Below, piece after piece: positions 1-64,000 of a stretch of DNA of 64,000 nt. The translations under genes were made by a program, and so were the position numbers. This DNA is from Candidatus Omnitrophota bacterium (GTDB lineage: Bacteria > Omnitrophota > Gorgyraeia > Zapsychrales > Fredricksoniimonadaceae). Each line of letters opens with the position of its first letter. Positions within the stretch are counted from its first letter, which is position 1. The stretch is from assembly GCA_013285735.1 (NCBI GenBank), contig JABDGZ010000002.1, positions 81,621 to 145,620 on the forward strand, in the 5' to 3' direction. Below the pieces are notes generated by a model. That model was given only the letters and a program-made list of their open reading frames with translations. It ran no database searches and had not been told where the DNA came from.

Positions 1-693
1 CTCGGTCAAAAGAGTGACGTTAGGATATTCCAAGGCTGGACGGACACAGATCATTTCAGCATCAGACTTGGCATGGACCATGCAAGGAAATCCGTCGCAA
101 GTCGAACAGCGTATACATTTGCTAAAAGCACGATTTTTCTCAAGAAGACGGACACCCAAAGGTAAATGAAATGGTCGATGGCCTATTTTCTGCAGATCAT
201 CAGCTAATTGCTGGATGCGCGGCTCATGACTGACCGGGGGAAATAAATAATCAACGCTAGCTGGCCCTTCGGTGGGATCAGAACCGTGCTTACCATGAAC
301 ATCGTAAAGATGTTCTGCCTTGGTGTAATACGGTTCCATCTGTTCATAACTTAACGGCCACGCTGGTGAAATTCCGCCGTGATGCCGTAGTTCACCAAAA
401 TCTTGCGGGCGCATGCGTAAAAGCGCTGCCCCGTAAAGCTTGGTATTACCGCCGACATAATAGTGAATCCCTGGATGAAAAGGCTGACCGTTTTTATCTG
501 CCCAGGTTTCATTAGCCGTATATTTATTATCAGTAAAGACAGCGCGGGAATTCCAGTTGTCTTTTTCTTGGGGAAGGTAGGAGCCGCGTTCTAGAATCAA
601 AATGCGTTTGCCTGTGGGTGCTAACGCATGGGCCAAGGTGCCTCCACCTGCACCTGTACCAATAATAATCAAATCATAGTGATTTATCGACAT
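1..693 (-). CDS. FAD-dependent (GMC-like) oxidoreductase, N-terminal 231 aa; the 3' end lies beyond the window start
   Basis: Absent from the ORF track because it runs off the edge. Manual translation from the ATG at 691-693 gives MSINHYDLIIIGTGAGGGTLAHALAPTGKRILILERGSYLPQEKDNW... with a GxGxxG FAD/NAD Rossmann motif. The frame stays open to base 1 (...WPLSYEQMEPYYTKAEHLY...CIRCSTCDGFPCMVHAKSD...). Confidence 0.6.
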   Translation of the reverse strand, partial: MSINHYDLIIIGTGAGGGTLAHALAPTGKRILILERGSYLPQEKDNWNSRAVFTDNKYTANETWADKNGQPFHPGIHYYVGGNTKLYGAALLRMRPQDFGELRHHGGISPAWPLSYEQMEPYYTKAEHLYDVHGKHGSDPTEGPASVDYLFPPVSHEPRIQQLADDLQKIGHRPFHLPLGVRLLEKNRAFSKCIRCSTCDGFPCMVHAKSDAEMICVRPALEYPNVTLLTE

Positions 694-715
694 AGCAAGA
701 CGCTATTCTACACCA

Positions 716-1342
716 TTATGACCTATCTATAAACACTTCATTTTTATCGAAACGAACTTTCTTTAAAGCCGCATAATGATCGTCACTGGCGCGATAGCCT
801 ATGGTGCAAAGCACCACTGATTCAAGACCTGCTTTAGGCAATTCTAAAATTTCATCAAATTTCTTAGGGTCAAAACCTTCCATAGGACATGCATCTATCT
901 TTCGATGAGAGCATTCAGCCAGAAAAAAACCCAGGGCAATATACACCTGCTGTTTCATCCATTGCACAATTTCCTCAGGGCCTTTGCCCTTAATCAAATC
1001 TAGCATCATCTGTTCATAACCTGCTAAAGATTCTTTCGGCACAGCTCGAACTTGGACAATTGAATCAATGAAGCGTTTGACATATTTTTCATCAATATTT
1101 TTTAAGGCACAAAAAACAATAAGGGTATCTGCGTCAGTAATCTGAGGTTGGTTGTGGGCGTGAGGTTTTAATTCTTTTCTCAGAACGGGATCATGCACGA
1201 CCACAAATTTCCACGGCTGCAAGCCACAAGAAGAAGGAGAAAGTCTCAGGACTTCCAGCAGTTCGTCAAGCTCCTGCTTAGAAATTTTCTTAGAAGAGTC
1301 AAATTTCTTGGTGGCATAACGCCAGTTTAAATCATTATTCAT
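716..1342 (-). CDS. NAD(P)H nitroreductase family protein
   Basis: ORF 716..1393. The body (MNNDLNWRYATKKFD...LRLSPSS.GLQPW.F.VV...) is typical of nitroreductases. The first 17 codons of the track ORF ([17 protein letters not shown]) translate the REP element, so I place the start at the ATG at 1340-1342, preceded by GGGGG. Confidence 0.8.
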   Translation of the reverse strand: MNNDLNWRYATKKFDSSKKISKQELDELLEVLRLSPSSCGLQPWKFVVVHDPVLRKELKPHAHNQPQITDADTLIVFCALKNIDEKYVKRFIDSIVQVRAVPKESLAGYEQMMLDLIKGKGPEEIVQWMKQQVYIALGFFLAECSHRKIDACPMEGFDPKKFDEILELPKAGLESVVLCTIGYRASDDHYAALKKVRFDKNEVFIDRS

Positions 1343-1357
1343 ACTGTTGCCCCCGCT

Positions 1358-1384
1358 GTCATTCCCGCGAAAGCGGGAATCCAG
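1358..1384. repeat. 27-nt palindromic REP-like element, copy 1 (gtcattcccgcgaaagcgggaatccag)
   Basis: Perfect 8-bp stem (attcccgc/gcgggaat) with a gaaa loop. Identical to the copies at 20517..20543, 29769..29795 and 30687..30713, which are in reverse orientation. Confidence 0.9.
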
Positions 1385-1396
1385 TTCTTTCAAGTT

Positions 1397-1428
1397 CTAG
1401 ATCCCCGACAAAAGTATGCGAGGATGAC
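1397..1428. repeat. Degenerate REP-like copy in inverted orientation next to copy 1
   Basis: ctagatccccgacaaaagtatgcgaggatgac aligns to ctggattcccgctttcgcgggaatgac with substitutions and a longer loop. Confidence 0.45.
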
Positions 1429-1442
1429 AAGTTTAATTTAAG

Positions 1443-1480
1443 ATAAAAAACCCTCTGCGACCTTTTCGGGTCACAGAGGG
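1443..1480 (-). terminator. Rho-independent terminator downstream of csp
   Basis: On the minus strand, ccctctgtgaccc-gaaaa-gggtcgcagaggg (12-bp stem, one mismatch) is followed by TTTTTTAT, 25 nt after the csp stop. Confidence 0.8.
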
Positions 1481-1504
1481 TTTGGAAATACAAGAACTTG
1501 ATTC

Positions 1505-1705
1505 TTATATTTTTACAACGTTTTGAGCTTGTTCACCCTTAGGGCCGTTGACGATTTCGAACTCAACATCTTGTCCTTCGCCAAGTGATCTGTACCCTTC
1601 ACCTTGAATGGCAGAGTGATGCACAAATACGTCTTTGCCGTTTTCAGGAGTAATGAATCCAAAACCTTTTTGATCGTTGAACCACTTTACTTTACCTTTA
1701 ACCAT
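1505..1705 (-). CDS. csp: Cold-shock protein, CspA family (66 aa)
   Basis: [33 protein letters not shown] contains the RNP1 (KGFGFI) and RNP2 (VFVHH) motifs. Confidence 0.95.
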
Positions 1706-1827
1706 AATCTTTGAAACCTCCTTTTGATCTATACTTGAGTTCGTCTACATGACCCATAAAAAAACCGCCAGGCTTGTCCTACACCATGCGGTCTAAGATC
1801 ACAATCCTTGGAACTCGAACTCGTGTG

Positions 1828-1858
1828 ATAGTATGCACTACTTTAAGGCGTTTGTCAA
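1828..1858 (-). promoter_or_regulatory. Candidate sigma70 promoter for csp with a long 5' UTR
   Basis: The minus strand reads TTGACA (1853-1858), a 17-19 nt spacer, then CATACT/TACTAT (1828-1835). This implies a ~115-nt leader, as is common for cold-shock genes. Confidence 0.4.
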
Positions 1859-1898
1859 ATTTAATATTTGCCCTATTGCTTCGTCACCCAAACTCAAC

Positions 1899-3809
1899 TT
1901 AAGCTCCGTCGGTGTATTCCTTTCGTGAGGCTTCCAAAAATTCCCAGCGCTGATAGACTTCTAAAAGTTCTTCGGCCAATGTTTCTGAACGGGAATTAAC
2001 GCGGGCAATTTCCTTAGGGTCTTTATGATAAAAATTAATATCCGACAATAAGGCAAAAATTTCTTCCTGTTCAACTTCAAGCTTTTCAATCTTTGCAGGC
2101 AGACTTTCTAACTCGCGTTCTTCTTTAAAAGAAAGCTTTCTTAAATTTAAAGGTTTCAAAGGTTTTGACTTCTCTTCAACAGATGTAATTTGAGCTTTAG
2201 CACCGGGCGTCTTCACCTGACGCTGAGCCACCCAATCATCATAGCCGCCAGGAAATTCACCGATCTCGCCTTCGCCTTCCAAAACCATGGTGGATGTTGC
2301 CACATTGTTTAAAAATGAACGGTCGTGACTGACTATTATTAAAGTCCCGGAATACTCCATTAACAATTCTTCCAAAAGTTCCTGGGTTTCGATATCCAGA
2401 TCATTAGTCGGCTCATCCATAACCAAAAAATTAGATGGCTTGGTAAAAAGCCTGGCTAAAAATAAACGATTGCGTTCGCCACCGGAAAGGACCTTGACCG
2501 GTGTACGGGCACGGTCCGGCGTAAATAAAAAATCCTGCAAATAACCGATGATATGGCGAGGCCTGCCGTTAATGGTCACGGTGTCACCACCGGGGCAAAC
2601 ACTTTCAATAACGGTTTTTTCTTCATCAAGCTGCTGGCGCAATTGATCATAATAGGCAACTTCTAAATTGGTACCTAAACGCACCTTGCCTTTCTGAGGC
2701 TCCAGCTGCCCAAGTAAAATACGCAAAAGTGTGGTCTTGCCGCAGCCATTGGGGCCGATAACACCAATCTTGTCGCCGCGCATGATCTGTGTTGAAAAAT
2801 CTTTGATTAAACATCTCTCGCCATACGCAAATCCCAAATGAGACGCTTTGATAACCAAATGCCCTGAGGCTTCAGTTTCTTGGGCCTTCATCTTCACCTG
2901 ACCGATGAGATGACGCTGATTCATCTTCTCGATACGCAGGCGCTCCAGGGCTTTGACACGACCTTCGTTACGTGTCCGACGAGCTTTAACCCCTTTACGG
3001 ATCCAAACTTCTTCTTCCGCTAATTTGCGGTCAAAATCAATACGCTGGGCAGCTTCAACTTCAAGAGCTTGGGCTTTGCGTTCAAGAAAAATAGGGTAAG
3101 AACACGACCAGCTAAAAGTTTTACCGCGGTCAAGCTCCACAATGCGTGTCGCCAAATGCTGCATAAACATACGGTCGTGAGTTACAAAAAAAAGCGTACC
3201 TGGATAAGTCTTTAAAAATTCTTCCAGCCAATTGATGGTGTCAATATCCAGATGATTGGTAGGTTCATCCAAAAGCAGGACATCGGGCTTTAAAACCAAG
3301 GCCCTGGCTAAAAGCACACGGCGCTTTTGCCCGCCGGATAAAGTCTCAAAATCTGCCTCGCCATCAAGCTTCATTTGAGACAAGACAGTGCCTACCTCAG
3401 CATCAATGTCCCATCCGCCGCTGCGGTCTAATTCGGTTTGCAAATTATCTAATTGGCGCATTAATTCAGGAGTGTGCTCGGTATGCAGGCGATGGACCAC
3501 ATGATGGTAATCACTTAAAAGTTTGGCACGAGGCCCAAGCCCCGCAAAAACAATATCAAAGACAATGCCTTTAATATCATTGGGGACTTCTTGAGGCAAG
3601 TGTGTTACTTGAACACCCTTTTGATAAACAATCTCTCCATCGTCGATGGAAACTTGGCCTGCCATCACCTTCATCAAGGTCGTTTTACCAACCCCATTGC
3701 GGCCAAGCAAGGCAATGCGCTCACCAGGCTCCACCTGAAGACTTAAGTGATCAAACAAAAGTGGCCCACCAAAGGCCACCGATATTTCCTGCAAACTGAT
3801 AAGTGCCAT
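1899..3809 (-). CDS. uup: ABC-F family ATPase (Uup-like, 636 aa)
   Basis: Two ABC cassettes: Walker A GRNGVGKTT and GPNGCGKTT, signatures LSGGQKRR and LSGGERNR. There are no TM domains, and the tail is a charged C-terminal coiled coil. Confidence 0.85.
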   Translation of the reverse strand: MALISLQEISVAFGGPLLFDHLSLQVEPGERIALLGRNGVGKTTLMKVMAGQVSIDDGEIVYQKGVQVTHLPQEVPNDIKGIVFDIVFAGLGPRAKLLSDYHHVVHRLHTEHTPELMRQLDNLQTELDRSGGWDIDAEVGTVLSQMKLDGEADFETLSGGQKRRVLLARALVLKPDVLLLDEPTNHLDIDTINWLEEFLKTYPGTLFFVTHDRMFMQHLATRIVELDRGKTFSWSCSYPIFLERKAQALEVEAAQRIDFDRKLAEEEVWIRKGVKARRTRNEGRVKALERLRIEKMNQRHLIGQVKMKAQETEASGHLVIKASHLGFAYGERCLIKDFSTQIMRGDKIGVIGPNGCGKTTLLRILLGQLEPQKGKVRLGTNLEVAYYDQLRQQLDEEKTVIESVCPGGDTVTINGRPRHIIGYLQDFLFTPDRARTPVKVLSGGERNRLFLARLFTKPSNFLVMDEPTNDLDIETQELLEELLMEYSGTLIIVSHDRSFLNNVATSTMVLEGEGEIGEFPGGYDDWVAQRQVKTPGAKAQITSVEEKSKPLKPLNLRKLSFKEERELESLPAKIEKLEVEQEEIFALLSDINFYHKDPKEIARVNSRSETLAEELLEVYQRWEFLEASRKEYTDGA

Positions 3810-3844
3810 AAGTCGATTAGTGTACTACAGAGAATGGAAATTAG

Positions 3845-6800
3845 CTATCTAATATCTGGCGCTTTAAGTCCCACCAGAGGCCAAACATTGTCAACCGGTA
3901 TCATCTTAAGAACCTCCGGCCAAAGACTATCAACACCATCATGCCTGACGCGCGCCATCAAAGCAGCATCCACATTCATTTCAACACCATGACCTTCACG
4001 ACGAACTTTCCAATGCATACCGCTGGCGGTTAAATCAATACCCCCATAAACCTCAGCGAATGCAGCTTTATCTCCTCTTTTTAATTTAAGGGCATCGCCT
4101 ACCTTCCCTCTAAGCCGTTCCCTATATTCCTCACTAACATAATAATCCGAAGCATCCCTTCCAGCTAAATCAAGCATAACTCTTACTATCTGCTCAGGGT
4201 CCTCACTTTGATTTATCAAATTTTCGATCAATGCACTTTCCGCTTGTGATAAAGCTATTCGATCATGCACAGTATCCGATCCTCTCGTTAAACGCCTTAC
4301 TGCCTCAGATGCCCTACTATAATTAGCCAAGGCCCCTAACGCAGTCGTAAATGTAGCCGCTAATTGTTTATCAACATCATCAACCGTCATCGACCTATCG
4401 CTCTCTTTGCTTGTTGATAATCTTTTTTTGGATCGTACAATATATATGGCACGACCCTTTCTTACTAAATACATCTCCACCTTCATTACCCTGTCCTTAG
4501 CAACTGCGGTGGTAACGCGTGCTTTACCTACTAAAGGCAAAGCCTTAATCTCAGAACGTTTTTCTAAAACCTCTTTCACTAAAGGTCTCAATATCGCAAT
4601 ATTTTTCTCATTTAGTCCTATCCAATATACTGCCGATTGATTTCCTTTAAATCTTCTTACTCTCTTATTTACATCTGCATAAATCTTACCTAAAAACTCT
4701 CTACTGATCCCGTCTTTGTCACTTAACGGTAATTCTAAAGCTACTTCATGAATCAATTGTAACAATCTTATATTAAAGGGATAAAGGTAGATAAGCCCAT
4801 TAACCATATCTTCAGGCTGAGTTCCTAATTGAACAAGTAAATCTCTTTTGGGCTTTAAATTATCTTCGACACTTGCAGCTGCTATCCCAGGCGCTCGCGT
4901 AATAATTTGCATCAAACTACTTTTATCTATTCCTAATATTCTTTGCCAATCTTCTATTTTCTGTTCAGATATCCCCATGGCGACTGTTGAAGAATTAGCT
5001 CTTTTACCTGCCCTCATCGCCGTGTCGGGTAAAGTTTTCAAAATTAACGTATACAACTCCTCTATGAATGCTTTTTGACAAAATACGATCCCTGGGGATG
5101 AATTCTCTAAATCAACAAATGCTGTAGAAGTAAGAATAACCGGAATACCTTTACTTACAACCTCTTTGGCAAAACCTAAACCCTCGTCTATTTTTGGATT
5201 ATCTTCTTCTGTAGGAGGAAATTTATTGTCTGTAATAACCAACCCGAAATTATATTGCGGATCATTTAATTTACTCGTAGCATCAGCTCTGTTTGTAGCA
5301 TATTCAACTTTCAATTTTAATTTAGGATATAACTTTCTTATCCTGCGTAACATAAATACAGCATCTGGATCGTCCTCTACGATTAAGACCTCCATAGTCC
5401 TTTCTAAGCTTTTTTGATACTGATGAAGTCTACTGTATGCCTTTAAAAAGGAATGATACACCCCACCCTTGTCGAACGCTTCATAAAAATTCCCCGCAAA
5501 TTGCCAAACACCATCTCTCCAATTCCATGTATGTAATCTGTAATCCCGCTTTGAATATAAAAGAATTTGTTCTGATTGGGCTATTTCCTTTTTGATCAAA
5601 TCTACCCGTATAATTTTTGCCTGTTCAGGATCAATCTTTGCCAGGAAAACAAAGACAAACTTTCCATTCCCAAGAATCCCTGCTTTGTCCTCCTCATCCT
5701 TCATGCCTTCCAAAGCTTCCGGGGTGATTTGAGTCACTTGAAATCCCATCTTTTCATGAAACTCATCTGCAGTTGATGGGTCATTCCCAACGATCAAGAC
5801 ACGATACTTTCTATTTTCTTCTTTTTCTTCAGTAGATATCATTGCCTCATCAATAAAAAATGAATTACCCTCTAATTCATCACCAAATTCATGGACACTA
5901 TGCAATCTTTGAGAAAGATCAGAAAAGTATGCCGGATCTGACGCTCGCCTTTCATCCCAGGATAAATCAGCAATATGCTCTGTCATTCCTTCTTGGTTCA
6001 TCCCGCTTTTAAGGCTGGAATAAATTCGAATCAATGCGCTTTCTGCGGCATTGGATATTTCGTCCGGTCCATCTTTTCCACGTATAGCTGGTTCACTGGC
6101 GACGGCCAAAAAAGTAACCAACCAATCAGGAACCCGATGACGCGTATACCAGTTACCCAAAATATTTATTTGATCTACTTGAACTGTAGCTGGCCATAAA
6201 ATATTATTTTTAATCCATGCTGATAAAGCTTCTGCTGATTGATAACGCTCTGCCTTTGGCGCACTCACTAACCCGTAATGCTCTGCAATACTCCATGTAA
6301 ACCCATACATTCGCTTATAAATCTCACGCTCTTTTTGTATTCTAAATCCTTTAGGAAATTCTATCTGTGCCAATGCTCGAGGATCGTTCTTTGCAAGCAT
6401 TAAAAGATAGGTGGGAAGGTGATAAATAAAAGATAACCGTTCAACAAATAGACGATCTTCTGATTCAAAATTAGAAATGGAAGAATCTTGGGAAAAGGCA
6501 GTGGGAACTGTAAGACTAATAGGCCATTGGGCATCACCATGATACCTGAACGAGAAACACTTTGGCATGGTAGCTGTTTTTTCTACAGTAACTTCTGACA
6601 CATCTCTCCAAGCAATAGCATAAAACGGTTTATTTTGTGGAATTAGTGAACTACTGATCGTGGCTATCGTACTTAACACTCCGACCAAAAGATTAGACAA
6701 CGCAGATTCGGGGGAATTAAGTTTTTGAGCGCTTTGACTATAAAGCCTTCTCAATATTGTCCGCAACCTCTCTATCCGTTGCTCCAACTCTTTTGAAGAA

Positions 6801-8128
6801 AAAAATATATACCCCTTTTTTAACTCTGCAATGATACGTTGAGCCTCTTCTACACCAACTTCTTTTGAAATATTGGAAGAAAGCCTATCTAAAACTTCGT
6901 TAATAATCGGAGGATTTTCCTCTGCTGCAGCTGTCATCGACGCATCAACCTGAATAGGCGTAGTATTTGCAAACGTTAAAAAATTTATTATCCTGTTTTC
7001 CCAATGATTTTTGGCCATATCTTTAAGCATCGCAATAGCACCTTTAAGACGATCAGTGATTACAGCTAGCCTCCCAGGAGACGCTGCTCCTATCTCTACC
7101 CCTCCTGAAAAATATTTCCTCGGCATCGTTTCACCATTGCTTGCATTGATATCTTCTTTAATGTAATTAAATACACCCTTCTTGTACGCTTTCAGGTATT
7201 GCTCATATATTCTTTCTTTAACTGTTGGATCATTTAAGTTAATTCCCTTAACCTTGTCCTTATTCGCATACACTTGATTCAGCAATGCTTCCTTAAGACT
7301 TCTTTTATACCAACTTGCTAAAATAATGGAGTTAAAGATTTGTCGCAGATTAGCAAAGTTCTGGCCTTGATTAACTTCTTTTTCGAGTTCGGGGAGGATG
7401 ATTTGTTTGATGATATTGGAAGCAATAGAATGTGAAGTGTGTTGGCCTTGGTGTTTGGTTAATGCGAGATAATCTTCTTCTAACATCACCTTTAAATGAC
7501 TGTCTACCACAAATGCTGTTTGATTGTGTTCGAATACTTCTGCCCGGTCGGCCATGATCCATACTTTATTAAACGTATTTACCGGTACCTGGGTCGTTCC
7601 GTACATCTCTTGAGCTTTGGAATACACTTTATCCCAAAAGGTTTTACCTAATTTCTTCTCAGGATAGATCAAGGATGCGGTGATTTGTTTGAGTATGTAA
7701 TCTTGTTCCAAAAGGTCTCGCCCCATATCTGTCTGACCTAAGGCTTCAGGGATTATTCTGTTCTTTTCATACGGGGATAAATTAACCCACACATCTTTAT
7801 CTGGGATGGCTAAAGAGGCTAGAAAATACTTAATAAGCTTTTCACCTTCTTTTTTAAGAGGCTCTCCACTCATCTTGTCCTGGCCTACATCTACGATGAA
7901 ATCAAACAAGAAGGGATTGTCTTTGTGTACGGTCAAACCTTTGATGATAACCGGCTCATAGCTGGGGCTTAGATTGACCATAACGCCGGGAGCTGGCAAG
8001 ATAAGCCCACCCTCTGCCGAGTAAGCAACAGGGCAAATAGCAATATCCCCGGCAAAGGCAGAATAATTTCCTACCTCACCTGTGACTAAAAAACACAGAA
8101 GAGTTAATATAGATACCAATCTTCGCAT
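3845..8128 (-). CDS. Large Sec-signal protein P1 (1427 aa): shared N-module, receiver-domain core, GGIDL C-module
   Basis: Signal peptide MRRLVSILTLLCFLVTGEVGNYSAFA. Residues ~45-343 (nt ~7100..8000) are paralogous to 18321..21221 and 46886..53200, up to PRKYFSGG. REC-like segment at ~5050..5395 (MEVLIVEDDPDAVFMLRR...GLVITDNKFP...PVILTST...QKAF). The last 68 aa (3845..4051) begin YGGIDL. Confidence 0.8.
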   Translation of the reverse strand: MRRLVSILTLLCFLVTGEVGNYSAFAGDIAICPVAYSAEGGLILPAPGVMVNLSPSYEPVIIKGLTVHKDNPFLFDFIVDVGQDKMSGEPLKKEGEKLIKYFLASLAIPDKDVWVNLSPYEKNRIIPEALGQTDMGRDLLEQDYILKQITASLIYPEKKLGKTFWDKVYSKAQEMYGTTQVPVNTFNKVWIMADRAEVFEHNQTAFVVDSHLKVMLEEDYLALTKHQGQHTSHSIASNIIKQIILPELEKEVNQGQNFANLRQIFNSIILASWYKRSLKEALLNQVYANKDKVKGINLNDPTVKERIYEQYLKAYKKGVFNYIKEDINASNGETMPRKYFSGGVEIGAASPGRLAVITDRLKGAIAMLKDMAKNHWENRIINFLTFANTTPIQVDASMTAAAEENPPIINEVLDRLSSNISKEVGVEEAQRIIAELKKGYIFFSSKELEQRIERLRTILRRLYSQSAQKLNSPESALSNLLVGVLSTIATISSSLIPQNKPFYAIAWRDVSEVTVEKTATMPKCFSFRYHGDAQWPISLTVPTAFSQDSSISNFESEDRLFVERLSFIYHLPTYLLMLAKNDPRALAQIEFPKGFRIQKEREIYKRMYGFTWSIAEHYGLVSAPKAERYQSAEALSAWIKNNILWPATVQVDQINILGNWYTRHRVPDWLVTFLAVASEPAIRGKDGPDEISNAAESALIRIYSSLKSGMNQEGMTEHIADLSWDERRASDPAYFSDLSQRLHSVHEFGDELEGNSFFIDEAMISTEEKEENRKYRVLIVGNDPSTADEFHEKMGFQVTQITPEALEGMKDEEDKAGILGNGKFVFVFLAKIDPEQAKIIRVDLIKKEIAQSEQILLYSKRDYRLHTWNWRDGVWQFAGNFYEAFDKGGVYHSFLKAYSRLHQYQKSLERTMEVLIVEDDPDAVFMLRRIRKLYPKLKLKVEYATNRADATSKLNDPQYNFGLVITDNKFPPTEEDNPKIDEGLGFAKEVVSKGIPVILTSTAFVDLENSSPGIVFCQKAFIEELYTLILKTLPDTAMRAGKRANSSTVAMGISEQKIEDWQRILGIDKSSLMQIITRAPGIAAASVEDNLKPKRDLLVQLGTQPEDMVNGLIYLYPFNIRLLQLIHEVALELPLSDKDGISREFLGKIYADVNKRVRRFKGNQSAVYWIGLNEKNIAILRPLVKEVLEKRSEIKALPLVGKARVTTAVAKDRVMKVEMYLVRKGRAIYIVRSKKRLSTSKESDRSMTVDDVDKQLAATFTTALGALANYSRASEAVRRLTRGSDTVHDRIALSQAESALIENLINQSEDPEQIVRVMLDLAGRDASDYYVSEEYRERLRGKVGDALKLKRGDKAAFAEVYGGIDLTASGMHWKVRREGHGVEMNVDAALMARVRHDGVDSLWPEVLKMIPVDNVWPLVGLKAPDIR

Positions 8129-8208
8129 GATGAAGAAAGTTTAGCATATTTATATAAATAATGCCACTTGGAGGGGTTACTCATTTTTAATCAGAATTTA
8201 ACTAAAAT

Positions 8209-9141
8209 TTAACTAAATGTGGCGAGTAATTCTTTATTGGTGGGGATTTGTTGGAGTTTTTTAACCAGCGTTTGCGCAGCTTCGATAGGACTAAACCCGG
8301 CCAAACTGCGCCTTAATCTTTCAATCTGTTGATATTCCTTCGCCTCAAAAAGTAATTCCTGTTTGCGAGTAGCACTTTTAGAAATATCAATGGCTGGAAA
8401 AATACGATGATTGGCAATTTCTCTTGATAGAACAACTTCCATATTACCTGTTCCCTTAAATTCCTCAAAAATGACTTCATCCATACGGCTCCCGGTCTCA
8501 ATCAAAACCGTAGCTAAAATGGAAAGCGACCCGCCATTTTCAATTTTGCGCGCGGCGCCAAAAATACGGCGCGGCACCTCAAGGGCCCGGGCATCAACCC
8601 CTCCGGAAATGGTACGTCCGCTGGAACGCGTTTGCGCGTTATGCACACGTGCCAGCCTCGTCAAAGAGTCAATCACGATCATCACATTACCGCCTGCCGC
8701 GACCTCAACAAAGGCCTTCTGCATTAATTTATCTGCGATTTCAATATGGTTTTCATAACTTTGATCTGAAGAAGAATAATGAATCTCACCCGGAATCGTT
8801 CTCTTGAATTCCGTCACTTCTTCAGGCCTCTCATCAATGAGCAGGCAGTAAAGTTTAATATCCGGTGTCCCTTTGGCAACAGCCTGACAAATGTGTTTTA
8901 AAAAAGTAGTTTTGCCTGAGCCAGGCGGCGCCACAATAAGCCCGCGCTGTCCCATGCCGATGGGACATATCAAATCCATGGCACGCATGGTCAATTCCTG
9001 ACTTCCTGCTTCCAGGCGAATACGGGGAGAAGGATCAATCGGAATACCTGCCAAGAATTTCTTTTCAGATTCATCGATACGCCTCGACGGTGCTGGACGG
9101 GCGTGTTGATGCGGCTGACGGTAGGAATTATAGGGACGCAT
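8209..9141 (-). CDS. rho: Rho-like RecA-type ATPase lacking the N-terminal RNA-binding domain (310 aa)
   Basis: Colinear with the Rho C-terminal domain: PIGMGQRGLIVAPPGSGKTT (Walker A), LLIDERPEEVTEF, DSLTRLARVHN, GGVDARALEVPRRIFGAARK, EEFKGTGNMEVVLSREIA..RIFPAIDI.KS.TRK. Only ~45 aa precede this region. An in-frame stop lies 15 nt upstream of the ATG. Confidence 0.8.
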   Translation of the reverse strand: MRPYNSYRQPHQHARPAPSRRIDESEKKFLAGIPIDPSPRIRLEAGSQELTMRAMDLICPIGMGQRGLIVAPPGSGKTTFLKHICQAVAKGTPDIKLYCLLIDERPEEVTEFKRTIPGEIHYSSSDQSYENHIEIADKLMQKAFVEVAAGGNVMIVIDSLTRLARVHNAQTRSSGRTISGGVDARALEVPRRIFGAARKIENGGSLSILATVLIETGSRMDEVIFEEFKGTGNMEVVLSREIANHRIFPAIDISKSATRKQELLFEAKEYQQIERLRRSLAGFSPIEAAQTLVKKLQQIPTNKELLATFS

Positions 9142-9149
9142 AATTATAA

Positions 9150-10154
9150 CTAATCTTTATAGCGCAAAAGCTGCCCGCGAGGTGGGTCACAGACCCAAAT
9201 ATTATTTTGATCATCGCTGACAACACAATGAGATTTTATATCCGCTTGGGCTTTGCCCAACAAAGACAATTGGCCTTGGGCTGATACACCTAAAACTGAA
9301 AGGGTGGCATTCTTGGAACTGGTAAAATACAAGTGTGCAAGCTTAGGGTTATAACTTATCACATCAGGCCCAGGATCAGTTGTTAAATTACTTATTTCTT
9401 TATTACCATGGTTTAAATCAAAAACCAAGGCACGGCCCTCAGCACAACTAACAAAAAGAAATCCTTTTTGTTCATCCAAAGCATCCCCACGCGATTTTGT
9501 ACATTCATTAGGCCACGTACCAATAACAATATGAGATTTTAGATCAATCATCGCGGCATTGGCTCCTAGATTCGTATAGGCATGCCCTCGGAGATGATCG
9601 ATCATCAAAGATTCTGGACCTTTGGGAACAGGAATAAGCACCGTCGCTTTCAGCATTGGATGTTCTCCACCTGTAAACCTAAAAACCTCGATCTGTTTAT
9701 TATGCGGCTCAGTGACCCAAACTTCATGATTGACACCGATATAGCGGACATAATCAGCATCTCCTGCTAAATCCGCGTTAGCCACTATTGATCCTGTTTT
9801 AAGATCCACCGCATCAAGTTCCTTGTTTCCATGATCCGCAACAAATATAAAAGCTTCCCCCTCATCCGCTGAGGAAATGCCAACCTCATGCCCCTTTTGC
9901 ATTTCAGCGCTCGAACTAAATCCACCGATACTCGACATTGCAAAATTCACCGGATCGATCAAATATAATTTTCCTGTGTGCCCCGCAGGGACTAACACTT
10001 TATGCAACTCTGAAGAATATACCAAATCATCAAAACCAATGCCCCCTTCACCACCAGGAATGGCAACAACCGTGGATTGTAAAGATGAGTCAGAAGATTG
10101 AGCGAAAACTGGATTAGCTATTGCTGTGAATATAAAAATTAAAAAGAATAACAT
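9150..10154 (-). CDS. Secreted beta-propeller repeat protein (334 aa), function unknown
   Basis: Signal peptide MLFFLIFIFTAIANPVFAQ. Repeated ~40-aa units with hydrophobic strands and D/G turns, resembling YVTN or lactonase-type propellers. Confidence 0.5.
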   Translation of the reverse strand: MLFFLIFIFTAIANPVFAQSSDSSLQSTVVAIPGGEGGIGFDDLVYSSELHKVLVPAGHTGKLYLIDPVNFAMSSIGGFSSSAEMQKGHEVGISSADEGEAFIFVADHGNKELDAVDLKTGSIVANADLAGDADYVRYIGVNHEVWVTEPHNKQIEVFRFTGGEHPMLKATVLIPVPKGPESLMIDHLRGHAYTNLGANAAMIDLKSHIVIGTWPNECTKSRGDALDEQKGFLFVSCAEGRALVFDLNHGNKEISNLTTDPGPDVISYNPKLAHLYFTSSKNATLSVLGVSAQGQLSLLGKAQADIKSHCVVSDDQNNIWVCDPPRGQLLRYKD

Positions 10155-10173
10155 ATTTATTCCCCCTCCCGAA

Positions 10174-10194
10174 CCCTCCCCACCAGGGGGAGGG
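10174..10194 (-). other. GC-rich hairpin between kdpE and the propeller gene, directly 5' of a G-rich Shine-Dalgarno
   Basis: The minus strand reads CCCTCCCC-CTGGT-GGGGAGGG, then TTC-GGGAGGGGGA-ATAAAT-ATG (start at 10154). No T tract follows. Confidence 0.6.
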
Positions 10195-10205
10195 AATATA
10201 ATCCT

Positions 10206-10892
10206 CTAAAGTAGGTTAAACCTATACCCGATACCAGGTTCATTGATGATACGCTTAGGGCTTGACGGATTGTCTTCGATTTTCTGACGCAGGTGATTTA
10301 AATAGACCCGTACAGAATTAGCTTTCTCTTCGTTTTCCGTTCCCCAAACTTCCCTTAAAATTTGCCGCATCGTTAAAACCCGCCCAGCATTTTTAATCAA
10401 CGATGTTAATAATCCGTATTCAATGGCAGTCAACTTAAGCGCTTTACTATGCAACAACACGGTACGGGTATTAAACTCAACATGTAATCCCGCATTATCA
10501 AAAACCTCATTTATAAGCCCTGGCGTCGTCTTTCGCCGTAACACGGCTGCGAGCCGTGCGGTCAACTCAGAAGCAGAAAATGGCTTGGTGATATAGTCGT
10601 CTGCGCCGCTTTCCAAACATTTGACCTTTATTTCTTCTTGCCCTCGGACAGAAACCATAATGACAGCCACGTCGCTAAATTCCCTAATGCGCACAAGCAC
10701 ATCAAAGCCTTCCATATCCGGCAAGCCCATGTCAAGCAGCACCGCTTGGGGTTTTTTGTAGACGAGCTCGGCTAATCCTTTTTCACCGCTAGCAGCACTA
10801 ACGACTTCATAGCCGGCATGAGTCAAGATCACTCCCAACATCTTCTGGATCTGCGGCTCATCATCAATGACAAGAACAATTCCCTTGGACAT
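10206..10892 (-). CDS. kdpE: OmpR-family response regulator KdpE
   Basis: REC domain (VLVIDDEPQI...LLDMGLPDMEG...KP) plus a winged-helix output domain (...VYLNHLRQKIE...GIGYRF). Located immediately downstream of kdpD. Confidence 0.9.
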   Translation of the reverse strand: MSKGIVLVIDDEPQIQKMLGVILTHAGYEVVSAASGEKGLAELVYKKPQAVLLDMGLPDMEGFDVLVRIREFSDVAVIMVSVRGQEEIKVKCLESGADDYITKPFSASELTARLAAVLRRKTTPGLINEVFDNAGLHVEFNTRTVLLHSKALKLTAIEYGLLTSLIKNAGRVLTMRQILREVWGTENEEKANSVRVYLNHLRQKIEDNPSSPKRIINEPGIGYRFNLL

Positions 10893-10900
10893 ATTAGAAT

Positions 10901-13543
10901 CTATTCTTTTTCTGCCATTGGTAAGGTTATCGTTACCATGAATCCTTTAGGAGACAAATTTTCTGCTTCCACATCACCTTCATTCAATTGCACAAAGCGA
11001 CGGGCGATGGAAAGACCTAAACCCAAACCGCCTTTTTTAGTTTTTGCTCCTCGATAAAATTTATCAAAGATCTTGGCCAACGTTTCTTTCGGGATACCTT
11101 CTCCCTGATCGATCACACTGATCCTGATTTTTTGATCCATGATACGGACATTAATATCGATCTCTTCGCCTTCAGGGCCATGCACTAAAGCGTTATGGAT
11201 AATATTCTTCAACGATTGTGTGATCATATAAAAATCCGCGTTCACGTACAACGGGCCTTGAGGACAATCCAGGTGAATGCGTTTTTCATCTCCCTGAGGA
11301 GCAACCTGCTTGAGTGCTTGGTTAATGATATCCTTGACTTCGCACCAGGCAAAATTAGGGCTCAAATTTCCTGTATCTAATTTTGTCAAATCCAGCACCG
11401 CGTCAACCCCGCTGGTCAAACGCAAACAAGCTAAACGGCATTCTTCCAAAAGCTCCATGGCATCTTTAGGCCATTGATGAAATAAAACCAAGGCATCCAG
11501 ATAACCAGAAATAATCGTCAACGGCGTCTTTAATTCATGCGATAAATTATCGAGCAAGGCACTCTGTAAATTTTGCGTGTCTTCCTTCATTTTGGCTTCA
11601 CGCGACATTTTTAACAATTGGTCTTTTTCTAACATCACTGTCATGAGCGCTGTGAATGATTCTAATAATGTCCGTTGAGCCAGATCCAAAGGTTTTTCAT
11701 CTGAAAGATTAATGACCAACACAGCCCTGACCTGTCCCGACGACATTAATGGCAAATACATTAAAGGCTGCTGCGACAAGGTATCAGAAAAACGTCCTGC
11801 GGCTTTCTTGTTAGCAACCACCCATTGGACCAAACCTTTTTGATTATCATTCATTTCTATAGAGTCCCCCAGAGGATTCTCAAAAAGGGGATGTTCATTT
11901 TCATCAACCATCAAAACACTGCTGTTGCCCGGCACCAGCAAATTGATTTGTTGGGTGGCTACCCGCATCGCTTGTGAAATATCCGTACTGAGAGCCAAGG
12001 CACGGGTTAATTCGTACAAGGATTCCGAACGCAACCGTTGTTTCTGTTCAACTTCTTTTTGACGACGTAATTTAGAAGTGACAAACCCCATCATCAGGGC
12101 AGTTATAAAAAACATCCCTAATAAGCCCATATCGTAACTACTTTTAAAACCAAAAGTATATTGCGGGGGTATAAATAAGAAATCCCATGCCAAAGCACTT
12201 AATGCTGCCAGCATAAAGGCAGCACCTCTTCCTAAAAAAACCCCGCTTAAAACAACAGTCAGCAAATACATCAGCCCTGTATGGTGGTATCCAGCCCATT
12301 GATACAGAAATAAGTTCACGATAGTAGCTATGGCGAACATCAAAATACTTAATCCATATTCATGGGGCCTGAGTTTTGATAAAGATTCTTTCGGCTTATC
12401 CGGAAAACTCTTATCTGCCGACGATATACGCACCATGTGCACATCTATCTGCCCGCTTAAAGATACTAATCGATCCGCCAATGTCGGAATTCCCAGGAAT
12501 CGCTGCCAATTTTTCTCAACAGATTTTCCAACAATGATTTGAGTGACATTTTCTTTATGCGCCACCGCAATAATCACCTGAGCTAAATCATCCCCCACCT
12601 GATGAATGATCTCTGCCCCCAGCTGACGGGCAAGGCTCAGATTCTTCATCAAACGTTCTTTATGTTCCTCGGAAAGTGATGCAGATCCTTCCACGTGCAG
12701 GGCGATCCATGAAGCATCCAGCATGCCTGCCCAGCGACGGGTCATACGGATCAACGACTCTGAAAATGGCGTTATCCCGACTGCAACTAAAATACGTTCA
12801 CCGCTTCGGGTTGGACCTGAAAGACCTTTAGCTAACATAAGAGACCGCAAATTCCTGTTCACATGGGCGGTGGTCAAACGCAGGGCCATCTCTCTTAAAG
12901 CTGTTAAATTTTCCGTTTTAAAAAAATTAGTAGTCGCGGCTTGGGCCTGGGCTGGGACGTACACCTTGCCTTCTGCGAGGCGTTGATGCAAGGCTTGGGG
13001 AGATAAATCAACCAAGGTTATTTCAGAGGCTTCATCAAGAATGGTATCAGGAACTGTTTCTCCGACGACCACACGGGTCACCGCTAAAATATCTTCCCGG
13101 CGGCTGTCCACATGCTGTACATTAAGGGTGGTGAAAACATCAATATCTGCAGAAAGTAATTCTAAAACATCCTGGTAACGTTTAGGATGCCGGCTGCCGG
13201 GGGCATTGGTATGGGCGAGTTCATCAACTAAAACTAACTGGGGACGGCGTTTGAGGATTTCATCAATATCCATTTCCTCAAGGGCTATGCCGCGATAATC
13301 AACTTTTTTAAGAGGAACCAACTCCAAGCCTTCCAACAGGGCTTGGGTTTCAGTACGGCCATGGGTGCAGACGACACCTACCAACACCCTAAAGCCTTCG
13401 TTCTGACGCTGGCGTGCCTCCTGGAGCATGGCATAGGTCTTACCAACACCAGGTGCCATACCAAAAAAAATCTTCAGCTTGCCGCGGTGATTGTCTTCGG
13501 CCTTTACTCTTGCGAGAATTGCATCCGGATCGGGTCTTTCCAT
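10901..13543 (-). CDS. kdpD: Sensor histidine kinase KdpD (880 aa)
   Basis: N-terminal KdpD domain with GMAPGVGKTY, a USP-like region, four TM helices, a GAF-like region, an H-box (LSHELKTPLT) and an HATPase domain (GLGLSIARRF). Confidence 0.92.
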   Translation of the reverse strand: MERPDPDAILARVKAEDNHRGKLKIFFGMAPGVGKTYAMLQEARQRQNEGFRVLVGVVCTHGRTETQALLEGLELVPLKKVDYRGIALEEMDIDEILKRRPQLVLVDELAHTNAPGSRHPKRYQDVLELLSADIDVFTTLNVQHVDSRREDILAVTRVVVGETVPDTILDEASEITLVDLSPQALHQRLAEGKVYVPAQAQAATTNFFKTENLTALREMALRLTTAHVNRNLRSLMLAKGLSGPTRSGERILVAVGITPFSESLIRMTRRWAGMLDASWIALHVEGSASLSEEHKERLMKNLSLARQLGAEIIHQVGDDLAQVIIAVAHKENVTQIIVGKSVEKNWQRFLGIPTLADRLVSLSGQIDVHMVRISSADKSFPDKPKESLSKLRPHEYGLSILMFAIATIVNLFLYQWAGYHHTGLMYLLTVVLSGVFLGRGAAFMLAALSALAWDFLFIPPQYTFGFKSSYDMGLLGMFFITALMMGFVTSKLRRQKEVEQKQRLRSESLYELTRALALSTDISQAMRVATQQINLLVPGNSSVLMVDENEHPLFENPLGDSIEMNDNQKGLVQWVVANKKAAGRFSDTLSQQPLMYLPLMSSGQVRAVLVINLSDEKPLDLAQRTLLESFTALMTVMLEKDQLLKMSREAKMKEDTQNLQSALLDNLSHELKTPLTIISGYLDALVLFHQWPKDAMELLEECRLACLRLTSGVDAVLDLTKLDTGNLSPNFAWCEVKDIINQALKQVAPQGDEKRIHLDCPQGPLYVNADFYMITQSLKNIIHNALVHGPEGEEIDINVRIMDQKIRISVIDQGEGIPKETLAKIFDKFYRGAKTKKGGLGLGLSIARRFVQLNEGDVEAENLSPKGFMVTITLPMAEKE

Positions 13544-13578
13544 GCCTTCTATCTTACTTCATTTGAAGACATCTGCCA

Positions 13579-14157
13579 TTATTTTTTATATTGATCTAAG
13601 GCGAGGTTAACTTGCAAAACATTCACTACTGGTTCTCCAAGAAATCCTAAAAATCGACCTTGGGTGTTTTGATTGACAATTTGTTTGACCACATCCGTTG
13701 TTAATCCACGCACACGTGCAACACGGACTAGTTGATACTGTGCGGCTGCTAAGCTGATATGCGGGTCTAGACCACTGCCTGAGGAAGTTACTAAATCTAC
13801 AGGGATTGGATCATTGTTACCTGGATCAGCAGCTTTTAAAGCAGCAACTCTCCCTTTCACCTCATCTAATAAAGCAGGATTTGAAGGGCCTAAATTTGAA
13901 CCTGAAGAAGCTGAAGCATTGTAAGCAGGACTCGTCGCTGAAATTCTGCTCCAGAAGTATTTCGGATCATCGAAGTTTTGGCCGATCAATGATGAACCTA
14001 AAATCTTGCCATCTCCGGAAACGATCAAGCTGCCTTCAGCCTGCTTATGGAATAATGTCTGAGCAACGCCGGTCACAAAAAGCGGGTAAAGAACTCCGGT
14101 GAGTGCCGATAATAAAACAAACGAAACGATGGCGGGTCTGATTTGTGCGAGTAACAT
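13579..14157 (-). CDS. kdpC: Potassium-transporting ATPase subunit KdpC
   Basis: 192 aa with a single N-terminal TM helix. Motifs ...[25 protein letters not shown]...[13 protein letters not shown].... Confidence 0.92.
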
Positions 14158-14169
14158 TGTTATCTCCTT

Positions 14170-16248
14170 TTATACTAAATGTAAAGCTACTAAGATCATG
14201 TCGATCAATTTGATTCCGATAAACGGAGTAATGATACCTCCAACGCCATAAATCAATAAATTATCACGCAAAAGACGTGTAGCCGCCATTGGTCTATACG
14301 GAACACCAAACAAGGATAAAGGAATAAGAAAGATAATGATCAACGCATTAAAAATAACCGCAGAAAGAATTGCACTTTGCGGTGTGGCTAAATGCATAAT
14401 ATTTAATGCCCCTAGCGCTGGATACGTCCCTACAAATGCCGCCGGAATAATCGCAAAATACTTGGAAACGTCATTAGCAATACTGAAGGTCGTCAAAGAA
14501 CCTCTTGTGATCAAAAGCTGCTTGCCGATCTTGACCACCTCAATTAATTTGGTGGGATTAGAATCCAAATCCACCATGTTCCCTGCTTCCTTGGCTGCTT
14601 GTGTTCCTGTATTCATGGCAACAGCCACATCTGCTTGAGCCAAGGCAGGAGCATCATTTGTCCCGTCGCCGGTCATAGCCACCAGCCGGCCGCCGGTTTG
14701 CATATCACGGATCAATTTTAATTTTGTTTCAGGTGTGGCCTGTGCTAGAAAATCATCCATCCCTGCTTCCGCAGCAATGGCCGCGGCTGTTAAAGGATTA
14801 TCCCCTGTGATCATAATCGTTTTAATTCCCATACGACGTAATTCTGCAAAACGCTCCTTGATGCCGCCTTTAACAATATCTTTTAATTGAATGACCCCTA
14901 GAACATTCTTATCTTCTGCCACCACCAAAGGTGTGCCGCCGCTCTTGGAAATTGTCTCAATCGATGACTTAAGATCGTCGGGAAAAAGACCGCCGGCTTT
15001 TCTAACATAACCTTCGATAGCATCAACCGAGCCTTTTCTAATTTGACGGTTTCCTGCCAAATCTACCCCGCTCATTCTGGTTTGCGCAGTAAACGGGATA
15101 AACTTTGCTTCCAATTCCTTGGTCTGCCTCTCTCTAATGCCATATTTTTCTTTGGCTAAGACAACGATGCTGCGGCCTTCAGGTGTTTCATCAGAAAGGG
15201 AAGATAATTGAGCAGCGTCAGCCAGGGTCTCAACACTGACTCCTTTTGTCGGAATAAAAGCCACTGCCTGCCTGTTCCCCAAGGTGATCGTACCTGTTTT
15301 ATCAAGTAACAATACATCAACATCCCCTGCAGCTTCAACAGCGCGTCCCGAGGTGGCAATGACATTAGCCTGGATCATACGGTCCATGCCGGCAATTCCA
15401 ATAGCCGGCAATAAACCGCCGATCGTCGTTGGAATAAGGCAAACCAGCAAGGCAACTAGAGCTGTAACAGTAATGACAGTTCCTTTTCCCGCGGCCGCAA
15501 CGCTAAAAATAGAAAACGGTAAAAGGGTCACCACGACTAAAAGAAAAATGATCGTAAAAACTACCAGTAAAATGCTAAGTGCTATTTCATTAGGCGTTTT
15601 TTGACGACGAGCACCTTCAACCATGGCGATCATATGGTCCAGGAATGTTTCTCCTGGGTTAGCTGAAATGCGAACAACAAGCCAATCAGAAAGGACGCGC
15701 GTTCCGCCGGTGACAGCAGAACGGTCCCCGCCGCTTTCACGGATAACCGGAGCACTTTCCCCTGTAATAGCACTTTCATCGACAGAGGCAACTCCTTCAA
15801 CGACCTCGCCATCCATAGGGATATAATCACCGTGTTCAACAAAAACAACGTCACCCTTGCGCAAGGTTGTCGCTGAAACAGTTTCATAATTGGAACCATA
15901 AACAGGCTTTGACATTTTTTTAGCTGGCGTATCCTTACGAGCTTTACGCAAACTCTCCGCCTGAGCTTTACCGCGTCCTTCAGCCATGCTTTCCGCAAAA
16001 TTAGCGAACACGATCGTAAACCACAGCCATAATGAAATGGCCAGGATAAAACCAGCACCTGTCTCACCATGGCCTACGAGAGCTTGAAAATACAAGCCTG
16101 TCGTCAATACGCTGCCGACCAAAACTACAAACATCACAGGATTTTTGATCTGATGCCTGGGATCTAGTTTTTGAAATGAGCCAATAATGGCTGGCCCTAA
16201 TATCGAAGGCTCAAATAGCGATGTTACTTTATTATGTGTCTTTTTCAT
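14170..16248 (-). CDS. kdpB: Potassium-transporting P-type ATPase subunit KdpB
   Basis: DKTGTIT phosphorylation motif and [21 protein letters not shown] hinge. 692 aa. Confidence 0.95.
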
Positions 16249-17990
16249 ATATTCCTCATCATTAAATGTTCAACAATGGGCCCTAAAGCCAACGCTGGAA
16301 AGAATACCAAGGCTCCTATGACTAAAACCACCATAACCAAAAAGAAAACAAACAACGGCGTATGTGTCGGTAAGGTTCCTTGGGTTGTAGGTATAATTTT
16401 CTTAGCTGATAAAGACCCTGCAATAGCCAGCATGGGGATTGCCAGCCAATAGCGGCCAAAAAACATCGAAATCGCTGTAGCTACATTATAAAAAACCGTG
16501 TTCGCACTGATACCACCAAAGGCACTCCCGTTATTGCCTGCTGCGGATGAAAACGCATAAAGAATTTCACTGAAACCATGCGGGCCAGGATTAGAAATCC
16601 CTGCTTTTCCTGCAACAGTAAGTACGGCAATAGCTGTCGGTAACAAAATAAACATATGCGGAATGACAGCAACCAGGGAAGCCATTTTCATTTCAAAGAC
16701 CTCAATTTTCTTGCCTAAATATTCCGGTGTACGGCCGATCATAAGGCCGGCTATAAAAACTGCCACAATGATAAATCCAATCATGCCGTACAGCCCGCAG
16801 CCGACACCGCCAAAATCAACTTCTCCTATTTGTATAAGCCACATGGGTATCATGCCGGACAAAGGCATAAAAGAGTCATGCATGCAATTGACCGATCCAT
16901 TGGCAATAGCTGTTGTCGTAACAGCCCAAATGGCTGAATTAGCAATACCAAAACGAGCCTCTTTACCTTCCATATTCCCACCAGGTTGGAAAGCAGTAGC
17001 ACCTTGGTCCACCCCTATTTTAGTCAACAAAGGATTACCTTGTTGTTCGATCTGAATACCAAACCAAAGACAGGGGAGAAAAATAATCAACATGGCTGCT
17101 AAAATTGCCCAGCCTTGGCGACGGTCTTTGACCATATAACCAAAGGTATAGCACAATCCAATGGGGATTAGAAAAATGGCCAGCATTTCTAAGAAATTAG
17201 ATAACGGTGTTGGATTTTCAAACGGATGAGCAGAGTTGACATTATAAAATCCGCCACCGTTGCTGCCTAATTGCTTAATAGATATTTGGGAAGCCACAGG
17301 TCCTAAAGCAATGTCCTGTTCAGTAACCGGCTTTCCATTACTGTCCTTCTCCGTTTGTAGATATGTTGCCGCGGCACTTTTACTAAAAGTCTGAGGTATT
17401 CCTTGAGAAACAAAAAGAACGGCAAAAATAATTGATAAAGGCAGCAAGATATAAAGAACTGTCCTGACCATATCCACCCAAAAGTTACCGATGGTGTTCA
17501 TCTGCTTTTGAACAAATCCCCTGGTTAATGCGATCAAGATAGCCATCCCTGTTGCCGCGGAAACAAAGTTCTGAACGACCAAAGCCACCATTTGAGTCAA
17601 ATAAGACATGGTGCTTTCCCCGCCATAGCCTTGCCAATTGGTATTGGAGGCGAAACTTATCGCTGTATTAAACGACGAGTCCGGAGATACTGCGGGCATG
17701 GCCATGGGATTTAAAGGTAGGCTGGCTTGAAAGCGCTGGAAACCATAAACGACCAAAGCTCCTAAAATATTAAATAAGATCATGGCAAAGGCATAGGTTT
17801 TCCAGGACATACCTTCTTCTGGTTTTACACCGCAAAGGCGATAAAACAATCTTTCTACTGGAGCAAACCACACATTTAAACCCGCGGGGCTTCCCTCATA
17901 TATACGGGCCATGTAGGCACCAAACGGTTTCACCGTTAAGAGTACTACTACAATAAAAAAAGCAGCTTGAATAAAGTCATTGAGGCTCAT
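16245..17990 (-). CDS. kdpA: Potassium-transporting ATPase subunit KdpA
   Basis: 581-aa polytopic membrane protein with selectivity-filter-like motifs (NTNWQ.Y.GE, GSNGGG). It overlaps the kdpB start by 4 nt. Confidence 0.93.
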
Positions 17991-18079
17991 TAGAATATCT
18001 CCGGTTTAAGCAAAGCTATTAAAAGATAAACAAACAAGACAAATGCAGTAATCCCACCGATCCAATAAATGGCCAACAT
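17990..18079 (-). CDS. kdpF: KdpF small subunit (29 aa), not in the ORF track
   Basis: Manual translation gives MLAIYWIGGITAFVLFVYLLIALLKPEIF. The SD is AGGAAGGAG 6 nt upstream. Its TAA overlaps the kdpA ATG (TAATG). Confidence 0.8.
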   Translation of the reverse strand: MLAIYWIGGITAFVLFVYLLIALLKPEIF

Positions 18080-18091
18080 AAATACTCCTTC

Positions 18092-18175
18092 CTATACTTT
18101 TGAACACAAAACAATAAAAGCCCAAGAAATAAGCCCAAATAAAATTGTGAGACCGATATACATAAGATCCAACAT
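18092..18175 (-). CDS. Second small hydrophobic peptide (27 aa) upstream of kdpF
   Basis: Manual translation gives MLDLMYIGLTILFGLISWAFIVLCSKV, preceded by GAAAGGGGAG-ATATTT-ATG. It ends 12 nt before the kdpF start. Confidence 0.45.
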   Translation of the reverse strand: MLDLMYIGLTILFGLISWAFIVLCSKV

Positions 18176-18209
18176 AAATATCTCCCCTTTCAGTTACACA
18201 CTAAAAAAT

Positions 18210-18238
18210 AGTTTACCACCTACCCTGATTTTACCTAA
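18210..18238 (-). promoter_or_regulatory. Candidate kdp promoter (extended -10)
   Basis: The minus strand reads TGGTAAACT (extended -10; TAAACT at 18210-18215) with a weak -35 TTAGGT 17 nt upstream, as expected for an activator-dependent promoter. Confidence 0.35.
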
Positions 18239-18254
18239 TTAAAAGAAGGCTTTA

Positions 18255-18308
18255 GGGTATTAAAAAAGTATTAAAATAGCTTAAAGGATGGGCTGTAGGG
18301 TATTAAAG
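18255..18308 (-). promoter_or_regulatory. Three direct repeats TTTAATAC(C/T), candidate KdpE boxes
   Basis: Plus-strand gtattaaa occurs at 18257, 18268 and 18300, giving spacings of 11 and 32 bp. The repeats lie just upstream of the candidate -35. Confidence 0.35.
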
Positions 18309-18320
18309 GATAAAATTACA

Positions 18321-21221
18321 TTAAGGACTTGCTTGCAACTGGGAAAGTAAAGGTGTTTGGCTTGCGGGTATGATGGAAAGGATATCAGGCTCCAAACCTG
18401 CAATATTACTTAGCTGGGCTAAATCTTGTTTAGCCAATGGTAGTACTACACCTCTGCCATCACGCTTGATCTGCATGTTCAAATTAGCAGCATTTAAATC
18501 GATACCACCGAGGGGTGTTTTATCAGGAGCAATTTCCCTGGCTGCCACTGGTTGAATTTTGTGCCCAAAAGAAGGGGTATTATTTCTCCAGGCATTAGGT
18601 ACTCCAAAAGCTTGCATTGCTAAGACCAGGGATGCAATGGACATTGTAAATCTTCCATCAATTGTTATTGTAAGTGCCTCGTCGGAGAGAAGAACATCCA
18701 ATCTATTGATCAAATCTACAGGATCTTCACGTTCAGCTGCAACAGGGGCACCCAAGACTTCACTTACCCTTTCTATCGTTGTTTCGAGATCTTCAGTTAA
18801 CTTACGCTGTACCTCGAAACTTACTGAATCACGCGAACGAAAAATCTTAATATCTGTTAAGACTCTTGTTTCGGCCCCTCCTAGGGTTTCGTGAGCTTTG
18901 TTTACCCTAATAAAAATATCGCTATTAGGAATTCTTTTTTCATAAGATTTACGTACCCACATTAAATCTTCCTCTGGCTCTGGATTATTATCTGCAAGTC
19001 TAACTAATGCTTTAACACCCGAAGCCGTACCCAAAACCTTAGCACCTAAAAACATATTTGCTGTACCATTACTATAAAGCTTAAAAGATTCTACCTGCCC
19101 TTTGACAGCAATTGTCAATGTATCCTGGTCATGACCTATATACCGCCCATTAATTTCTCCAATTTCATCATCTTTACCTATTCTTAAAAAAGTTACTTGA
19201 ATATCTTTATCGATAAGATTTTCAGATTTATCAATTATTTGATCAGCTTTCAATGTTTGACGAACAGTATTCACTGCATTTTGAAATACTACAGCAGGTT
19301 CTTCACCACCAGCAAATTTCAAATTCTTCTCATATTCATACTTTATCCATGATGCTACTGATACGGGATGTATATAAGATCCGGTAGTTATTTGATATTG
19401 AATAAGACTTTCTCCCCACTTAGAAGTGATTTTTGTTGAACCCCCACTAAAATCTTCAGGATCATAAAATTTACTTACTGATACAGGAACTCCACCTATC
19501 TTTCTTCCACCTTGCATCACCCTTCCTTCTATTTTTCGAAGTCCTACGTCTGGATTAACACGGCCAACAACTGCAAATAAAGGCTCCTCATCAGCTGATT
19601 GAACCTCTACAGTCGGTTGAACCGGCTTTCTAAATCGCGCCGCCAAAGCTTCCTTAATAAGCATATCACCAATATTCGGTCTTAGTCGGGTAGGATTCAA
19701 TGCTCTATTGATAACAATCTCTTCAAAAAACTCACTTACTATTTGAGGATCTTGCATCATGTAGATTAAATTTACTTCTTTTCCTCCATTCAGGGACATT
19801 GTATAAGGCCCAATGAGTTCACGTTTTTTATGATCAGTGCCAAAAATTTTGTCATCAACTCCTATTCCAGAAAGTTCACGCAATAATTCCACAACGATTT
19901 CTTTGATTTTTAGTCTTTTCTCGCTGTTATTAATTAAATCCTTCAAATGAACATTCCCAGGAGTACTAAGGAATTGATTCACTTGTCCTTCTGCTTCTGC
20001 TTCGTTTATCATCGCCACATCTGGAGTTGTTTCTCCCATAGCCACTAGAGCGACATCTTCATATGTAATACCATCTTCCAACATGCCGCTATCTCTAGGG
20101 GGAAGATTTCTTATTTCTTTCATCGCAGGATGGCCAAGAACTCTTGCAGATATATCTGGATCATATCCGTCCACTAATCCACCAGAAAAATATTTCCTAG
20201 GGATTGCTTCATTAGTGTATTTATCTATATCTTCCTTAATATAGTTAAACACACCTTTTTTATACGCCCTCAGATAACGCTGATAAATGGCTTCATTATT
20301 TTGGGGATTTTGATCAATACCTTTAATCTTAGTCTTATCTGCGTAAATTTGGCCCAAGATAGATTGCTTTAGCGTCCGCTTAAACCATGCTGCCAAAAGC
20401 ATGCCGCTATAGACTTGACGTAAAAGAGCAAAATTCTTGGCCGTGTTGACTTCGCGTTCAAGGGCGGGTAGGACGATTTCTCGGACGACTTGGGAACCGA
20501 GGGTGTTGATGTTGTTCTGGATTCCCGCTTTCGCGGGAATGACAGATGTTATACCTGAATGTTTTTGTAAAGACAGGTAATCTTCTTCTAACATCACTTT
20601 TAAATGGTTTTTTAACACATAAGCTGTATTGCCTTTTTCATAGATGAGAGCGTCATCCGGGATGATCCAGACTTTGTTGAAGGTATTGACCGGGATATTG
20701 GTTGTCCCGTACTGCTGCTGAGCTTTCGCATATACTTTATTCCAGAACTTCTTGCCTAAATCTTCTTCCGGATATATTAGGGAAGCAGTGATTTGTTTGA
20801 GGATATAATCCTGTGACAGCAAATCACGGCCCATCAGGGTTTTACCAAAATCATCCTTGATAATGCGGTCCTTTTCATAAGGAGATAAATTAACCCACTG
20901 GTCTTCATCCGGGATTGCTAAAGAGGCCAAAAAATATTTGATGAGTTTTTTATATTCTACTTTTTTCTCTTCATTATTTAAAAACTTATCTCCTCTGTGA
21001 ATGATAAAATCAAACATTAATGGATTTTCAGGATGGATAGTAATTCCTTTTAATTCTGCTGGAGTAAAATCAGGACTTAAATTTAAGCGCACACCGGGCT
21101 TTGGCATCCATGGCATCTGGCTTTCAAAAGCCAATTGGGCGTAAACCGGAGCTTGAAAGGATGAGCCTATAAAGGACACGAGTACAGTTAACGCTATAAT
21201 ATCGCGTAATTGTTTGCGCAT
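18321..21221 (-). CDS. Large Sec-signal protein P2 (966 aa from the preferred start): shared N-module, unknown core, GGIDL C-module
   Basis: The track ORF is 18321..21254. I prefer the ATG at 21219-21221 because MRKQLRDIIALTVLVSFIGSSFQAPVYAQ parallels the P3 start MLKQLRISIVLTVLVTFIGSS. The N-module runs to PRKYFSGG (~20180). The last 63 aa (18321..18512) begin LGGIDLNAANLNMQIKRDG. It contains an in-frame REP copy (VIPAKAGIQ). Confidence 0.8.
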   Translation of the reverse strand: MRKQLRDIIALTVLVSFIGSSFQAPVYAQLAFESQMPWMPKPGVRLNLSPDFTPAELKGITIHPENPLMFDFIIHRGDKFLNNEEKKVEYKKLIKYFLASLAIPDEDQWVNLSPYEKDRIIKDDFGKTLMGRDLLSQDYILKQITASLIYPEEDLGKKFWNKVYAKAQQQYGTTNIPVNTFNKVWIIPDDALIYEKGNTAYVLKNHLKVMLEEDYLSLQKHSGITSVIPAKAGIQNNINTLGSQVVREIVLPALEREVNTAKNFALLRQVYSGMLLAAWFKRTLKQSILGQIYADKTKIKGIDQNPQNNEAIYQRYLRAYKKGVFNYIKEDIDKYTNEAIPRKYFSGGLVDGYDPDISARVLGHPAMKEIRNLPPRDSGMLEDGITYEDVALVAMGETTPDVAMINEAEAEGQVNQFLSTPGNVHLKDLINNSEKRLKIKEIVVELLRELSGIGVDDKIFGTDHKKRELIGPYTMSLNGGKEVNLIYMMQDPQIVSEFFEEIVINRALNPTRLRPNIGDMLIKEALAARFRKPVQPTVEVQSADEEPLFAVVGRVNPDVGLRKIEGRVMQGGRKIGGVPVSVSKFYDPEDFSGGSTKITSKWGESLIQYQITTGSYIHPVSVASWIKYEYEKNLKFAGGEEPAVVFQNAVNTVRQTLKADQIIDKSENLIDKDIQVTFLRIGKDDEIGEINGRYIGHDQDTLTIAVKGQVESFKLYSNGTANMFLGAKVLGTASGVKALVRLADNNPEPEEDLMWVRKSYEKRIPNSDIFIRVNKAHETLGGAETRVLTDIKIFRSRDSVSFEVQRKLTEDLETTIERVSEVLGAPVAAEREDPVDLINRLDVLLSDEALTITIDGRFTMSIASLVLAMQAFGVPNAWRNNTPSFGHKIQPVAAREIAPDKTPLGGIDLNAANLNMQIKRDGRGVVLPLAKQDLAQLSNIAGLEPDILSIIPASQTPLLSQLQASP
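20517..20543. repeat. REP-like element copy 2, in frame inside P2
   Basis: ctggattcccgctttcgcgggaatgac; the minus strand is translated as V-I-P-A-K-A-G-I-Q (aa 238-246 of the track ORF). Confidence 0.9.
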
Positions 21222-21386
21222 AGATTTATTTGTATCTAGAAAATATGGGGGCATATTCCCATTCCACTAAAAAATTCATTTCCTAGATAAAGAGTGCCAT
21301 ATAATTTATTGCTTGTCAAGGAAGGCAGGGGTTAAATTATGTAAGACTATTATTTCCAATATGTTATGAAATAAATAATTTAATAT

Positions 21387-23906
21387 TTATTCATACCCAT
21401 ACTTTTTGATAAACCATACCTTCATGGCCTGAACAGACCATAAATAGAATCCTACAATAGCGATGAGGAATAAAAAGAACGAGGCAGGCGGCATAACGAA
21501 TTTAAAATAAGCCCCAAGCGGTGTATACGGAAGGACCAGGGCTACCGATATAATGTATATGGATGTGAATATTAAAAATGGACTTGGCCAACTTTCGACA
21601 AATGGTATTTTACCAGTACGGATAATATGAATAACCAGAAGCTGCGTACACATGGATTCTAAAAACCAACACGTGGCAAACAAGGCAGGCCCGGCATGAA
21701 AGATAAAAAGCAGCACACCAAAGGTTAAATAATCAAAAACAGAGCTAAGCGGTCCAAAATACATCATGAATTTTTTAATATAGTCAACATTCCATGACCT
21801 TGATTTTAAAAGATACTCTTCATCCACTTCATCAGAAGGGATCGCAACCTGGGAGATGTCATAGAGAAAATTATTCAAAATAATTTGTATCGGATACATA
21901 GGCAGAAACGGCAAAAGAAAACTCGCCCCTGTCATACTGAACATATTACCAAAATTCGAACTCGCCCCCATTTTAATATATTTGAATATATTACCAAACA
22001 CCCTTCTTCCTTCCAAAACACCATCACGTAACACCATTAAATTCTTCTGCAAAAGAATAATATCTGCGGATTCTTTGGCGATATCCACCGCATTATTAAC
22101 GGAAATCCCTACGTCCGCTGCTTTCAAGGCTGGTGCGTCATTAATACCATCCCCCAAAAAGCCCACCGTATGACCATTGCGGTGCAGGGCATGGATGACA
22201 CGCTCTTTTTGTAAAGGCGAAAGCCTGGCAAAAACCGTGGTTGTCTTCACTAAATCTTTAAGTTGGTCGTCACTAATTTTTTCTAACTGAACCCCGGTCA
22301 AAAGCCCTTTAATATCAAGCCCCACATCGCTGCAAATTTTCTTGGCAACTAGATCATTGTCCCCGGTAAGCACCTTAAGTTCGATACCGAGTTTCCTTAA
22401 TACTTCGATCGTTTTTTTAGCTGTTGGCTTTGGAGGATCAAGAAAGGCTATATAACCTTTTAAAACAAGGTCTTGTTCATCGTCCTTGGAATAAACTTCC
22501 TTATTAACACCCATGTCTTTATAAGCAACAGCCAAAACCCTGAAACCATCCGCACTTAAAGTATCATATTCTTCCTTTAAATCCGTCAATACAATTTGAT
22601 CTAAATCTTCCAACTCCCCATCCAATTCATACTTTTTACACCGCTTTAGAATTTCTTCAGGAGCACCCTTAGCGATAATCTTATGCTTCCCCTCCATGTC
22701 CACTACCACTGACATGATCCTTCGGGAGAAATCAAAAGGCATTTCATCAACTTTTTTATATTGCTTAACGACTAATTTTTCATATTTTAAAACCGCTTTA
22801 TCTAAAATATTCTTAAGGCCTGTTTGATAATAACTATTCAGATACGCCAATTTTAAAACACCTTGATCTTCTTTTCTGACCACATCACAATATTTCTCCA
22901 AAACGATCCTGTCTAAAGTCAGGGTCCCTGTTTTATCCGTGCAAAGCACATCCATCGCGCCAAAATTCTGGATGGAATTTAAACGTTTGACGATGACGTC
23001 TTTTTTAGACATCGCAATCGCCCCTTTGGACAAATTGATCGTCACCAGCATGGGAAGCATTTCAGGGGTCAAGCCGATGGCCACGGCTAACGAGAACAAA
23101 AGTGCTTCCATCAAATTACCCTTAGTAAAATAATTGATAGCACAAATAACAATGACCAAGATCACCATGGCACGGATCATAAGCCAAACAAATTTATTAA
23201 TACCACGATCAAAACTCGTCGGCTGGTTGATGGATGAAAGCCGTTTTGAAATTTCACCAAATTCGGTGGCCAAACCTGTTTTAATAACTACTGCTAAAGC
23301 GGTACCGCTCACCACACTTGACCCCATAAACGCAATGCTATTGGTCAGGGGTGTTTTTTCCACCGGCATGGATTCACCAGTCAACGCTGACTGATTAATA
23401 AACAAATCTTTGGCTTGAATGATCCTGATATCTGCAGGAATCATATCTCCGGCAAATAAATCTACGATATCGCCAGGTACGACCTCTCTAATAGAAATTT
23501 CTTTAGGCTTGCCGTTACGGTATACTGTCGCGGTGGTGTGCACCATTTCGCTTAATTTATCTGCTTCCTGACCCGCGCGATATTCCTGAAAAAAACCAAG
23601 AGCAACGCTCATGAAAGCCATGACACCAATAATAGAACCGCTGACCGCGTCCCCAGTAAGAAAACTGACAGCTGCTATAACAAGAAGTAAAACAACCAGT
23701 GGATGAAAAAACTTGAGGATAAACTGAAGGACCAAGGTTCTTTTCTGCTTTCTGGCAGCTTCATTGAACCCATATTCATCGAGGCGTTTTTGAGCTTCAG
23801 CTTCAGAAAGTCCGCTAGAGTTGGTCTGAAATTTCTCAAAAAGGATCTCTTTGGAACACGTTTTATAATCAAAATCAAATACTTGAGGCTTTTGTTTATT
23901 GTTCAT
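21387..23906 (-). CDS. mgtA: Magnesium-translocating P-type ATPase (MgtA-like, 839 aa)
   Basis: DKTGTLT, TGDN and GDGINDAPALKAADVGISV motifs with 10-TM topology. The N-terminal region has MgtA-like features. Confidence 0.85.
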   Translation of the reverse strand: MNNKQKPQVFDFDYKTCSKEILFEKFQTNSSGLSEAEAQKRLDEYGFNEAARKQKRTLVLQFILKFFHPLVVLLLVIAAVSFLTGDAVSGSIIGVMAFMSVALGFFQEYRAGQEADKLSEMVHTTATVYRNGKPKEISIREVVPGDIVDLFAGDMIPADIRIIQAKDLFINQSALTGESMPVEKTPLTNSIAFMGSSVVSGTALAVVIKTGLATEFGEISKRLSSINQPTSFDRGINKFVWLMIRAMVILVIVICAINYFTKGNLMEALLFSLAVAIGLTPEMLPMLVTINLSKGAIAMSKKDVIVKRLNSIQNFGAMDVLCTDKTGTLTLDRIVLEKYCDVVRKEDQGVLKLAYLNSYYQTGLKNILDKAVLKYEKLVVKQYKKVDEMPFDFSRRIMSVVVDMEGKHKIIAKGAPEEILKRCKKYELDGELEDLDQIVLTDLKEEYDTLSADGFRVLAVAYKDMGVNKEVYSKDDEQDLVLKGYIAFLDPPKPTAKKTIEVLRKLGIELKVLTGDNDLVAKKICSDVGLDIKGLLTGVQLEKISDDQLKDLVKTTTVFARLSPLQKERVIHALHRNGHTVGFLGDGINDAPALKAADVGISVNNAVDIAKESADIILLQKNLMVLRDGVLEGRRVFGNIFKYIKMGASSNFGNMFSMTGASFLLPFLPMYPIQIILNNFLYDISQVAIPSDEVDEEYLLKSRSWNVDYIKKFMMYFGPLSSVFDYLTFGVLLFIFHAGPALFATCWFLESMCTQLLVIHIIRTGKIPFVESWPSPFLIFTSIYIISVALVLPYTPLGAYFKFVMPPASFFLFLIAIVGFYLWSVQAMKVWFIKKYGYE

Positions 23907-25200
23907 ATCGTGTCACCGCCACTGTCAGCCCAAAGAGTAACCACATAAACACCCCAAGTTGGACCGTATAAAAAGTATTATCAAAAAAACTTTGCACCAT
24001 AAATCCAAATAAACCAGCCAAACTTCCCTGCAGCAAAGCCAACATCCATGAATCCTTTATCTGTTTACAATAATTAAAACCATGCACTACTACAACAAAT
24101 ACCATCCATAAAAAACAACTTAAGCCCAGCAATCCGATCTCCGCTGTCATCTGAAGATAGCAATTATGGGCATACCACCATGTTCTTTGATTAGGGTTTC
24201 GTTTAAGGATTCTCCCATAGGTGTTGAGCCCTGTCCCATAGATAGGGGATGATTGAATGATCGAAACCGCTTTCGTCCAAAAGAGAACGCGCCCTGATCC
24301 ACCATCCTCTAAAATAGAATTAACACTCTGATTCTGGGCATTCCCGCCATTATTATCATTGATCAAATAAAGATGACGTACATTATTTAAAGAAGGTAAA
24401 AAGATAAAAATAAAAACTAATAATAACGCTCCAGCAAATAACAATTTACGTCGATCCAACAATACCATCATCAACAATATAATTAAATACCCGATAAAAG
24501 CACTCCTGGAATAGGTCCAGCACAAACAAGCTAATAATAAAACTACAAAAAAAGCTAATCCTGCTTGCCACATCCAAGATCTATGACGAGTAATCGCTGT
24601 AAATAACAAATGAGTAACCAGCCCGGTAACAGGCAATAGATACGCCCCTAAGCCATTGGCCGAGAAAAAAAATGCATTTACTCTTCCACCAGCAATAAGA
24701 TGCCCTTTTAAAAGATCCCTGCCTGCATAATGCTGAAACACCCCGTCTAAAACCGTTATAAAAGCAGCTGCTAAAAAGAAATTCAAAAATAACCGAATCC
24801 GCTTATCGTTTCTAAAAGCTTCTATAAAACTAAAATATAAAAATACGGATTTTAGAAACTTACCAAAAAAAGCTAAAAAACTAAGCATCGGGTATTGACT
24901 AAACAGAACAGAAATAAAAACAGCTAAACTTAAAAATTGCAGGGGGAGATTAAGAACATTTTCAGGCGGGGCCAGCCCTCGACAGATGGAAGTAGGCCAA
25001 TGGACAACAATACGGTTTATTTTTTTAAAAAAATAGAAAAAAACAGCAAGCGCTGCAAAGGAATCAAGGAATGCAATGGAAACAGGCAAAACAAGAATCA
25101 AAGCGCAAAGAGAAACAACAATACCCCCATCACAAAAAGACTCGATGGTATCTTGAGAAAGTGTTGATTTATTGGGAGTAGCCATATTGCTTATAATCAA
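23896..25200 (-). CDS. O-antigen ligase (Wzy_C) family membrane protein
   Basis: 434-aa polytopic protein with a ...WWYAHNCYLQMTAEIGLLGL... loop typical of the Wzy_C/WaaL family. Confidence 0.7.
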   Translation of the reverse strand: MIISNMATPNKSTLSQDTIESFCDGGIVVSLCALILVLPVSIAFLDSFAALAVFFYFFKKINRIVVHWPTSICRGLAPPENVLNLPLQFLSLAVFISVLFSQYPMLSFLAFFGKFLKSVFLYFSFIEAFRNDKRIRLFLNFFLAAAFITVLDGVFQHYAGRDLLKGHLIAGGRVNAFFFSANGLGAYLLPVTGLVTHLLFTAITRHRSWMWQAGLAFFVVLLLACLCWTYSRSAFIGYLIILLMMVLLDRRKLLFAGALLLVFIFIFLPSLNNVRHLYLINDNNGGNAQNQSVNSILEDGGSGRVLFWTKAVSIIQSSPIYGTGLNTYGRILKRNPNQRTWWYAHNCYLQMTAEIGLLGLSCFLWMVFVVVVHGFNYCKQIKDSWMLALLQGSLAGLFGFMVQSFFDNTFYTVQLGVFMWLLFGLTVAVTRYEQ

Positions 25201-25438
25201 TGCCTAATGCATCCATATCCATTTTCATAGGCCCATGAAACCCAAAGGGTGTTTCCATAAAAAAAGCATCGACCACATCTTTTTGTGAAACCGACTGACG
25301 ATTCTCACTACGAGCGTTCTTTTCTGCTTTTTGTGACACCTTTGTTGCCGCGATAGGGCGCAAAAAAACCGGGATCTTGGCTAAAATCGCCTCAAAATTA
25401 TCTTTGGCTTGTTTTTCCCAACCCATCGGCTCGTTCAT
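25169..25438 (-). CDS. Small PCP_red-like protein (89 aa)
   Basis: W.K.A...FEAIL.KIPVFLRPIA..KV..KAE..AR resembles the protochlorophyllide-reductase 57-kDa C-terminal-like domain. Tentative. Confidence 0.45.
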   Translation of the reverse strand: MNEPMGWEKQAKDNFEAILAKIPVFLRPIAATKVSQKAEKNARSENRQSVSQKDVVDAFFMETPFGFHGPMKMDMDALGIDYKQYGYSQ

Positions 25439-25770
25439 TTTATTCTAATATCATCTGCACTGACATGATCTTCGTAATAGGATTTTCCCCAGCCAACTAT
25501 CCTGTTATTGATCAAACAAACCGGAACTTTTTCCTGATCCGCAGAAATGTTCATATCAGAAGATCCATGGCTTCTATGATACATATAAAATTCTACCCTG
25601 GTCAGGTCAGTTTTCTTATATATTTCTATTGAATCCGGCGTTCCTAATAAATCAATCATCTGTAATTTTGTCATGCCATATTGCGGCTCAGCAAAAGGTT
25701 TCACTATTACCTTAGCGTGCGCACAACCGATCATGCTTAGACACAAACCGATGATCAAAAGTTTCTTCAT
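25435..25770 (-). CDS. Small lipoprotein (111 aa), BamE/SmpA-like fold suspected
   Basis: Lipobox LSMIGC. The sequence ...MTKLQMIDLLGTPDSIE... resembles SmpA/OmlA-type domains. Confidence 0.4.
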   Translation of the reverse strand: MKKLLIIGLCLSMIGCAHAKVIVKPFAEPQYGMTKLQMIDLLGTPDSIEIYKKTDLTRVEFYMYHRSHGSSDMNISADQEKVPVCLINNRIVGWGKSYYEDHVSADDIRIK

Positions 25771-25775
25771 ATTAT

Positions 25776-27182
25776 CTATCCTTTTAACCCTTCTCTAAAA
25801 GCCTCGTCAAAAAGATCGATTGCCAGGTCTATTTCTTTGTGCGTTATATACAAAGATGGCGCCAGGGTAAAAACATTCTTAAAATACCCGCCGATACTCA
25901 AAAGCAAACCCTGTTCACGGCCCCCTGCCATTAATTTCCCTTTTAAACCGATATTCATGACCCTGTCTGTTAATTCACGATCCGGGGTACGCCCGTCTTT
26001 CTGACAAATTTCAATGCGCAGGGCCAACCCTAACCCATCCACATCCCCGATCTGCGGGTATTTTTTCTTTAACTCTTTTAGCCGATCGAGTAAATACTTG
26101 CCCTTTTCAGGGACGCTGGACGAAAAATCAGACTTTTCGATAAGATTCATGACACCCAACGCCGCGGCAGTACCTATAGAATTAGAAGAATAGGTGGAAT
26201 GCGTTGAGCCAGGTGGAAAAACTTCCGGAGAGATTAAATGTTCCTTAGCCCAGATGCCTGAAAGCGGATTAAGACCATTGGTACAAGCCTTACCAAAAAC
26301 AATAATATCCGGGACCACATCAAAATGCTCAATCGCCCACATTTTACCTGTGCGGTAAAAACCCATGTGCACTTCATCTGACACAAATAAAACACCAAAA
26401 CGGTCGAGTAATTTTTTTAGTTCCTTAAAATATCCCTTCGGAGGAACAATATAACCTCCGGTCGCCTGCACCGGCTCGACAAAAAATGCCCCATATTCAC
26501 AATTCTTGGTTTTAGGATTAACCAACGAATAATATTCTGATTCAAATAGTTTCTCAAAATCCTTAAAACAAGACATATCGCAGCAATCAGCACCACGGTT
26601 AGAAGGGCAACGGAATTGGTAAGGATAGGGAACAAAATGGGCCCTGTCGGCAAAATGCCCGTAATGCTCGCGGTAACGGTAGCTGGAAGTGATTGCAGTT
26701 GCTCCCAGCGTACGTCCATGATAACCACCCATAAAGGCAAACGCTGAATTCTTTTTGGTATAATTACGGACGATCTTAATCGCATCCTCGATGGCAGCTG
26801 CACCACCGATGTTAAAATGCACCCTGCCTTTTTCGCCAAATGTTTTTTCAATATTCTTAGCTATTTTTTCGGCAAGCAGGATTTTTTCTTCATGCAAATA
26901 TTGACAGGATAATTGTGGAAGCGCGTCAATCTGGTCTTTAACAACATTATTTATATACTCATTCTTATAACCAAAATTGGCAACCGAATGCCACATTTGT
27001 AGATCAAGGTATCGGATCCCATGGCTGTCATAAACATAAACGCCCTCAGAACGGCTAAAAAGTTTCAACTCTTTGGTGTAATGAACGGTGTCGCCCCAAG
27101 AACAATATTTAGCTTCTTTGGCTAAAAGTATCTCTTCTTTAGAGAGATCTACATCTTCACCAGAACGTGACAACTGATCCAT
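25776..27182 (-). CDS. Class III (omega) PLP-dependent aminotransferase
   Basis: 468 aa. Motifs ...GGAAAIEDAIK..., FVSDEVHMGFYRTGK, PDIIVFGKA (PLP lysine). Confidence 0.85.
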   Translation of the reverse strand: MDQLSRSGEDVDLSKEEILLAKEAKYCSWGDTVHYTKELKLFSRSEGVYVYDSHGIRYLDLQMWHSVANFGYKNEYINNVVKDQIDALPQLSCQYLHEEKILLAEKIAKNIEKTFGEKGRVHFNIGGAAAIEDAIKIVRNYTKKNSAFAFMGGYHGRTLGATAITSSYRYREHYGHFADRAHFVPYPYQFRCPSNRGADCCDMSCFKDFEKLFESEYYSLVNPKTKNCEYGAFFVEPVQATGGYIVPPKGYFKELKKLLDRFGVLFVSDEVHMGFYRTGKMWAIEHFDVVPDIIVFGKACTNGLNPLSGIWAKEHLISPEVFPPGSTHSTYSSNSIGTAAALGVMNLIEKSDFSSSVPEKGKYLLDRLKELKKKYPQIGDVDGLGLALRIEICQKDGRTPDRELTDRVMNIGLKGKLMAGGREQGLLLSIGGYFKNVFTLAPSLYITHKEIDLAIDLFDEAFREGLKG

Positions 27183-27292
27183 GAACGCACCTTCCTTAAA
27201 ATTAAAAAATAGGCCTTAAAAACAGCTTTAACATAAGAATTTGGCATTATAGCATAAATAAATAAACTGTCATTGAATTAAACTACTTGGCC

Positions 27293-28168
27293 TTACTTAG
27301 AACGTGAAAGTGATTTGCGCATCTGCAGTAACTCTTTTTGACGTTGCGGGTCTAATTTAGGGTAAGACATTTTTAAACTTTTAAGGGTATCTACGATGAT
27401 CTGGGAGATGACCAGGTGCGCGTTTTCTTTATCATCAGCAGGGACAACATACCAGGGTGATTTAGATGTGCTGGTGGCACTTAAGCAAGCCTCATAGGCT
27501 TTCATATAATCTTTCCAAAACTTCCTCTCCTGAATGTCGGCAAGGCTGATTTTCCAGTTTTTTGAAGGATCATCCATGCGTTTAAGAAATCGCTGACGCT
27601 GCTCTTCTTTGGAAAGGTGCAGATAAAATTTAATGACCCTGGTCCCATTATAACTAAGATGTTTTTCTAAATCCCTGATAGAGCGATAGCGCTCTTCCCA
27701 AATAGTCTTCGGACTTAAAAGATCCTCTGGTATCTGCTCTCCCTGAAGAATTTCAGGATGCACCCGGGCAATCAAGACTTCTTCGTAATAGGAACGATTG
27801 AATATACCTATCTGTCCACGTTGAGGTAGATCACGGGTTGTACGCCATAAAAAATCATGATCTAATTCTTCAGGGCTTGGATGTTTAAAACTAAAAACCT
27901 GACAGCCTTGAGGATTAACACCAGACATCACATGCTTGATAGCACCATCTTTACCAGCAGCATCCATGGCCTGAAAAATCAACAATAGCGCATAACGGTT
28001 ATCCGCGTAAAGGATATTTTGCAAACTGCTTAATTCCTCAATATGCCGCTCTAAAATTTCTTTGTATTGATCATTAGACTTGTAAAATGATTTGATAGTT
28101 GTTGGACGTTTTTTAAGTTCAACATTACGTCCTTCCATCACCTGAAAGTCTTTAACATTGATCTTCAT
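27293..28168 (-). CDS. ppk2: Polyphosphate kinase 2 family protein
   Basis: [16 protein letters not shown] (Walker A-like), FNRSYYE and DDKENAHL motifs. This is the single-domain 291-aa form. Confidence 0.88.
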
Positions 28169-28176
28169 TTTTTCCT

Positions 28177-28797
28177 TTATTGCTGCTGGGATTGTGAATT
28201 GGTAGTAGTTACGTCTTTATCCGGTGTCGTAAGCGGATCTGGCACGTTGTTAACAGGCGGCGGAGGAATCATTTTTTGAATTTCAGCCTTCAACGAATTT
28301 ATATTTTCTTTAAGTTCAGGAATATTTAAAGCAGTTAACCCATTCTCAAAATTCTTTGTTTCTGCCTGGGAATCATCCATTTTTTTCTCAAGTTCTGCTA
28401 AAACAGAAACGTAGTCTTTCTGCCATCCTTTCATGTCCTGCTTGATGGCATCTGCTTCCGCTTTAATATCTATTAAGGAAGTTTGAACTGCTTTATTCTC
28501 ATTTTCTACCTGTTGCCTTTTTGCTACCTCCTGAAGAAAAGCATCATTTTGAGCAGACAACTGGTCTTTCTGGTCTTTGATCTGCTGCTCGGAATCTTCC
28601 AAATCTTTGCCAATACGTTCTATTTGATCTTGTTGGTATTTAAATTTATTACTGTTGAATTCTGCCTCTACATCAAGCTTATCCTTCATCGAACTCAATT
28701 CATTCTTTTGTTTCTCACAAAAATTATAAAACAGCACATCAAAGGCTATAAAAATAGCGACTATGATTAAAATAATGACTTTTAAAATGTTATTCAT
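28177..28797 (-). CDS. Membrane-anchored coiled-coil protein, function unknown
   Basis: N-terminal TM helix ([20 protein letters not shown]), a ~140-aa K/E/Q-rich heptad region and a Pro/Thr/Gln-rich tail. Confidence 0.5.
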
Positions 28798-28817
28798 AAG
28801 TATGATCCTTCTCGTGT

Positions 28818-28847
28818 GTCATTCCCGAATGCTTCTTGGGGGAATGC
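28818..28847. repeat. Divergent REP-like copy
   Basis: gtcattcccgaatgcttcttgggggaatgc shares the gtcattccc...gggaatg arms with the 27-nt element but has a different loop. Confidence 0.45.
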
Positions 28848-28924
28848 ATAATACAGTCAAGTATACCCTATAAAAAACAAATTTGCCATTTTTCAAGCCA
28901 AGGCAAAAGTGTTACTATATCAGC

Positions 28925-29116
28925 ATGTCTTTAGAACAATTTGAGAGTTTTTCCTGCCCTTATTGCGGAGAAGCTAATGAGCTTTTGGTTGATGTCAGCG
29001 GTGGGGCGCATCAGGAGTTTGTGGTGGATTGCGAGGTATGCTGTGCGCCTATTGTCATACGCTTGATAATACGTGGAGAGGATATTTCTATGGATGTGCA
29101 GAGGGAAAACGAATAA
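28925..29116 (+). CDS. CPXCG-motif zinc-ribbon protein (63 aa)
   Basis: MSLEQFESFSCPYCGE...VVDCEVCCAPI has paired Cys motifs. The track ORF starts at a TTG at 28883, but the ATG at 28925 gives the usual family length. Confidence 0.7.
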   Translation: MSLEQFESFSCPYCGEANELLVDVSGGAHQEFVVDCEVCCAPIVIRLIIRGEDISMDVQRENE

Positions 29117-30715
29117 TTACCAATCCACCGGGAAGTAGTCTTTTAAAAATTTACCGCACCAATGTGTTCCTGTATTAATACCGTGAAAAAATGGGTCACA
29201 AACCCGCGCCGCTCCATCTACGATGTCCAAAGGCGGCTGAAAATCGTGATTCTCCTGTTTACGGGTGGATAAGGCAATAGGATCCTCGTCGGTGACCCAG
29301 CCGGTATCAACAGCATTCATATAAATACCGTATTTTACCAAATCACGGGCTGAAGTATGCGTCAGCATATTCAAGGCTGCTTTAGCCATATTAGTATGCG
29401 GGTGTTTGTCAGTTTTGGTAAAACGATGGAATTTTCCTTCCATGGCAGAGACGTTCACGATATGTTTCTGTCCGGTATTTTCCCTTTTCATCATGTGCAC
29501 AAGTTTATTACACAAAACAAACGGGGCAATAGCATTAACTAATTGCAACTCGATCATCTCTGCGGTGGGGATATCCCCTATCCCTAAACGCCAGCTGTTC
29601 ATTTCCCTCATATCCACTTGCTGTAAATCAGCATCTAGTTTTCCTTGAGGAAAAACTTTGGGAACTTCTAAGGTATGGTCATGGGTATATGGGATTTGAG
29701 AAAGTTTAGCAGAAGCGCTGAGGCCAATGCCTGGCATGGTTGTATTCCAAGCCAAATCGACTCCTTCTCTGGATTCCCGCTTTCGCGGGAATGACAATAA
29801 TTCATTGGAGGGCATTAATTGTGTTTTACAAGTTTCAAATGATTGAAGGAAAGTCTGCGCATTAGCTGGTAATTCTTTAATTGAAAGTGCTTCGTTCGCT
29901 AAAAGATGTGCATAAAAACCCGGCGGACGTCGGACGGTTTGCGCGGCATTATTAATTAATAAATCTAAACGGTGATATTTCTTTTCAACATAATTGCAAA
30001 AAAGCTCCACACTCGGCGTATGCCGCAGGTCTAATCCATAGATATCCAATCGATTGGCCCATTCTTTAAAATCAGCTTCTCGACTGTAACGAAGGGCTGA
30101 ATCATTGGGAAAGCGGGTGGTCGCAATAACATGGGCACCGGCGCGTAACATCATCAGTGACACCTGATAACCAATCTTTAAACGCGATCCAGTGATTAAA
30201 GCTACTTGGCCCTCAATAGATGCTGTCTGAAAACGCTTAGCATAATTAAATTCCGCACAGGCAGGACACATCGCATCATAAAAAAAATGCACCTTGGTGA
30301 ATTCACTCTTACAGATATAACACGCTCGAGGATTAATCAATTCTTTTTCTAAAAAAGCTGTTTGCTTGTCTGCATGCAGGATGGCCTTAGGGGCTATAAA
30401 TACAGCTGCCTCACGTGCCGAGCGGATACCCGTTGTTTTTCGAAGCTTTCGTTCATGATCATCGATCCGCTGTTTTTTAAGACGGATCCTGTCTTTTTTT
30501 CTTTTGCGGATTTCATCACGATCAGGACGGGAAATTTCGCCTGCAGCCTTGAGGATCGCTATCCTTTGTTCTTTAGATAAATGGGCTAATTCAACGCTGT
30601 TATGAACCAAGTCATCAAGCAGATTGATGCAGCGTTGTATTTCTTCTATTGAATATTTAGGGTCTACGATTTTATTCATGGATAAACTGGATTCCCGCTT
30701 TCGCGGGAATGACAT
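29117..30715 (-). CDS. SDR-family oxidoreductase with an N-terminal basic/zinc-ribbon extension (start 30715 or 30679)
   Basis: Rossmann motif [18 protein letters not shown], and a catalytic Y/K region ([12 protein letters not shown]). The N-terminal extension carries CYICK...CPAC. One REP copy is in frame at 29769..29795 (SFPRKRESR) and another lies at the 5' end. Confidence 0.75.
29769..29795. repeat. REP-like element copy 3, in frame inside the SDR gene
   Basis: ctggattcccgctttcgcgggaatgac; the minus strand is read as (L)SFPRKRES(R), a frame shifted by one relative to the P2 copy. Confidence 0.9.
30687..30713. repeat. REP-like element copy 4 at the 5' end of the SDR gene
   Basis: A perfect copy lying between the two candidate start codons (30715 and 30679). 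Confidence 0.9.
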
Positions 30716-30723
30716 GGGATCGG

Positions 30724-31386
30724 TCAGGGGTAATAAACTTTTAAATGGGACTTAAGTGTTGCTACGTCCACTTGGCCTGAAGCTGTAGGCTTATTAATGA
30801 AGGAATAGGTATACAGACTTCCTGCTGCCGGCAAAATCAAACGTGAAATTGCTCCCGCTGGGCCTAATGACATTGTAATGAGATTATGCTTGCGATGGCG
30901 ATGAGTAAAGGCCAACATTGTCATCACGTCGTCGAAAGAATTTGCTTTGGCTGCGATTTTGACAATATCAGCCCTAGCGCTTAACGACCTTTTGAATATT
31001 GATTCCAAATTATGTGGCATGCTTTGTAAATAATGACTGGAAACAATGACTTTTTTGCCATGCTTCCGGGCTAAAAGCACCACTTGTTTCAATAAAGGAG
31101 AACTAAACTCAATATCAATCATATCCACCAAGGCACAAGCAGCGGATATAATTTCGAATTTCTTCTCATCAGAAAAAATCTTTACAGCCCCCTCGTTCTT
31201 TTGATTGCGTAGGGTCAATAATAAAGGAGTTTTTAAGAGTTTACGATGTTTAATTTGATCGATTATATAGGAAGGGTCTAATTTCTTAAACAGATCAACA
31301 CGTAGTTCAAGTAAACCAACGCCCAAACTTTTGATTTGGGCGTTGGTTTCTTGATCGGTAATAACTAAGGCTATACGCTTGCTCAC
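30724..31386 (-). CDS. aroD: Type I 3-dehydroquinate dehydratase
   Basis: 220 aa with a GTG start. Motifs [13 protein letters not shown], and [11 protein letters not shown] around the Schiff-base lysine region. Confidence 0.8.
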
Positions 31387-31392
31387 TTATTT

Positions 31393-31427
31393 CCTTAAAA
31401 AGGGGACACTTTAAAGTGTCCCCTTTT
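31393..31427 (-). terminator. Rho-independent terminator after rpoD
   Basis: The minus strand reads AAAAGGGGACAC-TTTAAA-GTGTCCCCTTTT followed by T-rich sequence, 10 nt after the rpoD stop. Confidence 0.8.
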
Positions 31428-31437
31428 CTTCTTTTCT

Positions 31438-33051
31438 TTATATGGTCGCTTCCGCTTCCTTGGCCGCCATGTCTAAGAACGACTTGATGCGACGGGAACG
31501 TGTTGGATGGCGTAGTTTGCGCAAGGCCTTGGATTCAATTTGGCGTACACGCTCACGGGTGACATTAAATTCAGCCCCGACCTCTTCCAAGGTGCGTGAA
31601 GTGCCGTCCATGATCCCGAAGCGCAATTCCAAAATCTTGCGTTCGCGGTCATCCAGGGTTGAAAGCACCGAGGTGATTTCTTCCTTGAGCATGGAATGCA
31701 AGGTGGCATTCGCCGGCGAAACAGCTTTTTTATCTTCGATAAAATCCCCGAAATGAGTGTCCCCTTCATCACCAATAGGCGTCTGTAAAGAGATCGGCAC
31801 TTGGGAAATCTTTAAAATTTCTTTGACCTTGGTGACAGGTAAACGCATTTCCTTGGCGATTTCCTGGGCAGAAGGTTCACGGCCATATTCCTGCACGAAC
31901 ACGCGCGAGACACGGATGATCTTGTTGATCGTCTCGGTCATGTGCACCGGGATACGGATGGTACGCGCTTGGTCCGCGATAGAACGTGTGATGGCTTGAC
32001 GGATCCACCAGGTCGCATAGGTAGAGAATTTGTAACCGCGCTTGTATTCGAATTTCTCGACGGCACGGATCAAACCCATATTCCCTTCCTGGATCAGATC
32101 CAAGAAAGACAAACCACGATTAATATATTTCTTAGCAATGGAAACAACCAACCGTAAGTTAGCTTCGACTAACAATTTCTTAGCCTTGTTAAAACGCGAT
32201 TGACGCGTTTTAATCTCGCGCAGCTGCTCTTTGACTTTTTCCAAAGGCTCGCCTAATTCTTTTTCCAAAGCTACCAATTGTCTCTTAAACTCAGGAGCAT
32301 TGGCTGGTAATTTCTTGACCTTCAAATGCTTTTGCACACGCTCAATATTGGTGATCAAATCAGAAATCTTGATGACAATTTCCTCATTGATAGTCGATGT
32401 CAGCTTGAATTCCGCGATGGATTTGGCAGAAATATCCGACCCTACCCTCGTATGGCGCACATGCTCGAGGATCTTGGCCAAATCCTTCATTAAGCGGCCG
32501 CGGCGTTCCAACTCATCCTTGATCACGTCTTCAGCATTGATCTCATCATTTAAAACCTGATTGATAATGGACAACGCTTCTTTACGTGCGTAATAAGTTT
32601 TAAACAATGATTCCGCGAATCTTATCTCTGCCTCTTCAATACGTTTGGCAAGCGCAATTTCTTCTTCGCGGGTCAAAAGCGGGATGGAACCCATCTGCTT
32701 TAAATACATCTTCACCGGATCATCTAAAGGAATGAACTTGTCGGAATAAACATCATCTTCCTTGTTCTCCTCACGTAACCGGCGCACTTGCTGCTCACGG
32801 CTTTCTTCGACAGCTTCTTCGGCAATCACAGGTGTTTCTTCACCGGAATCAACAACCTTGATGTCCTGTCCGTCGAGCACATCGAAAACCTGATCGATGT
32901 CTTCGGATGAATCGATGGCATCGGACAAAGTTTCGTTGACGTCTTCATAGGTCAAAAAACCCTTCTTTTTGCCCAACGTCACCAACTTGTCCAAATCGCC
33001 TTGCAGATCCTTCGGATCTTTTGGTTCTTTTTCTTTGATCGGTTCTTTCAT
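31438..33051 (-). CDS. rpoD: RNA polymerase primary sigma factor (sigma-70)
   Basis: Regions 1.2 to 4.2 are present: [64 protein letters not shown]. Confidence 0.95.
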
Positions 33052-33063
33052 GTTTACCTCGAT

Positions 33064-34839
33064 TTAACAGCTAGTTTTTAGCAACTGATTAAATTGTTCC
33101 CGCAGCTGATCTAACTTTTCTGTATCTTTCAGAGTCTCGGCCTGACGTATGGCTTCCAATAATTGGCCTCTGACTATCTTTTGTTTTTCTTTCTGAATTT
33201 TTCCGATGCAATCCTGAAAAACAAGTGCTGCGTCACCTAATTTTCCTTCTTCAACACTGATGAACCTTGTAACTAAACTTTGTGCTGACTCATCATTTAA
33301 ATGCAACAAAAGATCATTCGTTGACCAGTCATCTGATGCATCCGCTAATGACCACATAACATCCACCACTTGACGCACAACCCCGTCAGGAAAATCTTGA
33401 GGACTAATACTCTCCCTTGCGGCCTTAACCCATGCCGGGTCTTTTAAAAATAAGGCCAGCAATAATTCCTGACCAGCGGATGCTGAAGCTGATACCTTTA
33501 TTGCTACTGCTGGCTCTTTGAACGACCCCTGTTGATTTTTAACCTGTGTTGATTGCTTAAGCAATACGCTTTCAGGAATGTTCAACTTTTGGGCTAAGCC
33601 CTTGGTCAATTCATATTTAGCCACTTCACTTCTAAACCGTGCGATGGTGCTAAGCAATTCTTGGGCTATCTTGGATTTACCCTCGACCGTCACAGGGTCA
33701 TATTGCTTAGCCAACCAATTGAATTTAAAATCTAACAGCGATTCAGCACTATCAATGCGTGCGTTAAAAGCTTCAACCCCAAGCTGACGGATGAATGAAT
33801 CCGGATCTTCATCCTGGGCTAATGTTGCCACACGAACATTCATATCTTCGTCAATCAACAAATCAAGACTGCGAATAATAGCTGATTGTCCGGCGGTATC
33901 TGTATCAAAGAGCATCACCACATTCGGTGTATAACGGCGGATCAACCTAATTTGGTCCGTGGTCAAGGCCGTGCCAAGGGAAGCCGCAATATTTTCTACC
34001 CCGTGGATGTAAGGCATGATCATATCCATGTACCCTTCCACCACGATGATCCGATCCAACTTTCCAACCGCTGCCTTGGTCACCGCCAAGCCAAACATAT
34101 GCTGACCTTTGGTGTACACTGGCGTTTCCGGTGAATTTATATACTTGGCGCCATCGGAATCCTGCATGGCGCGAGCGCCAAAGGCCACGCAACGGCTTTG
34201 AATATCAAGGATCGAAAAAACAATGCGGTTACGAAAGCGATCGTAAAACCCACCCTTACCCTCGCGGGCAATGGTCAATCCTGCCTTAAAAATCAACTCT
34301 TCGCTTATCCCTTTGGATTTCAAATATTTTAAAAGAGCATCCCACTCATTGGGTGCCATGCCCAATTGAAATTTTTTAACCGTTTCTAGATCAACACCCC
34401 GGCCTTTAAGATAATCCCGGGCAATATTAACATCCGGTTCACGGCTGCTTAACAACGTCTCATGAAAAAAAGCTGCAGCCAAAGCATTAATCTTTAAAAT
34501 CTCCTCACGCAACTGGCGAGAAGGGCTTGAGGCAGTTGACTCATCTTCAGGAATCACCACACCCAGCTTATTGGCTAAAAATCGCACCGCTTCAGGAAAT
34601 TGAAATCCTTCCTGGCGCATCAAAAAACCAATCACGTTACCGCCAACCCCGCATCCGAAACAGTGAAAAATCTGCTTATCCGGATTAACCACAAAAGACG
34701 ATGTTTTTTCATGATGAAACGGACAAAGAGCTTTAAAATTACGGCCGGCTTTTTTTAAGGCCGTATAGTTGCCGATAATCTCAACAATATCGCTGCGTTC
34801 AATAACCTGATTAATAACATCATTCGGGATCAATCCCAT
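33064..34839 (-). CDS. dnaG: DNA primase
   Basis: Zinc finger CPFHHEKTSSF...HCFGCGVGG, a TOPRIM domain (VVEGYMD...DTDTAG) and a C-terminal helicase-interaction region. Confidence 0.93.
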   Translation of the reverse strand: MGLIPNDVINQVIERSDIVEIIGNYTALKKAGRNFKALCPFHHEKTSSFVVNPDKQIFHCFGCGVGGNVIGFLMRQEGFQFPEAVRFLANKLGVVIPEDESTASSPSRQLREEILKINALAAAFFHETLLSSREPDVNIARDYLKGRGVDLETVKKFQLGMAPNEWDALLKYLKSKGISEELIFKAGLTIAREGKGGFYDRFRNRIVFSILDIQSRCVAFGARAMQDSDGAKYINSPETPVYTKGQHMFGLAVTKAAVGKLDRIIVVEGYMDMIMPYIHGVENIAASLGTALTTDQIRLIRRYTPNVVMLFDTDTAGQSAIIRSLDLLIDEDMNVRVATLAQDEDPDSFIRQLGVEAFNARIDSAESLLDFKFNWLAKQYDPVTVEGKSKIAQELLSTIARFRSEVAKYELTKGLAQKLNIPESVLLKQSTQVKNQQGSFKEPAVAIKVSASASAGQELLLALFLKDPAWVKAARESISPQDFPDGVVRQVVDVMWSLADASDDWSTNDLLLHLNDESAQSLVTRFISVEEGKLGDAALVFQDCIGKIQKEKQKIVRGQLLEAIRQAETLKDTEKLDQLREQFNQLLKTSC

Positions 34840-34846
34840 ATCTTAT

Positions 34847-35416
34847 CTAACCTGCAGGGTGCAACACGCGAGCTGCTGCAGCATTATAATGCGCACCTGC
34901 AAATAACTTATCAATCAAATGATTATACAAAAAAGTATATGTACCCACTGCCGCGTGCCCGACTACCTTATAACTATAAGAATGCACGGTCATCCGTGTC
35001 AAAGGCCCGATATGCATCAATAAAATCAAAAATACCGTCAAACTGCAAACCAAAATGCCGCGTGCAACCGCAACAACACCTGCTGCATACTTATCAAAGC
35101 CTTGATGATTGGTCTCTACTTTAAAAAGGAACAAGATGCCCTGTATGTAAAATTTAAAAAACAAGGCCACCAAAAACCAAAGGCCTGCAAACGAAGCCAT
35201 ATCCCAATAATCCCAATGAAAATGGCTATTCTTCAGCAACCACGCAGCTGAAGAACTATAAAAATGAAGACTGACAAAGACCGCGACAATAACCCCAAAA
35301 AATTCGGAAATCTCTGAAATAAAACCGTTTTTGACCCCGATGAAAATCATCCGTATAAAAAAAAGAACTAAAGCTACATCAACCCAATTAACGCTTTTAA
35401 CTAAATGTGTCAACAT
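34847..35416 (-). CDS. cvpA: CvpA-family membrane protein
   Basis: 189 aa with four TM helices and an N terminus N.VD..L...F....G...GF typical of CvpA. Confidence 0.7.
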   Translation of the reverse strand: MLTHLVKSVNWVDVALVLFFIRMIFIGVKNGFISEISEFFGVIVAVFVSLHFYSSSAAWLLKNSHFHWDYWDMASFAGLWFLVALFFKFYIQGILFLFKVETNHQGFDKYAAGVVAVARGILVCSLTVFLILLMHIGPLTRMTVHSYSYKVVGHAAVGTYTFLYNHLIDKLFAGAHYNAAAARVLHPAG

Positions 35417-35604
35417 AATTTTTATTTACAACCTCCCTATCAATAGGCAGGCGTAACGGGGAGTATAACATGCGGCTGGTGGGCTGTCAAGCAAGGCTAG
35501 CTGTTTACATATAACGTAACTGACTGGAAATTATTAAGTTATACGTGAATCAAAATAATGTCATTATTTACCAATTATTAAAAATCGCTTTCTCGGGGCA
35601 AATA

Positions 35605-38600
35605 TTAAACAGTAGCTGGGACAGCCATCGAAGGCTCAACTGGTACGGGTGTCTGGGCAGGTTGAGGCTTGTACTCATTAAATTTAACGGACACAATGCG
35701 CGAAACCCCACGCTCCTGCATGGTGACCCCATACATGATATCAGCTGCGGACATGGTGGTTTTATTGTGGGTGATAACGATAAACTGGGCAATTTTGGCA
35801 AATTCCTTGAGCATTCCAGCAAAACGGCCCACATTAGACTCATCCAGGGCCGCATCAATTTCGTCCAGGACGCAGAAAGGACTGGGATTAATTTTAAATA
35901 CCCCAAAAATCAAGGCAATAGCTGTTAATGTCTTTTCCCCACCGGACATAAGGCTGATATTCTGTAATTTCTTGCCCGGAGGCCTGGCCACGATATCAAT
36001 GCCGCACTCCAAAGCATTTTCCGGGTCAAGTAAAACCAGCTGAGCTTCTCCACCGCCAAATAACATCCGGAAATAAACCTTAAATTCTTCATTTACTTTA
36101 AAGAAAGTATCGGTGAACATCTGGCGGGTGGTACGATTGATCTTTTGAATCGTCGACAAAAGTTGTTCACGGGCGGTTAATAAATCGCTTTGCTGTTTAG
36201 TCAAGAATTCATAGCGGCCTTTGAGTTCTTCAAATTCTTCGATAGCCACCAGATTCACTGCCCCGTAGGACTCGCAACGTTTTTTAAGTTTGTCGATCTC
36301 TAAGGTTAATTCGTCAATATTAAGTTGCGGTTCAGGTGCTTGTTCAGCGGCCGGCTCTCCCTCGGGCACTGGCAAAGGAATTTCAACGGCTGGCTCGTTT
36401 TGAATCTGATCCCAATCTATTTTATACGCCTGTAATAAACGTTCTTTGAGGGCGCGTTGATTGAAATGCACTTCCTGCTGGCGCATCTGCTGATTATGCA
36501 TATCGCTTTTAATTTGGATGATCCCGTCTTCATTACCGCGGATCCCGTTACGCAAAGAATTTAATCGACGGGACATTTCTTCTTTTTTGGCTGACTCTTC
36601 ATTTAACACAGCCGTTAAAGATTCTTTTTTACGCTGCAAATCTTCGATTGCCTGCTGCAGCAAAATAATATCTTCACCAACCTTAATTCTCTTAGCTTCT
36701 AACTCACGGTTTTCCGACTCAAAACGGCTAATATCTGTTAGGTCACGGTCAAGATTTTGGGTATGCAGGGCTAAATTATCCTCAAACCCTTGACGCTTAT
36801 CAGACAAAGAGGACAGTTCAGTATCCAATTGAGCAATGGAAATATTCAACTCCTGACGCTCATTGTCCTTTTGCGCAATATCCTGTGCTTTTAATTTAAT
36901 GTCTTCCTGGCAACGCGCGACCTGCCCGCTAATGCCTTGCAGGCTTGCCGAGAACTCCGCTTCTTGAACTTTTAAGGTAGCCAAGGCAGACTCAACTTCA
37001 GCAAATTCTAAGGTAATGACATCCAATTCACCGACCAACTTGCCCGAAGCAAGTTCAATATCATTCTTCTGGGCCTCCAACACTGAAAATTTCTTCTCCT
37101 GCTGTTGAATATTCTTAAGCATTTCCTCAACAGTGTTGCTTTGATCTTCAATTTGTTGATTTAATTGATTTTTAACTTCCACTGCTTGGGCCAATTTTTC
37201 ATTGATAATAGCAATGCGATCATCCAAATACTGCAAATCCAATTCCACATATTTAGTCTCGTAGGTGATTTCATACAACTCTGGCGATGTTTCAGTGGCT
37301 GCAATAACTTTGACTTCCTTAATCTTGCCAATAATACCGGTTTGCTTGTCACTTGGACGCACCATGGCTAAAAAACGACCTTCAACGACGGGATCAGGAA
37401 TATCCTGGTACTGTACTTGCATCTTCTGGATAAATTCTTTTTGGGATAAAAGAAACACATGATTTCTTTCAAGATCATCGATCAAGGCGTCTTGGATGGT
37501 AAACTGGCTTTTAAGCGCTTCTAAACCCTGACGACGAGCATTGGTATCTGCCCAAAATTCCTGCAGCTGTGTCTGCACTTGGGTGATGGCACTATTGATC
37601 GCTTCACAACGATGATATACCTGGATTTTTTCGTCATGGATTTTAGAATTTTCATGCTCCAGACGAGCCTTACGTGCCAAAGCTTCCATGGATCGCTTCA
37701 TATTTTCAGTCAATTGATTCTTGAAACGCACCTGCTGGCCATTTAACCCTAAAATTTCTTTTTCCACATTCTCAATAGACGCACGGGCTTGCTCTATGCC
37801 ATGCATTAAAATGCTCAAATCATTTCGTTTTTGCTGTAAACGCGATTGTAATTCAAATAAATTCTCAGCCAGACTCGCCAACGATCCTTTAATTTCCTCG
37901 ATCTTGGCCTGATGCGTTGCACAACGATCCACGGCCACAGCCTTATCTGCCTGTAGGCGCTGGCAGGTCTCATCCATATTCTGCTGGCGCTCTTCATTAA
38001 ATGAGATCTGACGCGTATTCATGGCCACTTCATTTTCTAAATGGATATCCTGGGCTTTTAACTCATTGATACGCTCTTCAATTTCTTCTAATTGGAGAGT
38101 TTCATTGTCGATACGGTTATTCAACTCTTCTAATTGTTTCGTCAATTCAAGTTCCTGGGCCTGCAAAGCGCTGACCGCTGCTGACAAAGTGTTGCTCTCC
38201 GTATCAAAACTGCTCATCTGATGGCGGGCAAAAATCAATTCATAATTTTTGAGGATCTCAAATTCTTCCTTGTAGCGCTGGGCTTTTTTAGCCTGGCGTT
38301 CAATGGTGGCAATCTGACGTTTGACTTCGACGACAATATCATTGATGCGCAATAAATTGTCTTCCGTATCTTTAAGTTTACTTAAAGCTTCTTTCTTTTT
38401 ACTCTTATACTTAGTGATCCCTGCTGCTTCATCAAAAATCTGACGGCGATCATCCGGCTTGGCGGATACAACCAAATCTACCTTACCTTGCTGGATCAAG
38501 GAATATGCCTCAGCCCCAACCCCTGTGCCTAAAAAAAGTTCTACGATATCCTTCAAACGCGATACATTTTTATTGATCAAATATTCACTTTCACCGGAAC

Positions 38601-38916
38601 GAAAAAGACGGCGGGTGACGATGACTTCATCGTGGTCTAGGGGTAAAATACGTGATTCATTAGAAAAGGTAAGACTGACTTCGGCAAAGCCCAAGGGCGC
38701 TTTCTGGTCCGTACCATTGAAGATAACATCTTCCATGGATGAGCCGCGCAATTCCTTGACGCTTTGCTCGCCTAAAACCCAGCGGATCGCATCAAAAACA
38801 TTGCTCTTGCCGCAGCCGTTAGGACCAACGATCGCAGAGATGCCTGGTTGAAATTCAAGTACCGTCTTTTGGGCAAAAGACTTGAATCCAAAAATTTCCA
38901 AACGTCTAAAATACAT
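35605..38916 (-). CDS. smc: Chromosome segregation protein SMC
   Basis: Walker A GPNGCGKSN at the N terminus, long coiled coils, a hinge, and C-terminal LSGGEKTLTAIAL plus Walker B FCVLDEIDAALD. Confidence 0.93.
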   Translation of the reverse strand: MYFRRLEIFGFKSFAQKTVLEFQPGISAIVGPNGCGKSNVFDAIRWVLGEQSVKELRGSSMEDVIFNGTDQKAPLGFAEVSLTFSNESRILPLDHDEVIVTRRLFRSGESEYLINKNVSRLKDIVELFLGTGVGAEAYSLIQQGKVDLVVSAKPDDRRQIFDEAAGITKYKSKKKEALSKLKDTEDNLLRINDIVVEVKRQIATIERQAKKAQRYKEEFEILKNYELIFARHQMSSFDTESNTLSAAVSALQAQELELTKQLEELNNRIDNETLQLEEIEERINELKAQDIHLENEVAMNTRQISFNEERQQNMDETCQRLQADKAVAVDRCATHQAKIEEIKGSLASLAENLFELQSRLQQKRNDLSILMHGIEQARASIENVEKEILGLNGQQVRFKNQLTENMKRSMEALARKARLEHENSKIHDEKIQVYHRCEAINSAITQVQTQLQEFWADTNARRQGLEALKSQFTIQDALIDDLERNHVFLLSQKEFIQKMQVQYQDIPDPVVEGRFLAMVRPSDKQTGIIGKIKEVKVIAATETSPELYEITYETKYVELDLQYLDDRIAIINEKLAQAVEVKNQLNQQIEDQSNTVEEMLKNIQQQEKKFSVLEAQKNDIELASGKLVGELDVITLEFAEVESALATLKVQEAEFSASLQGISGQVARCQEDIKLKAQDIAQKDNERQELNISIAQLDTELSSLSDKRQGFEDNLALHTQNLDRDLTDISRFESENRELEAKRIKVGEDIILLQQAIEDLQRKKESLTAVLNEESAKKEEMSRRLNSLRNGIRGNEDGIIQIKSDMHNQQMRQQEVHFNQRALKERLLQAYKIDWDQIQNEPAVEIPLPVPEGEPAAEQAPEPQLNIDELTLEIDKLKKRCESYGAVNLVAIEEFEELKGRYEFLTKQQSDLLTAREQLLSTIQKINRTTRQMFTDTFFKVNEEFKVYFRMLFGGGEAQLVLLDPENALECGIDIVARPPGKKLQNISLMSGGEKTLTAIALIFGVFKINPSPFCVLDEIDAALDESNVGRFAGMLKEFAKIAQFIVITHNKTTMSAADIMYGVTMQERGVSRIVSVKFNEYKPQPAQTPVPVEPSMAVPATV

Positions 38917-38984
38917 ATATCATCACTTTATAACATTTGACGGGCGTGTCAACGGAGATTTGATTTTTTTTCGACGGGATTAAA

Positions 38985-40205
38985 TTAGGCTTCTAAGATG
39001 CCTGTTTGGCAGACGTTAGCAAATTTCTTGGCACTCTCTCTGATAGTCCTTTGCTGGGTGTTGTAATCAACATCAATCAATCCAAATCTGGGGCTATAGC
39101 CATGGGCCCACTCAAAATTATCCATTAATGACCAGTAGAGATATCCTGTAACATTTACTCCCTGTTCCATAGCAAGATGAACGCTCTTGAGGTGAGCCTG
39201 AATGTATTCCCATCGCTCATTATCGTCGGTCGTACAGATACCATTTTCTGAGATGATCACGGGCAGATTGTATTTTTTAAGACTTAAAAGCACCTGGGTC
39301 AATCCTTCAGGATAAATATCCCAACCCAAAAAATTCTTCTTTAGCGGATGATGATTATCTTTACAAATTTCCATTAACAAATTACCAATCCACCAGCTAT
39401 GCACATCCACCAAATGCCTTGAATAATAATTAACTCCAATAAAATCAAGGGTTTTATGCTTAACTAAATAATTAGGAATTTCAAGGTTATATAAATATTC
39501 CCGCATGGCCACTGCCCAATGATTCCGTAACCCTTGGTCACAGCCAACAATGGCCTGCATATGATGGGCGATACTAACCATGGGCCGGGCAATGTTTATT
39601 TCCTGGTAAATTTTATGAATCAGCCGGTAGGCCTCGACATGCGCATCGTTAAGATTATCATGAACTGCTTTCATTTTAAAAAACGACTTCGCCTGGGGTG
39701 GCCAAATTCCCCAGAGATATGCATGAGAGAAATAAACACTGGGCTCATTGATGGTATACCAAAAGTGAACATGCCGGGCCAACGCCTTAGTCACAACATC
39801 GCAGTAACGCAAAAAACGCTTAACACAAAGAGGATTCAACCAACCGTCAGATTCACTAAACCAAATTGGATTGGTAAAGTGATGCAAGGTCACCATCGGC
39901 TCTATGCCACGCACACGCAGGGTCATGATTACATTAATATAATGCTGGATAGCTTCCTGGGAAAACTCCCCTTCGCGAGGTTCAACACGGCTCCATTCGA
40001 TGGAAAGACGGTGGGCATTGTGATTTAAACTTTTGACTATATCAAAATCGTTCTCATAAAATTCATAATGGCGGCAGGCTGGGCCGGATTTTTCTTTTCC
40101 CGCTTCTTTTTCCCATGACCACCAATCCGCGTTGGTATTATTACCTTCCACCTGATAAGAAGATGTCGCGGCCCCCCAATAAAAATCTTTCGGAAACTGA
40201 ATCAT
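38985..40205 (-). CDS. Glycoside hydrolase family 1 (beta-glucosidase-like)
   Basis: FPKDFYWGAATSSYQVEG, acid/base TINEP (YTINEPSVY) and nucleophile ISENG (VIISENGICT). Confidence 0.88.
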   Translation of the reverse strand: MIQFPKDFYWGAATSSYQVEGNNTNADWWSWEKEAGKEKSGPACRHYEFYENDFDIVKSLNHNAHRLSIEWSRVEPREGEFSQEAIQHYINVIMTLRVRGIEPMVTLHHFTNPIWFSESDGWLNPLCVKRFLRYCDVVTKALARHVHFWYTINEPSVYFSHAYLWGIWPPQAKSFFKMKAVHDNLNDAHVEAYRLIHKIYQEINIARPMVSIAHHMQAIVGCDQGLRNHWAVAMREYLYNLEIPNYLVKHKTLDFIGVNYYSRHLVDVHSWWIGNLLMEICKDNHHPLKKNFLGWDIYPEGLTQVLLSLKKYNLPVIISENGICTTDDNERWEYIQAHLKSVHLAMEQGVNVTGYLYWSLMDNFEWAHGYSPRFGLIDVDYNTQQRTIRESAKKFANVCQTGILEA

Positions 40206-40284
40206 GGTAAAATTATATCATCGCTAAATAAAAATCCTTAAAAAATGTATTTATTTGCCTTCAACTAAAGAGTAAATTAACCCT

Positions 40285-41574
40285 ATGGATTCATTAATCA
40301 AATTGATCCAAAAAACCTATAGAATGGTTGATCCTCTTGAAAGTTCGAGGGTTTTACGCAATGTTACCTCGCTTTCAGGACTCCAACTCATCACCTATGT
40401 CCTGCCCATCGTCATTCTACCCTATTTATTTAGAACGATCGGCCCGGACAAATTCGGGCTGATCTGTTTTGCGCAAGCCTTTATTCAATATTTCATGATC
40501 CTCACTGATTACGGATTTAGCGTTTCCGCAACCAAAGAAATTTCTCTTTGCCACGAAGATAAACACAAGGTCTGTAATGTTGTTTCTGCTGTCATGACCA
40601 TCAAGACCCTCCTGGCTTTTTTTAGCCTACTGATACTTTGTGTTGTCATTTATTTTGTTCCAAAATTCAAAGATGATTGGATGGTCTACGCGTTAAGTTT
40701 TGGAGTCGTGATCGGCAATACCCTTTTTCCTGCATGGTTTTTTCAAGGAACAGAAAGCATGAAATATACCGCCAAGCTCAATATTATCGGAGAATTTATC
40801 TACGCCTTTGGTATTTTTCTGTTGATCCATAAGCCTGACGATTATCTGTTAGTACCCACCATTACTTCCCTATCAGCACTGATCACCGGCCTTTGGGGAC
40901 AATATATTGTTTTTACTCGCTTTGATGTATCCTTTCAATTACCCAAACTAAAAGATTTACAGCAGCAACTGCAGGCCGGATGGAATGTTTTCATCTCCGT
41001 AGTTGCTATTAATGCCTACACAACCACCCGTGTTTTTGCGGTGGGGCTTTTGACCAACAATACGCTAACCGGGTTTTATTCCATTGCCGAGAAAATTGCC
41101 AACGCGGTGCAAACCTTTCCCTTGTCCTCTTTTACCCAGGCCATATTCCCGCGCCTGAGCAAAATATTCCACAAAAACAAAATAAAAGCCTTTGAAATCA
41201 TGAACCAGGTGCAGTTGATCACGATCATTGTTTCTTTGATCTTCCTGCCCCTAACCTTTATCCTGGCACCATTTATTGTGAAACTTGTTTGCGGAGGGAC
41301 TTATCCAGCAGCGATACTATCATTGCGATTTTTGCTCATCTCTGTCTTTTTTATCAGTTCAAACGCATTTCGTGTGCAATTTCTTTTAGTTTGCGGCAAA
41401 ACCGATTTTTATTCACGGATACACATTACGATGGCAGCCATCGGCCTGCCCCTGATCATTGCTTTTATATATTCTTTTTCTTATGTAGGTGCCGCCATGG
41501 CAACTGCGATCATTGAAGCAGGCGTCTTCACGATGACCTATTTTACAGTCAAAAAACTGCATTTTGCCCCCTAA
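40285..41574 (+). CDS. Wzx-like polysaccharide flippase (MOP superfamily)
   Basis: 429 aa with ~12 TM helices. The N-terminal region ...LSGLQLITYVLPIVILPYL.R.IGP.KFG is typical of O-unit flippases. Confidence 0.75.
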   Translation: MDSLIKLIQKTYRMVDPLESSRVLRNVTSLSGLQLITYVLPIVILPYLFRTIGPDKFGLICFAQAFIQYFMILTDYGFSVSATKEISLCHEDKHKVCNVVSAVMTIKTLLAFFSLLILCVVIYFVPKFKDDWMVYALSFGVVIGNTLFPAWFFQGTESMKYTAKLNIIGEFIYAFGIFLLIHKPDDYLLVPTITSLSALITGLWGQYIVFTRFDVSFQLPKLKDLQQQLQAGWNVFISVVAINAYTTTRVFAVGLLTNNTLTGFYSIAEKIANAVQTFPLSSFTQAIFPRLSKIFHKNKIKAFEIMNQVQLITIIVSLIFLPLTFILAPFIVKLVCGGTYPAAILSLRFLLISVFFISSNAFRVQFLLVCGKTDFYSRIHITMAAIGLPLIIAFIYSFSYVGAAMATAIIEAGVFTMTYFTVKKLHFAP

Positions 41575-41613
41575 ACACTGCCACCGCATGCTTTGAAATA
41601 TGGTATACTTTAA

Positions 41614-42144
41614 GTGATGAAGCTGTACGTTATTATTCTTTCATTGTTGTTGCAGGGTTGTTTTTGGGCACCTTGTGTTAAAGCCTCGGAAGCAGATCTT
41701 GAATGGAAGGACGCTGTGGGATCGGCCAAGCAGGGAGAGTATGATTTTGCCTTTATGGATTTTCGCACACTCCTTGAAAACCATCCTGACTCCCGCTATT
41801 CCCTGGCCGCGGAATTTGCCCAGGGAGAATATTACTTCTTACAAAATAACCTGCAGATGGCTTCTGCTGAATTTAGGAATTTTTACACCAAATATCCCCA
41901 TCACGAAGAAGCCCTGATTACCCTGGCCTATCTTTTTAGAATAGCCCAAATCCAAAACCAGCCGGATGCCATGAAAGAATACCGTAAAAAAGCAGCCTCT
42001 TTTCGCCAGCTTATTTTCATTTTTAATGATAAAAAATTCTATAAATTCCTTTCAGGTTTTCAACGTAAACATAAACTTGTTTATTACATCAACAAAGTAG
42101 ATCTTTATGTTAATGGCCAACTATTTACAGAGGTTCCTTTTTAA
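41614..42144 (+). CDS. TPR-like lipoprotein (BamD/YfiO-like, tentative)
   Basis: Lipobox LLLQGC. Helical-repeat sequence A...G.Y..A...F..L....P.S.Y...A.F..G..YF. The start is GTG 41614 or ATG 41617. Confidence 0.45.
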   Translation: MMKLYVIILSLLLQGCFWAPCVKASEADLEWKDAVGSAKQGEYDFAFMDFRTLLENHPDSRYSLAAEFAQGEYYFLQNNLQMASAEFRNFYTKYPHHEEALITLAYLFRIAQIQNQPDAMKEYRKKAASFRQLIFIFNDKKFYKFLSGFQRKHKLVYYINKVDLYVNGQLFTEVPF

Positions 42145-43897
42145 ATGGAAATACGCCATCCTTATCATCTTTGTATTCTCCGCAATGATGGCAACTTTTT
42201 CCTTCCAGATCAATCGCTGGCTTCCTCAGTATGCCCTGTCCCTTGCTCATACGATTGGTCAAGAATCACAAACAAAAATATTCTTTAGGACAGCCCGTTA
42301 CCACTTTCCTGACCACATTATCTTGAAAGACGTTAAAATATTTGGGATTGATGGTAAAAATCCTATGTTGCAAGCGCCTCGGGTGACGGTAGGATTTTTT
42401 AATAAGATCATCATCGATGGCCTGATGATAGATTTTCCGATCTTAAAGAATTACTTAACCCGGTATAGTAAGAAAAATCGTACCTGGGCCCGAACCATTC
42501 CCCCCAAAGGTATTCATCTCGTTGTACCTAACGGAGAATTTTATCCAACAGGCCATAACAAAGGAAACCCTATTGCCTTTAATACTGATCTCACCCTTAA
42601 CCAGGGCCATCTAAACGCCATGGGTTCTTTAGGAGACAATGACAAGTTCAATTACACACTCAACGGCACTATCCGTAACGCCGGTTTTGATATGGACAAG
42701 TTCACCTTGGAAGACGGCCGGTCTTCCATGAATCTATGGGGCAGCTGGCAGGATAATGACATCGATTGGAAAGGATTTATTTTTTATGACAAACTCTATA
42801 TCCTGGATATCGACGGGCATTTAAACATTCAAAACAATGATATCATCCTTAAAAAATTATCTTTTTCTGTTAACGGGAATGATGTTGCGGCCTCAGGGCA
42901 TTGTTTAACACCAAACCCTTTCCAATGCGATGCTAATATTGCTTTAAGAAATACCAGCTTGCATCTCCATGCTCAGAATTCTCCGCAGGGCATTGTATTT
43001 AATGGGATGATTGATGTACAAAATATTCATTTAGGATTTGAAGACTTAACAGCCCGGATCGTCAATGATAATTTACTTAAATTAAAAATAAAAAGACTAC
43101 AGAGCATCTTTTCAGTCCAGGATACTGAACATAGCCTGCCTCTTGAGAATGTTTTAGCCAGCATTAACTTTGCTTACGCCTACCGGAAAGACATCTCTTT
43201 ATCTGCCCAAATGTATGCAGGAGCTTTACACAGCCATATTTTCTTGAATACATCCTCCTTACCGTGGCAAATCAAAGGTCAAGGTAAATTTGAAGGTATG
43301 GATATAAACCGCTTAAACAATGACTTTTCTTCTTTCAAACAATGCCATGGTCTTTTCTCGGGAAATTTTAATTTTCAAGCGCCAAAAGACATCGAAATCA
43401 CCGGTAATTTAGGGTTTCATAATGGCAATTTTAATGATTCTGATTTTCAAAAGTGGGTGGCAAAAATCTTGCAAATGCCCGGGCTAAATCATGTGTCCGG
43501 AGCTGATTTGTCATGCCGTTTTAAAATCAACGGAAGGTCAAAAACGCTGGATGATTTAAAACTGAACACCGATAATTTTAATTTAAACGGATTTTTTCAT
43601 CTCGACGATGACGATTTAGTTTCAAGCCAGGTTTCAGCATCATTCTCTAAAAAACTTCTTAGTGAATCACCCATCGGCCGCGACATCATTGGCTTGGTCC
43701 GCGGGGCATGGACGCTGCCTTTTGAATTTGATCTATCCGGAAATGTGTACAGAATGAACTTTCAATGGAACAATTCTCCCCTGAAAGATAAAGTACATCA
43801 ACACCTGTTTTCATTTGTCGAACGGATGATCGATCGGCGCATGGACGCCCGTTCCTACAATTTCACTATACAAAGGGAGTCGGTGTCGCCTGGATGA
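42107..43897 (+). CDS. Membrane-anchored large periplasmic protein (AsmA-like architecture, tentative)
   Basis: One N-terminal TM helix (YAILIIFVFSAMMATF) followed by ~560 aa that are beta-rich and N/D/G-rich. No catalytic motif recognised. Confidence 0.35.
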   Translation: MLMANYLQRFLFKWKYAILIIFVFSAMMATFSFQINRWLPQYALSLAHTIGQESQTKIFFRTARYHFPDHIILKDVKIFGIDGKNPMLQAPRVTVGFFNKIIIDGLMIDFPILKNYLTRYSKKNRTWARTIPPKGIHLVVPNGEFYPTGHNKGNPIAFNTDLTLNQGHLNAMGSLGDNDKFNYTLNGTIRNAGFDMDKFTLEDGRSSMNLWGSWQDNDIDWKGFIFYDKLYILDIDGHLNIQNNDIILKKLSFSVNGNDVAASGHCLTPNPFQCDANIALRNTSLHLHAQNSPQGIVFNGMIDVQNIHLGFEDLTARIVNDNLLKLKIKRLQSIFSVQDTEHSLPLENVLASINFAYAYRKDISLSAQMYAGALHSHIFLNTSSLPWQIKGQGKFEGMDINRLNNDFSSFKQCHGLFSGNFNFQAPKDIEITGNLGFHNGNFNDSDFQKWVAKILQMPGLNHVSGADLSCRFKINGRSKTLDDLKLNTDNFNLNGFFHLDDDDLVSSQVSASFSKKLLSESPIGRDIIGLVRGAWTLPFEFDLSGNVYRMNFQWNNSPLKDKVHQHLFSFVERMIDRRMDARSYNFTIQRESVSPG

Positions 43898-45309
43898 AGA
43901 GAAAGCCTGCGTTCGGTCAATATTAATACATCATCTTTCTTAACGAGATGAGAAGATTCAAGCATCTTGATAATGGCTTTAGGGTCATGAGTGATTTTCT
44001 TAATAAAAAAGAAAGGCTGTACCCCGTAAGAAAAATTCAAAAAATCACAAACCTGCGAAGAGGCGCTAAAGGACAATATCCAGCAAGGAGGCTTAAACCT
44101 GGAAATACGGCGGGCGGTACTGCCGCTGGTCGTCGGAGTCAATATATAATGAGCATCCAATTCCCAAGCTGCCCCCACCGCATTCAATGAAGTGACATCA
44201 GTAATCGTCAATAAGCCGCCTTGAGAAACCTTACTGCTTATGCTCATTCCACCACTATTAGGCAATGATCCCCTGTCCCTTTGAGATTCAGTAGTCATAG
44301 CGATCTTGGCCATCATTTTTACCGTCTCAACGGGATAATCACCAATAGCTGTTTCCTGCGAAAGCATGATGGCATCTGTCCCATCTAGAATAGCATTGGC
44401 CACATCATTGACCTCAGCACGTGTCGGACGTACATTTTGAGTCATAGACTCTAACATTTGTGTTGCGGTAATAACAGGTTTTCCTAGGATATTCGCTTTT
44501 TGGATTAACCGCTTTTGAATACCCGGCACCTCTTCAATGGGAATTTCCACGCCCAAATCCCCTCGAGCAATCATCACAGCATCTGCAGCTTTCAAAATCC
44601 CATCAAAATTATCGATCGCTTCCCGGCGTTCAATCTTGGCAATCAAATAGACTTGATGCCCCTTTTTCCTGGCAAATTCTCTTACCTTGATGATGTCTTT
44701 AGGTTCCTCAACAAATGAAAGACCAAAAATATTAACGCCATGCTTTAAACCAAAATCAACGATTGTCAAATCCCTCTTTGTAATGGGATTAATATTTAAA
44801 TTCGCACCAGGCAAATTAAGCCCTTTATGCGAAAGGAGTTTTCCACCGATCAAAACCCTGCACGATACATCCTGACCAACAATTTTTTCTACTTTTAATT
44901 GGATAAAGCCATCATTAAGAAAAATGATCTTATCCCTAGAAACACTTTTATGAAGCTGTTTATACTCAACAGGGATAAGCTCCTGCGTACCTAGTACATT
45001 ACGCGTTGTAAGCACCGTTTGTGCGCCTTTTTTGAGCGTAACAGATTCGTTTTGAAGGCGGCCGATACGCATTTTGACACCCGGAAGGTCGATGAGGATG
45101 CTGACCATGCGTCGTGTTTTAGCAGCAATTTCACGGATATTGCGGATATTTTCTGCGTGTTCTTTAAACTCCCCATGCGAAAGATTAAGGCGAGCCACGT
45201 TCATCCCGCTTTCCATCATCTCTTCAAGTTTGGAGGGGGAAGACGAAGAAGGACCAATGGTACAAACGATCTTTGTTTTGGGAACGGGTAGTTTCAATAA
45301 CATTTGCAT
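43855..45309 (-). CDS. pyk: Pyruvate kinase
   Basis: KTKIVCTIGPSS, NVARLNLSHG, MIARGDLGVEIP and TQMLESM motifs. 484 aa with a C-terminal regulatory domain. Confidence 0.93.
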   Translation of the reverse strand: MQMLLKLPVPKTKIVCTIGPSSSSPSKLEEMMESGMNVARLNLSHGEFKEHAENIRNIREIAAKTRRMVSILIDLPGVKMRIGRLQNESVTLKKGAQTVLTTRNVLGTQELIPVEYKQLHKSVSRDKIIFLNDGFIQLKVEKIVGQDVSCRVLIGGKLLSHKGLNLPGANLNINPITKRDLTIVDFGLKHGVNIFGLSFVEEPKDIIKVREFARKKGHQVYLIAKIERREAIDNFDGILKAADAVMIARGDLGVEIPIEEVPGIQKRLIQKANILGKPVITATQMLESMTQNVRPTRAEVNDVANAILDGTDAIMLSQETAIGDYPVETVKMMAKIAMTTESQRDRGSLPNSGGMSISSKVSQGGLLTITDVTSLNAVGAAWELDAHYILTPTTSGSTARRISRFKPPCWILSFSASSQVCDFLNFSYGVQPFFFIKKITHDPKAIIKMLESSHLVKKDDVLILTERRLSLHPGDTDSLCIVKL

Positions 45310-45336
45310 CCCTGCCTGCCGGCAGGCAGATAATAT

Positions 45337-45951
45337 CTATTTTCCATAAATGACTTCTAGCTGAGAAACCTTGGGAAATTCCGGATAAAATTCTCCCTGC
45401 GGCCCTATAAACCCATTGCCTGATTTTTTAAGCATAACTGCCGTATACCCACCTTTATTATTGGGGATATTAATGGTAAAAGTATCGTCCTCCACAGCCG
45501 GTGCAATGGTGGTTTGACTATCAACGACTGTTGGCGGCTGTTCAACGGTCACTGGTTGTTGAACAACCGTGACCGGCGGTGCGACCTCTTGATAACTATA
45601 ACCATTATACACATAATATGTCCCATCGTTTACATAATATGTAATACCATTAACGACAACTGGTTGATAAATGGGTGGAGCAACAAGAACCGCATCTTCC
45701 GGCGGGTAATAAGAAGCACTATAATTGTAGTTGTCAGGCCATACAGAAAAACCAATGCCTACATAAGAACGGTCATGGTGCCCCCCGTCATGGCTATGCC
45801 CGCTGTCATGAGAACCGCTATCGTGATGCCCACTATCCTGATTATGCCCGTCCTTACTATGATCTGGCCCATCCGCATAAGATGAAACCGGTCGCATGAT
45901 GAACAGGCTTACGATAAAAACAGCAAACAATACCTTGAATATATTTCGCAT
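45337..45951 (-). CDS. Secreted His-rich protein (204 aa), function unknown
   Basis: Signal peptide, then DGPDHSKDGHNQDSGHHDSGSHDSGHSHDGGHHD, followed by a Y/V/P-rich region (GITYYVNDGTYYVYNGYSY). Confidence 0.5.
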   Translation of the reverse strand: MRNIFKVLFAVFIVSLFIMRPVSSYADGPDHSKDGHNQDSGHHDSGSHDSGHSHDGGHHDRSYVGIGFSVWPDNYNYSASYYPPEDAVLVAPPIYQPVVVNGITYYVNDGTYYVYNGYSYQEVAPPVTVVQQPVTVEQPPTVVDSQTTIAPAVEDDTFTINIPNNKGGYTAVMLKKSGNGFIGPQGEFYPEFPKVSQLEVIYGK

Positions 45952-46054
45952 ATGACGCTCCTTAACGCGTTATTCTATCATATAAATCTTGCAGCCCTTC
46001 ACTTAATTAGACAATACGGAACATCAGAAAGTTTCAGGAGGATTGGGGGCAGGA

Positions 46055-46882
46055 CTAGAGGCCTTTTTTAATTTCTTGCAAAATTTCAGGACTGACTTTA
46101 AATCCCTTATCCATGGCCATCTTCATATCTAGTTGGGCACTGTAATATTCTTTTTTACCTAAATAGGCATTGGCCCGGTTAAAATAGACGCCAGCATCTG
46201 TAGGGTCAATCACAATAGCTTTACTCAAGTCAGCGATTGCCTCGTCCCACTTGCCTTGTTGAAGATAAAGGTTGCCCCGACTTTTATAGCCTTGGATGAG
46301 ATTAGGACTTAATAAAATAACTTGATTGAACTGATTCAGGGCTTCGGCAAATTTTCCTTTTCTTTGATAGGCATTTCCCCAGTAAAGATGATTATCTCTC
46401 TCATGGATATTGATTTCAAAAGATTGATCGAAAAAAATAAACAGACTTAAAATCAACAATAATCCTCCTGCCGCGAGCGGCATAAAAATATCTCCTATAT
46501 ACCCAGGTTCAAGAACTGCCTGCTGTGGATTAATAGGGTCATAATAAACCATAACTTCGTCTTGACGACGATATTTATTCATCACCTTAAGTGCGATTTT
46601 GGGATTTCTGCTTTCGCCATCCCGGAATGACACCCTTTTTGATAAATATGGCCTATCATTAACAACATATTCATATTGAACATCCGCCCCATACCATCTC
46701 GTCAGGCCAGGATTAGAATCTATAAATTTTGGTAAATGTTTAATAGACAACATAGATGAGACCACTTGACCTCTAACTTGTGGCCATTGTAATGCGGATT
46801 GGGATTCAATAATCAGGTTACCTACCCAAAACATAATTAAAACGCCAATTACTGTGATAGTCCACAATATGGTTTTCTTCAT
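46055..46882 (-). CDS. DUF3592-like membrane domain fused to TPR repeats
   Basis: N-terminal TM helix plus W.QV.G.V...Y.Y.V..R.Y.S.R..F...VYYDP.NP..AVLE and a second TM helix (DUF3592 pattern), then 3-4 TPR units (YWGNAY...A...F..., IDP.DA..YFNRANAY). Its ATG lies 3 nt after the P3 stop. Confidence 0.65.
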   Translation of the reverse strand: MKKTILWTITVIGVLIMFWVGNLIIESQSALQWPQVRGQVVSSMLSIKHLPKFIDSNPGLTRWYGADVQYEYVVNDRPYLSKRVSFRDGESRNPKIALKVMNKYRRQDEVMVYYDPINPQQAVLEPGYIGDIFMPLAAGGLLLILSLFIFFDQSFEINIHERDNHLYWGNAYQRKGKFAEALNQFNQVILLSPNLIQGYKSRGNLYLQQGKWDEAIADLSKAIVIDPTDAGVYFNRANAYLGKKEYYSAQLDMKMAMDKGFKVSPEILQEIKKGL

Positions 46883-46885
46883 TAC

Positions 46886-49800
46886 TTAAATTGTCCCTGC
46901 AGTGATTTGGTTATCCGTTACGCCAAGAAAGTTTCTCAGATTGACTGTCTGTATATCAATAATAAAAGGCCTAAAGCCCGGGGCGTTTTGAAGTTTCTGC
47001 AACATGGCTTGGTCGATATGAAATTTAATACCTTCCCCAGCATTTTGGGTCTGTAAATTTTTATTAGTAAGAGATAGATCGATACCACCAGTGCTTGCTT
47101 TATCTTCACTAAACTGCGCCACATCTCCGCCATTGGCTACTCGAACAAGGTCATCTTGGGTAATCACCTCTTTTTCCAAGTATACCTCAAAAACTCTTTT
47201 AATTTCATTCTTTTCTTCATCAGTTAAACTCTTGCCGTCTTTAGTTACTTCAAATCTATCTTCAACCCCTGTTTGATAGGTGTTAACAGGAGAAACTCTA
47301 ATATTTAATTTAAATCTGTCTGAAAGGATGCGTGAAACAACATATAACAAGCCATTGCGGTCTGCGGTCTGTAGATTAAATACACTCGCCTCTTGACCAA
47401 TATCATCTTCAAAATTAACCTCGGTTCTTATTTTTTGAGTACCTGATGATCTTTTAAAATCTTGCCTGGCTCCGTTAAGTTCAAAAATTTCATCAACAGT
47501 TACTGTTCCGTTGATGACTGAATCTACAAGAATAGGGAGCAAAGGGACAAGCATCCGTTCCCAAGGGAAATCATCCTTTTGGGACCTTTCTTGAGAAAAC
47601 CTTCTATCTTTCAACAGTGCATCAAGTTGGGCAATTTGTATCTGATTCTTTTGACTTTCTCCTTGAAGTTTTGTGAGTAGCGTTTCAGCGATATGCCTGG
47701 AGTCTTGACGCCCAATGAACCATCCCCTCATTTGATCAAAAACAATCCCTGCACGGGATGTATTAATCTGGGCACCTAAAATATTAAATCCCATCGCAGC
47801 TAAAGCACCTGCAGCTTTATACATGATTCCCTGCTCATCTTTATTAGTACCAACTAAAAAATTTAACATACGTCCATAAGGAGTGGAGACTTCTAAAGCC
47901 ACGGCATGCGATTCCAAAAGGTCCTTTGAGATATCATGCATAAAAACAAATAAAATAAATTGCTCTATCAAAAAATTCTTGTCTGTGAAACGAAAATAAA
48001 AAGAGTCGTACATTTTTGTAAATTCATCCCAAAGAGATTCATGAGTGTCAGGGTCTTCAATAAAAGCTTTTGATAGCCAGGTAGTATCTTCTACATATTT
48101 AGGATCAACACCATCTATACTGCTAATTAATTTGGGAAGTTGACGTTGAATGATGTCCTTATTGAAATGCTCCCTTGTTTCATCCTGTACTCTCTTTGCT
48201 TCATCAATAGCTCCCTGCTTCCATTCGCCCCTCAAACGGTCTTGCTCTAATGGTGATTGCCGCAGATATTCTGATAATGCCACAAACAAATCCGTGGTCA
48301 TTTGATATTTTCCATTTTCAAATGTCCACTGATAGGGATTAGAAGGATCATACGGATCAACAGAATGAGCATCTGCCAGGGTCAAAAGATAAAACGTATT
48401 CAATAAATCCTGATTTAAAACACCCTCAGCTAATTTAAGAGTATCCACCAAATCAGTGAAGAAAAACTGACTCCTATTATTGGCAGCGACATATCGTGTA
48501 TTATTAATCCTCATCCCCCATTCCTGATGATACCAAACCAGCCACTTAACTAGAGGTAAAATGGCGCTCGCATCCGGGAATTGACTTAAAAAGCGCGGCG
48601 TCATTTTAATAGAGCCTGCTATTGGATGCGGTGTGTTCCAACTAGCTCCCCCAACTTCCTTTTCAGCATCATGGCATAAAATGGCGAACCTTAACGCAGC
48701 CAATGAGTTGCCATCACTTGATACATTGTTATACACCCCTTGGGCTTCATGTAATCTGGGATCGCCAAACATAATATTCTCAAGATAATACAAAAGATAA
48801 ATCGAGTGCATGGGGACAGAAAACCTATGAACAGGAGCTTCGAAATGATACCTCAACGTTTCAAATTCAGGTAAAAACTTACCTAATAGCCGCACCTGAT
48901 ACATCTTTAATAGTAGTAAAGAAATCTTTTTTTGTGTCTTCATAAATGCATAGAAAGCTTCCTTCATAGCCTCTGTTGGTTCTTCCAAAGCAGTTGTCTG
49001 TGCAGCAATGGCACGAAGGACTCTATCTGAAATGGTCGCCTCTTTGTCAGCTGTCAACTGAAAAACCTTGACCATAAGCTCAGGTCTTTCTTGAAAAGTC
49101 TCTTCTATTCTTTCCTGTGAAATTTCCTCTGGAAAATCTATGACACGTACAGCTTCGCCTTTGCCCTTAATCTTTAAATGAAATTGATTGGCTAAATCAA
49201 TATAAAAGCCTTGGTCAAGCACTTTAATTTCAAACCCATCCCCATCGGTAATCTGATGGACTTCCGAATAAGAGGCTGGCAGTTCTTTTTCCATAACCGT
49301 CTGAAAGACCCTGGTCAAAACTTTATACACGAGTTCTGAATTTTGATAATATTTTTCATACTCTTTTTCCACGTCCCCACTAACTGCAAAATGTTCAATA
49401 ACAGATATCCCTTGTTTGTAGGAATTAAAATTACCCCTCAGAAATGTATCAATTTCTTGTTTGTATTTAATCAATTCATCCTTTTCCTCTGGAGTGATCA
49501 ACTCGTGATCCAACAATCCATCAATTAATGGACTCACATCATCTTCACTCCATACCCCTTCGGGATGTAAACCGCTAATAGGGTAATCCTTTAAGACTCC
49601 TGATTCAAACAAGTCTTTTAACGCAAACCACATCGCATTCCCACCGTGAATATCCAAAGGTGATTCCATGTACGTTCTTTGATCAGTAAAGCTAACTGGA
49701 ACAAATTGTTGAACAGTAAATGGACCTCCACCTCTGATTCGGTAAAGATCATTAACCCGTTTAAAAATTGTATTGACCACTCTCTGGAACTCTGGAATTT

Positions 49801-52800
49801 CCTCTTTCACAACCATCCTCGATGGACTCGGCAATTCTTCTATATTTATCAATTGAATGTCCCCAACGGTCAATTCTTTCGTCCGTTCTTCTATGTAATC
49901 TTGAAGGGTTCTTGAAAGAGCATCAAAATCTTGATGGACATATCTATCGCGAAGTTTAATACCTATATCAATCTGTGCAATAATGGACATAGCATCCCCG
50001 ATAGCAGCTCCTGATCTCCCCATAGGATTGGCTTGAAAAAACCACCATTCATATTCGGCCAAAGCTTTCTTTCTTTTTTCAATATCTTCTTCTTTATTAT
50101 GTATCAGTACCCATAAATTCCCAAGATGTGCCATAATATCTGGTATCAATTCTGCAGAGGGATGAATAATTGTAAAAACACCTTCAAGTTCAGTAATCTT
50201 TTGATCGTATGTTTTAGTTTCACCATCTTTTCCAATAAAATCATACGTCTTTGAAAATCCTGCTCTTTTTTCATCTGAACTCATCCCGCTAAAAAGCCTT
50301 TGATCAATCTTCTCATGTAATACATCAAAGTATGTTCCTTCCCCATAATGATTTACAACCGTCACATAGAAACGATACCCCTCCCCATTTAATCGTTCAC
50401 GATTTGTTAAAGCCTCAAACACATTTTCTTCACTTTCATTAGTTGCTCTTTGTTCGTCCGCAATATTAATCCGCTCGGCCAAAACTTCTTCATACGTTGC
50501 CAGGTGATCTTCCGCTGTTATCGGCGACGAAGACTGCTGATTTTTTGCGGCCCCTCGTAAAACAACTCCTGCCATCCCTTTTGTATAAATTGGACCGGTT
50601 CCTATTATATTCTCTACTTGGGCAAGCATGGAAAGATCAGGGCCAAAATATTCATCAAGATCAATTTTATAAATTTTTATAAACCTCATCATTCCTAAAT
50701 TCTCTAAAGCTATTCTAGGATTGATCAAAGAACGTTTTTCTCGAACTATTTTTCCAATTTCACTTAATTTTTGAATAAATATCTTTTGAAAATGCTCTAC
50801 TGTAGTATGTATAGGTTGAGGTCGATTCATCCATTTTTCAACTACCCCACGAATTGACTCTTCTTGGTCAGGAGTCAATTGCGCACCCAATTCACATTGT
50901 AATTTAACAATGCGCATAATTGTTGCAACACTATCCAAATCATTAATGTTTCCAGAAATGCGAAGTACTTTTTGAATTAAATCATCGAAGGCTTCTACAT
51001 GACCAAACAACCGGCGCTTTGCATTAAAAGCAATTTGTGTAAGCGAGGCACGGGGCACGTCAAAAAAGAACCCAGAGTTTTTATCCACCAGCGCTCTTTT
51101 AAAATACTCAGTTCGACGTCCTTCTGTCTTTGCGTAAGGCCCTTTATACTGTATTACACGCCCATCTTTCCAACGTATTTCTTTATTAAAATCATAAAAA
51201 TCTTCCACTGTCACAGGCCTACCATCCACCTCTATGCCCTCTGCGGCAAGCGCATCAGCCAATTTTCTCAAAGACGCCTGTGCTTTACCAACAATCTCCG
51301 GACTCGTTTTATCCTTTGACAACATAGATTGGAAATACTCTTCATCCGTTAAAGGGATAGCAATCGCTATGTCAAAATCTTTGCTTTTTTTTATTTTAGT
51401 CCGTTCATTCCACGGAGTTCCACCAATAAACACAACATCATCAAGTTTCTTTTCCTCGAGCCATTCCATAAGACCCAAAGTATCTGTATCAGATATTTCT
51501 ATCGGCCCGTACTGCTCACGGAATTCAAACCATCTGGTTTTTATAGAAAAAATGGCTGTCCCGATTCTTTCCTTTATTTCCCTCATATCCCTTTCTTTAA
51601 GATAATCATATGCGGGAATCTCTCTTTGAATCAGCAACAATTCTGCGATGTCTTCTTCTCTACCCAATTTCTCTAGAATATCAAGAGCTCTGGCTTTGGT
51701 CGAAATATCCGTATCCCGATCTTTCACGGCAGTCAACAATATTCCATTAGCACGGCTGTCATTAATTCTTTCCGCAGCCTCTACAGAGGCCATTTGCACT
51801 GATTGATACGGACTTGTGGCACCCACCAAAAAAATCCTTAAAAACCTTAACCGATCAGACCGTTCAGATAATATGTGGATGACCCCTACGGCCTTACTTT
51901 CTTCACTTTTCTCAACCATTTCTCTTAATTCTTGAAAAAATATTTCAGGCTTATCCTCATCGATTAGCTTATTGATTTCTACTCTTAAACTATCAAAAGT
52001 ACCTGTGCCACCATCTGCAACGGCTGCTGCATCAACATTTTGTTCATCTGTACTTGTCATGGACACATCAGCCCTCACCCTTAATTCGCTCTTTGGTTGA
52101 TTATTGAAAAAAGTACCTACTTGTGCTGGACCAATAGTCCTGGTGCTCACCCTTAGCAAAAGACCACCTGAAAAATATTTCCTGGGAATAATTTGTTGGT
52201 TCAAAGGATCTACTTCTTCCTTAATATAGTTGTAAACACCTTTCTTAAAAGCCCGTAAATACTGTTGATAAATTTTTTCCTTCTCCTGGGGATCATCAAT
52301 ATTGACGCCAGCTACCTTATTTTTATTTACATAAACTTGTGCCAAAATGCTGTCCTTAATCTTATTCTTGTACCATGTGGCAAGGATTAATGAGTCATAT
52401 ACCTGACGAAGCCTGGCAAAATTCTTATTTTCATTAACTTCTGTTGTCAGTTCGGGGATGACGATTTCACGGACTATTTGAGAGCCTAGGGCGTTGATAC
52501 TATTCTTGTTTGTGATGAGAGATTGCTCCGCTGCGCTCGCAGTGACGTTATGCTTTTCAAGCGATAAATAATCCTGCTCAAGCATGACCTTGAGTTTGCT
52601 TTCTACTATATAGGCTGTTCCTGCTTTCGCATTTTCATAAATAACCGCTTGCTCTGGAATGATCCAGACTTTATTAAATGTATTAACTGGGACATTGGTC
52701 GTACCAAACTTTTTTTGGGCCTCTTCATATACTCTTTTCCAAAATTTCTTACCAATCTCTTCCTCAGGATAAACCAAGGAGGCTGTAATCTGTTTAAGGA

Positions 52801-53200
52801 TGTAATCTTCCCCCAACAAATCACGCCCCATTTCAGTTAAGCCAAAGGATTGAGGAATAATCCTGTCTTTTTCATACGGGGAAAGATTGACCCATAAATC
52901 TTTTTCAGGAGTGGTCAAACTAGCTAGGAAATATTTAATGAGTTTATTGGACTCGTCCTTGATCTGCTCACTACTTAATTCACTATCTCCTTTATCAAGA
53001 ATAAAATCAAATAGGAAAGGATTATCAGGGTAGACCTTGATGCCTTTGAGCATGGGAGGGGTAAACTCAGGGCTTAGATGAACCATAGCCCCGGGTGCAG
53101 GTAAGCTAAATTCCTGGGCAAAAACAGGCTCACGGATAGATGACCCTATAAAGGTCACGAGTACAGTTAAAACAATACTTATACGTAACTGTTTTAACAT
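46886..53200 (-). CDS. Giant Sec-signal protein P3 (2104 aa): shared N-module, HEAT repeats, class-II NTase-like head, GlnD-like HD plus 2 ACT, GGIDL C-module
   Basis: Signal peptide MLKQLRISIVLTVLVTFIGSSIREPVFAQ. N-module to PRKYFSGG (~52165..53100). HEAT-like region ~51640..51910. NTase motif FIGGTPWNERTKIKKSKDFDIAIAI (~51365..51432), then ...SLTQIAFNA...DLIQKVLRISG. GlnD-like LGKFLPEFETLRYHFEAPVHRFSVPMHS, with HD at ~48668 (AILCHDAEKE...HPIAGS...LTLADAHS). Two ACT-like units at ~47230..47900. The last 68 aa (46886..47092) begin TGGIDL. Confidence 0.8.
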   Translation of the reverse strand: MLKQLRISIVLTVLVTFIGSSIREPVFAQEFSLPAPGAMVHLSPEFTPPMLKGIKVYPDNPFLFDFILDKGDSELSSEQIKDESNKLIKYFLASLTTPEKDLWVNLSPYEKDRIIPQSFGLTEMGRDLLGEDYILKQITASLVYPEEEIGKKFWKRVYEEAQKKFGTTNVPVNTFNKVWIIPEQAVIYENAKAGTAYIVESKLKVMLEQDYLSLEKHNVTASAAEQSLITNKNSINALGSQIVREIVIPELTTEVNENKNFARLRQVYDSLILATWYKNKIKDSILAQVYVNKNKVAGVNIDDPQEKEKIYQQYLRAFKKGVYNYIKEEVDPLNQQIIPRKYFSGGLLLRVSTRTIGPAQVGTFFNNQPKSELRVRADVSMTSTDEQNVDAAAVADGGTGTFDSLRVEINKLIDEDKPEIFFQELREMVEKSEESKAVGVIHILSERSDRLRFLRIFLVGATSPYQSVQMASVEAAERINDSRANGILLTAVKDRDTDISTKARALDILEKLGREEDIAELLLIQREIPAYDYLKERDMREIKERIGTAIFSIKTRWFEFREQYGPIEISDTDTLGLMEWLEEKKLDDVVFIGGTPWNERTKIKKSKDFDIAIAIPLTDEEYFQSMLSKDKTSPEIVGKAQASLRKLADALAAEGIEVDGRPVTVEDFYDFNKEIRWKDGRVIQYKGPYAKTEGRRTEYFKRALVDKNSGFFFDVPRASLTQIAFNAKRRLFGHVEAFDDLIQKVLRISGNINDLDSVATIMRIVKLQCELGAQLTPDQEESIRGVVEKWMNRPQPIHTTVEHFQKIFIQKLSEIGKIVREKRSLINPRIALENLGMMRFIKIYKIDLDEYFGPDLSMLAQVENIIGTGPIYTKGMAGVVLRGAAKNQQSSSPITAEDHLATYEEVLAERINIADEQRATNESEENVFEALTNRERLNGEGYRFYVTVVNHYGEGTYFDVLHEKIDQRLFSGMSSDEKRAGFSKTYDFIGKDGETKTYDQKITELEGVFTIIHPSAELIPDIMAHLGNLWVLIHNKEEDIEKRKKALAEYEWWFFQANPMGRSGAAIGDAMSIIAQIDIGIKLRDRYVHQDFDALSRTLQDYIEERTKELTVGDIQLINIEELPSPSRMVVKEEIPEFQRVVNTIFKRVNDLYRIRGGGPFTVQQFVPVSFTDQRTYMESPLDIHGGNAMWFALKDLFESGVLKDYPISGLHPEGVWSEDDVSPLIDGLLDHELITPEEKDELIKYKQEIDTFLRGNFNSYKQGISVIEHFAVSGDVEKEYEKYYQNSELVYKVLTRVFQTVMEKELPASYSEVHQITDGDGFEIKVLDQGFYIDLANQFHLKIKGKGEAVRVIDFPEEISQERIEETFQERPELMVKVFQLTADKEATISDRVLRAIAAQTTALEEPTEAMKEAFYAFMKTQKKISLLLLKMYQVRLLGKFLPEFETLRYHFEAPVHRFSVPMHSIYLLYYLENIMFGDPRLHEAQGVYNNVSSDGNSLAALRFAILCHDAEKEVGGASWNTPHPIAGSIKMTPRFLSQFPDASAILPLVKWLVWYHQEWGMRINNTRYVAANNRSQFFFTDLVDTLKLAEGVLNQDLLNTFYLLTLADAHSVDPYDPSNPYQWTFENGKYQMTTDLFVALSEYLRQSPLEQDRLRGEWKQGAIDEAKRVQDETREHFNKDIIQRQLPKLISSIDGVDPKYVEDTTWLSKAFIEDPDTHESLWDEFTKMYDSFYFRFTDKNFLIEQFILFVFMHDISKDLLESHAVALEVSTPYGRMLNFLVGTNKDEQGIMYKAAGALAAMGFNILGAQINTSRAGIVFDQMRGWFIGRQDSRHIAETLLTKLQGESQKNQIQIAQLDALLKDRRFSQERSQKDDFPWERMLVPLLPILVDSVINGTVTVDEIFELNGARQDFKRSSGTQKIRTEVNFEDDIGQEASVFNLQTADRNGLLYVVSRILSDRFKLNIRVSPVNTYQTGVEDRFEVTKDGKSLTDEEKNEIKRVFEVYLEKEVITQDDLVRVANGGDVAQFSEDKASTGGIDLSLTNKNLQTQNAGEGIKFHIDQAMLQKLQNAPGFRPFIIDIQTVNLRNFLGVTDNQITAGTI
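52517..52546. repeat. Possible second palindromic element, in frame in P3 (VTASAAEQSL)
   Basis: The minus strand gtcactgcgagcgcagcggagcaatctctc contains the palindromic core ctgcg-ag-cgcag. It occupies the same loop that holds the REP copy in P2. There is only one copy in the window, so repeat status is an inference. Confidence 0.35.
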
Positions 53201-53246
53201 AACTAAAACACTCCATTAATCTTAATCAAATCTTAACAATATTATG

Positions 53247-53282
53247 AAATAAAAAGCCATGGATCTTGTTTCACCCATGGCT
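53247..53282 (-). terminator. Intrinsic-terminator-like hairpin between gene 53434..53790 and the P3 start
   Basis: The minus strand reads AGCCATGG-GTGAAACAAGAT-CCATGGCT followed by TTTTTATTT. It ends 47 nt upstream of the P3 ATG. Confidence 0.65.
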
Positions 53283-53335
53283 TCTTTGCCTTCAAAATTT
53301 GTTCCCCAACTACACCGCCGGGGCTAATTACTGAA

Positions 53336-53364
53336 AGTATATACTACATTTTCGACGCTGTCAA
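53336..53364 (-). promoter_or_regulatory. Near-consensus sigma70 promoter upstream of the hairpin and P3
   Basis: The minus strand reads TTGACA (53359-53364), a 17-nt spacer, then TATACT (53336-53341). Confidence 0.5.
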
Positions 53365-53433
53365 ATTCATGAGGAGGTAAAAATTGCAGAATTATTGTAA
53401 ATATATATATAGCAGCATCTTATATTCCAAATA

Positions 53434-53790
53434 TTATTCGTTTTTTATGTTCAACCACACCCTCATTTGATCCGAAGTAAAAATATGGCTAAGTTCTTGG
53501 TTCTCATCATTGATTAGCTGCTGCTTTTGGGTATACATGGCCTTGCCATCAATAGTCCCATTTTCCAGGCTTAGCTGTAGATTCCGAACTTTAACAATAT
53601 TATCTGCTATGATCGGCCGAGTGGCATTAATTTGATCCTGAGTCAATTTCATATTTGCTGTTATTTGAAACATCACAGCATCTGTTGCTTTAACGACTAT
53701 TTCATCTGTAACTGAAGCTTCCTGTGCACGGACCGACATCGTTAAAAATAAAAAAATAGCCAAAATGCCATACGCTATTTTTTGACTCAT
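53434..53790 (-). CDS. Small periplasmic LTXXQ-motif protein (Spy/CpxP-like, tentative)
   Basis: Signal peptide ...LTMSVRAQE. Helical sequence with KLTQDQ and FTSDQ motifs. Confidence 0.4.
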   Translation of the reverse strand: MSQKIAYGILAIFLFLTMSVRAQEASVTDEIVVKATDAVMFQITANMKLTQDQINATRPIIADNIVKVRNLQLSLENGTIDGKAMYTQKQQLINDENQELSHIFTSDQMRVWLNIKNE

Positions 53791-54176
53791 TTAAAGCCTC
53801 GCGCCATCCACAATAAAAAAAAGGGGATAAATACCCCCAGAAATAAAAAAGCCCAGACCCTCCAAGGGCGGGTATACTTGAAAGCCATCACAATGCCTAA
53901 TACCGTTGTAACCAAGAGCCCTAACGACATCAAGATAATTAAATAACGAAAAATAACCGATGGCTCTGGACGCATATTATTAGACGTCCATCGCTGATTC
54001 ATGTGGACTTGTGAAAAAGATTTAATGATCTCCGGCGGTTTGTAGCCGCCAGCTTCTTTACTGGCTTGGTGCAAATCAAATGTCTGCCAACATCCAGTGA
54101 TCAAAAAAAGCATCAACAAGGGGGCAAAAAAACACCCTAAATACAGGTGGATATTTCTCATTGCTTTAATGTTCAT
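53787..54176 (-). CDS. Small membrane protein with a PepSY-associated-TM-like N terminus
   Basis: R.IHLYLGCFFAPLLMLFLITG followed by two more TM helices. Overlaps the next gene by 4 nt. Confidence 0.4.
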   Translation of the reverse strand: MNIKAMRNIHLYLGCFFAPLLMLFLITGCWQTFDLHQASKEAGGYKPPEIIKSFSQVHMNQRWTSNNMRPEPSVIFRYLIILMSLGLLVTTVLGIVMAFKYTRPWRVWAFLFLGVFIPFFLLWMARGFK

Positions 54177-54194
54177 GAATTTATCCTGAGCAGA

Positions 54195-54527
54195 TCAATA
54201 GCTGGATGGTTTATTATCCACTAAACTAATTATTTTGTTCTTACCAGAAGAACTAATGTACTTAATAATCACCGGATCATCTTTGGCAATTTCTATTGAC
54301 GACATAGGTTTAGTAACCCGAAATAATTCTGATTCAACAGCAATATAAAACACCACATTGCCCAATTCTGTTTGTACGTTCAAAACTCCCGTTTCTGGAT
54401 CCACATAGGTTACCTTACCCGTAACAGTACTTGTTACCTGGTCTTTAGTTATTTGCTGACAATACGCTCTGGCAGATATAAACACTGCTGTTAACAAAAT
54501 AAGTGCAATCACTTTAAATTTAGACAT
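54195..54527 (-). CDS. Small secreted beta-rich protein, unknown
   Basis: Signal peptide MSKFKVIALILLTAVFISARAYC. No recognisable motif. Confidence 0.4.
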   Translation of the reverse strand: MSKFKVIALILLTAVFISARAYCQQITKDQVTSTVTGKVTYVDPETGVLNVQTELGNVVFYIAVESELFRVTKPMSSIEIAKDDPVIIKYISSSGKNKIISLVDNKPSSY

Positions 54528-54573
54528 TCTCTCTCCTCTGAAGTATTAATTAGATACTAGAAAAGTACCGTTA

Positions 54574-55098
54574 CTATTTTACTACGTACTCCATTAAGTC
54601 GGCTAAATAATCCATTTTTCCAACATCAACGCCATTGTGCCGCAAGATGGCATAGGCCATAGAAATATGAAAATAAAAATTAGGCAAAACGAAATTTAAT
54701 AAATAGGGCTGCCCTAAAAAAGAGGTTTCCTGGCCCCTGAGCTTTAAGGTAACCTTGCGCTCTTCGCTGCCATCAATCTGCTTCGCACTAAAAGTCTTTA
54801 GAAACTCAATGGTCTTGGTGATACGTGCCTGTAATTCAGGAAAAGTTTTTTCCGTATCAGGGTAACTGGGTATTTCAACGCTGGCGAGCCTGGCAGCACA
54901 CCCTTTGACCCCATCTGTGACGATCTGTACTTGGCGTGACAAAGGGAACATATCCGGAGCTAAACGGGCATTAATAAAAACTTCCGGGTCAATTTTCTTA
55001 GCCAAAGCATGCGCCTCTGCCTTTTTAAGGATCCCTGATAAATTATTCAACTTACTAATAAAAACCGGTATTGAAGCCTGATACATGGATAATGACAT
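54574..55098 (-). CDS. DUF1993-family protein
   Basis: MSLSMYQASIPVFI..L.NL..IL.KA..HA... is typical of DUF1993. I chose the start at the ATG 55096-55098, preceded by AAGGAGG. The track ORF extends to 55161. Confidence 0.6.
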   Translation of the reverse strand: MSLSMYQASIPVFISKLNNLSGILKKAEAHALAKKIDPEVFINARLAPDMFPLSRQVQIVTDGVKGCAARLASVEIPSYPDTEKTFPELQARITKTIEFLKTFSAKQIDGSEERKVTLKLRGQETSFLGQPYLLNFVLPNFYFHISMAYAILRHNGVDVGKMDYLADLMEYVVK

Positions 55099-55162
55099 AA
55101 TTACCTCCTTTAATAACGTTTGCTTTTCATTTATTTTACATAAACTGTTGAGTAAAAGCAAA

Positions 55163-56137
55163 TCATGTACAAATTACAAATTCTTCGGTTAAGTACCCCT
55201 TATTCTTGTCATACCCATTCAATTTTAAAACCGAAGTAACCTGTCTTCCCTTTTTACCTTTATTAGTTTTTTGAATAAAAATCAATAAATTGACCGCTTC
55301 AGCGATAGCTTCAGGAACAGGGGTTACGCCTGCTTCCATGATCAATTGCTCTAATCTTAACAGGCCACTCTGGGCGGAATTAGCGTGAATGGTGCTCACC
55401 CCACCGGGATGTCCGGTATTCCACGCCTTAATCAACGAATGTGCTTCTTTACCTCGTACTTCACCAATAATAATTCTATCAGGCCTGATGCGCATCGAGT
55501 CAAAAATTAAATCATTGATGCTTTTAGAGGGTGAGGCCCGCATCGTCACTGAATCTTTGACACTGCATTTAAGTTCTTGAGTGTCTTCAATAATGATAAC
55601 TCGATCCTGCGGGTGAATTTTGGCAATGCAGTCCAATATCGCATTACAGAAGGTGGTTTTACCTGATTGCGTTCCACCTACAACCAAAATAGAATTTCTT
55701 TGATCAACGGAAATCTTGATGACTCGCTCCTGCTCTGGAGTGATGATCTCATCTTCAACATAATCTTCTAGAGGAATGACCTGCCCTGCGCGTTTTCTGA
55801 TGGCAAAGGCTGGGTAAGTAACCACCGGCGGGATAAAAGCTTGGAATCGAAATAATTTAAAATCCTCGTTGATCTCAACCCAAAGTTCACCTGCAAAACT
55901 GGGATTCTTATGTGTAACCACTTCATCAGATACACTCGCGACCGTGTTGATTAAATTCTTAGCTGCAGTTGCTGACATCGTCCCATATTCACGTTTCCCC
56001 TGATACCCATCAACCCACAAAACCCCATCGGGATTAAGCAAAATTTCATAAATCTCGTCATCAGCAAGCGCTGAAAAGACCAGCTCACCTAGGTCTTGCC
56101 GCAGTTTATTTTGAGTACGAGAGTGTTCCCTCAGCAT
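55163..56137 (-). CDS. virB11: Type IV secretion ATPase VirB11/TrbB family
   Basis: Walker A GGTQSGKTT, RIIIGEVRG and GHPG..TIHAN motifs. 324 aa. Confidence 0.9.
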   Translation of the reverse strand: MLREHSRTQNKLRQDLGELVFSALADDEIYEILLNPDGVLWVDGYQGKREYGTMSATAAKNLINTVASVSDEVVTHKNPSFAGELWVEINEDFKLFRFQAFIPPVVTYPAFAIRKRAGQVIPLEDYVEDEIITPEQERVIKISVDQRNSILVVGGTQSGKTTFCNAILDCIAKIHPQDRVIIIEDTQELKCSVKDSVTMRASPSKSINDLIFDSMRIRPDRIIIGEVRGKEAHSLIKAWNTGHPGGVSTIHANSAQSGLLRLEQLIMEAGVTPVPEAIAEAVNLLIFIQKTNKGKKGRQVTSVLKLNGYDKNKGYLTEEFVICT

Positions 56138-57374
56138 CTTCTAAATTCTCCAAGACCATGTCTTTCATGACGATGATTTTGAATTTATACCCTGGATCAA
56201 TGATTACCGTTGGCTGCACATCCATGTTCTTCTCCAGAGATTGATCGCTAACATCTGCCAGTTTTTGTCCGACGCTGGCTGCCACTATTTCCCTGGGGTC
56301 TGTATCTTGTTCAGCCTTTTGATTTAAAATGTCATACCCTGCCCCCATAAGGCTTAACAAAACAGCGTTCCCATAAATCCGTAAATAATGATTGTCCACC
56401 TTGTCATGAAATCCTGTAAATCCGGCAATGTCCGATCCCTGCATTTTTTCAATATCAATACTCTTACCGTCAGGAAATATAATCCTGTTCCACACCACCT
56501 GTACCCGCTGCTGACCAAAAGTTAGATTACTATTATATTCTCCCACGAGCTTAGCCCCTTGAGGGATCAAAAGATAATTACCTGTTATCGAGTCATATAC
56601 ATTCTCTGTAACCTGAGCATTAACATTCCCGGGCAAATCTGAATTGATCCCTGTTATTAAAGCCGCTGGGATATAACTCCCTGCTTTGACTTCATAGGGG
56701 GAACGAGGTTTCTTTTTTGAATTCTCAAGATAATCATCATCTGCATCTGCTTTCTTTAAAAAGGTCTTTTTCCCCTCCTGATTATTGATGTCCACACCTA
56801 ACTGTCCCACTATCGATGGGATTGATGGAATCTTGGCACCCGTTACTGATTTGACCATGTCTATGACTTCTTCTAAACCACCTGTTAAATCATCTCTACT
56901 GGATTGCTTTTTTGGAGATACCGCTTGGGTCCCTGGAGGGCCTGGGATTTCTATGCTCAACGAAGACTTTATTGCCTCTAATTCGAGCTTCTTTTCTTCA
57001 ATCCTGTTTTTATCTTCAATTTTTTTGATTTCAAGTTCGGAGGAATATTCATCCTCGAGTTCTTGTCTTTTTAAATCAAGATCCTGGCTTGAAATGAGCC
57101 GTGTCACAATCTCCTGAATTGTTGGCTTACGCACCAAAGATTCATTGGGACTAATCTTTATATTCTTAAATCTTTCATCATTAAACCAACTCTCGTCGAC
57201 AGATCTTGGAGAAAGATCCAAAGACTGCTGCGGCATGCTATGAACTACTTTTACTTTTTGGTTCACTTGAGTCTTATACATAAACGTACCCATCACGACC
57301 AATAAAACGATGATCCCGATTAAAAATGGCAGACGATTGGTTTGGACTATTTTTTGAGGTGTTAGATTAAACAT
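56106..57374 (-). CDS. virB10: Type IV secretion protein VirB10/TrbI family
   Basis: N-terminal TM helix, a charged/Pro-rich linker, and a C-terminal barrel with ...GAKLVGEYNS...QRVQVVWNRIIFPDGKSI...GFTGFHDKVDNHY.... Confidence 0.85.
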   Translation of the reverse strand: MFNLTPQKIVQTNRLPFLIGIIVLLVVMGTFMYKTQVNQKVKVVHSMPQQSLDLSPRSVDESWFNDERFKNIKISPNESLVRKPTIQEIVTRLISSQDLDLKRQELEDEYSSELEIKKIEDKNRIEEKKLELEAIKSSLSIEIPGPPGTQAVSPKKQSSRDDLTGGLEEVIDMVKSVTGAKIPSIPSIVGQLGVDINNQEGKKTFLKKADADDDYLENSKKKPRSPYEVKAGSYIPAALITGINSDLPGNVNAQVTENVYDSITGNYLLIPQGAKLVGEYNSNLTFGQQRVQVVWNRIIFPDGKSIDIEKMQGSDIAGFTGFHDKVDNHYLRIYGNAVLLSLMGAGYDILNQKAEQDTDPREIVAASVGQKLADVSDQSLEKNMDVQPTVIIDPGYKFKIIVMKDMVLENLEDAEGTLSYSK

Positions 57375-57385
57375 ATATAAAACCC

Positions 57386-64000: not shown

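Follow-up and report, generated by a model that had tools for sequence, protein, structure and literature searches.

The question raised by this locus is what kind of sequence can lie unchanged between genes and also be translated, in different frames, inside two of them. The analysed window is a stretch of 64 kb from a Candidatus Omnitrophota genome (GCA_013285735.1 JABDGZ010000002.1:81621-145620). In it, exact matching on both strands found a 27-mer four times, at 1358-1384 (plus strand) and at 20517-20543, 29769-29795 and 30687-30713 (minus strand), whereas dinucleotide-preserving shuffles of the window gave an expectation of 0 matches. This confirms the palindrome with an 8-bp stem and a GAAA loop which the first-pass annotation had described in four perfect copies. 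Since all four copies share one further 5′ base (T), we take the 28-mer TGTCATTCCCGCGAAAGCGGGAATCCAG as the conserved unit. It is composed of head, stem, loop, stem and tail (TGTC, ATTCCCGC, GAAA, GCGGGAAT and CCA(G)) and reaches −9.0 kcal/mol when folded as single-stranded DNA (z = −5.8 against shuffles). Of the six frames of the 27-mer, antisense frame 3 closes with TGA and the other five are open, among them those named earlier as free of stops.

Two of the exact units are situated within genes. The unit at 20517-20544 (minus strand) is read in sense frame 1 as (S)VIPAKAGIQ in the gene P2 (18321-21254, minus strand), and the unit at 29769-29796 (minus strand) is read in sense frame 2 as SFPRKRESR in an SDR gene on the same strand, which agrees with the two different frames first reported. 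The other two are intergenic: 1357-1384 (plus strand) is located downstream of a csp gene and 15 nt upstream of the true start of a nitroreductase gene, and 30687-30714 (minus strand) occupies the spacer between the stop of a type I dehydroquinase gene (30724) and the SDR start (30679). Besides the four exact copies, the window holds two decayed ones, so that one dimer is included in the 64 kb. Both had been proposed as degenerate relatives, and both are real. The one at 1397-1428 (minus strand) is an inverted partner of B-type, TGTCATCCTCGCATACTTTTGTCGGGGATCTAG, built of GTCATCCTCG, an 11-nt loop and CGGGGATCTAG; it forms a convergent dimer with the unit at 1357-1384 and has its homolog in the B unit of the dimer carried by the SDR gene of locus L128. 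The other, TGTCATTCCCGAATGCTTCTTGGGGGAATGCA, was formerly placed at 28818-28847 and is delimited here as 28817-28848 (plus strand). It lies between genes, directly upstream of where the ORF 28177-28797 starts, and has a TGTC head, an ATTCCC/GGGAAT stem, a 13-nt loop and a GCA tail. Matches to GTCATCCCC at 52454-52462 in P3 and to GTCATTCCC at 5780-5788 in P1 are chance half-sites and not elements.

The unit is very probably a 28-nt member, in a Candidatus Omnitrophota host, of the hairpin repeat class known as CGTC-1 REP, dRS3 or NTS (Ssn-related motif, SRM). Each of the four copies differs from the NTS consensus published for Neisseria, CGTCATTCCCGCGMAVGCGGGAATCYRG, by a single base out of 28, T for C at position 1, and thus falls within the one mismatch that the authors allow for an NTS (Chenal et al., Nat Commun 2025, PMC11893778). 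A regex search of the window with the SRM pattern HGTCWYN(0-2)YYVSBRHN(0-5)WNVSBRGN(0-2)RNCYNB returned exactly the four sites and none besides. Each copy retains the GTC on the 5′ side of the stem and the C on its 3′ side, both critical for cleavage and binding by Ssn (PMC11893778). CGTC-1 repeats consist of a CGTC head (or TGTC/CCTC), an 8-bp stem starting with AT, a 4-nt loop and a CCA-like tail, and the class takes in Neisseria dRS3 and Rickettsia RPE-6 (PMC3733652). The window unit displays this anatomy in full, TGTC being an accepted variant of the head. The dRS3 motif ATTCCC-N8-GGGAAT is present as ATTCCCGCGAAAGCGGGAAT in all four copies; as the name dRS3 is tied to one genus, Neisseria, this is a shared motif and not membership of the Neisseria repeat population. 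We conclude that the 27-nt palindrome is an ordinary further member of a known, widespread bacterial hairpin repeat and not a new element.

CGTC-1 repeats occur as singles and dimers, mostly intergenic and in some cases intragenic in frame, the N-terminal ones often being artefacts of start calling. The 2013 survey found the family in five phyla, not in Omnitrophota, and knew no cognate protein (PMC3733652). Intragenic CGTC REPs were described in the same work (Di Nocera, De Gregorio, Rocco, 2013), which also relates the in-frame copies of the class published as RPE-6 in Rickettsia (Ogata et al., 2002, via PMC3733652). In Rickettsia, palindromic elements stand in frame in an intact gene and are absent from its orthologs, and the SDR and P2 copies fit this picture. 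The equivalence of RPE-6 in R. conorii and CGTC-1 follows the description given in PMC3733652 and not an alignment. RPE-1, the best-known of these elements, is 100-150 bp long and unrelated in sequence to the window unit, and the host of the window belongs to a free-living or episymbiotic candidate phylum.

Outside the window, the exact 27-mer was detected in at least 120 stretches of genomic DNA that belong to some 15 or more groups of phylum rank, and in 68 IMG/VR stretches. The carriers among the matches listed include an Omnitrophota MAG and the genome of a Rickettsia endosymbiont, which has it as a convergent pair. The 27-mer is conserved across phyla of 26-73% G+C; among the matches listed, conservation beyond it extends to position −1 only (C or T). 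In the loci sampled here, a head T predominates in low-G+C genomes (16/23 copies). In 120 other loci listed, 14% of the copies lay deep in open frames, compared to 55% of random positions.

The cognate protein of the class is Ssn, a single-domain GIY-YIG nuclease of ~95 aa (Chenal et al., PMC11893778). The strand YGTC-ATTCCCGC-GAAA-GCGGGAAT-CCAG folds as an ssDNA hairpin, which Ssn binds sequence- and strand-specifically, nicking a few nucleotides 5′ of it, and the repeat is autonomous as a cassette in which two inverted units enclose the nuclease gene (PMC11893778). Cleavage by Ssn and an effect on transformation have been demonstrated, and an IS-like origin has only been hypothesized (PMC11893778). 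Ssn is not known to mobilize the repeats. At least 120 metagenome stretches were found in which a sequence encoding a GIY...YIG pattern follows the 27-mer at a distance of 10-40 nt. At least 110 of these loci are complete ORFs and, among the matches listed, 80 encode 90-99 aa and 54 are followed, no more than 200 nt downstream, by an inverted unit (the exact 27-mer in 23 of them). Two such ORFs scanned with Pfam matched GIY-YIG at E ~ 3e-14, and NCBIfam offered no useful name for the proteins. They were assigned as Ssn-type by Pfam PF01541 and protein size, the published Ssn being of the single-domain cd10448 type, and ORFs adjoining the motif served as Ssn queries in place of N. meningitidis SsnA. 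A viral contig has, between its terminase and portal genes, a GIY-YIG gene enclosed by NTS and inverted NTS as a cassette of 373 bp.

A tblastn search with every protein of the window revealed no Omnitrophota contig among the 120 metagenome NTS-ssn loci listed, and the clusters of ten Ssn proteins of low G+C bore Aminicenantes names only. A profile search found two Omnitrophota Ssn proteins. The genome CP070780.1 carries a 97-aa GIY-YIG gene with a loop-expanded TGTCATTCCCGC...GCGGGAATC unit at the gene start and an inverted TGTCATTCCCGCGAAAGCGGGAATCCAT downstream, which is 27/28 identical to the window unit. The same layout, a GIY-YIG gene flanked by TGTC-headed units, is present in a second Omnitrophota MAG (JAHILR010000006.1). 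The unit and GIY-YIG genes are linked by exact sequence, in Omnitrophota as elsewhere. Searched with a profile of 97 Ssn sequences, neither the window nor a further ~110 kb from related Omnitrophota contigs yielded a GIY-YIG gene (best E ~ 1). A GIY...YIG regex match at 18009-18200 is the leader region of kdpF/kdpA and was rejected as a chance match. The unit resembles NTS in its near-identical sequence, its hairpin, the critical bases and the cassettes with the exact 27-mer, but differs in its head base (T versus C in the Neisseria consensus) and in having no ssn gene within the window. Furthermore, PMC11893778 discusses neither intragenic translated copies nor Omnitrophota. The role shown for NTS and Ssn in Neisseria is to limit transformation.

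Could it be that the units are not copies of an element that spreads, but serve chiefly as passive targets on which a site-specific recombinase or IS acts? In Neisseria, dRS3 is the integration site of Nf filamentous phages via a Piv/IS110-type enzyme. Its use as a phage or IS target is documented (PMC11893778, PMC3733652). In addition, several copies hold extra DNA in the hairpin loop (24 nt in P0008, 26 nt in the upstream unit of L318, longer in P0033 and P0042), from which we conclude that the hairpin can receive insertions. Nevertheless, this account is improbable. Pfam scans of the small and the remaining large ORFs of the window found no recombinase such as IS110 and, besides, no GIY-YIG, RAYT or other transposase. 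Moreover, passive sites leave unexplained why identical 28-mers are found at unrelated places, or in loops which are empty in close orthologs. Use as a target is compatible with membership of the NTS class rather than an alternative to it.

About equally improbable is that the intergenic copies are chiefly RNA hairpins (mRNA stabilizers, attenuators or translation modulators) whose function maintains the sequence. Such roles are reported for REPs in general (PMC3733652), three copies out of four point in the sense direction of co-directional genes, and the copy at 30687 sits in an operon spacer where the genes abut in relatives. However, this spacer, and with it the copy, is absent in the related loci L121, L128 and L129, while L127, the closest relative, carries a variant unit at this position. 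A search with all Rfam families at gathering thresholds yielded no match in the window, and Ssn does not bind RNA (PMC11893778). Neither the sharing of the 27-mer across phyla of such different G+C content nor the linkage to a DNA nuclease gene would be accounted for.

The first-pass annotation had called the element REP/MITE-like, able to insert into coding loops and leave the reading frame intact, and had suggested searching for a RAYT/TnpA(REP) gene. Of this, the REP-like DNA element, kept in frame within coding loops, stands, whereas the RAYT-type REP and the MITE do not. Mobilization of a classical REP/REPIN by RAYT, an IS200/IS605-type Y1 transposase, is highly improbable. The general anatomy fits, as REPs are also short hairpin repeats, mostly intergenic, which form convergent dimers and whose cognate gene, present once, stands between inverted units. 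But the head is YGTC and not the GTAG of RAYT-associated REPs, the 2013 survey found no RAYT or other transposase gene between CGTC repeats (Di Nocera et al., 2013, PMC3733652), and no window ORF scanned with Pfam has a Y1 or other transposase domain. The gene flanked by the exact sequence at least 110 times encodes a GIY-YIG nuclease, in contrast to the HUH Y1 transposase of RAYT systems. As the class has no RAYT association (PMC3733652) and its cognate is the ssDNA nuclease Ssn (PMC11893778), a RAYT search is the wrong test. A MITE, with 70-300 bp, terminal inverted repeats matching an IS and a target-site duplication, was also rejected, the unit having 28 nt and the dimer ~70 nt.

The intragenic copies were compared with orthologs and paralogs. 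The family of P2 is specific to Omnitrophota and without a match in Pfam; paralogs of P2 are found in the window at 3845-8128 and 46886-53200. The P2 insert is located in a length-variable loop after ...EEDYLSLQKH. The paralogs and most homologs, the closest included, have no insert, and P1 lacks 11 aa exactly at this site. At the nucleotide level, the P2 element is 26/27 and 24/27 identical to those of the homologs P0125 and P0122, compared to 67% in the flanks; its third codon positions match in 8/8 and 6/8 cases, respectively, compared to 45% in the flanks. The only stem difference to P0122 is a compensatory pair. In the SDR gene, the insert is found in a variable loop between two halves matching adh_short. 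Orthologs with 85-88% protein identity are without it, whereas in others this loop holds the element singly, as a dimer or with an expanded hairpin loop, which includes a unit that is read in a different frame and has 24 nt inserted in its loop. In a tree calculated with the loop masked, the insert states are scattered among insert-free sisters. An AlphaFold2 model of the SDR protein (27-sequence alignment; mean pLDDT 53, insert region <50) was too weak to place the insert. The ortholog alignments proposed earlier for SDR and P2 thus supplied insert-free relatives, but not the exact insertion sites: in alignments of filled and empty sites no clean boundaries or target-site duplication were seen, as loops and spacers are too diverged.

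Because conservation is at the nucleotide level, including synonymous sites, and the stem change is compensatory, the in-frame inserts are DNA elements and not ancestral peptides. Conservation of the nine codons solely at the protein level, named beforehand as the result that would speak against an insertion, was not found; the nucleotides of the element are conserved far above the coding flanks. Consequently, an ancestral, functionally selected peptide is refuted: VIPAKAGI-like peptides do occur in the same loop and frame in 8 of 120 P2-family homologs, but most homologs lack them, the SDR gene translates this DNA in another frame, two copies of it are intergenic, and an insert-free SDR loop of 16 aa is the commonest state across the tree.

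The two copies close to gene starts were said to generate spurious N-terminal extensions, and this was borne out for both. The nitroreductase ORF call (716-1393, minus strand) runs through the antisense NTS, which is read as LDSRFRGND, as had been observed. The alignment with solved nitroreductases in PDB begins at residue ~23 of the ORF, which corresponds to residue ~9 of these proteins, so that we infer M18, the ATG at 1342, as the true start (gene 716-1342). SDR orthologs begin at MNKI..., which sets the start of the window gene (29117-30679, minus strand) at MNKIVDP...; the unit at 30687-30714 yields the spurious extension in SDR ORF calls.

For an NTS-class repeat, solitary units and convergent dimers would be non-autonomous derivatives scattered through the genome, copied by Ssn or another agent, and the source genome presumably encodes Ssn. 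Selection would filter the sites at which units survive, most of them intergenic. To survive within a gene, a copy would have to add bases in a number divisible by three, be read in any of the five open frames and fall in a variable loop that tolerates it; this filter would lead to VIPAKAGIQ in P2 and SFPRKRESR in SDR, both probably translated into stable protein. Copies just 5′ of start codons would merely lengthen naive ORF calls.

Although no new kind of element is revealed, the element is of use mainly for annotation, as it accounts for the two spurious extensions and for odd peptides recurring in hypothetical proteins of many phyla. Omnitrophota, in-frame copies included, joins the NTS/Ssn host range, and the SDR and P2 loops provide concrete pairs of filled and empty sites for studying how CGTC/NTS units are copied. 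It is doubtful whether the Ssn/NTS system of Omnitrophota is active at present and remodels the same surface loops in proteins of its hosts again and again. If the loops had received many independent hits, and not one old insertion shuffled by recombination, the element would have a target preference, possibly for existing hairpins or transiently single-stranded DNA, and the unit would be a regular source of protein-loop variation in Omnitrophota. In the loops of SDR and the P2 family there are single units as well as A+B dimers, the frame varies between units, and some units have further DNA nested in the hairpin loop.

Four perfect copies of the 27-mer GTCATTCCCGCGAAAGCGGGAATCCAG are present in the window, at 1358 (plus strand) and at 20517, 29769 and 30687 (all minus strand), as listed in the first-pass annotation; shuffled sequences predict none. 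Since a further 5′ T is common to all four copies, the unit is better described as the 28-mer TGTCATTCCCGCGAAAGCGGGAATCCAG, which as single-stranded DNA forms a hairpin with a stem of 8 bp and GAAA as the loop (−9.0 kcal/mol, z = −5.8). The two degenerate relatives noticed earlier are real as well. One is a decayed, inverted B-type unit at 1397–1428 (minus strand), which forms a convergent dimer with the copy at 1358 (in such dimers, A denotes the forward unit and B its degenerate inverted partner); the other, at 28817–28848 (plus strand), still has its TGTC head and pairs ATTCCC with GGGAAT across a loop of 13 nt. Of the six frames in which the 27-mer can be read, five contain no stop codon, antisense frame 3 ending in TGA, and the translations originally given are correct, i.e., VIPAKAGIQ in the gene P2, SFPRKRESR in the SDR gene (which matches adh_short) and LDSRFRGND in the ORF running into a nitroreductase.

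Judged by sequence match, two papers settle the identity of the unit (PMC11893778, PMC3733652). Chenal et al. (2025, PMC11893778) define NTS, a motif of 28 nt (CGTCATTCCCGCGMAVGCGGGAATCYRG), together with a degenerate one, the Ssn-related motif (SRM), Ssn being a small GIY-YIG nuclease; the window copies fit the SRM pattern exactly and depart from NTS at a single position. SsnA, a protein of about 94 aa, is specific for one strand and binds the hairpin only as single-stranded DNA, cutting it a few nucleotides upstream. Its cleavage needs the three bases that precede the stem on the 5′ side, its binding the C 3′ of the stem. Many ssn genes, across bacterial phyla, have the motif on both sides (PMC11893778). 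The CGTC-1 REP of Di Nocera et al. (2013, PMC3733652) consists of a head (CGTC or TGTC), a stem of 8 bp that begins with AT, a loop of 4 nt and the tail CCA, and corresponds to dRS3 in Neisseria, whose motif ATTCCC-N8-GGGAAT is fitted by the core of our unit, and to RPE-6 in Rickettsia conorii. Its copies are often dimeric and mostly intergenic, in-frame intragenic copies are documented, and false N-terminal cases are frequent (PMC3733652). Both papers describe one and the same thing; Rfam holds no family for the unit. The class was described in 2002, 2013 and 2025, and in-frame intragenic copies are already published. What is new is the host phylum, Omnitrophota, for a known repeat class, which is of modest interest.

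The exact 27-mer was found in at least 120 genome stretches when one genome per species was scanned, covering about 15 or more phylum-level groups according to record titles. The listed hosts include Patescibacteria, Chloroflexota, Planctomycetota, Acidobacteriota, Nitrospirota, several proteobacterial classes, a Rickettsia endosymbiont and an Omnitrophota MAG, and their G+C content ranges from 31 to 73%; 68 IMG/VR stretches carry the 27-mer, too. The 137 oriented copies show no conservation beyond the 27-mer except at position −1, where 56% have C and 34% have T; in the sampled loci below 48% G+C, 16 of 23 copies have T as their head base. Among the matches listed, approximately 14% of the copies are located inside an open frame at a depth of 80 codons or more, compared to 55% of random positions, so the element is mostly, but not only, intergenic; the intragenic copies listed use all five open frames.

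We have demonstrated both what the unit is and that it is an insert. P2 (18321–21254, minus strand, 977 aa) has two paralogs in the window, P1 (3845–8128, minus strand, 1427 aa) and P3 (46886–53200, minus strand, 2104 aa), and none of the three has a Pfam match. P1 lacks 11 residues exactly at the P2 insert site. Most members of the P2 family are without the element; VIPAKAGI-like peptides occur in the equivalent loop of 8 of 120 listed homologs, and one homolog carries a forward-plus-inverted dimer (VMPAKAGIQNIESRLRGND). The first-pass annotation took the element for a DNA insert, the alternative being conservation at the protein level only. This alternative was tested on P2 and the opposite was found. 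The P2 element is identical to that of homologs P0125 and P0122 at 26 and 24 of 27 positions, compared to 67% in the coding flanks (P = 0.0004 and 0.009), and third codon positions match in 8/8 and 6/8 cases, respectively, against 45% in the flanks. Further, P0122 has a compensatory stem pair, ATTCCGGC/GCCGGAAT, in which both changes are synonymous. Taken together, these observations place the conservation at the DNA level. The loop following ...EEDYLSLQKH also holds other repeat-like peptides (P0134, P0135, P0143, P0147, P0153, P0191, P0237), such as ...RSQATKQSLDLKEIASSPLVPHN, ...GQPGDMF... and ...LPLTPSLTKEG...PPLFYKEGVRG, and further families of short repeats may likewise be translated in this loop.

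In the SDR gene, the five closest orthologs (P0001–P0005, 85–88% identical) have a conserved 16-aa loop without the element, and the element peptide was seen in this loop in 9 of 120 homologs listed. In the DNA of homolog P0006, the identical 28-mer stands in front of an inverted B unit; this dimer is in frame and gives a 22-aa peptide. P0008 has the same unit in frame 1, its hairpin loop enlarged by an insertion of 24 nt. Measured from a common anchor, the three SDR-loop copies lie at distances of 28, 13 and 8 nt. Such structurally distinct states imply no fewer than three events. In a loop-masked NJ tree, which has short internal branches and is weakly resolved, genes with the insert are interspersed with sisters lacking it; beyond three events, either many more gains or one gain spread by recombination may lie behind this pattern. 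Alignments of filled and empty sites gave neither clean boundaries nor a target-site duplication, and the structure model of the SDR protein was of too low quality to locate the insert in it. Several units contain extra DNA of 9 to >60 nt exactly in the hairpin loop, with both stem arms intact (external loci L318, 9950–10000, and L040, 6517–6549; L129, a relative's contig, in the P0008 loop; homologs P0033, P0042 and P0047). Indels or secondary insertions may occur preferentially in the hairpin loop.

No GIY-YIG gene, RAYT, IS110 or other transposase was found in the window. A RAYT-type gene had been proposed as a search target, and PMC3733652 likewise reports none associated with CGTC-1. A profile of 97 Ssn sequences found nothing in the window and about 110 kb of related Omnitrophota contigs (best E ~1). 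Outside the window, we observed a strong association between the unit and GIY-YIG genes. Among the at least 120 genome loci, two GIY-YIG ORFs (L040, L041) are flanked by units. The viral contig L145 (IMG/VR contig 3300012964_000516) carries at 2948–3377 a 373-bp cassette in which a 97-aa GIY-YIG gene lies between an NTS and an inverted NTS, each of them the exact 27-mer; one more inverted unit lies upstream. The position of the cassette, between the large terminase and portal genes, is typical of selfish endonuclease insertions. Metagenomes were scanned for a GIY...YIG coding pattern downstream of the 27-mer, which gave at least 110 complete ORFs. Of the 110 listed, 80 encode 90–99 aa, and in 54 an inverted unit follows no more than 200 nt downstream, 23 times as the exact 27-mer. 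The listed loci have 26–70% G+C. A profile search also found two Omnitrophota GIY-YIG proteins. In CP070780.1 (1.43 Mb, Omnitrophota), TGTCATTCCCGC[26 nt]GCGGGAATC precedes the gene and an inverted TGTCATTCCCGCGAAAGCGGGAATCCAT, agreeing with the window unit at 27 of 28 positions, follows it; the second, from the Omnitrophota MAG contig JAHILR010000006.1 (L319, 5900–8126), has the same layout. This unit-flanked gene lies directly upstream of a large serine recombinase, within an apparent integrated element that has genes for a TIR-domain protein, a primase-polymerase-like protein and HTH_17 proteins.

The best-supported reading is that the window units would be non-autonomous hairpin units of the NTS/Ssn system, with a putative Ssn partner in the source genome, and that intragenic copies would persist only where length, frame and loop tolerance permit. 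The original interpretation, a REP/MITE-like element able to enter coding loops without destroying the frame, is correct in outline and the feature is real.

Named homologs of the SDR and of P2 assign the window to Candidatus Omnitrophota. Window genes lie nearly all on the minus strand (G+C approximately 41%). The real start of the SDR ORF (29117–30715, minus strand) is at 30679: SDR orthologs start with MNKI..., and three relatives have no spacer between the dehydroquinase stop and the beginning of the SDR gene. Solved nitroreductases align their own residue ~9 to residue ~23 of the window ORF, pointing to M18 (ATG at 1342) as its real start. On these alignments, both N-terminal extensions are ORF-calling artefacts, in agreement with the earlier suspicion about the copies at 1358 and 30687. 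The intergenic 30687 copy has a variant unit in the equivalent slot of the closest relative, L127 (ENA contig_197042_np1212), and none in three other relatives. In L127, the SMC, dehydroquinase and DEAD helicase genes are each split into two to three ORFs, which looks like frameshift errors of long-read assembly; therefore, small differences in its unit (5-nt loop, CCAT tail) call for caution.

P1, P2 and P3 share a conserved N-terminal region of about 400 aa with a signal-peptide-like start, their C-terminal parts being unrelated; named homologs all belong to Omnitrophota except two records, likely mis-binned. Synteny with relatives breaks beside P2 (window 21254–23906, L121 16792–21542). Relatives have a phosphofructokinase gene before a cation ATPase and a Na+/H+ exchanger after it; at the break, the window lacks the phosphofructokinase gene and has P2 and then the kdp operon instead. 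The region 10206–18079 comprises a complete kdpFABC operon, with a 29-aa KdpF ORF at 17990–18079, and the kdpD/kdpE two-component system. A separate G+C-rich palindrome, ATTCCCTCCCCCTGGTGGGGAGGGTTCGGGAGGGGGAAT (10159–10197, minus strand; inner 8-bp stem CCCTCCCC/GGGGAGGG), present once in the window, sits within the 51-nt spacer that separates the response-regulator gene (10206–10892) from the ORF 9150–10154. Adjoining P3, a type IV secretion cluster (55163–63684) encodes VirB3-like, VirB4/TrbE, VirB6/TrbL, VirB8, VirB9/CagX and VirB10/TrbI proteins and a VirB11-type ATPase.

Follow-up and report, generated by a model that had tools for sequence, protein, structure and literature searches.

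A minus-strand gene in the 64,000-nt stretch of Omnitrophota DNA analyzed here (the window) codes for a protein that keeps the connector and the complete motor of transcription termination factor Rho and lacks its N-terminal domain (NTD) (Table 1). The protein is best regarded as belonging to a conserved family of Rho paralogs from which the primary RNA-binding site is absent and whose members are at present annotated as Rho without further qualification. We propose, with a probability of roughly one half, that members of this family are accessory Rho-type RNA translocase rings that load without rut recognition, beside canonical Rho. In Rho, the NTD consists of a helix bundle and an OB fold and supplies rut-site binding.

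Table 1. Features of the NTD-less rho gene and its upstream neighbor (positions in the window)
Feature	Position	Strand	Evidence
CDS, NTD-less Rho paralog, 310 aa, ATG start	8209..9141	-	ORF listing; NF006886; PDB Rho matches; AF2/Foldseek
In-frame TAA stop, 5 codons 5' of the rho ATG	9157..9159	-	Direct sequence reading
N-terminal tail, residues 1-23 (MRPYNSYRQPHQHARPAPSRRID), predicted disordered, Arg/His/Pro-rich, in place of the NTD	9073..9141	-	pLDDT; tail statistics
Connector, residues 24-62 (KFLAGIPIDPSPRIRLE...PIGMGQRG), homologous to E. coli Rho ~130-170	8956..9072	-	Rho-model and E. coli Rho alignments
Walker A / P-loop APPGSGKTT, residues 71-79	8905..8931	-	K184 and T185 equivalents invariant
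Catalytic Glu/Arg motif LLIDERPEEV, residues 100-109 (E. coli E211, R212)	8815..8844	-	Ortholog alignment
Walker B and Arg valve VMIVIDSLTRLAR, residues 153-165 (E. coli D265, R269)	8647..8685	-	Ortholog alignment
Q-loop, secondary RNA-binding site NAQTRSSGRTISGG, residues 168-181	8599..8640	-	Ortholog alignment
R-loop, secondary RNA-binding site ETGSRMD, residues 215-221	8479..8499	-	Ortholog alignment
Arginine finger region KSATRKQE, residues 255-262 (E. coli R366)	8356..8379	-	Ortholog alignment
Upstream gene, probable secreted beta-propeller protein	9150..10154	-	ORF listing; weak NHL and lactonase matches

The first-pass annotation had described a 310-aa ORF colinear with the Rho motor domain, with Walker A, Q-loop and R-loop present and the frame closed 5' of the ATG; all of this was borne out, the closing codon being the TAA of Table 1. 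It had also placed the start of homology near residue 130 of E. coli Rho, correctly, and counted ~45 residues ahead of that point, which was too many: only ~23–32 residues precede the Rho-homologous region, and the rest of the quoted string belongs to the connector between NTD and CTD, aligned to E. coli residues 130–150.

NCBIfam model NF006886 (Rho) matched residues 26–308 of the window protein over model positions 130–412 of 413 only (E = 6e-115). The score of 384.3 is above the cut-off of this model (315), hence the annotation of the protein as Rho; the score against TIGR00767 is below cut-off (360.1 versus 509.45). In the alignment to Rho profiles that had been suggested earlier, the ATPase region was matched, ATP-synt_ab (PF00006, E = 4.6e-20) being the only Pfam match in the protein, and both NTD modules, the Rho_N helix bundle (PF07498) and the Rho_RNA_bind OB fold (PF07497, with its RNP1 GFGF motif), gave no Pfam match. 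The best PDB matches were Rho chains (298 bits, E = 4e-88), and E. coli Rho (1pv4) aligned over 137–412 with 280 bits, while FliI/F1/V1-type ATPases reached at most 67 bits. Identity as a FliI or type III secretion ATPase or as an F1/V1 subunit was considered and rejected, since the respective models gave E values of 1e-25 or weaker against 6e-115 for Rho, those for FliI, type III secretion and F1 ATPases lying some 90 orders of magnitude behind. An AF2 monomer model calculated from a 52-sequence alignment (pLDDT 88.9) was matched by Foldseek to Rho C-terminal domains with a TMq of 0.88 and an rmsd of 1.2–1.8 Å; the E. coli Rho chains matched include RNA-bound and NusG-bound states, the Rho chain of 6DUQ among them.

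A search of 5.8 billion proteins returned at least 120 ortholog clusters, with 74–94% identity and lengths of 274–358 aa. In all 120 clusters listed, PF00006 is the sole Rho-related domain; these orthologs share the 'MRPYNS...' start and the length of the window protein, and the clusters that bear names are Candidatus Omnitrophica or Omnitrophota. At least 118 further NTD-less clusters form the group of protein P0121, with MAGs labelled Omnitrophica, Elusimicrobiota and Verrucomicrobiae. Eight proteins from a search of 1.84 billion cluster representatives (P0121, P0124, P0128, P0161, P0169, P0192, P0201 and P0262), each from a separate 50%-identity cluster, are alike: a basic disordered tail is fused straight to the Rho motor, and alignment to the Rho model begins at ~128–133. 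Overall, the architecture was found in more than 230 clusters, mostly labelled Omnitrophota, and the survey of NTD-less rho genes in relatives that the first-pass annotation had proposed now comprises these clusters and ~88 loci with neighborhoods. We looked for orthologs whose gene at this locus has an intact NTD; the 120 listed include none. P0467, a candidate for an OB-fold-bearing intermediate, turned out to be a canonical Rho with an internal assembly duplication. A scan of GTDB genomes, in which generic Rho motifs dominated, yielded two family members only.

The equivalents of E. coli K184, T185, E211, R212, D265, S266, R269, T323, G337 and R353 show no variation among the 120 orthologs listed, and those of R366 and E369 are found in 119, with a gap in the remaining one. 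Two substitutions in the Q-loop (K283R and T286S) and one in the R-loop (K326R, with T323 kept) are conservative and are themselves invariant across these orthologs. Connector residues F29, P34, P37, R40, L43 and E44 are invariant or nearly so (alignment A1). At the OB-fold positions F64, R66 and Y80 of E. coli Rho, every one of the 120 orthologs has a gap. When ~80 NTD-less proteins were compared with ~90 canonical Rho proteins, only six positions conserved in the canonical form were changed clade-wide, all of them conservatively (A192C, T231S, V246L, A273V, K298R and F300I). With the catalytic and channel residues intact, there is no sign of lost ATPase activity or lost RNA translocation. 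These data show that the window family is a Rho connector and motor under purifying selection.

Ahead of the connector, the orthologs keep an M-R-P-Y/F-N start, which is followed by a variable low-complexity stretch and then by the invariant connector 'KFLAGTPIDPSPRIRLE'. In the AF2 model of the window protein, residues 1–19 have pLDDT values below 50. Tails of the window group have a median length of 22 aa, a net charge of +4 and 17.5% Arg, and those of the P0121 group a median length of 38 aa and a net charge of +7; in both groups Arg accounts for 17–19% of residues, with Pro, Asn, Gln, Ser and His also prominent. Certain orthologs have just ~8 residues ahead of the connector, one of them Arg. 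Judging from the predicted disorder, the basic composition and a length that varies down to ~8 residues, the tail is a disordered basic appendage rather than a cryptic domain.

A neighbor-joining tree built on the motor domain unites the window group with the P0121 group in 91 of 100 bootstrap replicates, and the clade enlarged by P0124 and P0201 is recovered in 80 of 100. It spans Omnitrophota and some MAGs labelled Elusimicrobiota or Verrucomicrobiae. Canonical Omnitrophota Rho lies outside the clade and groups with canonical Rho of other phyla, in a tree whose deeper nodes are not resolved; P0248, a Type-4-like protein, is placed near the NTD-less clade with weak support. Canonical full-length Rho is widespread in Omnitrophota (at least 78% identity across at least 120 clusters; loci L056 and L066 carry the gene), and its locus has the order polA-coaE-rho-rpmE-prfA-prmC-murA-rpsP-trmD-rplS-rnhB. 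Comparison with 77 canonical-rho loci revealed no flanking gene common to short and canonical rho, and the short gene was never seen at the coaE-rho-prfA position in the loci compared. Across the phylum the short form is 60–70% identical and thus diverges faster than canonical Rho; between close relatives it is 86–89% identical, about as conserved as KdpD and KdpE.

The family motif MRAMDLICPIGMGQRG, written as a family-specific DNA pattern, was used to scan metagenome contigs from JGI and gave 80 loci. Contig Ga0247727_10007740 (L138; 20.3 kb, GC content uniformly 56–60%) carries both forms of rho, 7 kb apart. Its canonical gene, which encodes a 420-aa protein with Rho_N, Rho_RNA_bind and ATPase domains that is 77–78% identical to canonical Omnitrophota Rho, sits in a coaE-rho-prfA-...-rnhB-guaA cluster. 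The NTD-less gene (329 aa) follows guaA after 1 nt, and its product is 70% identical to the window protein; the motor domains of the two L138 proteins are 49% identical to each other. In L146, a second contig from the same sample, guaA also adjoins a short rho. Since both genes are on one contig, NTD-less Rho is an additional gene in this genome, not a replacement. On the present analysis, the window's own genome, too, quite probably has a canonical rho elsewhere; the coexistence was seen in a genome with 58% GC whose short Rho is 70% identical to the window protein, and the window lineage has 44% GC. A specialized Rho paralog, one of the readings offered in the first-pass annotation, is hence the favored one: the family has its own clade, it is encoded off the coaE-rho-prfA locus, and it coexists with canonical Rho in the genome of L138, for which its status as a paralog is shown.

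Compared with canonical Rho of the E. coli type, the connector and the whole motor of the window protein are colinear (~50% identity to E. coli Rho), and Walker A and B, E211, R212, R269, R366, the Q-loop and the R-loop are all present. Unlike canonical Rho, the window protein lacks residues 1–129, that is, the helix bundle and the OB-fold primary site, and it belongs to a separate clade outside the coaE-rho-prfA locus. Second Rho copies have been described under the name 'Group B', for which D'Heygere 2013, together with Moreira et al. 2024 (PMC11347177), is reportedly the source. In the PVC group, a second rho is a frequent finding (PMC11347177). Like the Group B / Type 4 and subtype 2d second copies described there, the window protein is N-terminally shortened and keeps its catalytic residues, and the short gene, like theirs, is an extra rho beside a canonical one (here, in L138). 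However, Group B / Type 4 proteins, as characterized there, drop Rho_N only and keep the OB domain, whereas the window protein is without the OB domain too (PMC11347177). The window protein thus lacks two features by which canonical Rho is defined, as well as the one that defines Type 4. The same survey uses 'Rho-like' for proteins with one of the three Rho domains, which are set aside as non-functional and given in the supplement only; the window protein, with the ATPase domain only, falls under this definition. Omnitrophota are outside the dataset of that survey (PMC11347177).

Another known short Rho paralog is the 360-aa 'short form' of NCBIfam model NF041509 (paralog_Rho2). The window protein corresponds to positions 76–359 of this model, leaving positions 1–75 unmatched, and scores 327.8 against a cut-off of 628. 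Membership in Rho2 was rejected, as the window protein and eight of eight other NTD-less representatives fall below the cut-off. Finally, an Arg-rich, low-complexity disordered N-terminal segment is a feature shared with the atypical Rho proteins of Bacteroides, Mycobacterium and Micrococcus, to which the P0121 group is also alike in that its segment is Asn/Gln-rich; in the atypical proteins, as reviewed in PMC11347177, the segment is added to an intact NTD, whereas in the window protein the tail replaces the NTD. Our literature search found no work linking Omnitrophota with Rho and none on NTD-less Rho, and a 2025 review of Rho is silent on such forms.

If the window's genome holds a canonical rho elsewhere, the NTD-less protein would be an accessory paralog. 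It would form a hexameric ring, hydrolyze ATP and move 5' to 3' on RNA by means of the central-channel loops. Because the OB fold is missing, such a ring would be unable to select C-rich rut sites; its recruitment to RNA would be non-specific, through the six basic tails and/or through contacts of NusG-KOW or RNA polymerase with the motor domain. Its role may be that of a sequence-independent terminator or of an RNA-DNA helicase, alongside rut-dependent canonical Rho. There are precedents for both ways of loading: binding of NusG-KOW to the C-terminal domain of Rho brings about ring closure, even when the RNA has no C residues (PMC7819879, citing Lawson 2018), and the basic disordered regions of atypical Rho have been proposed to be non-specific RNA binders (PMC11347177). 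Given these precedents, a rut-independent loader is the most economical model. Several observations weigh against it. Removal of the first 27 residues of E. coli Rho is stated to abolish RNA binding (PMC11347177), so that a ring without the primary binding site may load poorly alone; tails of ~8 residues with a single Arg would be a weak RNA tether; and the coexistence found in L138 comes from a lineage other than the window's, of higher GC content.

The main rival to the accessory ring is a modulatory subunit that would enter mixed hexamers with canonical Rho; these would have fewer primary RNA sites, and their rut dependence or termination efficiency would be tuned in this way. In L138, both genes are part of one gene cluster. 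The catalytic residues at the subunit interface, including the Arg finger and the Arg valve, are identical to those of canonical Rho, and hetero-hexamers have been proposed for the 'Group B' second copies (PMC11347177). Still, mixed hexamers seem to us possible rather than probable: the two motor domains of L138 share just 49% identity, the NTD-less clade has long been separate as a lineage, and most loci place the short rho at a distance from any canonical rho.

It is also conceivable, though rather unlikely, that the window lineage has lost canonical rho and that the NTD-less protein is its only Rho-type terminator. There is no canonical rho inside the 64-kb window, and comparison of accession blocks for the 6 short-Rho and 20 canonical clusters listed with NCBI accessions revealed no shared assembly and so tied no canonical Rho to a short-Rho assembly. 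Matching of MAG accessions between short and canonical Rho among the matches listed likewise produced no link, at low power. The conservation of short Rho between close relatives, similar to that of KdpD/KdpE, would fit an only copy as well. However, L138 has both forms, canonical Rho is widespread and highly conserved in Omnitrophota, and the short rho is off the canonical locus and diverges faster (60–70%) than the canonical gene (at least 78%); the accession coincidence test, moreover, drew on the best 120 matches per search and has little power. If the protein were the sole Rho, factor-dependent termination would proceed without any rut-recognition domain, with loading via short basic tails and NusG or RNA polymerase.

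The genes next to the short rho bear on another reading, a non-terminator motor. The product of the upstream gene has a signal-peptide-like N terminus and matches NHL and lactonase propellers below the Pfam cut-offs. Its distance of 8 nt from the rho ATG is as had been reported, and its identity as a beta-propeller is plausible, not proven; it is likely co-transcribed with rho. Our neighbor counts cover 88 loci. Of the 54 loci with at least 1.5 kb of sequence upstream of the short rho, 26 have a propeller homolog as the immediately preceding gene, and such a homolog is missing there in distant members of the family; KdpE and KdpD are upstream in 27 and 24 of the same 54. The gene for a DUF347 membrane protein is directly upstream in nine loci, in one of which (L083) it overlaps the short rho by 8 nt, and an ABC-F ATPase is encoded directly downstream in 15 of 45 loci with at least 1.5 kb of downstream sequence. 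Six loci (L003, L085, L087, L088, L089 and L138) have unrelated contexts, housekeeping ones included. The contexts available for P0124 and P0201 are short. No family-wide conserved neighbor was present across the 88 loci, and the neighborhoods of the short rho are sub-lineage syntenies.

The tight adjacency to propeller and DUF347 genes, together with the loss of the domain that defines the choice of terminator sites, could suggest that the ring now serves another purpose, such as general RNA remodelling or decay or a role linked to its neighbors (Kdp, the secreted propeller or DUF347). This non-terminator motor, which the first-pass annotation had listed, appears improbable. Such neighbors are limited to sub-lineages, as the six unrelated loci show, and they are envelope proteins with no plausible tie to a cytoplasmic RNA motor. 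The loops that contact RNA (Q-loop and R-loop) are strictly conserved, and with every residue for RNA translocation kept, the sequences argue against a motor that has left RNA translocation behind.

RNA binding could also be supplied in trans, by a separate NTD or by a nearby cold-shock-domain (CSD) protein. The OB fold of Rho is CSD-like, and a 66-aa CSD gene (window 1505..1705, minus strand) is found 3' of the short rho in three loci (the window, L082 and L083), with a product that is 100% identical among the three. To look for an NTD, we used an HMM built from 120 Omnitrophota Rho NTDs, which detected positive controls with E values of 1e-42 to 1e-76. A six-frame search with this HMM found no NTD-like coding sequence in the 64-kb window, and there was none within 10 kb (less at contig ends) of six other short rho genes. 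Among the 87 other short-rho loci, the only Rho-NTD-like ORF was the canonical rho of L138; hence the earlier statement that no split NTD is encoded next door stands, extended to the whole window and to these loci. One or two unrelated genes intervene between rho and the CSD gene, which has a strong terminator of its own, and no CSD gene is near the short rho in the six loci with unrelated contexts. It was rejected as a partner, its linkage being restricted to one sub-lineage. With neither an NTD-like ORF nor a family-wide conserved neighbor at 88 loci, the trans-acting RNA-binding partner suggested earlier is disfavored, and a split Rho is very unlikely.

That a frameshift, a mis-assembly or a decaying gene copy made the truncated protein can practically be dismissed, because the same architecture and start recur in over 230 clusters that are independent of one another and come from assemblies of NCBI, JGI, ENA and Logan, the catalytic residues are invariant, an in-frame stop lies 5' of the ATG and the upstream DNA is filled by a different gene; with the 120 listed orthologs of the same length and the six-frame HMM search empty, the frameshift test was negative and the absence of the NTD is genuine.

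How Rho finds its targets is debated, between capture of rut sites by the N-terminal OB folds and riding on RNA polymerase with NusG. NTD-less proteins bear the name 'transcription termination factor Rho' and pass the NCBI cut-off for Rho, so that surveys of Rho by name or by ATPase domain miscount. The family described here is a natural case of separation of function, in which the complete motor and the channel loops are kept and the primary binding domain is dropped. It lets one ask what a Rho ring does without rut recognition, and why cells keep both kinds.

Upstream of the short rho, on the same strand, lies a complete Kdp potassium-uptake cluster, and this arrangement is found in about half of the loci carrying the closest orthologs of the window protein. 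At nine loci the short rho is directly preceded by a gene for a DUF347 membrane protein; in one of them, L083, this gene and the start of rho share 8 nt. No DUF347 gene is present in the window.

On the other side of the short rho, a 1427-aa ORF with an N terminus resembling a signal peptide gave no significant match in a Pfam search. Its GC content is 38-40%, compared with ~44% in neighboring genes, and it is missing from the syntenic locus L083, where rho is followed directly by the ABC-F gene. The ORF looks like a lineage-specific insertion. The 66-aa cold-shock-domain protein is 100% identical among the window and loci L082, L083, and L084. A 2104-aa ORF is also present in the window.

Features in the window and in compared loci
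Feature	Locus	Coordinates	Strand	Remark
Intrinsic terminator	window	1448..1483	-	15-bp stem; after cold-shock-domain gene
Cold-shock-domain protein gene	window	1505..1705	-	66 aa
1427-aa ORF	window	3845..8128	-	flanked by short rho and ABC-F gene
115-aa ORF	window	8411..8758	+	antisense to rho
Kdp cluster	window	10206..17990	-	KdpA, KdpB, KdpC, KdpD, KdpE
2104-aa ORF	window	46886..53200	-	
DUF347 membrane-protein gene	L083	9262..10008		
DUF347 membrane-protein gene	L085	9060..9851		
NTD-less rho	L138	3..992	-	
guaA	L138	994..2532	-	

Two candidates were rejected. Apparent homologs of the 115-aa antisense ORF occur opposite rho in about 50 loci; this ORF is not a gene but a by-product of the conserved rho reading frame on the other strand. 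P0467 (566 aa, ENA) is a canonical Rho, not an NTD-less relative, with an internal tandem duplication of ~150 motor-domain residues that is probably an assembly artefact; it ranks among NTD-less matches solely because its motor domain is doubled.

Both forms of rho are found on the metagenomic contig L138. The NTD-less gene comes last in a long housekeeping cluster whose genes, the canonical rho among them, all lie on one strand. The TTG start codon of the NTD-less gene is separated by only 1 nt from the stop codon of guaA. Given this shared cluster and the close spacing, the canonical and NTD-less rho genes may be co-transcribed in this organism.
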